Of a DNA stretch of 64,000 nt, positions 1-64,000 are shown piece after piece (the stretch's first letter is position 1; the number at the start of each line of letters is the position of its first letter). The stretch lies in contig NMRA01000122.1 of NCBI GenBank assembly GCA_002633005.1, positions 62,255-126,254 on the forward strand, written 5' to 3'. The DNA is from Phoronis australis (taxonomy: Eukaryota; Animalia; Phoronida). The notes beneath the pieces were generated by a model that saw only the letters and a program-made list of their open reading frames with translations, was not told the DNA's origin and made no database searches. A program made the translations under genes and the position numbers.

Positions 1-1443
1 ATCACGGTGTAGGCCTACAGAGTGTTATGGTTTCGTGAAACTGTTTTCAGATGATTTGTTTCCTAATACATTTGACGTTTTTCAATTGTTGTCAACGTAA
101 TTCAGCTTAATAAAGTGATACTTAATTGTTTTTGTCGCTTTTAATAATAGACTATGAGCTGAGAGCACCATCGTTCGCCAGTTTTTCTCGTAACGAGACA
201 GAACACATGTTTATTTCCGGACTAACAGTACAAGTCTTCGTTCTTAAACAGCTTGAGGCTGTTGCCATCATCTGATGTTCAAGTTTTTACGCCCCGTCGG
301 TGCTCCTTATGCTCTTGAATATTTGGTAATTTGGTAGTTGTCTAAACCCCTGTGCACAAATCACACTTTTTCGTATGCTAAAAATGTGCGTGTAAGCAGA
401 TGTTCCAACAAAAAAATTTGCTGGTGGTGTGACTCATACTAAGATGTGCACAAATATGGTTTCACGAAACTTATGAGCCAAGTTCATATGACGAAATCGA
501 GAGGGGCTTTTAATTATCTTAAGAAAAACTCCTGTTAAGTGCCAGAAACGTACCAGGATGCATGGAAATTTCACTGTTTGGATAGAAAAATAAAAAGTTA
601 TCTTAAACGGGAGGGGGTTTACCCTCCTCCCGACCTCCCCCCGCTCGGCGCCACACGCCTCGGATTCGACCTTTGCGGGAATCCTAAACCCCCCCTTACT
701 GAAAACGTAGATCCGCTACTGGATACCTTGGAAATTTATTATTTCTTTGAATGTGTTGTTTGTATAAGTTATGCCCTTCGTGGGGATACATATGGAATAA
801 ACTAATTTCTTACGCCAAATGTGTCGTGTTGAGAAAACGCTAATATGTGTTCTTGAAATGGAAGTCAACATTACTTTTGGCACATTCTCTTCTAAAAATT
901 TTTACGAAAACTCGGCATAACTGAGTATTAGTCTGTGCTCCACTACATTATATTATATGCATCGGGAATTTCTAGTACTACAAACTCGAATAAAATCTCA
1001 AGGTTCTAGAAAAAATCCAAATTTCGAGTGCCAACGTTTAGCGTTAATACGTGTGTCATTAAATACTAAGTAGGACAGGTAAGTATCCTCGAAGGTCATT
1101 ATGTACTTGAGCTTAGAATTAAAATAGAGTTGTCTTGATTTCGCTCAGCTATAGAACTGAAAACGCCAAAAGTAACTTCGAGTAAAAATTTTAGACCCCA
1201 GGACCAGGGAGGGGTAAACACATTGTGCACTACGGAAATGGGCAACATTCATGAGTAGACAAAAGACAATGTCCACACACCGTTGTGCAGTTACATGTAA
1301 TTAGGGAGCGTGGAGAAACAATTCATGAGAAAGCGATCAGGTTATTCCCATTTCTAGGGAAAATTATTTTGGAGAGAGGGAACTATCCGTCCTGAACAAC
1401 CGCTTAATCGGCCTCCAAACTGCGCCCCATACTTTAAACAATA

Positions 1444-1625
1444 GCAGCCTATTTCATAATGGTGGTTTAAAGTTAAACCTGTTTTAAACTGGACTTAGAC
1501 CAGGTTTAAAGATAATCTGCATTTCATAAAGGTGGTTTAACTTTTAGACCAATGGTCTAGCAAAACCTGGTTTAACTCCAGCCTAGATCTGGTCTAAGTC
1601 AGTTTTCATTTCACCAACGAGGCCT
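1444..1625. mobile_element. End fragment of a PIF/Harbinger-like MITE
   Basis: Repeated atttcataa-ggtggtttaa units and palindromic ttagacc/ggtcta motifs typical of subterminal repeats of such MITEs. Confidence 0.35.
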
Positions 1626-1719
1626 ATATTCTTTAGACCTGTATTAACGTGACATCAAGTCTTTGCTTTGAAAATGAATGTGTCCGGAAGCTTTTTAGGC
1701 CCACATTAGACTTTTTGCT

Positions 1720-3501
1720 TCATTTTTGTGATTTTTGTCCTAATACTATAGCATTAATGTTTTGTAGATATTGAAGATAAGTCCGATTGGAGCTCTGGCC
1801 ATTTGCCCCAAGTTGTTCGTGAACGAAATTCAACACATCACTGTTGTACCGAGACGGCATCACATACTGACCTCTCCCAACCTGGATGGCACATAGATGC
1901 AGAAAGCAAACCAGAACAAAGCAAACGTCCTGGCGAGTTTCCCTCGATATAAGCGATTTCTCGTTTTTACTCTGACTCTCCCACTCCTGAAAGAAGCATA
2001 GAGCATCCTCCAGCAACACGAGCCTGTCATCCTCCAAGTTGCCAATAAAGAGATCGTCACGAAAAACATGGATAACAGAACTTGAGTGTCTCAGGAACTC
2101 TATGCTTCCATACAATGTCGGGTTCTTGGAGAATCGTTTGAAAACTGCACATCAGTTGGAGCATTTCACAGTTGAGTACATCCTTAGCTAAGCCATTCCT
2201 GATTTTGAGAACAGTTGTGAGATTAAGGTGGTCTTCAGTTAGTTTGTGGTGTACCCGCATCATTTCCGGATTTGATTCTCTGTCCCACTCTTATGCACCC
2301 CGCAAATGGTCCCAAGTTATTACATGTCCACGCCATTTAAGGACACGAGTACATTGGCTCTCACTGCTGCTGTGGTAGATATTATTACGAAGTCGCTTTA
2401 TTTTGTGTTTTGGCTCAGTAGAGATCACGATATCCACTTTGGGTTTGAATATGTTCCTTAAACACAAATGTTCTTTCACAGGAGTAACAGTAAGGAAACA
2501 TGTTCGCAAGAATCTGCGATTCTGCGATGCACCGTCATTCAACAGGCGTACACAGTCCCAAATAATGCTTGAAAGTTGACACGCTTTGGGTTCAGTGGCC
2601 GGGGAATTTGCTACAGGGAATTGGCCTCGGAAACCAGTGTGACCCACGAACATAACCTGTAATTTAACAGCAACAATCATTAACTTACATGTGGCGTCTC
2701 ACAATAGGCATTTTTAAAGTCATATGAAAGTAAAAAGACAGCATAACTTAAGAAATTCTAACAGTTTATGATATATTATTGGTACCATGGGACATCGTAC
2801 AAATAAATGGCAAATGGCACACAACGGTGTCCCAGTTAAAGCTTGCTTCACCGATTTCACCTTGGCACTCTAAATGTCAACAGCCTCTGCCTCAATCCTT
2901 GAATGTTTAGTACTTTCGGAATCATTTCAACGTTTACTTTCAACACATGAGTTGCCAGTCGTGGTGTCTTGCCCATTAGTACATCCATGGCATTCCCTGC
3001 ATCTCCATAATTAGTGAAGCCAAATAACTGCTTCTCCTGAAGCACCGAAGAGTTTTAAGTCAGACTGTATTCACATTTCATCAAAAATTAGTCCTCCACG
3101 ATATCCGTGAGAAGGCAGGTTATTTTCTTTAGCGCTTTTTACCATCCACTCTAGGTGCTGACGATGTTCACCAGGAGTTTGTTAAACACATTTCTTATAT
3201 GAAAGTAACAGGCTAACCGATGGCAAAACCAGAACGTGTGTGTCCAGAAACTCTTGCCAGCCTGTGGGGATCTTAGCCACAAACCCATGGCCACCATTAC
3301 AATGTCAGACCAATGGCGTCCCCAAGGAGTCTTCTGGGAATTTTTTATTGTCTCACTTATAGAAGATTTCATTTCAGTTGTCAGTGTTGGGAAAGCTTTA
3401 CAGAGAGAAATTTCCGGTATATCCTCTGTGCATATAAATTTGTCCACGTTTTCTTCTGTTGCCTTGTGAGACGTTCGTGGCTTGTCACTATCGTTAATAA
3501 C
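1720..3501 (-). pseudogene. Degenerate P-element/THAP9-like DDE transposase (frameshifts, stops, at least one intron)
   Basis: Successive minus-strand fragments carry P-transposase-type motifs in the expected order: LWLRSPQA, GGLIFDEM*IQSDL (~3050-3110), LATHVL, DGASQNRRF, HKIKRLRNN, ITWDHL, HKLTEDHLNLT...AKDVLN, SRYNSDV...GANG. An acceptor-like ttttcag lies at ~3502-3508 (minus). The N-terminus is missing. Confidence 0.8.
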
Positions 3502-3561
3502 CTGAAAATAGTGAAAAAATGAATGAACTTACTTATTATCTGCTTTGGATCTCGTTTTCAG

Positions 3562-6128
3562 GATTAACATTAAATCAGACCGTGGTTGATGCTGCAAACG
3601 TGTACAAACCTGATCAGCTAGGAGTTGGTTTGAGTCGAGTTTGTGATGTTTCCAATCTGAGGGTGACGAATTTCCATGTCAACAGTTGTTCACCCCACCC
3701 TGCTGAAACGGCGTTTTTTACAACAGACCTGCTTCTGTGATAAAGCCAGCTTTTTCCTGCTGTAGGAAAGTTGGCAAGTATTTTTTCTTTTCAATTACAT
3801 GGCTTTAGAATAATGAGATTTTGTTTATTTTCGCACATTGTGATCCCAATCAGAGATTAAGGCCACTGATAAGAAAAGTGGCTATAAAAATGTGCGTCAA
3901 AGCCATTGACCAAAGAACCCCCAAGATGGCATGGAAACACTGCTCGTGGTGGTGTGCCGCTCCAGAAAGGGGATAGTAGAGCCTACTGTATCGTTATTTC
4001 AGTAGCATTCAACAGCCTTGTTTTATGCAAAAAGGTTACACTGCCCTATTTAATTCATAAAAAACACTAGTTTCAGGAGCAGATCCAGGACTTTAAGCTT
4101 GGGGGGCGGGGCAGAGTATTAGCCAGAATTTTGCCCGTCAAACATTCGCACCCTCGTACTGCTAAATGGAATTTGGGAGAACTTTAGGGGGGCATGGCAC
4201 TCCTAATAGGGTAAACTAAAATTCATCTTCAGTCAGGGAATTGGGGTTAACATCTTTTTGAAAAAGACTTCTTTAAAATTCTGAACTTGTCTCACAATTT
4301 AGGTGGTGTTGCAGAGGAAGAACAGAGGGAAGATGGTGAATGCAGCTGTCCCGGATTGCCGGATGTGACGTTTGAAGGTATAACTTTGTGATTTGTGCAA
4401 GGTTAATAGGATTAAGCGATATGTCTGCTATATTTTACCACAATTTGTGAGATGTTGAAGTGTATAATCATGTTGTGATTTTGACTTTAGGTGGAATCGG
4501 AAATATTTATGAATTTCATGAGGGGTCTAATGACGAGTTTGATGAAGACGAACTTCAAGAAATTGAAAACATGGTACAAGGTAATATTTGAAATAAATTT
4601 TACGTGTTACACTTTGTTTTCAGCAATTGCTTCTGTAGAGTGTATATTGAAATGCTTCTACCCAATACCTTCTGTAAGTTATTACACATTTTGTTCTTTA
4701 CCGTATGCTGATTTCCACTTCTTTGGCTAAAAGTATTACAGTTAACGTTAAACCCTCATGCACCAATCACTTTTGTTAGTTCATCATGATTTACATCAAA
4801 CCACCTTTTCCATTGCAAGCAACTGAAACTGAGGGTAGTGACTTTGATTGGCTTATACACTTCCACGAAAATCAAAAGTGGCCTGGTGATCGTCACATGT
4901 CCAAAGAAGAAATAGCCATATTTGGAAAAGACATCATTTCTTTGTGCAAATCATTTTTGACAACCAACGACAGCAAAGACTTGCTTTCATTCATGAGCAA
5001 ATTCAGTGCACATGTTAAGGCCCAATCTGAAATAGATCCGATTCGAGGCTTGCTCGTGTGTCGAGTAAAGGATTTTGTGTTGTCATCAAAGTCTGTGCAT
5101 TCGGAAGAGGTGATAACCCCCAAGACGCTGTACCCTCAACGAGCACAGCTACTACCCCCACTCCTGCTGGTCTTGGTAAGCTACGATATATTGGGGGTAG
5201 ATGTATCGCCAAGGCCAGAAATTATTATATAACAACCATCAGAACAGCAATGTGCACAAACACAACTCTGTACGGAGAATGTCGTGCAAAGTTGGATTTT
5301 ATTGAGAAACTAAAAGCATCGCAGGTGGGAATATTGACTGCATCTACCCGGACGGAAACACTCAGTGTCATCCTGAGGAAGCAAAACACAAGCTGTGGGC
5401 TGACACACGTCACCGATAAGACATTCACTTTTTTGAAGCGCTTGATCAGGAGATGCAATTGGTGCAAAATTTGTCAATTCCAGAAGCCAAAATAAACTCT
5501 CAGTGTTTTAAAAAAGTATGTGACAACAAATGTCTTCAGGGCATGTGGTTACAGCTGATGCCTGGTGCAAAAGACGATGTAGCGATGGCCGTTATGAGAG
5601 TAGATTGTAAACGATATATGATGGTTGCAAGCAACCAATTCCGCAAGCACTTGGTACAGACATTAGGAAAAAAGAAAAGTTTTGCACATCGAGTAAACAT
5701 TCAAACAAAAGGAACAGATAAGCTTCACTCAATAGATGACTTTCAAAACGATCATTCTCCAAACAAACTCTCACACTATACCTAGAAAAGGGCAATTTGG
5801 AAAATCGGAAGAGCATGAACGAAATCCCAGTTGACTGAAATTGCAGCAATATACAACAAACACCCACTAAAGTCAGTCCTAAAGAAAGACCTTTGTGATC
5901 TTGCATGTAAACTTATTTCCGCGGCAGATGGCATACCACAGCCCCATACGAAATCTGTGCATAGTTTGTTGGAAGGTGTATGGAGACAACGAAGAAGAAT
6001 GGGTGCAGTGCACACACTGTGAAGGGTGGATGCGCTGGAAGTTCAGTGACCTCAGCCAACAGGAAGTACAAAAGATGGGAGAGGATGACCTATTCTGGTG
6101 TCCCCAGTGCGCTTCAAGTACCAGTTAA
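3562..6128 (+). pseudogene. Degenerate spliced gene: PIF1-like helicase C-terminal motif followed by an acidic linker, an uncharacterised region and a C-terminal PHD finger; probably transposon-borne
   Basis: After acceptor ttttcag at ~3561, GLTLNQTVVDAANVYKPDQLGVGLSRV resembles SF1B/PIF1 motifs V-VI (QGLTL..V.VD...F..GQ.YVALSR). Small AG/GT-bounded exons occur at ~4302-4377, 4491-4580 (acidic) and 4624-4673. Frameshifted ORFs span 4786-6128 and end in CIVC...EEEWVQCTHCEGW...FWCPQC (PHD). Confidence 0.65.
4075..4205 (+). mobile_element. Short GC-terminal MITE; related inverted copy at ~54490-54615
   Basis: caggagcagatccagga...ggggcagagtattagccagaattttgcc matches the reverse complement of 54550-54612 (ggcaaaaccctggctaatattctgccc...gggatcctcctttg). 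Confidence 0.5.
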
Positions 6129-7729
6129 TGTATGTAACCGTGGGCTGGATTTTTAATGTCTGTTACTTACTGGTACAACTTTAACATGTTTTTGGCGATA
6201 TCGCTCTGTTGTACACAGATGACACATGTGTTGTCTGCCGAAGTTCACAACCTTGTGACATGATAAATGATGTCCCCGTATTCCGTCTGTAGCCGAGACA
6301 GTTGAGACGCTGCCAGGCTTCGGTAAGAAGGTGGTATCTTTTATTAACCATCCTCCACAAAACTTTAATCTACAAAAAATAATATTTTGAACGTTGATAA
6401 CGTTGAGTGATGAGATAAGCATTGTCCTCAGTCCTGTAGTGTACATCAGGACTTGCTGTTATGGATTCACAGAAATCAATGCAGGTCAAATATTTAATCA
6501 TATCTAGATTGTCTGCATACATTTCTTCACTGTCCAGAAATATTAGTCACTATCAATAAGTTTACCTTGCCTCAACCCTTAATTCTACATTGCATATTTC
6601 CGTTTAATAAAATAATGCATTTTAAACAAAATACAGCACATCTCTTGCTTTGTGGATTTACCTTGTTAATAATCCTGTGAATGTTATGAAATTGAGTGCA
6701 CTCCACTCAAATGCGTGTGAAAATGACAAGTTGTCCATGTCTACTTTGCATCCATCTACTATCACCTCTGTCTGGACATGGTGATGTTTATATTTTTTGT
6801 TTCAATTTGCAGTACACTGTTTGCTGACTGCAATCAGTTACATGCATTGAGGGCTGGTGTAGCTGCATGCGAGTCAAACAACAAGTTGCACGGGACATTT
6901 TGGAGCTTTATTTCGCAACGCGTTACAATTGAGATGTGTGTCTATCCGTCCGTCCGTGGAACAGGAAGACGCAAAATATTCCGAAGTAACAGTTCATGGA
7001 CACATAATTCGCTAAGTGGAACGCATTAAAGGCAAATTGCAAGCAAAACGGCAAATGTTACCTGAATGACGTCTTGAGACTCGCGCAGTGACTAGAACAC
7101 ATCTGACCAGTGTGACAATATTCGCAATAGTGCCTGAATATGCCGTGTAACCCGGGCTCGGTCTCAGCGACCTGAGCGCACTCGGTCATTCCTAAACCAG
7201 TATTCATAGAACTCATAGCACAATGCGCCGTAGGCGGAGCTAACTTCATTCACAGCGCCCTTCCTAATAAGTTTTAACTTATTTTAATTAGAAAAATCCA
7301 GCGCGTGTAACCAAGAACCAATACAATACAATACAATACGAATCGATATGGTGTATCACAACCTACGTGTGCGAGAAATTATATATACCACTATTCTGCC
7401 AATGAGTCAGTCACAGTTCTCTAGCAAAATAGTCAACTTATGCACTGGACGCTCAATCAACTTAACGCCACTGGTACGCCTGCCCTTGGCATCCACACAA
7501 GGATCACCAACAGTCAGTCTCTACGCGCCCAGCCTTTAATATGGGGGGCTCGAACCTCTGACAAAGTGGACCTTTTGCTAAAAAAAACGGGAGGACTAAA
7601 AAACGGGGTACCACCTTCAGGTCTGTATGTCTGCGCCTTTTTAGTGGACTTTTGTCTCGTTTTCTCGGACTTTTTGTTTCTCTGAGGCGGACCTTTTTAC
7701 CCACTTCGCCAAATGGGGGGCTCGTGAGA

Positions 7730-10700
7730 GCATGAGTCTAGCAGAGCGAACTAAACCATCCTTACTAAGATTAACATCGCAAACTCTGGGCAATCTCCAC
7801 TCACTCCTGGGCAAGTTATTATCTTTAACTATAACAGTATCACCAGTCTTAACATTAGTCGTTGGTTTGGTCTATTTTTGTCTCTTGGAGACTAGACAAA
7901 TATTCTGATTTCCATCGAGACCAAAACACATCTGTTAAATGTTGTACTCGTCTCCACATCTTTCTGGAGTACAAATCAGCTAACTCAAATGCGCCAGGGG
8001 GCGACATCAAAACTTTAGATTTCAATGTCAAGAGATGGTTTGGCTCTAAGGACAATGGGTCACTAAGATTATCAACCTAATTAGGAGGTCGACTGTTGAC
8101 AATCGAAGTTACTTCATACATCAAAGTTCTCAATGATTCATCATCTAACAGAGCTACTTTGATTGAACATGGAAGACAGTACACATCTAATGGTACGAAT
8201 CTGTCTATCCCAGATGCCGCCCATGTGGCTGGCATGGGGTACATTCATCTTAAAAACAGTATAGTCGCAACCCTTCTTCAATAGAAAGTGCTTTATCTGA
8301 TAAATATCAAGTCCGTTAATCGCAGTCTTAAGCTCATTTAGAGCGCCAACAAAATTGGTTACTTAGTCGGAACGCAAAAGTCGAACTGGTCCTCTCAACG
8401 CCGAAAAACATCTAAATGCATTGATGAAGCAATCAGCAGTAAGACCATTGCATAGCTAAATATGGATAGCTTTCGACGACATACATACATGTACGAAAAC
8501 ACAAGCCCAACGTTTAACTGACTTACGACCACTCTTAACATATACCAAGGATCGAAATAATCAACTCCACAGTATGTAAAAGGTAGCGAGGGCTCTAATC
8601 TGTCCTCGGGGAAAATCAGCCATCTTCTGTACGCAAGTAATAGGTCTGAACTTTCTGCAAGTAACGCAATTGTGTGTATAGTGTGAAACAGCAGTACTGC
8701 AGCCAATATTCCAATAGCCATTGGTCGTATTTCATTAGTGGTTAAACTACGACCTTGGTGCTGAACTTGGGTAAGATGATGCTTACATGGCAAAATCACA
8801 GCGTGCTTGAACTCACGTGACATCTTAGCACGTTTAATTTGACCACCTACGCGCAGAACGCCATCTCCATCCAAAATGGATCCAACGGAAGAAGTGGGCT
8901 AGATCTCTTTAACGCTCTGTCAGTAGAGCTTAAAAGAGTAGAGATATCTGCTGCAAAAGCATTTCTCTGAACCAATTTGATAATTTCAACTCCGGCCGTT
9001 TGAAGATCTTGCACTGTAATAGACATGTCAACATTAGCATTACTCGAGCGATTTCTCAGTCTAGACTTGAGCTTCATACAATTGGCAATAGCTCTTCTGG
9101 CTCTGAACCAATCAGAAAACCTTTCAAATCGAACAGACTCGAGAAACTGCGGGAACTGTTGTGCGTCCTGAGTCGCTAATGATTTCACTCGTTTAACTTT
9201 AGGGTCATCGTCAGAGAGACGCACATCTGAAACGTCAAAATCATGCGAGAGAAAGTCGTCATTCCATAAAAACCTAGGACCTGAAAACCATTCAGAACGA
9301 CCAACAAAACTACTGGGATCGATACCCCTTGAGGCCACATCGGCCGGGTTTTCGGCTGAGCTAACGTGTCTCCACTGAGAGGGATCACTATGTTCCCGTA
9401 TTTGTTGGACACGATTGGCAACCGTTTGGCGTCGTTCTGGATGTAACCTAGTGTAATCTGACTATCTCTGTCGTACTCTACTTCTTTCACTAGAATAGAA
9501 CTGATACAGCGTCTGTCAATTCAAGTCTGGCTACCGTAACTGGTCGTAAAGGCACAAGTACTTAACCAAAGCACGATGAATTTCATCTTTGAATTCTTCA
9601 GAGGGAGGTAGGAACATTCCCCATAGCCAACATTACAAGCACCAGAGAAACTACGTAACTGTATTTACACAATGTCGCATAAAGCCTGTAGTTTGTAACA
9701 GCCTTTCGATTTTCAAACTCTTTAAGCCTTGAGGACTATTTCTCCATAGTTCCCAATGGGCTCTCAAACCATCTGGAAGGCAACAATCCCAGTCTACATG
9801 ATCACTACAGACTTGTTGCAAGATTTGCTTCCCTCGCAAAACGACAGGAGCAAGTAAACCTAAGGGGTCATACACAGAAGCTACAGTCGTGGCTAAAATA
9901 CCTCGTCTGGGCAGTGGCTTATCTTGCAGAGTAATTCTAAATTGGAAAGTGTCCTATTCGACACACCAATACACGACGATTGCTCTTTCCAGCGGAATGC
10001 TATCGTGCAAGAGATTCACATCATTTAGATGACACGAATGATCATTAGGATCAAGTGACTCCATCACTGCTTTAGAGTTGGACATAAAGTTGTGCAATCT
10101 TAATCCACCTTTAGCAAATAGTGCTGTGGTGTTTTCAATCAAAGTAACCGCTTCCTGGTCATGCAGTCAGCACTGATACGAGTCCGTCGTCCACATAAAA
10201 TTTCTGTTAACGAATTTAGCGGCGTCGGGACCAAATTCCCTTTCACATTTGGTGGCATTAAATTTGAGCCCAAAATTCGCGCATACTGTGGAAGAGGTGG
10301 CCCCGAACAGATGCACTGTCATGCGATACTCAGAAGGTTCAAAATCTATATTACCATCCCCCCACCACAAAAACCTAAGGAAGTATTTATGTTTCTCGTC
10401 TACGTAGAAGTGATGGAACATTGCTTCAGTGTCGCATATAAGGGCTATCCTGTATTGTCTAAAGCGACAGAGAACACCAGTTAAGGTGTTTTTCAGGTTA
10501 GGTCCATATAATAAATGATCATTGAGGGATACTTCTCGAAACTTTGCGCTGTAATCAAAAACTACTCTTAATTTATTAGGCTTCTTGGCATGGAATTCGC
10601 CATAATGGGGCATATAGTTAACAGAACCGTTTTCTAGCTCAAGCCCAGTAATAGGAACCTTTTCTGCAAATCCCTTATCAAAGAGGTTATTCATGAAATC

Positions 10701-11193
10701 AACGTACTGTTGGTTATACTTGGAATCAGACTTTAGACGTCTTTCCAAAGGTTTCAGACGGAGTGCCAATTGTCTGTTATCAAGAAGTGAAGGTTCAGTG
10801 AGCTTAAATGGCAGTGGCATTTCGCACTGTTTCAAAAAAATCATAAAACTCGCGGAGAGCATGTCCGTTGCGCGCCGGAATTTCATTCTAAGCGTCAAAT
10901 TTGTCCCTGAAAGCGTTTGTAATTACAAAGGGGTCGCCGTAACGTTCTTCTAAGAGCTTCTTAGCCTCGGTATAAGCTAGGTGGGGTGGCAAAAAGAAAT
11001 AACTGTCGATTGCCTTTTTGGCCGCACCAGACAGATATTTTCCCAAGTAATAAATTTTCTCTGTTTGTGGAATGGACTCAAAGGCGCATTTCCACCCTGG
11101 GTATTTTAACGGATCACCTTCAAAGATAGTAGGCTGAGGTAACGGAAGACGTCCTAGATTAATTTGCTCGGCAAACTTGGCTAACACACTGAC
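7730..11193 (-). mobile_element. Degenerate BEL/Pao LTR retrotransposon (gag fragment, RT, Pao RNaseH/peptidase A17 region, integrase)
   Basis: DUF1759-like gag (FEGDPLKY..W, LLEERYGDP). RT: YMPHYGEFHAKKPNKLRVVFD, CDTEAMFHHF, HLFGATSS. Also YDPLGLLAP, ADVASRG, DGVLRVGG, CGVDYF, PNHLL and WRRVQHLTDVFWSRWKSEYL. Many frameshifts and an internal gag-pol deletion. Confidence 0.92.
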
Positions 11194-11676
11194 NNNNNNN
11201 NNNNNNNNNNNNNNNNNNNNNNNNNNNNNNNNNNNNNNNNNNNNNNNNNNNNNNNNNNNNNNNNNNNNNNNNNNNNNNNNNNNNNNNNNNNNNNNNNNNN
11301 NNNNNNNNNNNNNNNNNNNNNNNNNNNNNNNNNNNNNNNNNNNNNNNNNNNNNNNNNNNNNNNNNNNNNNNNNNNNNNNNNNNNNNNNNNNNNNNNNNNN
11401 NNNNNNNNNNNNNNNNNNNNNNNNNNNNNNNNNNNNNNNNNNNNNNNNNNNNNNNNNNNNNNNNNNNNNNNNNNNNNNNNNNNNNNNNNNNNNNNNNNNN
11501 NNNNNNNNNNNNNNNNNNNNNNNNNNNNNNNNNNNNNNNNNNNNNNNNNNNNNNNNNNNNNNNNNNNNNNNNNNNNNNNNNNNNNNNNNNNNNNNNNNNN
11601 NNNNNNNNNNNNNNNNNNNNNNNNNNNNNNNNNNNNNNNNNNNNNNNNNNNNNNNNNNNNNNNNNNNNNNNNNNNC
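11194..11676. other. Assembly gap (run of N)
   Basis: Directly visible. Confidence 1.
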
Positions 11677-11938
11677 CCCCCCCCCCCCCTTGGCTGCCAC
11701 AAGCAACAGCGTGAAGCGTGAGGAAATGTTGAGTATCAAGTTCAGTAACGAGGACCAGAAGCGGAATCATGTTCCCATTATTTTTTTTCTTTAGTCCACC
11801 GATAGATGTTCTGCACAGAAGACCCACATGCCCGGCTCCCCCAACTTTCGGGCCGCCTGTGCACATACACTCGCGCTTTCCCCAATTCCCGGGGCAACAT
11901 CTTGCCCCCCCTTATGGTATATTAGATCCGTCACTGCA
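11677..11938 (+). mobile_element. MITE fragment related to the 13140-14285 family
   Basis: Shares cccccttggctgcc...ggaaatgttgagt and the terminus cccccc...tagatccgtcactg. Confidence 0.55.
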
Positions 11939-13139
11939 TTCAACCCAGACATCTTCGATGTTTGTTCCCAATGGTAGTTGCTGAGTCAGTGAGCCCGACA
12001 ATTTCCAGCTTGGCACTGACTAAGCCCCTGGAGGTTGTCAAGTCCAGCATTCAAAGGAGTTACAAACGCAACTATATTTGACCGCTCATCATGGAGTGCT
12101 TCAAACCTTGCGCCTTTGTCAAAGACTCCAGGGCCAATTTGCATCTCTTGCAACTTTTGAATAAACGTCCAGTCTGAACACTTGAAACCTGAAGTTGTAA
12201 CATCAAATAAACGCCCACGGGTATGGACTTTTCATCGGGAGGGCTTTTCTGCGAAAATTCCCAATATAGAAGACGGGAGTGGTGCTTATTGTGGGTAGGA
12301 AGACGGTCACTGCTGAGGTCGGAACCAGGGCTCCTTAGGAGGCCTACTGAACACCGCGCGAGTACCGCAAGACTTTGCTGAGAGAGTGAGAGTATAGCCT
12401 ACCCGCAATTTCTGGTACTGTGCGAATACATGTACGGTCACCTTGTCAATGTAAATGCCCCCGGTTTATTCCTTGTATAGACCTAACTTGCTAGGGTTTA
12501 TTTTGAGACAGACTCAGTCGCCAACAAACCTCAGCGCCCGCCACAACCCCCCTTACTAGGGCCAAACAATTATTCGGAAAACGAGTTGCATCTTTTTTAA
12601 TAAACACATTACATCAGTGTACACTGTATGATTATTGCGCAAAAAAAATATTATACACCAGTCAAATTCAAGTTACAAACTTGTTGTGGAGTATAATTTT
12701 GGCATGGCAGGTGAAGTAAAACAATGCACGTCGATTTCCCTGGATACCAGGGTCACGCGGTAATACAATATTTTCCTTATCATATCAAAGCATGTCGTAG
12801 AGTAAAGCCGCTAGTTACATAAAAATCAGCTATAGAACTTCGCTTTTCCACGGTGGGTCTGATTTCAAAGTGCTAGTGGCTACAGCCGCGGAGACTGAAT
12901 AATGAGTTTGGACCCCAAAACGCGTAGCGCACAATTGAACTCTGTGCGACTTGCCGATGAGCCACAAAAACTCGAAATGCGTTGGGTTTTGTGATTACAG
13001 CAAATCGCAATGCAAAGAACTTGTACTTTTCCCCCATTTTTTAAGTATTACTTGCGTTTGCTGGCGGTGCCGTTTTCGTTTGTTAATTTTATATTTTGAT
13101 CCTGTCCAGGGGGGGTTAAACCTGATCCCCCTGTAGATC

Positions 13140-14285
13140 CATAGGCGGATGTAAGGGGGCCAGGCCCCCCCCCCTTGGCTGCCGCAAAAACATAAAACAG
13201 CAAGAGCGTAGGGAAATGTTGAGTTTATTAATTAACCCCGGAAATTAAAATTATACGGATGAAACAAGATTTAAATGTGTGCATTTTTTAGGGGGGGGGG
13301 GGTCTCAGATCCAATTTCAAGTGTCAAATTTGGAACACGGCGCAATGGTAACGGAACTATGGCTAAGTATAGGCTCTCCCGCAATATCCAAGGCGACCGG
13401 CAGTAGCGCTGCGCACTACGACTCCGTTTCCGTCGTCTGCTCCATTGCGCAATGAAATAAATTACTTCATTTTTAAAGAAAATGGAACCTGAGTGACGAT
13501 GAAAACACAGAAGTTGCTGATAAGATGTGAATTTTAATCGAAGCCTTAGTGAATCACTCAGAAACTCATTCTCTCTTTGTCAAACCTTAACTAAAGACGA
13601 TTTCCAAAGATATCCCGTCATTATTGCCAACACGAAAAACGGATTTGGTCTATTAGGCAATTGAAGACTATTTTAAATACAACAAATTTGTTACGAACCG
13701 ATTGCACAAAATATAAAACGTGTAATAAGCATTACAAAAAGAAGTAGGTTTCGCGCGCAAACGCTGTGGACCATAAACAAGTAGCTCTCTTAGTTTCATA
13801 TTAGGAATTAAATCGTGGTGGAGCAGTGGTAAAGCACGTGCGCTCTATCCGCCAGGTCGTGAGTTCGAGTCTGTGGCGCTTGCAGTTTTTCCTGTTTGAC
13901 ACTTTCTCCGTTTTTTTTTGTTTTTTTGTTTTTTTTTAAATTTTTTTTGTTGCCTTTTTCTCAACACTTCGGGAATAAAGGCAGTCAATATGAGTAGGAG
14001 TGAAATCGTGGTGGCCGGAGTAGTGGTTAAGCACGCGCGCTGTATATCCGCCGGGTCGTGAGTTCGAGTCTGTGGTATATCCAATTTTTCTTGTTTGACA
14101 CGTTCTCCGTGTTTTGCCTTTTTTTCTTGGGTAATACTTCAGGAATCAAGGAAAATGCTTGATTTTTAGAGGAAACAGAAACCTCCCTCTATTCGGTGCT
14201 ATGCGCATCTACAATCGTGGTTTGCGCAAATGCTTACAGACAAAATGTTGCCCTCCCCCCTTGTGATATCATAGATCCGCCACTG
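13140..14285 (+). mobile_element. Non-autonomous DNA transposon (MITE), CA...TG termini, 5-bp TSD AGATC
   Basis: Ends cataggcggatgtaaggggg and cccccttgtgatatcatagatccgccactg. AGATC at 13135-13139 and 14286-14290. Highly similar inverted copy at 17606-18524. Confidence 0.85.
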
Positions 14286-14591
14286 AGATCCGTCAAAAAT
14301 GACTGTGAGTATCAAAACTGTATATGAGGTTTGCGAAGTGGATCACGCCGGATTAGGCCTAGCAAACTGCCACTACCTAGTCATGAGCCGCCCCTGTGAC
14401 ATGATATTTGCCCGGCCTGCATGATGTCCTTTTTAGACTGTACTAGGCCTCCTTATACCTGTTTGTAACTTGAAATAGTCTTCCTTTAATGTTTATTGTA
14501 TCGATAACCAGAAGGCCTACTTGTGCTAATATTTTGTTGTTGTCTCTACTCGAATAGGCCTACACTGATGTGTTTCTTGGCTGTCTCGCCA

Positions 14592-15163
14592 TCAGGGCCC
14601 GGTCTCTAATCTTTGTACTCGAAACGCCGAACTCCATATTTTGGCCGGCAATTTCTCTGCTTCTTTTGTGCGAACTTAAGATAATTGGTTATAAGACTGT
14701 GCTCGAATACATTATAGTTTATGCATAGGAGTTTCTAGTNTCAAATTTGGAACACGGCGCAATGGTAACGGAACTATGACTAAGTATAGGCTCTCCCGCA
14801 ATATCCCAGGCGACCGGCAGTAGCGCTGCGCACTACGACTCCGTTTCCGTCGTCTGCTCCATTGCGCAATGAAATAAATTACTTCATTTTTAAAGAAAAT
14901 GGAACCTGAGTGACGATGAAAACACAGAAGCTGCTGATAAGATGTGAATTTTAATCGAAATTTCGAGTTCAAACTCTAACTTATTGCTTTAATATTGGGT
15001 TTACAAACTATGAACTAAGGGCAATAAACTATCTACGTAAGTTATTGTGTACTCGAGCATAGAATAATAGACACTTATTTTCAGTTCGCCCAAAAGTAGA
15101 GTAGAAAATGCCAAACCTAATTTCGAGTTCCATTTTAAGTAAAAAGATTGGAGACCGGGCCCT
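14592..15163. mobile_element. PIF/Harbinger-like MITE containing a fragment (14740-14960) of the 13140 family
   Basis: TIR cagggcccggtctctaat / attggagaccgggccctg. Internal sequence resembles ~960-1200. The 14741-14960 segment is near-identical to 13324-13541 and starts at an ambiguous base (n). Confidence 0.65.
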
Positions 15164-15479
15164 GGTGACTGCCGTTAGTATTTACGCAAACACCTATGAG
15201 TGCGACATCTTTTGTAGCAGATAGAAACTATTTGGGACTGTTTTCATCCATTGCCTGGAAACAAAACATTGGGGTACAGCTAAAAGTTGACCCTTGCGTC
15301 GTTTCGAACAGAAGAAATTTGAAAAAAACTAACTGATGAGTATATTAAATTGAAAACGTGAGCACATAATTAACTTTGAAAATAAATTTTGTACATAGAA
15401 TTATAACTACATTTATTTGTGATCCACATATCTTATTAGAATTTTACAAGTCTAATGTTTATCAAGCACCAGGCGCCTG

Positions 15480-15594
15480 TGACGTCACTTAGTAGTCAGC
15501 CATATTCGAAATTCTCAATTCATTCTGTTCGGAGTCTGTGCTGTCAGTTGTGCATGTTTGCTGTGGTATTTGTTGAACTAGAAGATATCAAAAG
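15480..15594 (+). promoter_or_regulatory. Possible CAPSL promoter / non-coding first exon
   Basis: Palindromic CRE TGACGTCA at 15480-15487, followed by a candidate donor AAAG/gtttgt at 15595. The CAPSL ATG exon begins with an acceptor and needs an upstream UTR exon. Speculative. Confidence 0.3.
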
Positions 15595-17605
15595 GTTTGT
15601 GCCGCCTCCGAGTTTCTGTCAGAATATAACTTCTATTCTTGTAATGCAGCCGGTGAATTTTTGTTTTTTGTTTGCGACTTCGTGTTTGTTTTTCTCACTA
15701 ATCCAGAAATGCAGAATCACTTGTGAGCTTGTGTTGTACCGTGGCTTGTGTCTCCCACTTGGCATTGCCACTGGTTGGTTATAAGTGATCCTTGATTTAG
15801 ACAACCTGTTTTATCCATTGTCTAGTTCTCAAAATCAGGGGCGTCTACATGAGGCTAATAGTCTTGACTTGGACAATCCGCTTGACGTGATTTTCTCATG
15901 TCAAAATACGACTTGACGAAATTCACGTGCCTCCCAATGAGAAATGAGTGGTGCATTTCGTAGTGTTTCTTTTGTTGCGGACGTGACATTTTGACTTTTT
16001 AAACCCCCACAAAACATAGGCTGATGCGCCTCTTCATCTTAAAGTTATGAGAATTCTGAAGAAGACAGGGATTGCTGTTTCACATAAGTCGAAAAGATGA
16101 GTCAGTTAACAAGTTTAATCATTGGGAGTATTGTAGTTGGTTCTATTGCTGTGTGTGAATTTGGAATTGAGTTTAATCTTAAGATTGCTTATATGTAAGC
16201 TTCATTAAAGAATTTGTGTTAAAGTTTTTGTACAGTGTAAAGAATTTTTCTTACTATTGACCGAACGATCACCCATATTCTCCGCTACCGCAACTTATGT
16301 GACCACAGAATTGCAGAACTATATAGCCGTATTTACACAGGAGACAGCTGTCATGGAGCAGCTAATTGGCGCAAGTGTGTGTGTGTGTGTAAACATGGCT
16401 GACACTGCGGTGGCCATATTTGACCCTGGTGTAAGAGGTAGAATAAATTGTACTCTCTCAGTTGCTCCAGTTTCAACTACAGTACATATATCTAAACACG
16501 AACTGGGGCAAGGTAGAAGGAATCATATCTCTGTTACGCTTGCGCAGTTGCATATATACAGGTGATTCGCTAGCATACCACGTGGTGCAGACATGAGCAT
16601 GTGCAGAGAGCCTTTGTATGACTTAAGCTGATCCAGTTTGCGACCTAATGTGTAAAGGTGACTAAAGTGCAGCAAATCATGACGCAATAACTCGTGACAA
16701 CTCTTTCCCATGTAAAAATAGCTTTTGAATAATAACCAATTATTGTCAGTAGTTGGAAAAAACAATAAAGGTTTCTGGGCTAAAATTTACATTCAGCATG
16801 TGATTTGCTTTACGTGCAATTCGCTATTTACTTTGCCATGCATCTTAAAATCATTCATTGACAACCATGGTTTCTTACAGCCAAGGCCACAACTTCGTTG
16901 TCAAGTGGCCTATAATTTGCATAACAAAACTGAAAGAGCATGTATTGATATCTAATCTAAGATTTTTCATCATTGGGGACAGTATGCGTACATATTGTTT
17001 AGTAGAATTTACCAATCAGAAAGTAAATTGTTTGAATATTCCTATGACATGGCCTGTATGCCATTGTGTTGCTCATCTCTGAGAGACATGTGGTCAAGGG
17101 ACACAAATTTATACGTAATGAAACATGTATGATTGGGTTAGATTTTTAAACAGTGTAATTTATTGTTGGTTTTTCCGAGTTTAGAGCGCAAGTTTTTCTG
17201 AAAAACACAATCATGATCAGTGTTCTTCATACTTCAAAATTCATACAGGTCATGTTAATAAGCACTTCGAAAATTTAGACAGTGTGCAGCATGTGCACAT
17301 CATAGCAAACAAATGATACTTTTTGTTCAAAATGAAAAAATCAGTTGTGTCACGTGCCAATCAACAGGTTGCAGTGACCTGTTAAAACAGGTAATGGAGA
17401 ATACTGATTATGACATGTTGTCGCATCACATCCTAATATATGCCATGTACACTCGAAGATTTTCTGCAAATTGGGCTATACACCCTTGTCATTGTCATGT
17501 CATTATGCAGGCACATATTTGGTGGCTGTAAATGCCTTTAAATCCTTTCAACTCAAACAAATATTCCGGTAATCAAGATTACTATGTGATATGTCTCTTC
17601 AGTCG

Positions 17606-18524
17606 CAGTGGCGGATCTAGGATATCACAAGGGGGGCCCAACATTTTGTCCGGCTGTAAGCATTTGCGCAAACCACGATTGTAATGTGCACAGCACCGAA
17701 TGTTTTTTCCTCTAAAAATCAAGCATTTTCCTTGATTTCTGGTGTATTATCCAAGAAAAAAAGGAAAAAAAAATGTGTCACACAGGAAAAATTGCAAGTT
17801 TCACAGACTTGAACTCACGACCTAGCTGTCAAGACACGCGTGCTTTACCACTACACCACCACGATTTTGCTAATAAACAGCAACTAAGAGACCTACTTGT
17901 TTATGGTCCACAGCGTTTGCGTGCGAAACCTACTTCCTTTTGTAATGCTTATTACACGTTTTATATTTTGTGCAATCGGTTCTTAGCAAATTTGTTGTAT
18001 TTAAAATAGTCTTAAAATGCCCAAAAGACCAAATCTGTTTTTCGTGTTGGCAATAATGTCGGGATTGCTTTGGAAATCGTCTTAAGTTAAGGTTTGACAA
18101 AGAGAGTATTGCGAGTTTCTGAGTGATTCACTAAGGCTTCGATTAAAATTCACATCTTACCAGCAGCTTCTGTTTTTTCATCATCTCTCAGGTTCCATTT
18201 TCTTTAAAAAAGGAAGTAAATTTTCTCCATTGCACAGTGGAGCAGACGACGGAAACGGAGTCGTAGTGCGCAGTGCCACTGCCGGTCGCCTGGGATATCG
18301 CGGGAGAGCCTACACTTAGCCATAGTTCCGTTACGAATGCGCCGTGTTCCGAATTTGACACTTGAAATTGGATCTGAGCCCCCCCCCAAACACTAAAACT
18401 GCACACATTTAAATCTTTTTTCATCCGTATAATTTTAATTACCGGGGCAAATTGATAAACTCAACATTTCCCTACGCTCTTGCTGTTTTATTTTTTTTTG
18501 CGGCAGCCCCTAAATCCGCCTATG
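17606..18524 (-). mobile_element. Second, inverted copy of the 5-bp-TSD MITE (TSD AGTCG)
   Basis: cagtggcggatctagg...cccctaaatccgcctatg, with AGTCG at 17601-17605 and 18525-18529. Reverse-complement match to 13140-14285. Confidence 0.85.
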
Positions 18525-18869
18525 AGTCGTCAACAAAGTTTTTAGTTTACTTACATTACGTTCAAGTACTCTGGATCAAATGGAAGGGAAGGTGTTATGG
18601 GAAGGAAACTCGTTTGCCAGCCATGAGGAAAGTTGGCAGCAAATTGCATAGACAGGGTACCTGTGTGGATTACATTGTATGGTGTTCATCTTTATGCGAA
18701 CAATTTGAGAGTGTTTTATGTAATTCATTTCAAACTTTGATTTTGTAGAGTACTCTTGAGTTCTGAATAGTTGTAGAGACAGCAATAATAGTATAGACCG
18801 GTAGTGGGAAAGAATTGCTTCATTAACAGTTTGACAACATTCTTATGTGTTTATTACAGGTGAACACAA

Positions 18870-24256
<5,387 letters not shown>

Positions 24257-24580
24257 CGGTAGGTGATAGCATTTTTATGTTCAAGTGTAGTAATGTCACA
24301 GTGATAAGACTTGATTGAGCAATGATGGAAACATAAACAATGCCGTCTTTTGTATTTCTTATCATTAATTGTTTAGAACTGTGTAGCGAGATTTGCAGCC
24401 GCATGATGAACCCTTTACTGTTCCAATTTATATACAGTGTAGTGTTGTTAATAAAATTGAATGTGATATTTTGTTTTGATTTTCCTGGTTTTTGATCGTA
24501 TTTGTTCAAGTGGCCTTTTCACAAATTCGTTATTCAACTCTGTGTATTCTATCATACCTTGTATTTTGTGTTGTTTGTAG

Positions 24581-24688
<108 letters not shown>

Positions 24689-27150
24689 ACATACAGAAAT
24701 TTGTAATTTCATGCCTGTGTAGGTAATAGCCGGATATAATGCACCTGCAATTTGAGAAGTTGTTTTCTCCTCTAAATAATGGTCATCCAACTGTTTCTCA
24801 AAATGTGGGCACTTTATATCCGGCTATTGCCCATGTATATATGTGTAACTTGCATATGCGTGCAGCATATTTCAAAACCTTTTTGTGTAATTCCATCCAA
24901 ATACCAGCTGGTGGCATGTGAAACTCGTTTTGCTAAAGCGTGATTTTATTCAGTGTTGTAACTTGTATGATTGTGCTGGTTATTTAGGAGTCTACTGTTT
25001 TACTGAACCAAGCAAGAAGGTGAATAAACTATCCGTTGAGTAGACTCACAGATACCTGGCTCAGTCATGTGTGTCATATCTTGACTTGCAGCTGTCGGGA
25101 GTTAAGAATGTTATATGGCCATAGGATTGAATCCCTTACTAAATCATCGAGGAATCTGACCTCAAGTCGTCTAGGTATAAGATAGGCAATATTTTTTGCT
25201 TTCTGTGCTAATTAATACGGTTTGATGAAATCTTTTTAGCATGGGATATCTGTTTTCAATGTTAATTTTTGGTTAATACACACTTTAAGCTCATCATATT
25301 TTTTATCTTACAGTTGGTCTTGTGATTGAATGTCAAGTTAGTATTCACAATTATTTTATGTTTCTATCTTTCTGGAACTGGTCTTAGAATTTACCCATTA
25401 TTGGAACTTGGCTCCTCTTCTGGAAGGTTTGTTTTTACAAATTTAATCTCCGTGGTATTCTGTAGCTTAGGTTTCCAAAGACCAACACAGTTCTGGAGAG
25501 ACAGCTTTACAATGAGTCATGAAAGGAGGTGACTAGTTTTCACCAGCCTAGTCAGCAATGACTGTTAATATTTGACCACTTACAACGTTTGCAGCTGAGG
25601 CAACTTTAAGTGAATTGTTGCAGCTGTTCATTTTATTTTTGTAAAATAAAGAGCTGTGTCTGTTTTGTTTCATCAATCATGTTGGGGCAGTTGACTGCAG
25701 TGTGATGGCTTGACAATGGTTTCACTGTCATTTTAATTGGTTTGCATTTCAATGTTATACATGGCCTTTGATTCGGAGCAGGAAAATTTAGACATCAATT
25801 TATAGTTATTTTCTATTTATGTATTTACAAAGCTAGACATTCCAGTTTTTGTTTTGTAATCATGGTACTTACTTGTGGTTCATGTACTTTGTACTTTTTA
25901 TCAAATAGGTACTTAAAGCAGCTGTAAGCCCTGAACTCCTATCCAGATCGGAGCTGTTACTTTAGACGACCTATGGCTAAGATTGGTTTTCACTTATTCC
26001 TTACTCAGATCAGAAGTGATTCCTGAGTTGGCAAAGAGTTGACAATTTGTTGCTCTTTGACATCATGCTCTTCTCATAAATTGACATTTCGTGACCAGTC
26101 ACCTTGCAGAGCCTGACCTCAGGTTCTTGTAACGAATTTTCATTTCTTTCCAAGCCCTGAAAGCACCTCCAGACTAAAGAACAATTTGAGACAATTGCAA
26201 TTTGTTTTATGTTGTGATGGAAGACAGGTTTATAGCTGCATAAAGTACTATGTTATTGCAAGCGATGTTGCAGTGTTGGCAAATTTCCAATTTTTAGCTT
26301 GAGCATTCCTGTCTCTTTTATATTTGTCATCTTATAGAATTGTTTTGGGATGAGAATGTATATATCTATGTTTATTGACATTTTAAACATTTTTTGTTTG
26401 TGGTATGCTGAGCTTACTACTAACATTTCGTCATTATCGTGAGAACAACGCCATTTTGGTCACAAATTAACCTTTGAGATAGGTCACATCAAAAATTGTG
26501 GACTTTGTATAATTTTATGAACAAGCCCTATGAAGCATTACAGCATTTGTAGTGACATGCAGCTGTTTCTGGCTCTGACGCCCATATTGCCTTGAACTAG
26601 AAATGAATGCTCATACATGTGAGTTTGATGTCAGAAAATATTCAGACATACTATTAAATAAATTTTGGACAGCATTATAATCATCATTGAACTCCAGTCA
26701 CAGTACAAGTATCAAATTTACAGGAGGTGCCTGAAATTTGTTTGGTGATGTACAAAATCGTACGAAGTCAACAGTGTGCCGTCGGGTAGCTGTTGACTGT
26801 AACACTGTGTTCTTCAATAGCCGATCAGTCGAAATACATTCCCCTAAACACCATCCATCTGATCTGTGTTCTTCAACTTCATCTTGGTTGCTGGAATCTT
26901 TCCATAACGACATCTCATCCACATATCAAGTATACTCCAAACTGTTCCCACTTGCACTATCCATAATACATCCCCATTATCTTATGCAGGACATCCAAGA
27001 AGGCCGGGTTCAAATCCGGTAGAGGGGGTATAAAGGGGTTGCTGTAATTGTAATGTCGCACTCCTATATTTGTCCCTTGTGAACTCTTGTATAAAATCCT
27101 GTCTGCAGCTAGCTAGGCCATTTTTCAGGCTTGTTCAAAGCAGAATAGAA

Positions 27151-27398
27151 TATAAATAAAAAAATAACTGCAGGCGGTCTGATACACGTTGTACCAGACA
27201 TGCGCAGGCCTCGCATGTGGGCCCAATGCACTGATCACCTGGAAATATTTTTATGCTTTATTAATATATGGTTAAAACCGAGCTGAGGAGCTAGAAACCT
27301 GGCTCAAGGGTTTAGCATTGTGACCTGGTGGGACTCGAACCCGCGACCTCAAGTAACGAAAGCGGGCACTTATCAACCAGGCCACACTGCCTTCTCTT
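27151..27398 (-). mobile_element. tRNA-derived SINE with 14-bp TSD
   Basis: Minus-strand head aggcagtgtggcctggttg...gggttcgagtccc (A and B boxes) and a T/A-rich tail. Direct repeat aaagcagaatagaa at 27137-27150 and 27399-27412. Confidence 0.85.
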
Positions 27399-27489
27399 AA
27401 AGCAGAATAGAACCAGCTACATGAATTAAATGGCTATGTTAGTGAATGCACAGATGAGGTTAAAAGAAATGTATTCTTTTTGCGAAAGA

Positions 27490-27760
27490 CACGAAATCGA
27501 AATGGCTTTTTATTTATCTCTTGTTTGCGTGCTCGCTGGTTCCCTGCATACCGTTAGGTGGGGCGGTAGCTGGTGGCTGGGCTGAGCACCAGGCGCAGGG
27601 AACCAGCGAGGTTTGCGTGCAGCATGTTCTGTTCACTTGAATCGCTTGTTTTGCGTCGCAGTCTGGGTTACAGTCCTCCGCCTGACAAAGTCGAGGCTGT
27701 CGGACTTGGTTGTTTTCTTTAGAAATTTGTTCATGATAAGTTTTGGTCACCGGCCAGTCT
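27490..27760. repeat. Dispersed repeat with internal hairpin; inverted copy at ~32090-32360
   Basis: Stem ctcgctggttccct...agggaaccagcgag at 27532-27610 and 32230-32309, with related flanks in opposite orientation. Confidence 0.6.
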
Positions 27761-29259
27761 GCTCTTCAGCTTAGAAATATACCATGTATCGCCTCAAAGC
27801 TCTTAGAATATGATTACGAGTACTCGCAAAACCCTATTGATTTCTCATTAAATCTGCACCTGACAAGTCCTCTTTTTCTAAAAACCTGAGGTCTCATCGA
27901 TATAATAGTCTGCAGTGATGTCATTATTAACCTCAAGCAAGACTGTGAGATGTTTGGCAATCTTAAGGATATCTCAAACCTTAGTCACAAAAATCGGTCG
28001 TCTTTACAATATTTCATACGTTAGAAAAATACCTTATCTTCATTTTCGGGGAACTTCAAATACGAAATATATATCGTTTAGCGAGGAAAAAAATATTTTG
28101 CAGAACCACGTCTTCATCCGCGTGGAAATTTGTTTACTACATATCCTACATGTAGGTCAAAGGTTACAGGGATGTCACTGAAATCGAATCCCCCACGCAT
28201 AGATCAGTTATAGTAGTAGTAGTGGTAGTAGTGAGTCAACGAGGAAAGAAAGATGCTGCGAATAACAAAGACAAAACGTAGTTTTGATCATGAGGGAGTT
28301 GTGCATTGGCAGGCATAAGACCGTCGAGAACGAATGCCCCAAGTCTGCAGTGGCGACATCGGCTCTGTGACTTTGTGTTCACGAACACACCAAATTGTGA
28401 AAAGAAATAAATTCATTAATTTGATAGATAATTTGACACATCGCTGTTTCGATCTCGTGCTCACGGCGCGTTTAAACCATTGACTTGATTTTTGTTGTAC
28501 ATGTATCACAATGAACTGTTGACTGCTGGCCTCGCCTTGCTAGCTTGACTCGAACTTCGGAAGCACATTCACAATATTTATACGTTTTAGTTGGGAGTAA
28601 TATTGGTAATAGGTTTTAGTGATAATTAAGTTAATTACGCACTGCAAACCCGGTTGACATTACGAGTAAATGTTGAAATATCGAATATGGTTATGGCATG
28701 TATACACTGTAGGTTATATTTACCAAAAACAAGTTTTCACCAAATAATTAAGTGACAACCATTAGATTATGAATACTCGCGATATTTCCGCTTTTTCTCG
28801 GCTTCGGCAAATGGACTTAATTTGAACTTAAGAACTCGAGTACTCGAAAACAGCTGGGTGAATTTCACTGAAAGCGTCCACTTTTAATATTTGTTTACCA
28901 ATCTCATAGGGATTTAGTTTTAAACGCCTAGTTTTTTCGTACGTAAGATAGACTAATGCGACTGCTATTTTTTCCCAAAATACCTTACGTTTTGCGAGGT
29001 AATATGGCATAGAAACAAAACTAAATGAGTAATCAGAAATTTTTTACAACATGTTTTCGTTTAAAAGGGATTTCATTAAAATTGAACAAGGGATGATTTT
29101 GCTTTGCAGAATGTACCTTTCTTAAAAAATTCGGACTTATACAACATATTTATACAATGTGGCCTTTTTCTTTCAGAAAATAAATACTAGTAGTGACGTA
29201 GCCTGGTTTTTTGATATATGAGTTAAAATGCAGGTCACTAAATAAGGGTTGAGATAACC

Positions 29260-29722
29260 TTAAAGGGAAACGTCACCTTTTTTAAGCACGTTCTTATTTA
29301 GTCAAATTGCATACTTGTGTTCTATAAAAGATATTTGAAACTTTTTAGTCGGTTTTTACAATAACATATTAATGAATCAAATTTCAAAAATGTCAACCGG
29401 TCTGAGTCAGCCGTGTTTTTTCCCTTTTCCGTTCAAATAACTTAGACAAGTGGCCGAGACGCCCCCGATTTCCGGTTCCAATCGCGGAAAGGAACACGAG
29501 CAATGTTGCTTGAAACGGGTAGTAAAACTAATATCTATTCAACCTATAGTCACATAGTACTTGCACTGATTTAGCAACTCACAGCACCACATTTACAGTT
29601 TTAGTAATTGTTATTTTTATCTACTTTTGTTTTTTATAAAGATGGGTTGATAAGGGGTAATAATACGTACGTGTCAAAGTTACAATGAAACGCCTTAAAA
29701 TGGTAATATGTTGCCTTTTAAT
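29260..29722. mobile_element. Small TTAA-flanked non-autonomous element (Kolobok-like)
   Basis: ttaaagggaaacgtcaccttttttaagcacgtt versus aaacgccttaaaatggtaatatgttgccttttaa: imperfect TIRs bounded by TTAA. Confidence 0.45.
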
Positions 29723-30706
29723 TTCTATCCGTCCGTATGTCTGACTGTCGCGTCAAACGCTAAAACCATATGCACCACAGTTGTTCACATGTGTTATTGT
29801 ACTCGCGTGTGTCGAACGAAAGTTAAAGGGTCGTTGAAATACCTGGGAAGCAAAAAATAGGTAGCGCGCGTAATGGTGCGTCATGTGTTGGCAGCCACAA
29901 GGACTTTCGTTGCGCGTGTACTGGTGCGTCATGTGTTGGCAGGAATAAGGACGTTGTCAGTCGATTGAAGGAAAACTTCTGGTGGTATTCGTTTAAGTTT
30001 CATACAAAACACATCTCCTTAAAAAGGTAAGTTTCGACCGTCGTTTGACACAGTGGTTGTGGTATTGATTACGATCGATGTCTACTTCAAAAGTTGTTGC
30101 AAGCTGGATGGCGTGCTATTGAATCCAACAAAGATGCTTCTTTCCCATTTCTTGTCCGTCCTTCCCATTGTGGGCCCTTGCTTCCCATGCACTGATCTGT
30201 ACGTCCTTCCCGTTTTTCGCCCGTCCTTCTCAACTTAACATCCTCCCTTTCCATCGACAACCCGTGCTTTTCACTGCAATGACCGAGTCTGACCAAAAAG
30301 ATTCATCGATTGACGCAAGACCCTTTCAGACGTGTCTTTGCACATATGGATTTTACTCAATTTCACTCGAGTGAATAGAGCAAATACACGAGACCACGGT
30401 TACAACTGAGCTTGGCGTAGCGCATGAGAACTAAACTGGTAGTGAACAAGCCGATTTTTACATAACACTGTACAGGGACCGGTAAAAGTGTTGTAATTTT
30501 ACCAACTTCAGAAGAGAGAATGTGATGAAAATATTCATATTTTACCTTTTCCAAAGGGAATATGTAAAGTGACAAATATTCTTATTTTTGCAGACCAACG
30601 CAAGAAGAAATTGAATGGTATAAAATCATTCCTCGTGACATGTCGTGTTTCCGGACTACTTCGTTTTGCTTGATCATATATATTGGCGAGTGACGTTTAA
30701 TGCTTC

Positions 30707-33700
30707 TTATCTAGGGTCGTTGCAGCTAAGACCCACCTCGGCAAACGCCGAGGTCACTTCTTTCGTGGAATAGCCTTCGTCACGTGCTGCGCTCAAAACA
30801 CCGCATACTCCACTATTAAAGGTAGTCGTCTTGTCCCAGTAGATTTCGTTAGCTATTGCGAATACTTTAAATGTGGGAATGATTCCGAGACCTTTTTCTT
30901 TCGCGAGAACGCAGAAGACTCGGTTATAAAGACCAGATGCAAAGTGGATATTCAATTTGGCATGGTATTGACTATAGTGGGAAATCGATCGACCGTCTAC
31001 GCGTGGATTGCACATGTCTCGCAATCCAAGATTTGGAAGCTTAAAAATGCTAGCGCCAATTTTGTAATCGTTCGTATTATCCACATAATGTTCTACAGCT
31101 TCACCAACCATGTCGCAGAAGGCTTCGTCGATGGCACCTGACTCGCCCCAGTATTCCAGATTAGCATTGCCTTTTTTGGCAGTAAACCCGTGGCCTATTT
31201 CGTGACCAACAACGTCGCAAGACGTCAAGGGATAGCTCAGGTTAGACGCACGGTTACCGTCACCGAAAAAGAAGTATGAGTTGTAGTAGAAAGCGGTATC
31301 CCAGTTATATCCAACATGAACTGCAAGGTATATCCAACCGTCGGTTGGTAAAGTGTTCAGAGTATCCAAGAAGAACCGTTTCACTTTGGTGGCGCAGAAA
31401 TGCGCATCGCTAAGAGCAGAATATCCTCCATTGACGGAGTCATACATGTTTCCCTCGGTGCAGCCGAACGTTTTGGGGTAGGGTGGCCAACTCAGGCCTT
31501 TTTGGAAGTCGTAGGTCGACACACCCGATGTGTTCAGGCTGCAGACCGTTTTCGCTGTGTTCGACGAAACCGACAACGGTGGATACTTACTGTTTGCTTG
31601 GGAGGAATACGTGTGCTTCCCCGTCTGAAAATTACATTTAACTTGGTACAATGCGATAGGAAAGACGAATTTTGCTCCTTGTAATAAAGCTTAATATTTT
31701 AACGTTTTTTTTTATAACAGAAGGGACCATATGATAACTGCGAATCTGTACTGTACATGTACAATTTACGAATAAGCTGACAATATGTAAATAGCCATGA
31801 CGTTTGCAGCTAAACAGACGTTTCATGAAAATGGAAGCATTTCAAAGCAGCGTTCTGTAAGAGTATTTCAGTACTATTTACTGGGAAGTGGTCACCGGCA
31901 CATCGAACTATTTCAATATTGTACTAAATCTGGTGATTTCACCCACATGTGGTTTCGTAACCTGCTTACACCATTGATGCATAGAGGGATTTAAAGGGGT
32001 AGTCTGTAGGTGTTTAGAGATTTCGTGAGCTTCTCCAATGCGAAAATTGTGGTTAAGACGTCCTAAATCTATCAGTGTCAGCCAAGGCGCCACCCATGGA
32101 CGATAAAAGAACTAAAATATTTCCTAAATATGTGATTAAACATATTCTGTGGTTCTTGGTGGCTGTTCTTTGCCGAAGCTGTCGTGTGGCTCACCTAAAG
32201 CGTTAGTGAGGACTTCGCAAGGAGCTCTTCTCGCTGGTTCCCTACGTGCCTAGTTAGCACGCTGCGTGATGGCTACCGACCTCCTGGCGACACGCAGGGA
32301 ACCAGCGAGCTCTTGCGATTGAATAAAAATCAGACGCATATTTCGTTTTGGTGGACAAGTCGTGATAGCGGTTTGTAGAGTTTAGCGGCCTCTTCGGAAA
32401 TTAGAAATTTACAGTAGTTACAATGTTCGACAGTGGCTCATTCTTTGAAGCAGCTTGTCGAACTGAAGTTTCGACGGTTGGAGGATATTTCAAGTGTATT
32501 CTGAAGCCAGGGTTGAGTTACGTAGACGTAAGAATCTCGTGAGTCAAGCTAGCTATTCTAGCTGCTATATCTGGAATGCACCAGCGATATCTTAAGAAGT
32601 CACGTTTGCGGGATCTTACGTTTTCGCGAGCCAGGTTCTCGCGTATATGGAACGTTCCCCAGAATTTAGAATGCATGACATCACGTTTTCTCGTGGAAAA
32701 CAATTGTACAAAGTGGCTGGCAAAAGAGTACGAAGATATACCTACTGCTCGAGTGCTTCTTACCTCCCCGGCCATCGTAACATATCGATATTTTAAATCA
32801 AGCCCTCAGGTTTTCAAAATGGCCCGATTTGAATATCCATTTGCTTGAAACATCGTGTGTTCTGTGTTGATAGGCATGCAGATACATGTCATGTAGTTTG
32901 GACATACGAAAAGTTTACTGCCATAATAGGCCTGACTAATATTTTGCTATCTAAAATAAATTTCACTGGTCCAACACTTACTTTTGTCGTTCCTCCAAAA
33001 CTGTTGGCCAGATAGGGAAACTGTTTTTTCAAGTTATCCCAAGTTTTCCACACGCGCCCTCGTTTCTTGGCGTCTACAATACACAACGGGCTCATCGGTT
33101 GACGGGGCGTCAACAGGAGATAAGTAACCACATATACTAGGCGAGGAGGCGTGTAACGTCTGTTGTGCAGACTTGAGGCACGCGATGGAGCTTTTTTCCG
33201 TAGTTTTGGAAGACCTGGAATTAAAATTTCAAATCTCAATCACTGTCTTGTGTTTTGGTAATACGACATATTTGTCGAAGGCGAATTGAGAGCGTACTGC
33301 TGCTGTGGGGGAGAGGAGTGGAAGCGACTAAGTAGGCCACATCATTTGCAACAAACACTTCGATGGTGATTCAAAAAATTCCCTAGATTTGTGTAGTTAA
33401 AAAGGAATCTGTTGTAGAGTTTCGAACTCCCAAAGGTACCGTCGTAGATAAATTTGTCAGAAAAGAGTGCCATTTTGTGGGGTAAATTGCTCTTGAACTA
33501 GTCAGTACCCTTTTGAGGTGCATGTGCCATAAAGTCTTCAATGGAAGAGGTGTGAAACAACACTTAGCGGGTCTATCCATGAACGTTTTCAACTATGTAA
33601 AACTGTGATATTTGTCGGTGAATCTGTCGCCTTGGCCAGTAGGTTCCTGGATTAGAGCAATGAGTAGCATTTGGCTTGCAGGAAAGCGTTACGTTCGTGT

Positions 33701-36700
33701 TTGTTAAAATTTACCTGGATGAATGAAGAGCTCCGTATGTGGTTTCTGTATACCCGTTTTTGGATGGCCATGGGCTTTTCTGCAAACATCAATGGCCTCC
33801 AACGGTTGCAGTCGTGGAATTACTGCGCTTCTGTCTGCAAAAGTCGTGTTTAAATAGTCTGTTATTTCGTACCGCCCTTTCTACCAAATTTGGAGAATAT
33901 GCAGTCACTCATAAACACGTATGTATGTATGGTCCCCTTCCTCCTCAACTGTGAAATTGTCACTGAAACAAAATCCAACCAGTTCACAATGTATTTTTAC
34001 GAATTCTTTGTAAAAATTTTGAATTTCTGTTGACTTCAAAGCATTTTTCTTTTAGTTTCAAATTTCAAAAAATTGATCTGTCAACAGCTGGTCACTTTGT
34101 CGATTTTGTCACACAAGGTGAAGCACGTCTCCTTATTTGGTTGGGCAAGACAAAGATGTACCACATTTCCTTTATATGACGTTTGACCTTTGATGTTATC
34201 AAAACAATGTCGACTTCAAGCAGCAGCCAGTCCGATTAAGAAGCAACGGAAGTAAGTCTTAATTGTTTGAAGCTAGGAACTAGTTCCTAGTTTGAAGTTA
34301 GTGTCAAAGGTGTCGTAGTATTCAAAAATATTCTAAAATGCACTAAGAATTCTGTTTGGGATATAGATGCTTCCCTGGCTTGCCTCATACTGTGCTGTCG
34401 ACCTCAGATTGGGAGTGCAATCACACGTGATCTGCCGTTAATATCCATCTTGTCAGTCAGCTTTGACCGCATGCGCGAATTTGTCATTAAGTAGCATGGA
34501 GATTAGAAACTATGTGGTGACTAAGATTTTTTTTCTTAGCGCGTATTTCAAAACTCGTGGGTTTTGTCATTTTTGTGGAAACGCCCTTAAAGGGGAAAGT
34601 GAATAACTCTGTAGTAGACGTTGCCAGACAGCACTTTCGTCATGAACTGTTTAAAGGATATTTTTGTATGTTATAAGTACCTTTTGCGAAAAGAGAATAC
34701 AAATGGTGTATTTCACATAAATAGGCCTTCGGCCCACGTTACAAATATATAATAAACAGTTCAGGATTTCCAAACCAACACATCAACAAACTCATTTCTA
34801 CTTTCCTGGACATTAATTAATATAGTTAGCAATTTTCTTCAAGTTATGTAAATCATGGATCTGTAGGAGATCCCTGAATACTGCTTCATCCACCCTCATC
34901 GAATCTATGTAAAAACTATTGTGCAAATCAGAATATAATTTACATTCTATAAGATAGTGAATTTCTGAGTCCACATTTCCAGTATTGCTGCAGGGACATT
35001 CTCTCCTCTCTAACTGCGAAAAGAGAGTCACCTTAGGAGGCCGTTGATGTCCTTATCTCTACCTACTCGAACAAATACTCCCGAAATCAAACTATTTTCG
35101 AACATTCCTTCGTCCAGTTGCCCAAACAAGCCACTGTCCACTTTTTACATTGCTGGCGCCAGGGGGTATGGTCTCGTTCGAGCTGAGAAGAGTTAAAGAT
35201 ATCAAATACCTGGCAAGGTATCCGTCTATTCACAAAAAGTACTTATAGCAACACGACTCTGTTGGTGTAGTCATTGTGAGGCATAAGTCGCCGAAAAAAG
35301 TCCGGCGTATGGCTGTCCGCTGAGATGGTCACCGTCTCTACAGTGGCTAGTGGTAGTGTCTAGAGCCCTGTCGTGCTTATTCTTGATCTCTGAGCCGAGA
35401 TGACCAAAACGGAGCGATGTGTATCGCGCTCCACCCGGCTACTATTGTGCGACGTACCGTAAAGCTTTAAAAAGGTAACACCTGTATATTTGGTTCCTAC
35501 AGTATGTTAAGAGCATCAACCTGATCCCAACAGTGCCATAAATTGCCAAATGTTGGCTTATTGACTTGCTTTTGCCTACGTCACCGCGAGAATCACCTTT
35601 TAATTCAAACAGCTGCGAATAACACCCGCTCGCAATGCTGTTCTATTCAAATCCCTACTTGCGCACTTTGATGGCGCTGCAAAAATGATTGTTGTTTGTT
35701 GTTAACAACCCAAACGTGAAAGCGCGCGTGTTTCAAACACGCAGAACCATTGTAGTTTGAATATAACAACTCGTTTTCAAGCCCAATTAAATGTGGAGTA
35801 ATAATTACATGTAAACCAGTACACGTCACTGATGAAAATACCTTTCAGGAACTTTTTTAGCCTACGAGCAAGCCTGCCTGTCGTCCAACCTGTGTAAAAT
35901 CCACCTGAGATCTCTGTGACAACATGTGACCCGTAGACTGGCACACCGTAGTATTGCTGCTGTAACTTAACCTGGCAATGACCGACATATTTAGTACTGA
36001 AACTCAAAAAAGCTTTAAGGCAATGTAGATGTGTGACAGAATTGACGAAACATTTGCTGGCAAGATGGCTTAAAGAACAAAATATCCAAGTCGCCCGGCC
36101 TATCGCTTAGACAAACTGGATTACTTGCGGCTATTCTCTTTGCCTAAGGCTGCGTCACATGATCGATTTCCTGTAGTTAAGCCCGTTACCCCCCCCCCTC
36201 AAAGCCTTCTGAAATGCAGACATTTTTTTGTGTGTGGTAAACCATAAACAAATGACGTGGAACCGTAATCAGCCGTCGTATAGACAATGTCTTTCGGATG
36301 TCTTTTAAAGCTGTTGTTAATTATTTCATTAAATAGTTTTGGGATTTTAAAAATCGAACAGCCAACTCTGTTAATTTTACTTGCTGAAAAGCATCGTGAA
36401 AGTTATTTTATCGACATTTTATAATTAAAGCGTAAGGCAGCAATTTTAGTGTCATTTTTGGTTAAATTGCGATGTTCTGATTATCTTTATTAAATATTTA
36501 AATCAAATAAATTTTCCCTAGATGTAACTTATTATGCATGCAAATTTTACGACCTGAATTGTTCCCCACCAGTTTGGAATTTATACGGATTTTGGACAGT
36601 GTTTGACAGCGGATGCGTCTTTGTTTAACTCAGCACAGCAAATCAAAGCAAGACAATTATTATTCTTGGTGGCGACCTTAAACTCCCAAGCTGGTTCTGG

Positions 36701-39700
36701 AAACGAGTTACCTCAAACTGAATGCACCATACCTAAATATCCATGCCCTATCCAATGTACTCGACCAGATCATACAGTAGTCGACAAGGAATGGAAACAC
36801 CACAGAGCTTATCTTAACAAACCAACCAAACCAGATTAACCGTAACCAACCCCTTCTTGGTATGAGCGACGACGACGGAAGATGCAAACCCAAAGACCAA
36901 CTCCGTTTTATAATAAGGCCGATTGGGATATATTATGTAACCACGGGGGTAACCAAACTTAGAAGATTACACTAGAACCTGGCTTATCCCCCGAACATCT
37001 GTGGCGGGAGTTTAAGGGTGCCTTGGCATCCCTCACAATATGTCCAAACGATTTGAAAGTAAACCTTGGATCATTCTTGCCGTTCAACATAAAATGAAGC
37101 AAAGAGCTCGATAAGTATGGTCATGAAGAAGACGAATTGTTATTCCGTAGGCTGCGGAGTTAGTTTCAATCTTATTGAAACTATACTGAAAACGCCATTA
37201 CCCCCAAAGGATGATAACCAGTTTGGTTCAAAGAAAACTTTTATCAAGCATTAAAGTATTAACAGCACTAGGACAAAAGAAGAAGAAAAGCGGAAGGAGA
37301 AGGAGAAGGAGAAGAAGAAGAGACGAAGAAGAAGAAGAAGACAGAGAAGAAGAAGGTAGAGGAGGAGGAAGAGAAGGAAGAGGAAAAGTTATTTGTTTTC
37401 CTCGAATTCTTATTCAGTTGATGCGTACCGGTATGTAAGCATCATGAACTCTAGCCTAGTATAGAAGTTCCGTTTCACAGACTGCCAGTGGATGGCAAAA
37501 TCCGTCGGAGTTGACTAGTTCGTGTGAAGAACGCTAGTTCACGTCACGACCGGTAAAAATGTCGCGCATAATGCAAACGTCATTTACATGTATTGTCTGA
37601 TTACGAAGGGAGCGTGTGCGTGGAGTCATGAGCGTTAAAGATATTATGATGAAGGATGTCATGCCGTCCGCATTTCCCTTTTGTCCTCCGACGCCATGTG
37701 GTATTAGCAAGCTGCAGCCTCTGTAGTGTCTCAAGATCACGAACTTGATGTCACCTGTGCCTGTCTTTGAACAGCCATCGCAGCGTTCAAGGCAGCACAG
37801 CTTCACCATGAACATGATTTACGTATTTGGCTGACTCTAGTCATTTCCCGTCCACTGAATATCAAGGGGTGGTTAAATCCCACTAAATTGAGTTCTTGTT
37901 CAATCTAGGAGTGTCTGAGAATACACGACCAAGGCAAATAACTAGGGTACTGTTTTGGAAAACGTATAATAATCTAACAATGCCCACATTGAATTGTGGC
38001 ACAAACAAAGCTGGTGGGGATTGATTCGGTGAACGCCACTTCCGGAATGACGACTGCATAATTAAGTATAATTAACCAAGGGAATTTGATAAATTGACAA
38101 TTTATTCAGGACAATCAAAAAATTGCAAACAATGGTATGTAATTTATATCAGTTTCACACGAGATGACCACTGAACAATTCGCTTGCTCCTTACGTTTCA
38201 AAGGTGACGCAGTTCACTTCTCCAGTTGAGGAAAGCTAGTATTTTTGTAGACCTACCAATGTTCTCCTACCTTGACTCTGCCTCGCCGAGTTTTGAAAGA
38301 TTTCATGGAGCGCAAAGTTTCGTCTTTTCCAATGTCAAGTGTAAACATCAGTTTGGCCCGAGACATTTTCGTGCGCATGCCAAATCCACTGCGGTGTATA
38401 TTGACCATTTCACTGGACCCGGGATATATCACGGAAAGCGGAAGAAGCGCTGAAAGAAACAAAACGGTGTGCACTCCCCTGGGGTCTTCAGAAAAAATGG
38501 TGCTAGTGCGCCTCCAAGAGGTAAATAACAAAAACGCATTTCAATGCGTTTGAATCGACAAAAGTAAAGACATCAAAGCTCTTGAAATGTGCAACCATAT
38601 TAATAACTGACTCGAGAAAGTGACCCACTCCAATAGCTCACGCAAAAAGTGTCGAACTTTAACACTTTATATATAAATGACCCATAAAGAATCCCCACTG
38701 ACAGAACATTCATAAACCATATGTATTTGTCACCAATCGCAGTACTAGGGTTGACAAAATGTCTACCCAAATGAATTGGTGGAGTCTATACCCATATCGA
38801 TATCAAAATAGGCGAAAACTCTAGTAGAGTGTCACATGTGTATGCAACAGTGCCGCAAGAAAGAATCATGGGGAATCACTGAATAATGAGAAAAGTGATT
38901 TTGGGTTGTCAAGTAGATGCCCGTATGATGGCAATGGTAGCAATGGTATTGGTCTTTTTGTTGATGATCGTAATGGTGGTAGCAATTGTTAAGTGATGGT
39001 AACGGAAGTGATGGTGGTTCAAACCTGTTACGTGTGACCTCCCCTTTATAGCGTTAATAACTGAATTTTACAGGGCATTATTTCTACATTTTCCGATTGC
39101 TATTTTAATGTCTCTATACACAAACAGAAGAGAGCCGACAAGCATGGCAGTCTACGTTTATTTGAAGGGGAGTAACGTAATTATTAATACCTAAACGCCA
39201 GTTGAAAATCTCATGTGTATTTCATACCACAAAACTATGACGAAATTATGACCACTCCAGCTTTAATTATACGGTTAAATAGATATTAACTTAGCGACAT
39301 AATTTACATAGGGTACATGCCACATTATTGGTTTTTGAAGACAACTGACAGGCACGATGGGTCATTAACGGTACTTAACAGCAGGTTGCGCTTTTCGATA
39401 TTTCCAGAAAAAAAGATTAATTGCAATTGACCTTAACTATGCATTTTAATTTTCCATTTTAATTTTCCATGAGTCACATACGAACTCATCATGAGTACGG
39501 AGTTAACTCGCCTTCTATCACAGAAACTAACTCTTGATGTAGACAAAGAAGCCTTATGAAATATGTCTTAGAACATTTCCTCGATGAAGTTAGCAGCAGT
39601 AATTTTAGGGCTTCGAACGAACTGGCAGTTGTATTCTGCTTGATTTCAAACTGGCTTATCAACGCGGATGATTTCACGTGTGGCCGCGTCTTGTCTGAAG

Positions 39701-40599
39701 GAATTTGCAAGACGACAAATTATTTTTGTCAGAGTAAAATACATGGACCAAAATCTAAAGTTTAATCATTGATTGTACTCAGTTACATTGTACATCAAAC
39801 CGTATTATAGTGGGCATTTTCACAGTTCGTTGCACATTCATTTGAAACAAAACATGAGTATATGTTTGACTGTTTGTGAATCACAGTACTAAAAATTACG
39901 CTCCTAGATTTCACTGATCGTGTGTCAAAATGTGAATATCGTTTGAATTTTGGTTCAGTTATTTTTTTTATTGTGTTTATGTATCAATATGTATTTAAAG
40001 ACAATGGGCGATACCACTGAAATTGGCAATTTCTGGTGATTAAATGTATCAGAAAACATTCAATCCCAAAACTTGTACAGTTGACGAGTTTCTATACAGT
40101 CAAATAGTTTCCTGATTTCCCGTATTCTTATAATTAACCACACTTTCAGCGAATATGTTTTTTATTTTATTAGCAGACCCGTCAATATGGTTTTACTCCT
40201 TTAACTAACCCAAAAGCTCGAAACACGTAGCCTGATGAGCCCCAATTTATTACATCAATCCGTTGGCCAATTTATTGCAAATGTCAGTGCTGTTACGTTT
40301 GTAATATAACGGACCGTTTTTATAAAGCGGGAATCATCGGTGGCCTCACAATGATTAAAAATATTATGCCTTTGTCTAAAGTCAAAACTTAAATATCAAT
40401 TACTTTTCATTGCTCTTCATTGTGAAATAAAACAGGTCTATGACGATCCTTGTGCGTAACAGGTGTTTGCTTCAGGGGGAAACCAGCCTCGCTTTGACTT
40501 GCAAAATGACGAAATCGTGCGTAAAGCAACGTTAAGCTTACTGGTAACTCCAAACAATATAGAATACAAGAGAATATGAGCTTTGATTAAGATAAGCAT
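30707..40599 (-). CDS. M4 (thermolysin/LasB/vibriolysin-type) zinc metalloprotease preproprotein, paralog 1 (~545 aa); exons 40599-40542 (putative), 38449-38271, 35971-35842, 33834-33715, 33214-32982, 31624-30707
   Basis: All junctions are GT-AG and phase-compatible (1,0,1,1,0). Hydrophobic leader MLILIKAHILLYSILFGVTTLLPL. FTP-like VKLQQQYYGVPVYGSHVV. PepSY-like RLVYVVTY...CIVDAK. Mature region GGTTK/TGKHTY, ALSDAHF, HEIGHGFT, GAIDEAFCD, LRDM, NIHFASGLYNRVF, ANEIYW, CGVLSAA...F.EVGLSC. The first exon is less certain. Confidence 0.9.
34740..35031 (-). mobile_element. 3' end fragment of a non-LTR retrotransposon (CCHC zinc knuckle)
   Basis: ERRECPCSNTGNVDSEIHYLIECKLYSDL resembles the R.C..C...EDE.HFL..C..Y..LR C-terminus of LINE ORF2. 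Confidence 0.6.
36600..37130 (+). mobile_element. Decayed LINE APE-endonuclease fragment
   Basis: TIIILGGDL (GDFN-like), TRPDHTVV (IDH-like) and NKADWD motifs in broken frames. Confidence 0.45.
37276..37386 (+). repeat. Purine-rich (GAA/GGA) simple repeat
   Basis: Directly visible. Confidence 0.9.
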
Positions 40600-42364
40600 G
40601 TGATTTTACACCATGTTGTATTGCATATTTCATTCCTGTGACTTTTGCGTTTTTGTGAATTCAAACAGTAAACTATTAATTTACAAATATCTTGACACAA
40701 CCTACCGACACACAAGACGAGCCCTGGAACCATGCTGACAAAGTGAGTCTCATAGAGTGCAATGACACAGCATCTGCAAACAAAATGAAACTGAGATCAA
40801 CATCTTGTGCAAAACTTAGGTCGTCAAAGAGGTAAGTATGAGTTTTGCGGAAGGTCAGTCAACATACCAGTTCACTGTTCAATTACGTTCGTCTCTACGT
40901 TTACTTGTAGGTTACTAGAAAATAAGATATGTACAGTACATTGTATTTATTACATTTCACTACTGTGATTTAGAAATATCTGCCCTCGCTATAACTGTAA
41001 AGCTTTGTTCGGATCAAAACGCCGGTAAGCTCAACGATCTAACTTCAGGAAAGAGATCATCCAGAGTATTTTAAACCTCAAAAACTCATCATGGAGCAAA
41101 CACCAGTGATTGTTATGGCGGACTCAAAGTTTACCAGGTAAAAAAATCGGGTTTCGTCAAAAATTGCAATCGTACTAGAAAGTGGCTCTCAACAAAAACA
41201 TTTTCCAAAAACGTAGTATCCCTGAAGACATGCAACATGACATAATCGATTTGACAGCCTAAAATTTTTTTTTCATTATTATTGTTTGATTTTATAGGTT
41301 AATTAGCTTTGACCACATCAACAAAACGCCAAAATCCATTGTGTTTTGTGATTTTATTACAATTTGTCAATTCTCACAGTTGTCTACCGCTGAAAGCTAT
41401 CACCGGTGATTATCCAGTTGCAAATAATCGAATCTGGGTTAGCCAGCTTTGGACTGCGACTGTTTCAGTGGTGGGGTTAGTCTCAGAATACCACTTTTCT
41501 TGCCGGAAAAAGTTCCAAATTTGGATAATTTAGGAACATCATATCTCAGAAATCGTTGATTGGATTCATACGTAACGTTCAGATATCATGCTTTATGGCT
41601 AAATACACAAACTTGTCAATAAGGTCCTGCGTAATTTTAAGTATACGTCGCTATAGCTATATATTACTTGACCCTAGAGGTTTAACCAGGCTCAGAGCAT
41701 CGCTTCTGAAATATTCTGTCACTATCACCAATTTTCATCACAATGCCTAAATAAAAAAAGAAAATTTATCATTAGGAAATTGTCGGAACATAGACATTTG
41801 CAAATGTTTATTTCTCGAAAACGTACCTTACAATGTCAACACTTTACAAACTTCACATGCCCTCCTTAAATACTTAACAAGATACTAAATTTATTATTTA
41901 TTTATTAGTAGCAGTTTCATTTATAAAATTCAATTTCTTCACTTCTGAATATACCTTAGTTTTGGGAAAGTGAAATTCTACGTAGGATTCGTCTGTCGAC
42001 AAACACATACAAATCTCTTCGCGCTTATCCTCGCACCCTTTAGCCCACTCAACATAATAGCATCTAATGTACTGTACCTGTTCCTAATGACACCTTCCTC
42101 TGTCTTGATTTCAGTTTTGTCCAATTGTTTTATAGTGATAGCGCAATTGTAGAAAATTTAAATTGTAACATAAATCAAACTTTTAATGGGTGGACGATTG
42201 TTTTTACCGTTGGACCTCGATTGCTCCCCCTCTCAGGGCTACAACGTCTTGTGAAGTTGATCGATTATTGTGAACGCATCAACAGAATTACACAAACACA
42301 ATTGGTGTACAGTGATTATATCAGCCAACTCAGAAATCAAGCATTTCGGCACCGTCTACATTAA

Positions 42365-43786
42365 GGGAGGAAGCAACCTTTTTCATGTCATTTTTAGTAA
42401 CAATACGGTCAGTTCCTTGATTATCCCAGACATATTTGTCAGCTAATGACGGCTTCCCGTAATTTAATTAATTAGTATTCTCCTATTCCGGAAGTGACGT
42501 TTAGGGTATAGAATTTCCCGCCATTTTGTTTTCACATTGTCTGACAATGTGAGCTGTCGAGTTAGTCATTGTTTTACCTCAGTTGTGATAAGTTCAGTCG
42601 TCGTTTGCATTTGTTTAAGAGTCAGTGAACATGTTGCGCGGTTGCTTCCTTCCGGGACGTACTCGTTATCGTCTCACGTGCCATTACATTGCGCTCCGAC
42701 GGATGACATGCTCCGCCTTCCTTGGCTCGTTCGTGTGAAGAACGCAGTGTTACCCGACCAAGGAACGTACAAAGTAGTGGAGAATCAGCGAGTGTGCGGC
42801 AAGCATTTTCTGCCATCGGATAACGAAAGATACCTGAAAGTGATGAACGTTCCTGAAAAACAACGCCTGGAGAAGGGTACCGTTCTGTCGATGTTAATGC
42901 CCGGCAGTGTCTCCTCGCCGCTCCCGAAAAGTGCATTTTTGAAGCGAGAAGCCTCGCGAGCTTGGGTTCCTACAGGGATTCGAGGCTCTTCAAGTATTGT
43001 CATCCTATCCAGCCAGCAATAGTTGTATGAAGTCCATCGTCAAAAAACAGCTGTTTGTAGCCAGCCAGCTATATTCAATATACAAATTTGCACCAACGCT
43101 ACTGTCACAAGTGCCTCCGAAGGTATCCCTAGAGCGTGCAATTCCGGGAACTAACATTGGTTTGCCCTGTGCTGACATTGTTTCCAGCCCAGCAGCCCTT
43201 CAGCGATGTTGAATAATGGGGGTGAATACATGTACAAGCCCAGTTCGTCATCAGCCAGTGAGGAGGACAGTTCGTGGTCCAGTGAACACTAGTGCCGGTG
43301 AACCAAACTTTGATAAGCTTATTGTGGACTTGACTAGAGCTATTTAGAATGTGCCAGGTGTACGGCGAGGGAGTCACACGGTGGGATGTAAGCTGTTTGG
43401 GTGTTCAGGTTTCCAGCCGGTCAATGTGAGTGTGTCGAAAGTGGGACACTCGGGCAAGTGAGACAGTTGTTCGTCCGTCTGTTGGATGCCCGTCGGAGGT
43501 CCACTTTACCATGCTTTTCACTGGAAACACCTTTCGGTGAAGACACTGACGGACTTCGGTTAAGTCAAGTTGTTTTCCAAGACGACAGTAGAACAGATCC
43601 TCACAGAAAACTCAAACACCGAAGCAAAATAGCTGGAAATTCTAAACCCCTAAACTTCAGTTCCGGAATAGAACAATATTAATTAATTTAATTACGGGAA
43701 GCGGTAATTAACTGCAAAAATATGTCTGGGATAATCAACGAACCGTATTTTTCACTAAAATGACTTAAAAAACGTTGCTTTCTTCT
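42365..43786 (+). mobile_element. Non-autonomous Kolobok-like DNA transposon with decayed THAP-domain transposase
   Basis: TTAA at 42361-42364 and 43787-43790, with ~170-bp imperfect TIRs. Internal RVCGKHFLPSD...RLEKGTVLS (THAP C-H and AVPT-like motifs). Confidence 0.75.
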
Positions 43787-44497
43787 TTAACTACTCCTGG
43801 TTGTGCACCGATGCACTGAGTTGATCATATGCGGTATTGGTTGGCAGGGGTCGCATAGCGTTGTTCCCTCTCTGGTCTCTGTGTTCACCAAAGTAACATC
43901 AGTTGAGCGCCTGTCTCTGCTGTAACTGATTCTTCTGTGCCACTTTTCGTTTCCCTTCGTACAAGGTGACGGTGTCTGCTCTTTTCTTTTACTTTTCGGC
44001 CATAACCTTCACCTTTTCTATTTCTCCCAGGGATTGAGTTTAACCGTACGCTTAGTGGGGACAAATATTAAATATAGAAATCGCATAACAGGTCATGCAG
44101 ATAGGCAAACGAATAAGCCTGACTTACCTCGATTAACTCGTCTCATGAGATGGGACCAGAAACTTGACGGAATGCCTCCAGTCGCACCAAATGCACTTGA
44201 ATTTCTTCATGCTGACTGTCCAAGGCATCCCACGTGAATCGTGCCTGGCTTGAAACATTCTCTTGGTCATTCCTCACACTGCAGCTGGTATTGATTTTCA
44301 TTCCTAAATCTCATGTACCTCTGCTCGGCCCATGACATTACCATTTACGGCAAGAGTGAATAGACCCACGCCTTCAGTCAAAAGCAACAGTTTTCGTTTA
44401 AACCACTTTTAAGTGTCTCTCCTTGTTTCGCATACTGTTTTGAAATAGCATAGATTTTAAAGAAGACTTGTTTCAACAACAAAAGATGATTAATAGA

Positions 44498-44787
44498 GGC
44501 TAACAGCTTATTATTTAAAATGACTTATTCTTATTAAAGTGACATAGACAAAAAATTGAATTTCGGGGGTCAAAAGCGAGGCCATCTATATTAATATTGA
44601 TGTCCCCGCCGAAAGGCAGCCGGAGAGCGGGGCCCTCTAATTTAATACAGAACGCGTCGCTCCCCGGCTACCTTTCGGTGGGGCCAACCATATTAATATA
44701 GGTGGCCTCGCCTTTGACCCCACAAATTCAATTTGTTCCTATGTTATTTTAATAAGAATAAGTCATTTTAAATAATAAACTGTTGGC
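44498..44787. mobile_element. Foldback/hairpin MITE (~130-bp arms, ~28-nt spacer)
   Basis: aacagcttattatttaaaatgacttattcttattaaa...ccgaaaggcagccgg pairs with ccggctacctttcgg...tttaataagaataagtcattttaaataataaactgtt. Confidence 0.8.
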
Positions 44788-46389
44788 TTGTAATATGTTG
44801 TTCGGAGATTGGATGAGTAGTTCCCCAGTGCATCACACATACGGAATATTTCTGAAAACGGAATATCACTCTTCCCGGTACTAGGAACGCTTTGTTTTTA
44901 CTATGCCATGCACTACATGCACATACCGTTATAGGATAGTGAGCCATTATAGGTCGAGGCGCTTGAGCGCTAAAAACGGTAGTCGCCCTTTACCGTTCAT
45001 ACGAAGAACACACACATACGGGAGCGTTTGTACCGCATGGGCGGTTCCAATGCAGTACTGGGATACAAATCGTTCGCACAGATTTGAACAAACATAGTAA
45101 CTTCACCGTCAGATGTATCTCATAAAGCTACTCTTGGAAAGCGTACTTTCGTTCTGAATTTCCGTGTTAAGAAATTTCATGAGAGGGGGTTCTTATTTGT
45201 CTTCTTGAGTTTGTCCGACTTCTGTCCAAGTTGTGAAACGCGACGTCATTTTACCACATTGTGGTAATGTAAAAAAATTTACTTCTACTTTCAACATGTA
45301 AACAAATAACATCTCTAGAGTCCCAAATGTAATGACACTCTAGTTTGAATAAGCATTTTAACTGGGAGCAGAAATTTTCTTGAAAAAGTCGTTTGAAAAC
45401 GATATTTGAATTCTGTGTATGGTTTTGCCCATTTCTCCACACTAAGAACATGCAAGGAACTTTGCTTGATTTGTAACCGTATCCAGTGTATGTGGGTATT
45501 TAGGCACACGCGCCAATATCCGAACTAATGCATTTTTCAAAGAAATTTGTTTTCGCATGAGTTTCGCATATCGGCGCATGCTCCAAGTTTCGATTCTATG
45601 CGCAAGTGGGTGTCTTTTGTTGAGGCTCACACCTTGCTGTAGATACACGTAAATGCACACAGATTGTCCTTGACAAAAGCGAACTTCCGTGAACGTGCAA
45701 AACATTTTATGTGAGTTGATTTGATTGCTGCAATCCTAATTATAATTCAAATAATACCAAATTCTTTTTATGATATGTGAATTTCTTTGTAACTAAGTAG
45801 GAATGCCAGCTAACAGCTCAGACCAGTGACTTATTGTATGGCAAAAGTGGTTTTAAAGTTTTTATCTTAGTTCGTAAATTGTGAAACATTGCATACATTA
45901 ATTAAACTGGATCTGAGTATTGTAAACGTTTGAAAGGAATTAAAAAAGATGTTTGCGTGACTTGAACCATTTAATGAAACGTCACCAGTGAAAATGCCCC
46001 AAGAGTTTTCATCGGAAAACAACGCAAGTGTTTGATATGTGCAGACTGAATACGTGCACATGCAGGGCGTCTGGGTGTTTTATGCGGTTCTCATATAGGG
46101 GCATGCGCCCAATTCCGGAATAAGCGCATGACGGGGCCTAAATGTTCGCATATACTGCAATGGGGAGAAAAAACAGTGATGAGTGGCGACGCATATCAGC
46201 TTGTAAGCAGCCCTTCATCGATGTTGAGTAATGGGAGTGAATACAATTCCAGTTCGTCATCAGCCAGTGACATGCTAACTTGATTTATTTTTGGTAAATG
46301 ATACTCGGTTTTGTCTTGTGTGTAGAAAAATTACTGTGTTGTGCTGACGGCCGGCCTGAAACTAGGGATCATTCAATGTGTGCCTGACA

Positions 46390-46870
46390 ACTATGTTACC
46401 AGCTATGGTGCGACACAATACACTGTTTTTGTCCATCAAATGCACTTACACGTTGAGAAGCTTTCATAAAATCTCCATCTCTGCGAAAGGTCGAAGCCCA
46501 CAGTGGTATCTTGACTGATCGCTTGCTCCACCGTGTATCGCAATACCCGGCGTACAAATCTGTGCCAGTTCTGAGCGATCTCGGGATCTTATGGAAACAC
46601 AAAAACTGAAATATTGTCAGCTCGATTGCTATTACTACATCCTCCGCACACTCATATTTTCATAATACTCGTCTCAGACAATTTTTAACTCTTTTCGAGA
46701 ACACTCCACCTTAAGACTGGTGTAAAACAACACAATAGCGGAGACCGGATTTCCACTGATGACAACAAACAATTTTTTATTTTTCAATTTTGGTATTTAT
46801 TTCATGATTGCAGATGCACAAATTGAAGAGAAAATACTTAAAATATCATACCAAAATTGTTGGTAGCCTA
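46390..46870 (-). mobile_element. THAP-domain transposon remnant, copy 1
   Basis: Minus strand CGGCSNSNRADNISVFVFP*DPEIAQNW (THAP N-terminus). Direct-repeat homology with 47830-48280. Confidence 0.55.
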
Positions 46871-47829
46871 TTTCAAGCACTTATGGTCATAGTGCGAAGG
46901 GTTTAAAGCGTTCCCACGATAGATGTTTGCACTTTATGTGATTTTAGATCGTGTATAAAAACTTTATCACATAAATCTAACTAAAAACACGTGTTTTGGG
47001 AAATGATTGAGAAATTTTGAGTTTTCAAGAAAAAATTCATTGATTTTTTCCTGCCACGTGATGACATCAGTGGAAGATGTTGATCAGTTGACAGCATATA
47101 TGCAATGGTGGATAATGATTTTGTAATTTACACAGACTTAGAGAGCGAGCTTGACGAGTGTTAAGGAGAGGTAGGTATGGAGATGAAGGTGAAGACAACA
47201 CTCTGGCCATATTGGCAGACTTTTCGTGTTTGAGGCCGTACCAAATCGAACTTCCCGCACCGGCGTCTTCGGCGAGTGAAGTCTAGTCGGAGCCTACTCA
47301 GTCTCCGGCCGTCATGATTGAAGAGCTGATATTTCTAAGTGGTAATTATAGCCTTAAACTAAACCACAATTTAATTTTCTAACCGATTTAGTGTCAAACT
47401 GTAAGTTTTTACATTGACTGTCTAAGCCCAATCTCGAAAAGCGGTCAAATTGATTTTATTGCTTCGAAGGCCGAGTGCGTTTGTTAGGAACCATCATATT
47501 TAATTGTGATGGTTACTGGATTTTATTTCTATCAAAAAATTATAAAACCTTAGCTAGATTATGATTCGTCAGTTATTTTGTTCCAGTGCCCGACTCTAGC
47601 TTCCGACTGTGCCGGCTGCAGTCGTGATCTCAAACTGTTTTCCTGGCATCTGTATGCATGCCATTTTCTACGATTGAGGTTTGACATCTATGCAGATAGC
47701 ATGCATTTCCACAAAATCTTGAGCAAGAATACATTGTCACAATTTCAAACTGAGGATGATGATGCTCAATGGACCTAGGTGCCTAACAACGACTTTCGCA
47801 GCAATGGTACAACAAAAAGGACTATTTTT

Positions 47830-48280
47830 GCATTTTTACGCTGGAGAAACCTTTATCAAATCTTCGTTTCTGTGACTGGTTGAAGCACGATTCTTTAAAA
47901 TGGGCCAAGTACAGCGTATCCATGAACTGACGAGTTGCTCCACCGTGTACTGCCATACCCGCGTCCGATGAAGCATGTCAGAACGTATATCATTTCTGGG
48001 CAATCCTAAGGTCTTCTTGAAACACAAATACTGAAATATTGTTTGTCCGATTGCTATTACTGCATCCTCCGCGCACGCACATTTTCATAATACTAGTCAC
48101 AGGCAATATGTTTTCGAAACTATTCTGACTTACTGTTGGTGTAGAACAACACAATGGCAGAGACCGGACGTCAGACAAAACTTGTAATATTTCTAACTTT
48201 TGCGTTTATTTCTTGATTACAAGTATACAAATTGAAGAAAAAATATTTAAAATATGATACCAAAGTTGTTGGTAACCGAA
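47830..48280 (-). mobile_element. THAP-domain transposon remnant, copy 2
   Basis: MKMCVRGGCSNSNRTNNISVFVFQED (THAP C-x4-C start). Homologous to 46390-46870. Confidence 0.55.
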
Positions 48281-48701
48281 CCGTGTTGTCCGTACAAACT
48301 CTCTATGCCCGGACTTCTCATGATTTAGAGAACTGAAGCAATTTATGGTGGTGCTGACTAGTGCATCTTTGTGACACGATCCATTTTTTTTCTGCAGTCT
48401 TAGATTTACTGCAAACCTTTCAGAGTAGTTTTGCATTCCCTAGAAAGTCGCATTTGTAGATAGTATTTCACTTAAGAAATATCGTGCATATAACCAACAT
48501 GTCGTTCCAATTAATTTATTGATATATATTTGAGTACTTTTCTCTTTTTTATTTAAAACTTCACCGAGACAGGGGATGTCGATGACTAGTTTCAGTGTTC
48601 ATTTTCAATACTAAGAGTACCTGGTTTAATTTAGCCACTGATGTTCTTGCTTATCATGGGTCTCGGTAACTTTTTCCACGGGTTCTGAATATATTCACTC
48701 A

Positions 48702-51700
48702 TCAACTTGACGGAGTTGCAGTAGTGGCGTTTGTGTTCGGCGGACTTGTCGGTGGAGGTGGCGGAGGAGGACATACTGCGCCTACAACTTTGAAAGCTGC
48801 AGTCACGTCAGCCTTGCTAAAACCTTCGTCTTCGGCGGCAGACTCTACCCCGCAAACGCCGTCATTGAAGTTAGTGGTTGTATCCCAGTATCTTTGGTTG
48901 GCCCGTGCGAACACGATAAATCCCTTTTTTATATCCCATCCCGGTTTATGGACAAGAACGCAAAAAGCTTTATTGTATATACCACTGCTAAAATGGCCAT
49001 TCATTCCCGCCTGCCAGTTACTCACGTGATCTATGGATATTTTGTCTGCTGTTGGAAGACACAAATCTCGAAGTGCATATCCTTTTTGCCGGAATATCTC
49101 GTAGCCAATTTGGAAGTCGTTTCGGCCGTAAATATGATGTTCGATAACTTCACCTACGATGTCTGAATATGATTCGCTTATTCCGTGTGCTTGTCCCTTG
49201 TTTTCTAAATTCGAATGTAATTCAGTAAATCCATGCGCAGTCTCGTGCGCTAAGACGTCAGCAGAGACCAGAGGGTAAAATGTGTTGTTACCGTCTCCGA
49301 AGAACAAATAGCCGTTATAGTAAAATGCGTTCTCATATTCTTTACCAAAGTGACAGAACAAGTGAAGAGAATGTTTGAGAGGAGGTTCGTTGAGATACTT
49401 CATGAATGCCTCGTGAGTTTTGCCGCCCAAAAAGTGCGCATCACTGAGAGGAGACGCCGCGCCGTTTTTAGCATCCTCGAAGCCGTCGCTGCATTTGAAT
49501 TCTTTGGGATCATATGGTAATGTCCAATTTCCCTGCATGTCGTACGTCTTAACATTTGCATTTTGCAAGCTACACTCAGTTCCATTCAAATCTGTAACAG
49601 CCGATAGTGGCGGGAATATCTCGTGTTTTCCATACTTCCACATTCCAATCTGGAAAACAAATGTTTTTATTGCATGATTTGTACAGACTTTGTAGAGTGT
49701 TGCGAGATGGAGTATGTCAATGGAACAGAATTTTGGAAATCCCTAGTGTGCATTGCGCAATGCTATCATAAAAACAAATCGTTTAGTCGTGTACTTGAGT
49801 TTGAAGCAGTACTTATATAGTACTTACAGTTTGTCTTTGAAATTTGTCAATAATTGTTATAATGATTACGTTATATGGCGAATGATTTAGAACGAAGTCC
49901 TGTCCACATACAGACTTGCCCTAGAATAACTTGCACATGTGCAACTTGCCCCACTTTAAGCGGAGTGTCCACACACATGTACCCGATACCTTGCGCAATA
50001 AGGCGTAAGATATTACTTTGCGCATGACAATGAACAGCTCATTCGAAAAAAGACCCGAGTGTGTGTATTTGCGTTAGAAGTGCAAGTTACCCTAAAACAA
50101 GTTACAGTATCTCGATATGGTGGAGTAAGGTGTCTCGTGTGTTCAAATTGCACTAGATTTAACAGCGTCCAGAAAACCCCCACACCTATCGACAACTCAC
50201 GTTCCAGGAGTAACTTGTTTTAGGTTAAATTTATGATTTGAGGGTACTCTTTAGACCACACAATGACATAAGGAGCGAAGTAGAAACTCATTCCCAGTGG
50301 TCGTCATGTTCCTAAACCTCCACACGTCTTTACACCAGCTTCCTGTTCCAAAACAAACTCTTCGAATAAACCCTAGGCAATCGATGACACATTTTGTCTC
50401 CCATATTTAAAAAGGTCAACCCATTTTGGTTGATTCCAAATTCATTTAGTGCCTATGATAAATGACGAGAAAGCTGGTGATAAATAGTGAACCAGCTGAT
50501 GATAAATTGTGAGCCAGCTGATGATAAATGATAAGCCAGCTGGTGATAAATGATGATCAGGCTGATGATAAATGGTGACCCAGCTGATGATAAATGGTGA
50601 GCCAGGTGATGATAAATAGTGAGCCAGCTGATGATAAATGGTGAGCCAGCTGATGATAAATGGTGAGCCAGCTGATGATAAATGGTGAGCCAGCTGATGA
50701 TAAATGATAAGCCAGCTGGTGATAAATGATGAGCAGGCTGATGATAAATGGTGAGCCAGCTGATGATAAATGGTGAGCCAGGTGATGATAAATGGTGAGC
50801 CAGCTGATGATAAATGGTGAGCCAGCTGGTGTTAAATAATCATCATCCATAGCTGCACCATTCTTAGATCATTGTTCAAAGATAGGACCTTCATAAACCA
50901 TCACGAAAATTATATCAAACGTTAATATGAATTCTTATGGCCCATTTGTAATATATCATACAGCTCATAGAAATTCAAAGAATTGGGTGATACCAATTCA
51001 TATAAAATCTTTTATAATAAATTATGATCAACTACAATTGTCTGTCTGCATAAAAACGTCCATAGATGGCTTACACAGCATACTTATGATCGTGTTTATT
51101 GCTGTACAGTATTTTACATATTCATATGCATGTATTATACATGTAGATATACATGGAGTATACATGCGCATATACAGTGAGTATACATGAATTTTCCATA
51201 TACATGTATACATGTAGTACATGTACATAATGATATAGCTTGCATGTGCATGTATCTTTGAATATATTCATCAAATCATTTATTTGTCTTACTGAACGTT
51301 TTTAGTTTTGTCTATTAAATCGAATATTCTTTGTGGATTTGCCACCCACTCGCCTTTCAAATTGAGAACACCAGATAACAGGTACACCCAGAGTGCGCGT
51401 GAGGGCGATAATGAGTACATCCCGGTCCGCAGCAACTGTGTGGCATTTTGACTGACTCGTAAACAAAGCAAACTACGACCGAACTTATCACAACCGAGGA
51501 AGAACAATGACTGAATCGATATGCTCACACAGTTAGGCTATATGAAAACAAATCTGGCCTGAACTTCTTGACTCCCTCAACGTCACTTCCGGAGTAGGGC
51601 ACGAGTAATTAATTAAATTACAAAAAGCTGTAATTAACTGAAAAATATGTCTGGGATAATCAACGAACCTCATTTTTACTAAAAATGACATAAAAAGATT

Positions 51701-53182
51701 GCCTCCACCTTTAACGTTTGATGCACAGTGAGCAGCGGTGGAGAATTTTGTGCACACTGACCATAAAATCATATTACCTTCTCATTTCCTCCAACACTGT
51801 TTACGTGGCGCTGATATATGAACCTTCCGATGTTTGATAGACCTTCCCAGGAGTCGATAATTTTGCCATTTTTGGCGTCGACAATGCAAACAGGTCGTGT
51901 CACAGTTTTGGGCGACGAAATGAAATAGTTTACCTTGTAAACTAGACGATTTTTATAATGTCCATGCGTTTTGTAACCTGAAAATCGAGATTTTAGAAAT
52001 TGTATTGCATTAGAGGTTAACAAGCAGGGCTAACAAGATAATGGCCCCAATAGACACCATGCTTGTGAACTCACCTCAACAAATATTGGCTATTCTCTGG
52101 ACGTCAAGACGTCCGTCCACCCTTGTCGTCTGCAACTTTGTCCCATGTTAGCTGTAGTCGTCAATGAGCACCATCCCTCCTCTAGTTGATCTGGGAGTTC
52201 CAATTCTTTCCATCGTCAAATGGTTTCGTCCAGTTTATGGTAGTAAACAAATGTTAGCCCCAATATCTCACTAAATATCGGTTACTGGTCCCCTTTTCTG
52301 ATCGTCAAACGTCGATTCCCCTTTTGGATCGTCAAGAAATTTTATCACCACTCTGAACGCCAGTAAACCCTGTTGCTCTGGTCGTCAACAAGTGTTGTCC
52401 TTGATCTGGCAATCTACAAGCCTCTTCCCTCGTTTGATCGTCTTCATCTCCGCTCTCCTCTGTTTGTCAACAATTATCGTCCCTGCTCTATTCGTTGAAA
52501 GCCCCGTTCTTCATCTGGTCACCAACAGAATCTTATCCATAACTGGTCAGTTTTACTAGAGCTCACAAACCATGTCACAAAATTCGGTGCTCTCAAAAGT
52601 TTTGACAGCTTAAGATAGTTGTCGTGGTTCACCTTGTCACTATGATATAACATGAGCTAGTGGCATTAGTTGATCGCTTAACTCTAAGTGAATATTGTGC
52701 TGAACTGAATTTGTGCAACACAAAATTGTGAAACCATCGATGCAGAAATAAAAACCTCTTATCAGCTCCATATTGTGAGTTTCATTCCTTAAAACGGATA
52801 GGAAATCGCTGTCCGTCCATTTCAAAATTGGGTCTCAAATTGATGCTTTGGGTTATCAGAACTGAGAGTTCGTTATTACCTATAAAGCCAGGCTTTCCAG
52901 GTTGACTTGTCACGGTGTGTCTTTTTTATTCGCCAAGCATGGTCTAGAGCATCAACCTACTGGCAGTTCTTTACAGTACGGAACAAGGTTAGTTTCTTCA
53001 ACGGAGCGCTGAAGCTATTGCTGCTTTGAATGCACAAAGTCTGCCAAAGTCAGTGTAAACCGCTGATTTTTGTCCTTGTGCGTGCGTGTGTGAGTGTGCA
53101 TGTGTGTGTGTGCGTGTGTGTGAGTGTGCGTGTGTGAGTGTGTGTGTGTACGTGCGCGTGTGTCTGTGTGTGCGTGTGTGTN

Positions 53183-53225
<43 letters not shown>

Positions 53226-56200
53226 ATGTGTTTGTATACATAACAGCGCAAAAGCTGACAACCGACTGTTCGAAGTTGTGTTCATCAGAGGGAAGATCAG
53301 TGACGGTACCGTTCTATAACTAATGTTTCATTTTTTTCCATTTTCGTCTACGACACACGTGCGTATTTGAAAATATGAAAGTCCGCTTTAGTTGTCAACA
53401 AATTAAGTCCGTCGTCTGGTGATAATTGAGCCACGTCCCTCTTTTGATCGTCAATATTGCAACTTGCGTTCCTCCTCAGGTTGTCCACAAGTTACATGTA
53501 CGTTCCTCCAGGCTTAAATGGCAAGACACGAGCCAGTTCCACGTATTTAGCTGACTGCACAGATGCTCTGTTCAAATACACACAGATATGGGCTGGGTTC
53601 CAAGGAGCAGTTTTTGCAAGTAAAGAGCTATCACAAAGATCTTCGTTACGTGACTTTCTTCATTATATGAGAAGACCGTGGTCACAACAGGATAGAGTTT
53701 CGTAGGGGCAAGAACCTCGTTAAGGAAGCTAGTGTGATCACGTGCTTCGCTTGCAATGCATGGCGGAGACCTCGCGAAGACTTGGCAGTTATTGCTTTCT
53801 CACAAGAAACTAGATCTACCGAACGCACGCATGTTTTCACTCCAGAATGTTTTGTGTTGCTGAACGGGCAGAGGATAGTGATTTCAGTGCCATAGGGTAT
53901 TTTACACGGGGATGAACATTCGTTCTAGGCGTTCATCGTTGCACCTCTTATATTTAAACATAATAAAAACAGGCTACCCACACAAACAGCTCACTCTGTA
54001 TTTATGATCATAGCTCCTCACTTATGAACACAACTCACAAAAACGTGTCTGCACGAACAAAACACTTACTATGCGCCCAAAAAGCATGCCCCACACACAG
54101 GCTCTCGTCCAATCACAAAACATGTGAAGTCAGCAGTGTTCATAAAGTGTAAGTGAGGGGTTACATGTACGAGTACACTATACTAATCAAAATTGGTGGC
54201 TGTATAAATTAAATAGACCATACCTGGGTGAATAAACAGCTCGATTGAAAAATCATCGACTCGCATTCGTCTGTGACCATTTTTTCGTTTACATTTACGA
54301 AGCGCCTTCATCTTGGGTACTTTTGGTCTTACATCACCTGTAGGAATCCAACCGGTTCAATATCGAACATAATTTTATTCAACAAGAGAATCCAGCAGAA
54401 GTTTTGAAATCAGACTTTCAGATGAGTTTGAACTATTTTCAGCTTTTCATGTTCTAAAAGTTATTTTAACACTGACACTAACTAAGTTTCAGTGGCGAAT
54501 TTAAGAGGGGGCAAAGGTTGTCATGGATCAGGGGGGAGGCAAATGTCTGAGAGGCAAAACCCTGGCTAATATTCTGCCCTACCCCCCCGCTCAAAATCCG
54601 GGATCCTCCTTTGTCAACAGACGTTTTCAGTTAACATAACCCTGGTGTGTTGCGTACAGATGGTTACGCTCGATTCCGGGACTCACCTGACTTACGCAGG
54701 TTTAGACAGGTCAACCAGTTAGAGCATCTGATTGGTTTGTGAGTAGGAGTAGTCCTCCTCGGGAACCAATCAGGACCCGGTGCGTCTTGCTGAGGCAAGA
54801 CACTTGCGAAAAAGGAAAGAGAAGAAGAACGAGTATGCGCGGGATTTTACTAGCCTACCCAAGCAAAATGGCGATCAATTAAGTATCATTGATGTCTGAT
54901 TGATGAGTTTGGAATGTCGAAATACGGAATAAAATTCACTGTTTTTGTGCAATACGTGAAAGTTTTTCGCCACAGTGTCTTGCGACTATGGAACGCAGCC
55001 TACTCTGGATGGTTAACCCGTTTGACCCAACATACGCCAAGTCCAACCAAAAATGCATTTGTATTCACTCATTTTCAACAAAGATCTGAAATGAACATAG
55101 CCCTTCACACACTTTATGAACGTAAAGTGTTGCATGAAACAGTCACAAATAAGGACTCAAATAAGTTGTCTAATTTTTTTACCTATTTGTGTCTTTGTTC
55201 ACTCACAGATTTAATCTCTTTACTATCATTTCATCTTTATTGTGAGCTCCTTTTTAACTAATTACATTTTTAATGATATAACTAAAAACTAATCCCTGAT
55301 TCAATGAAAATAGATAGGGACTTAGTCGTTGCATGAAAAGATCCCGCTAAATTTTCGATTGCATTGAGAATTAAACATACGTCGAGGTTACTCTCGATTT
55401 GTATCAAAGCCAACAGTTGACTTGGTAACGAAACTAAAACAGCATAAGAAAGGACAATCGGTGTTTTCATAAGTCCACAAATACACGGTAGATTTAGGGA
55501 ACATATTTTAGCAACTATCTGGGACTGTTTCATGCAACCAAGCATCCCCACCTTTCAAGTCCTTAGTTAAACGTCTGGCGGCGAAGCCCGCAGCGTCACC
55601 AGTGAAAGCACCCGCCTCTGTTTCGGCAACGATTGACGATCCATAAATGGGAACATTTTTATACTTCAGTTCTAGTCGAGCCTGAAGCAACATACATATG
55701 GTTTATACCAACACTTGTGTACTTTTAACTCCTGTATCTCCCGTTGACAAGAGCGCAAGGTGATGTAGGTGATGTAATTAGTCTTTGACAATAGTTAACT
55801 CCCGTATGTGGAGCCTGCAAAACTTGTAATAGATCACGTGAAATGTAAAACAATTGGACATTGAGCATAATTGTAATTGGACTAATTTATTGGCGTGAGC
55901 ACATTTTTGCCACTGTAGTAAACCAGCTCATTTTTTAACCCTGCTTTCCGCTCACCAGCCAACAATGCAATTTCAAAAATGTTTTGTAAATTACGAATAA
56001 TACAAACCCACAGATATGCTTTCTGACAATGCTATAAATCAATTAGTTTGTTTGGATCAGATTCTAGTCACCTTTTTCTTTCCTCTTTTTGTCTTGAAAC
56101 GAGTACGTTCAAACAACTCTTCGTCTTTTTCCATACCAAGTTCAAATTTAAATCGATTCCTCGTTAGGCGAACCCTCTTCCGATTTTTTTTAATTCGTTC

Positions 56201-56469
56201 TTGACTTGTCTCTTCGACTTTTCCCTTTCTCGCTTTGCCTTCATACAAAACTTCCATAAACTTTTTATTTGCTTTCTGTGTTTTTTTTCTTGACTTCTGC
56301 CATCTCTCTATAGATCCCTGTATGGTATCATGCAATCTTTCTTTAGATTCAAATTTGAATTTTTGCAGCCTGCCTATTTCATCCTGCTTGCCCGCGCGTA
56401 CTCCATTCAGTCTCACTTTTGCTTTCGTTTTCCCCGTTATTGCAGCCACCGTGCATAAACATGACACCA
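48702..56469 (-). CDS. M4 zinc metalloprotease preproprotein, paralog 2 (5' end not located); exons 56469-56072, 55681-55552, 54337-54224, 51977-51778, 49649-48702
   Basis: GT-AG junctions with the same phases as paralog 1. ARLELKYKNVPIYGSSIV (FTP), ELFIHPG, RLVYKVNY...CIVDAKNGKII (PepSY), GGNEK/IG, SPLSDAHF, YENAFY, FFGDG, YPLVSADVLAHETAHGFT, GISESYSD, HFSSGIYNKAF, PGWDIKKGF.VFARANQRYW, CGVESAA, VTAAFKVVGAVC. Confidence 0.92.
50468..50830. repeat. 22-bp minisatellite (~16 copies) in an intron of M4 paralog 2
   Basis: Unit gagccagctgatgataaatggt, repeated head-to-tail with minor variants. Confidence 0.95.
51370..51713 (-). mobile_element. Left end of the Kolobok-like family, inverted
   Basis: Reverse complement matches 42361-42690 (TIR plus gtgagc...gtcattgtt...gttgtgataagttc) and ends at TTAA. 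Confidence 0.75.
53077..53232. repeat. (TG)n microsatellite
   Basis: Directly visible. Confidence 0.98.
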
Positions 56470-59400
56470 CTGAAACGAGAATGCAGGAAAAACGTCGTCA
56501 TATTCATTGTCATAAATGTTTAATCTCTATCATTATACATAAGCAAATTTGTCAAGTATTTCGGCCTTCGATTATGGTAAACAGACATTAATGTTTTGAG
56601 ATATTTCCACTTACATGTGCGACAACCCTAAGAGGCTTGTGTATTCTAATACCACATTCACATGAACAACGAAGCCGCTAAATTGTTTCAGTGCATGGCT
56701 AAGATGCTAACGAAAACTCCTACCACACGAGCTGTCCTCGAAGGGATTATTGTCGCCAGCAGCTAGTTTGTTTCTTCACCTACCGAATCGATTTTACTGA
56801 GGCCGTAAATCAATCGTCGGTTTACGACATTGGCTATGTTGTGTAACATTTGAATATGATTTCACATTCCAAATAATAGCTTATTTAATGTGAAAAACAA
56901 AACCCGTTGATTAAGCGCTGGGTTTTTGTAGTTTTTGGCGTTTGATAACAGGGCGCGACATCAAATTTCATGATGCGTCTTACTAAACAATAAGATGAGA
57001 CTGAATGCAAATGGCAATTATAAACTCACTAAAGAAGAAACTGATTGTCTTATATCGTGGACATTAACTTAACTTATTTCACACACCTAACAACATAACA
57101 CAATCGGGATAATCTCACTCGTGAATTTGGTACGCGTTCTTATGTAACGCTGTTTGAGCTAAAATAGCTGAACAACGACATCGGTGACCTCCTCATTTGT
57201 TCTTATGATTTCACGGAAATCACATTAGGCATCAAAATAACACATCACAGTGACGTCGTAATGGTGTGGGTAAAAGCCAAAACTAGTCAGGCAGCCAAAA
57301 CGTGAAAAGTCTTCTAAATATAGGTTTGCTGGCAAAGTCGTTCTAGAAACATTCAACACACATCACAACAACATAAATCTAAAACAGTCACTGGTAATTG
57401 AGGGGTTATTAAGCGAACGTTTTAAATTGGCATTATTTTGCTTCAAACTACCATGTAATAGGGCAGCTAAGTAAGCCATTCAAGGTCATTAAGTAAGCAC
57501 CAATCTCATTGGTCAGTATGACCATTATCTGGCTAGCATGGTTTACACTAGCCAATGAAAAGCAAGGTCACATCCTGTGTGTCTGCTTCCAGGTAAACCA
57601 GTTGTAATTGATGTAGTCGTTTGTTTAAATTGGCAATTACGTAAGTCCACACGAATTATTTTATACATCTACATGTATAGGTCCTTCTAGTTCCACTTTG
57701 CAGTGCGATCAAACATACAGAAGGGCGGCAGTGCCAATATTTATTAAAAATCATCGTGCGGGAATTGGCCAGAAAAGCTCTTTAAGCCTACTTTACAATT
57801 CGCTCAGGGCGTGAGTTCGTCCATCCGCAAGTTAGGATTCTCAAGATTCAATACCACAGTCACCATCTGGCAGTGCTTGTTTTTGTTGAGAAGTTGTGCA
57901 TTCAAAACAATGCTAAGACCCTTTGAGAAATGAAAAAATCAAATTTGGCAACTGTTTTTGCGCCATTGGCGAGATTTGATTTGACTTCAGTGCTCATGCA
58001 TATTAATAGGAGAACCTAATAAATTGTTAGAATTTTATCCATCGCATGCAGCATTATCTCTCTGCCAGAAATTCAAGCCAGCGTGAATTGGAAGGAAAAT
58101 TTAATGCAATTGATGGTAGAAAGTGCACGTTTTGACACCAATTTCTACGGTTGGTTAGGATGCAAACTATACATAATTGCTGTCGAAAAGGATCCGTTCG
58201 CTGGCTAATCGTCTGCCTGTTTTCATCATTCTTGTCAACCAAGTATAACAAGTATAAGCAGAGATGGGAATGTTGTTCAAATTCTTCCACACTCTTACCT
58301 ATTATCGAAATTGTGAAATATTTCATCTCTGAAATATGCACTTTCCAGAACCTGAAAGTAAACAAGCATTTCAACATTGTGAGATAATGAACCGTTAATT
58401 ACATTGCAATTAGCACGTAAAGTTTAAGGGCATGTTTGTGTCTTGGTCACATGCCGAATGACTCGGATGCTCGGCTGATCTCGATTCTTCTGTTCTTATG
58501 CCTGTCGTGAAAGGGCGATTTTTCTTCGGACAGGCTGCACTGATTCTTGAAAGTGAAACCCATTTGTGACCAGTTGATGAATAGTTGTGACTGTTTTTTA
58601 ATACCCGTGTTGATTACTTTGAGTCGTGTTCGTCCGTGATGACGTCGCGTTCCGCTAACATCAATGCAGTAAACTTTCGTGACATCAAAGTAAGTCCACG
58701 TCAGCTCAGCTAAGGTTGTGTAATGCCAAATTTGACTAACTTCCAAACGTCATCTCAGAAATCGCTTATCGTATTCACATAAAACTTTCTGGCAGTATGC
58801 TTCATCAATTAATATTTTTCAAAGCGCTGTTTTGAGTTGTTTTTGAAATTTTTGTTCTTTGTATGAGGGTCATCGAAATTAGGACTTTTACTATTTTCAT
58901 GAAAAAATCTATACTTACATAAAACGAATACGAAATTGTATTTCTGAAAGCTGCAACATCAATTTTGAGATCACATACTGAACATTTACATGAAATAAAA
59001 TTTCATCGAGTTATTAATGCTGTTGTTTTGCTAACCTTGCACCCTTCTTTTTAACCAAATTTTACTAAAAAAACATGTCCACGTGACCCAATTAAAAGCA
59101 TATTAGTGAAAAATCAAAAATAAAAACTTTGCTTCTACTTTCAGTACGCACATGCTTCTACTTTCAGTACGCACATGCTGTTACTTTTAGTTTTGAAGAT
59201 ATTTGGCTAAATTTGCAGACTTGTCATTAAGGTCCTACATCACCTTAAGATTTTATGTTTGACAAATACATGTATGTTTGAGTAAAAGTCCGCATTTCAA
59301 GCGAAAAATGTGAGAGTGTTACATGTATACGAGATGAAGTTTATCATTCCACTTAATCAACTGCATGGAGTGTTGTAATAAGGCAAGACGGGTGGTAAAC

Positions 59401-60832
59401 AAGCACCAACTGAAAGGAACCAAAATACATTTTCCATCAGGTCCACCGATTTCAACAGAATTGAAAGGAATGGTTTCACTGGACGTATACTCAGAAACCT
59501 CAATACTATGTATGTTACCATCCGTTGATCTACACCAAGTTCTAGCCTATTTACATTGGAGTGACGTTTCAGGTCATGATTCTCCGCCCATCTTTAGGTG
59601 TTATGGTGTGTTTGGTTCAATGAAGGTAGTCAAAGATTAGCACTTTTTGGAGTTGATTCACGGTGGGATTTGAACCTGGGACTTTTTGGTTACCACCGCA
59701 AACAATAGATTTTATTATCTCAACACCGTTTTAGAAGTTGTTATAGGAAAGCATGGGAAGTTGGGAGGCAGCGCCCCACTAAACAGAGACGTAGGAGGCG
59801 GGGGCGGCTGGAAAACACGCGTACCCCCTAATAATTTTGGCGGGGAGCACGCCAGTCGAGAAAAGAAAAAAAACTGTGAAACATGTAGAAGAGAGAGAAA
59901 GTTAGAGCACATTCGTCAGCTGCCAGTGCTGGATTTACCCTATGGGGGACCTTGTTAGGACATTTTTGTGGGAGGAACAATTTTGCATACAATTTGCATT
60001 TACCGACAAAATGTTTTATGTAGAACGAATTGTTCCTGATTTTTAAATTCAAGAAAACAACTTATAGGGAATGAAAACCTATATTTCTCAAGGGACCCTT
60101 CGCTGGAAAGTATAATGAAGTCGCTGCTGTTTTCTACTTTTTGTTTCAAATTGTATGCCATTTCATATAGATTCCAGCTATTGGAAGAGACCGCAGAAGG
60201 TATCTATGGTTAAGATTTCGCTGTTCTCTTATCCTTTTTAGGCATCACCCACGTAAGGTTCTCCAATGATGGAATTTATTGCCTCCCTTTTCTTTTTTTT
60301 GAAATGTACAATCTTTTATTTTAAAGAAGTAGATGATGGAAGGAGGTTGGCCCGAAAATGGAATAAACTGTCACCCTTGTTCATGACTTTAATTTATGTA
60401 GCATTTCACATTACAGTATTTTGACAGCATGTCTTTCAAATTAATGAAAATTAATGAACCTGCTTTCAGACGGGGTCCTCCCTTATAGGGACGACACGGA
60501 GCAGTTGCCCCTTTGCACCATATAAATTCGACAGTGTTTAACTATTCTTGATGGGAAGTAGAAAAAAAATTAAATTGGACATGAAAACCACACGTGTTCA
60601 TGCAAAGCGAACCAGCGTCAAGACATGCGGCCGAGACAAGAAAAAATGTGGGGCAATAAAACATAAGGAAAGCAATCTTTTTCATGTAAAAATATGGTTC
60701 GTTGATTATCCTTGACATTTTTTCTGTTATTTACGGTTTTCCGCAACTTAAGTTATTTGTCATGCCCTATTCCGGAAGTGACGTTTTCGGGGTTTAGAAT
60801 TTCCCGCCATTTTGTTTTCATATAGTCTGACT

Positions 60833-61921
60833 CACAGGCGCTTGGGTTTATCGCAAATGACGTCACTCAATAATATATATAAGAAAACATAAAGGTTGGA
60901 CACTTAAACTTTGCCAAGCCGAGGCTCCCAACTTCAGCCGTCCAAAATCCAAATAAAATCTGCGTGCACCTCCCTCAGTCTGGTGTTGCATAAACCTTCG
61001 AAGCCTTATCTTTCCTAGATTCCATTAACTGTCTTCGTGAGTGGTGAATAGGCGAGGGAATTTCCAAAACAATCTCAAAACTCTGAATTCAAGGACCTGA
61101 AATAGTAAACATGGCGGATTTCAGTTGTGCTTCAACTTGTACGCCTGTCGTAGGTGAAACTTCGAGTTTGAGCAAGGAACCTATATTTCAAATTCAATAA
61201 TTCTAATCAAAAGCTCAACTAATTGAGAATGTTAAAGTTAGTATTTTAATGATTATTTGTAACTTTATTCCACTGACGGCTCATTTTAGCCCTTAACTTA
61301 GAATTTCATTACATAAACTGGCGTATCTTGTTTCTCATCTTGACATCACGCACTTTTTTGATTGAAGCACAACACACACTCGGCCACTGGAAACGCAGTC
61401 CGTGCAAGTATTACAATGCGCGTGGCCGACGAGTTAACTGAATGGTTTTGGCCAAAAATAAAACCTTCATCACAGTACACAAAAACTTCGCATATCAATA
61501 CAGTATCAAGATAATTTATATTTGACACAAATATGTGAGTAATTACACTCTCTGCTTCTCATGATCAAGTAGTCGAGGGATTGATGAAGAAAGCCGCGCG
61601 AAATTAGACTTTCGGATTTAGCTCGCGAGCGTCCTTCAAAAACCCAGATGTGCGAAGACCGTCTGCCATGACATCACGGAATCACGTCCTTGTGATTTTG
61701 GCATTGTTTTGTCATTTTTGTCGCCAAATCACCACTCGACCGCAATTTGAAGAGATCGAATGAAAGAAAGTATTCTAAGAGTTGTCCGATGCTAGTTTCG
61801 TGGAGTTCCATGCACATTTGAGTAGAAAGTTTTGAGGAAATAGATTTCGAGTGTCCAACCTTTATGTTTTCTTATATATATTATTGAGTGACGTCATTTG
61901 CGATAAACCCAAGCGCCTGTG
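60833..61921. mobile_element. Young MITE with perfect 72-bp TIRs and 8-bp TSD (P- or hAT-type), nested in the Kolobok-like element
   Basis: TIRs 60833-60904 and 61850-61921 are exact reverse complements. GTCTGACT at 60825-60832 and 61922-61929. Confidence 0.92.
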
Positions 61922-62164
61922 GTCTGACTGTGTGAGCTGCCGAGCCAGTCATTGTTTTACCACGGTTGTGATAGGTTCAGTCGTCGTTTGTTTTTGTTTA
62001 CAAGCTAGTCAACATGCCGCACGTTTGCTGCGTACCGAGATGTGCTCATTATCGCCTCACGCGCACTTTAGGTATGCCATTACATCGCTTTCCGACGCAT
62101 GGCACACTCCGCCGTACTTTTCTTGTTGACGTGTGAAGAACGCAGTGTTTCCCGTCCACACAAC

Positions 62165-62202
62165 TTATTATTATTATTATTATTATCATCATTATCATTA
62201 TT

Positions 62203-62243
<41 letters not shown>

Positions 62244-62292
62244 CATCATCATCATCATCATCATTATTATTATTATTAATATTATTATTAAT
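62165..62292. repeat. (TTA/TCA)n microsatellite
   Basis: Directly visible. Confidence 0.97.
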
Positions 62293-63699
62293 TTATTTCA
62301 TAGTATACAAAACTACAATAATAATAGAGTAATTGGTAAATGGTAAACGAAATTTCAAAAAAAATAATTATATAACGCCAAAAAATTTTAAAATGCATTT
62401 CTGTGGTGGTTCATAGTACAAAGCAGTGGAGAATTACCGAGTATGTGGCAAGCATTTTCTGCTGTCGGAGTGCGAAAGAAATATATACGCGAAAGTGATG
62501 AAGGTCCCTGCAAAACAACGCCTGAAGAAGGGTGCCATACCGTCGCTGTTGATTCTCGACAGTGCCCCGTCGCCACTTCCGAAAAGGGCATTTTTAAAGC
62601 GAGAAGCCTCGTGAGCTGTGGCCTCTATAGTGACTCAAGGACCTTCACCCGCTCCTCCGAACGTATCCCAGAGCGTGCAATGCTAGGAACTAGCAGTGAC
62701 TCGCCCTGTGCCGGTGTTGTCTGCAGCCCACAGCCTGCCAAGCAGCCCTGCAGCGATGTTGAGTAGTGGCAGGGAATACAGGCCCAGTTCATCACCCAGT
62801 GAAGAGGACAGTTCGTCGTCCAGACCGGTGAGCCAAACTTTGTGGACTTGACCAAAGTACTGCAACCGTTTAAAAAAGTGGCAGCTGTGTGGCGAGAGAG
62901 TCACGCTGCGGAATGTAAGCTGTTTGGCTGCTCGATCCAGTGGAGTGCGTCGCGGGACACTCGGGCAAATGAGGTCCACTTTACCATGTCCAGTGGCGTG
63001 CTCTTCTCTGGAAACACCTTTCAGTCGGTGAAGACACTGATGAACTTCGGTAACGTCAAGCTTTTCTCGAAGACGACGTACAATAATATCCAGAATTCGT
63101 TACCAGCCGTCAGTGAGTTCTCTAACACTCTAGCTTGTCGTAGAGTACTTGTCGAAAACAACAGTAGCACAGATCCTCACAATGAACTGGAACGCAGAAA
63201 CAAAATTGCGGGAAATTCGGAACCTCCTAAAGCTCGCTCCCGGAAAAGGGCATGACTAATTAATTAAATTACCGGAAGCCGTAATTAAATGAAAAATGTC
63301 TGAGACAATCAACGAACCGTATTTTTAGTAAATGACATGAAAATTATTTGCTTTCTCCTTTAAAAGACCAGTATTTGTGAACTACACAAATACAATGTTC
63401 TCGGCGGTTTTATAATGATAATACACTCGTCCCTTTTTGCAAAGAATTTCATAAATTAAATATTTTATTTGAAGATTGTTCGTAAGAAGATCGCTGTGTA
63501 TATCAGATTGTCAGGAGTATGATTTTTCGTGACCAAGTAATGACTACCTCTGGAAAGAACTAGAATTCACGTTAACACGAACAAAATCTACATATGTCTG
63601 GATGGAGTGCTTACTAACTCCAACGGCATGCCCCGTCTCCCGCGCCTTCCCGGTTGCTCGTCAAGTACATGTATCCGGTCGCATCCCATCTGGAATTGC

Positions 63700-63904
63700 C
63701 AAAAATCCCATACTGTGAATTACGGATTTGTAAAAAGTCGTTCAGTTTATCAGCCGGTAGTTCACTCAAAATTCCTACTGTGCGTGCCTGTAGTTTTAAA
63801 ATAGATGGCCAAGCATGTAGGACATCTTTTGATTCTATTTTTTTATGTTTATGTCTACTGAGAAAATCGACCGATTTATAGATGACTGGTTGACTATCAC
63901 GCAA
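63700..63904 (-). mobile_element. Possible Crypton (tyrosine-recombinase transposon) N-terminal remnant
   Basis: VDFLSRHKHKKIESK...LSELPADKLNDFL resembles the F+...KN.NT..KT / +P..EL+..L pattern of Crypton/ZMYM-type proteins. Short and degraded. Confidence 0.3.
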
Positions 63905-64000
63905 TTTTAAGTAAACTTTAACGCAAACCAGAATTTGGTAAATCTCTACCGTCTTACATCCAAGCAGTAAGAGAACGAGGTGTCTTCTTCCGACACTTCT

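What the first reader, a model, noticed from the sequence alone, without database searches (positions are those of the whole stretch)
30707..56469. Tandem pair of intron-containing bacterial-type (LasB/vibriolysin-like) M4 proteases in an animal-like genome
Seen: two co-oriented genes with complete M4 architecture (signal, FTP, PepSY, catalytic domain with HExxH, the third Zn ligand in E-x3-D and the active-site His). They are split by canonical spliceosomal introns at equivalent positions and phases; one exon is 130 nt in both and both have an ELFIHP-G junction. They sit beside a conserved animal gene (CAPSL) among eukaryotic transposons. Known: M4/thermolysin is a predominantly bacterial family, and the C-terminal half (HxSSGxYNxAF...PGW...ANxxYW...CGV...VTxAFxxVGxxC, no PPC domain) follows Pseudomonas elastase/vibriolysin. 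Inference: an ancient horizontal transfer from a gammaproteobacterium, intron gain, then tandem duplication and divergence into a secreted protease family (digestion, toxin/venom, mucus, matrix or shell remodelling, or defence). The ORF track shows only fragments; several exons (33715-33834, 54224-54337) are not in it.
Basis: partly seen in the sequence, partly recalled or inferred. Interest (0 to 1): 0.85.

Follow-up and report, generated by a model that had tools for sequence, protein, structure and literature searches.

The report
Bacterial-type protease pair in an animal
An invertebrate genome carries two neighbouring, spliced and expressed genes for zinc proteases built like the secreted elastases of bacteria; they likely descend from an old gene transfer from bacteria, and relatives are already on record in molluscs, a lamp shell and a moss animal, so this is a new member of a little-studied family.

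Summary
Two minus-strand genes (535 and 605 aa, 42% identical) each have six coding exons with intron phases 1,0,1,1,0. All 10 junctions are seen in stranded RNA reads of one run; both genes are nearly or wholly silent in two others. Both encode peptidase M4 of the LasB/vibriolysin type, with zinc ligands, catalytic Glu, His, Arg, a Ca site and LasB's disulfide cysteines. Trees put the two as sisters inside LasB-type bacterial diversity, near Rhodanobacteraceae enzymes. AU tests settle neither the donor nor the number of transfers. It is not unique: scallop, abalone, Lingula and bryozoan M4s are in databases, octopus bacterial-derived Zn-metalloproteinases were published in 2018, and this scan found an abalone copy earlier on other DNA. 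Distinctive here: none of the five introns is shared with the other intron-bearing M4 loci examined, the propeptides are very basic, and active-site second-shell residues have changed (gene B lacks the Tyr157 equivalent). Likely role: tissue-restricted secreted protease; untested.

The parts
40706..40733 (-). Gene A coding exon 1 (ATG at 40733, 28 nt, start of signal peptide)
   Evidence: Junction 38449/40706 in 93 reads; in-frame ATG chosen from frame and hydropathy
38271..38449 (-). Gene A exon 2 (rest of signal peptide, start of propeptide)
   Evidence: Junctions on both sides in RNA (93 and 87 reads)
35842..35971 (-). Gene A exon 3, 130 nt, FTP motif
   Evidence: Pfam FTP above cut-off; junctions 87 and 82 reads
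33715..33834 (-). Gene A exon 4, ends in ELFIHP-G
   Evidence: Junctions 82 and 45 reads
32982..33214 (-). Gene A exon 5, PepSY-like region and first residues of the predicted mature enzyme
   Evidence: tblastn to bacterial M4; junctions 45 and 71 reads
30707..31624 (-). Gene A exon 6: M4 catalytic domain (HEIGH at about 31204-31190; E397, H457) and stop
   Evidence: Pfam M4 4e-20, M4_C 5e-30; peak RNA depth about 90x in X1
29501..30706 (-). Probable 3' UTR of gene A (far end not defined)
   Evidence: Stranded X1 coverage continues to the edge of the stretch laid
58299..58326 (-). Gene B coding exon 1 (ATG at 58326, 28 nt), outside the finding's coordinates
   Evidence: Junction 56469/58299 in 11 reads
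56072..56469 (-). Gene B exon 2: signal end and propeptide start, with a Lys/Arg-rich insert of about 70 aa
   Evidence: Junctions 11 and 5 reads; residues 21-150 are 35% K+R
55552..55681 (-). Gene B exon 3, 130 nt, FTP-like
   Evidence: Weak Pfam FTP; junctions 5 and 8 reads
54224..54337 (-). Gene B exon 4, ends in ELFIHP-G
   Evidence: Junctions 8 and 6 reads
51778..51977 (-). Gene B exon 5, PepSY-like
   Evidence: Pfam PepSY E 0.0016, under cut-off; junctions 6 and 30 reads
48702..49649 (-). Gene B exon 6: M4 catalytic domain (HETAH at about 49247-49233; E449, R484, H509), Pro/Thr-rich tail, stop
   Evidence: Pfam; PDB LasB E 2e-75; model pLDDT 91, Foldseek TM 0.86-0.88 to vibriolysin and LasB
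21028..24662 (+). Neighbouring calcyphosin-like (CAPSL) gene, approximate span; context only
   Evidence: Two exons match PDB calcyphosin-like protein; full exon set not modelled

Best explanation
These are two expressed, intron-containing host genes for LasB/vibriolysin-type (M4) zinc proteases, likely secreted, that likely descend from an old transfer out of a proteobacterium and likely serve extracellular protein breakdown in one tissue or stage. Shown: gene structure, splicing, sample-restricted co-expression, family and fold of the B model, conserved catalytic core, and sister position of A and B. Inferred from the family (recalled mechanism): a signal peptide sends a pre-pro-enzyme through the ER. 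The FTP/PepSY propeptide folds and silences the enzyme and is then removed by self-cleavage near the last intron. Zinc held by His, His and Glu activates water with the HExxH Glu as base, the His and Arg bind the scissile carbonyl, and a hydrophobic S1' pocket (Leu, Val, Ile, Leu kept) favours cuts before bulky hydrophobic residues. Inferred history: an intronless bacterial gene entered an ancestor, gained five introns in its pre-pro half, and was then duplicated in tandem long ago (no DNA likeness remains). The copies drifted at second-shell active-site positions, so A and B are probably slower or differently tuned than LasB. Physiological role, my odds: gut or epithelial-mucus digestion about 50%, matrix remodelling 20%, antimicrobial defence 15%, other 15%.
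For: 10 of 10 junctions in stranded RNA of run X1. X2 shows 4 of 10 junctions at 1-7 reads and X3 shows 0 of 10, at similar read numbers and with repeat-derived depth alike in all three runs. Hydrophobic N-termini in both. H140/E141/H144/E164/D168/R198/H223, Ca ligands D136/E172/E175/D183 and both LasB cysteine pairs are present in both genes (LasB numbering from the alignment). Best hits are proteobacterial M4 at up to 48-49% over the domain; LasB E 2e-75 against thermolysin 1e-17. All animal rows fall inside the LasB-type clade, 100/100 against distant M4 outgroups. In the catalytic-domain tree, A+B join scallop and Lingula (96/83) within a clade holding Dyella and Rhodanobacter (100/97). 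An extra cysteine pair is both present in 142 or both absent in 221 of 363 bacterial or unnamed rows, never split. It is in 28 of 28 Rhodanobacteraceae loci, and in A, B, scallop and the bryozoans. Octopus copies were amplified from hepatopancreas cDNA (PMC6011040). A Biomphalaria 'M4 family metallopeptidase' was among 4 secreted proteins shared by all water treatments (PMC9589101).
Against: No activity, protein or tissue data; run labels are coded. The AU test does not reject the animals lying outside the bacterial LasB-type set (p 0.26). In the propeptide-plus-catalytic tree the A+B/scallop/Lingula group dissolves into an open fork (83/91) with long branches meeting. The bacterial sample was gathered by likeness to gene B and to a bryozoan protein, which biases it towards Lysobacterales. 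Lingula, abalone and L013 lack the extra cysteine pair. Gene B has Asn for the Tyr155 (thermolysin Tyr157) equivalent (Tyr in 360 of 363) and His for a Gly that is invariant in 363 of 363. Gene A has Thr for Asn112 (Asn in 353 of 362). Activity could therefore be low.
Confidence: 0.72

Rival explanations
1. One very old transfer into an early spiralian (or bilaterian) ancestor gave all animal LasB-type M4s; introns were gained separately in each lineage and many lineages lost the gene.
For: Members occur in bivalve, gastropod, brachiopod, bryozoan and octopus. Monophyly of the 12 animal rows is not rejected (AU p 0.24). All 8 animal rows lie in one starred 19-row clade of the longer tree (96/82).
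Against: The best trees need 4 label changes; 0% and 4% of bootstrap trees hold the animals together. 0 of the 5 introns of A/B match the introns mapped in L035, L017, L013 or L003. The extra cysteine pair splits the animals.
Confidence: 0.4
2. Two or more separate transfers: abalone-type copies from one bacterial lineage, and A/B, scallop and bryozoan copies from Rhodanobacteraceae-like donors.
For: Abalone and L003 sit apart from A/B in the careful catalytic tree (98/97 together). The cysteine pair and the intron sets differ between groups.
Against: Backbone branches are short, animal branches long, and the single-origin tree is not rejected.
Confidence: 0.45
3. Gene B (or both genes) is a weakened or non-catalytic protease that acts mainly by binding, for example holding polyanionic mucus or matrix through its very basic propeptide.
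For: Tyr155 to Asn and Gly160 to His in B; Asn112 to Thr and Ser167 to Cys in A. Propeptide net charge is +27 in both, against a maximum of +19 in 323 bacterial or unnamed rows and -17 to -1 in 7 other animal or putative-animal rows.
Against: All zinc ligands, the catalytic Glu, His and Arg, the Ca site and the S1' residues are kept in both after deep divergence. One Watersipora protein also has Asn at the Tyr position.
Confidence: 0.15
4. Vertical inheritance from a eukaryotic ancestor (or organellar origin) with heavy loss; no transfer into animals.
For: The AU test cannot exclude the animals as sister to all sampled LasB-type bacteria.
Against: The nearest relatives are proteobacterial and share a subfamily-specific cysteine pair. 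The only named eukaryotes found were spiralians.
Confidence: 0.06
5. Bacterial contamination or mis-assembly.
For: Best database hits are bacterial.
Against: Ten spliceosomal junctions are confirmed in stranded RNA, with one listed base difference in each last exon. The genes sit among animal transposons next to a calcyphosin-like gene.
Confidence: 0.01

Closest known systems
Pseudolysin (Pseudomonas aeruginosa elastase LasB, PDB 1ezm, 7nlk) and vibriolysin MCP-02 (3nqx), peptidase family M4
   Same: Signal-FTP-PepSY-catalytic layout; HExxH plus Glu zinc site; His, Arg, Ca site, two cysteine pairs; fold (Foldseek TM 0.86-0.88, 42-44% identity); no PPC domain, like LasB.
   Different: Five spliceosomal introns; an extra cysteine pair; Trp115 replaced by Tyr in both; Tyr155, Gly160 and Asn163 changed in B; Asn112, Asn163 and Ser167 changed in A; much more basic propeptide; Pro/Thr tail in B.
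Octopus bimaculoides horizontally acquired Zn-metalloproteinases ZnMP1-7 (Liu et al. 2018, data paper PMC6011040)
   Same: Animal genes nested among bacterial homologues and expressed. The printed cDNA fragments, read by eye, carry M4 motifs (HExxH followed by NEAFSD; GGNK; ANxxYW).
   Different: The data paper does not name M4 or give intron positions. It frames the transfer within octopus and molluscs. I could not put these proteins in my tree.
Database-annotated spiralian M4s: Ylistrum 'elastase-like' XP_060074769.1, Haliotis XP_067678922.1, Lingula XP_013384835.1, Watersipora XP_067951641.1
   Same: Same Pfam domains; scallop and Lingula are the nearest rows to A+B in the catalytic tree.
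   Different: Scallop and abalone carry about 110 extra C-terminal residues. Their propeptides are acidic or neutral. Bryozoan-type metagenome loci have several introns inside the catalytic domain, where A and B have none after the first few residues.
M4 proteases of Rhodanobacteraceae (Dyella, Rhodanobacter, Frateuria)
   Same: Among the top-scoring hits (46-49%); share the extra cysteine pair (28 of 28); nearest bacterial rows by path in both careful trees.
   Different: Bacterial and intronless; sister position not statistically forced.

Membership tests
Peptidase M4 (thermolysin family) | Pfam Peptidase_M4 and Peptidase_M4_C above gathering cut-off | tested here: met
   A 73.3 and 105.1 bits, B 73.7 and 78.9 bits, against cut-offs 22.4 and 24.4
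Peptidase M4 (thermolysin family) | HExxH zinc motif with a Glu third ligand in E-x3-D about 20 residues on | tested here: met
   HEIGH...EAFCD in A; HETAH...ESYSD in B. The wider consensus (recalled as GxxNExxSD) is degenerate in both.
Peptidase M4 (thermolysin family) | Active-site His and Arg (LasB H223, R198) | tested here: met
   Both present in A and B
Peptidase M4 (thermolysin family) | Transition-state Tyr (LasB Y155, thermolysin Y157) | tested here: inconclusive
   Present in A; Asn in B (codon at 49202, no read difference listed there among the rows shown). Role of Tyr157 from passages of PMC7021514. A conserved helper rather than a defining residue.
Peptidase M4 (thermolysin family) | Thermolysin-like two-domain fold | tested here: met
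   Gene B model pLDDT 91; Foldseek top hits vibriolysin MCP-02, PlM4P, LasB. Gene A was not folded.
Peptidase M4 (thermolysin family) | Signal peptide plus FTP/PepSY propeptide | tested here: met
   Hydrophobic N-termini by hydropathy only, no signal-peptide predictor; FTP and PepSY hits partly under cut-off; propeptide BLAST to bacterial M4 E 1e-15 to 1e-21
Peptidase M4 (thermolysin family) | Zinc-dependent endopeptidase activity and autoprocessing | not testable with these tools
   Needs an assay
LasB/vibriolysin subgroup | Closer to LasB/vibriolysin than to Bacillus thermolysin; C30-C58 and C270-C297 cysteine pairs | tested here: met
   E 2e-75 vs 1e-17; four cysteines kept; inside the LasB-type clade 100/100
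Horizontally acquired animal gene | Physically integrated in the host genome, spliced and transcribed | tested here: met
Horizontally acquired animal gene | Nesting inside a bacterial clade, with the alternative topology rejected | tested here: inconclusive
   Nested in the best trees but AU p 0.26
Fungalysin M36 | M36 profile and fold better than M4 | tested here: not met
   M36 19.5 bits, under cut-off, in A only; Foldseek E about 1e-5 against 1e-33 for M4

The most novel reading that the evidence does not exclude
A secreted protease of Rhodanobacteraceae-like bacteria was captured once, before molluscs, brachiopods and this host's lineage split. It was kept across phyla and dressed with different introns in each lineage. 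Here it was duplicated into two co-expressed enzymes with strongly basic propeptides and re-tuned active sites, an animal protease family with no characterised member that I found. If the host is not a spiralian (not determined), the capture would predate the bilaterian split.
Probability: 0.3. Interest if true: 0.7.

Novelty: new member of a known kind. Interest (0 to 1): 0.45.

Why it matters
M4 is still described as known almost exclusively from bacteria (PMC7851659, abstract passage). Yet at least four invertebrate phyla or classes carry domesticated copies, and this locus gives clean proof of domestication: ten verified introns and restricted expression. It supplies intron and cysteine characters for asking how often animals took this bacterial enzyme. 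It also offers two natural active-site variants worth assaying. The basic phenomenon, bacterial M4-type genes in animals, is already in print for octopus and in database annotations, which caps the surprise.

Tried and rejected
No whole genome is held for this window, so other M4 copies in this genome and synteny could not be checked. The run finder listed no RNA holder by shared words; its runs came by species label. A 'longer' homologue search covered only 904-2580 aa and gave 12 non-animal or unnamed hits, so animal proteins of 553-903 aa were reached only through. The metagenome scan read about 12 of 64 parts. The ESM Atlas returned bacterial-dominated M4 clusters and no host information. 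Only 20 of the search hits were looked up for names, so more animal rows may hide among the unnamed ones. An unspliced gene B start with a one-base slip near 56500 was considered and dropped once the junction to 58299 appeared. The host phylum was not determined. No complex prediction was run, as no binding claim is made. The amphioxus HGT paper has no protease terms in its main text. Supplements of two HGT compendia could not be read and may list animal M4 entries. Ten literature searches found no cross-phylum study of animal M4; the library lacks most subscription journals.
Full report
Observation. The two long minus-strand ORFs at 30707-31690 and 48702-49742 hold M4 catalytic domains. Splice-site listing and coordinate splicing gave stop-free frames with canonical GT..AG introns. 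Laying three 2026 RNA runs (about 18-19% of each read) confirmed every junction in run X1 and revealed upstream exons. Gene A: 38449/40706 (93 reads), 35971/38271 (87), 33834/35842 (82), 33214/33715 (45), 31624/32982 (71). Gene B: 56469/58299 (11), 55681/56072 (5), 54337/55552 (8), 51977/54224 (6), 49649/51778 (30). The final models are 535 aa (A) and 605 aa (B), six coding exons each, intron phases 1,0,1,1,0, with the ATG 28 nt before the first donor in both. The ATGs are inferred from frame and hydropathy; 5' UTRs were not mapped. A and B are 42% identical over 466 residues and share no detectable DNA similarity, so the duplication is old. The window also holds a calcyphosin-like gene, a Pao retrotransposon and THAP-bearing inverted-repeat elements. 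Contamination is excluded.

Expression. Both genes are on in X1, faint in X2 (4 of 10 junctions, 1-7 reads) and off in X3 (0 of 10). Repeat-derived depth is similar in the three runs. This fits co-expression in one tissue or stage. The samples are coded, so the tissue is unknown, and three samples of one study are thin evidence.

Protein anatomy. Against PDB sequences gene B matches P. aeruginosa elastase at E 2e-75 and thermolysin at 1e-17. Its model (pLDDT 91) superposes best on vibriolysin MCP-02, PlM4P and LasB. All five introns lie in the signal, the propeptide or the first few mature residues; the rest of the enzyme is one exon. On an alignment of 387 catalytic domains I counted 363 rows, leaving out the 16 animal or putative-animal rows and the outgroup rows. 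Both genes keep the zinc ligands, catalytic Glu, Arg198, His223, four Ca ligands and both LasB cysteine pairs. Both depart at second-shell sites. A: Asn112 to Thr (2 of 362 rows have Thr), Asn163 to Asp (4 of 363), Ser167 to Cys (0 of 363). B: Tyr155 to Asn (1 of 363), Gly160 to His (0 of 363), Asn163 to Ser (2 of 363). Asp221 to Asn in both is common (29 of 363). Tyr157 of thermolysin is described as stabilising the intermediate (PMC7021514, passages); its equivalence to LasB Tyr155, and the roles of the other residues, are recalled. The 175 residues before the mature domain carry net charge +27 in both genes. That compares with median +3 and maximum +19 in 323 bacterial or unnamed rows long enough to measure, and -17 to -1 in 7 other animal or putative-animal rows.

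Relatives. The top hits are proteobacterial. Animal relatives exist: Watersipora (three named proteins), and, from name look-ups of 20 hits, scallop Ylistrum, abalone Haliotis and Lingula. Seven of the 42 metagenome loci were intron-split M4 genes (L013, L017, L031, L032, L033, L035, L037) and one (L003) was a stop-interrupted, abalone-like copy. Their host animals are inferred from likeness only. I mapped introns for four of the eight (L035, L017, L013 partly, L003). None falls in the column of an A/B intron, though L017 and most of L013 cover only the catalytic part. L013 and L017 share one intron column.

Trees. The careful catalytic-domain tree used 64 rows chosen mostly from a 176-row FastTree to span its clades. 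A+B are sisters (100/80), joined by scallop (99/73) and Lingula (96/83), inside a clade with the bryozoans and Dyella/Rhodanobacter (100/97). Abalone+L003 and L013 lie elsewhere. The 49-row tree that adds the propeptide keeps A+B (100/98) and places all 8 animal rows in a 19-row clade (96/82). It leaves the relations among them open and warns of long branches. AU tests reject neither bacterial monophyly with the animals outside (p 0.26) nor animal monophyly (p 0.24). One discrete character agrees with the best tree: an extra cysteine pair, never split in 363 rows, present in 28 of 28 Rhodanobacteraceae loci and in A, B, scallop and bryozoans, absent from LasB, abalone, Lingula and L013 (LasB). 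The bacterial sample is biased towards what resembles gene B. So bacterial origin from the LasB-type subgroup is likely, while the donor and the number of transfers are open.

How it likely works. A secreted zymogen is matured by removal of its own propeptide and cuts extracellular proteins before hydrophobic residues (family mechanism recalled; S1' residues kept). I favour digestion or mucus turnover. The support is indirect: restricted expression here, octopus copies amplified from hepatopancreas cDNA, and a snail M4 found in all secreted-protein samples. The basic propeptides may tether the zymogen to acidic mucus or matrix; this is a guess.

Literature. PMC6011040: whole main text read, no figures or supplements. 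It reports 7 Zn-metalloproteinases among 12 transferred genes; their identity as M4 is my reading by eye of the printed fragments. The companion Gene paper (doi 10.1016/j.gene.2018.05.013) was seen only as a reference. PMC9589101, PMC7851659 and PMC7021514: passages. PMC13350694: term search of the main text, no protease terms. PMC13342648 and PMC12637581: search listing only; supplements unavailable and they may bear on novelty. Ten searches found no cross-phylum treatment or biochemical study of animal M4.

Verdict. A real, well-supported pair of domesticated bacterial-type proteases, and a new member of a known but barely studied kind. Interest 0.45.

Noticed in passing
window 7500-12000 (-): Decayed Pao/BEL-type LTR retrotransposon (Pfam Peptidase_A17 at 9654-9953, DUF5641 at 7858-8076), cut by a 482-base N gap at 11194-11675.
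   Followed up: partly
window 42371-43780: About 1.4-kb element with terminal inverted repeats and a THAP domain remnant, lying between genes B and A. Related pieces lie at 46200, 51400-51700 (in an intron of B) and 60690-63340; transcribed on both strands in all three runs.
   Followed up: partly
window 50455-50837: 22-bp tandem repeat, 17 copies, in the last intron of gene B.
   Followed up: no
window 5883-6128 (+): Short ORF with a weak PHD-finger match, under cut-off, among broken ORFs at 4780-5800; possibly a transposon relic.
   Followed up: no
window 48908 and 31052: Read differences in X1: one changes Ala to Thr in gene B's last exon (23 of 23 reads); the one in gene A is silent (86 of 86).
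   Followed up: yes
L003 700-2091: Abalone-like M4 copy in an AT-rich metagenome contig, with four internal stops and one propeptide intron: a probable animal pseudogene.
   Followed up: partly
L013 300-5090: Divergent intron-rich M4 gene that shares an intron position with bryozoan-type loci but does not group with them in the careful tree.
   Followed up: partly
L002 62-3554: Two M4 genes in tandem on an intronless, apparently bacterial metagenome contig.
   Followed up: no
P0113 (scallop): This scallop M4 also has an altered edge strand (VAQF for NAFW) and Asp for Asn163, so second-shell drift may be general in animal M4s.
   Followed up: no
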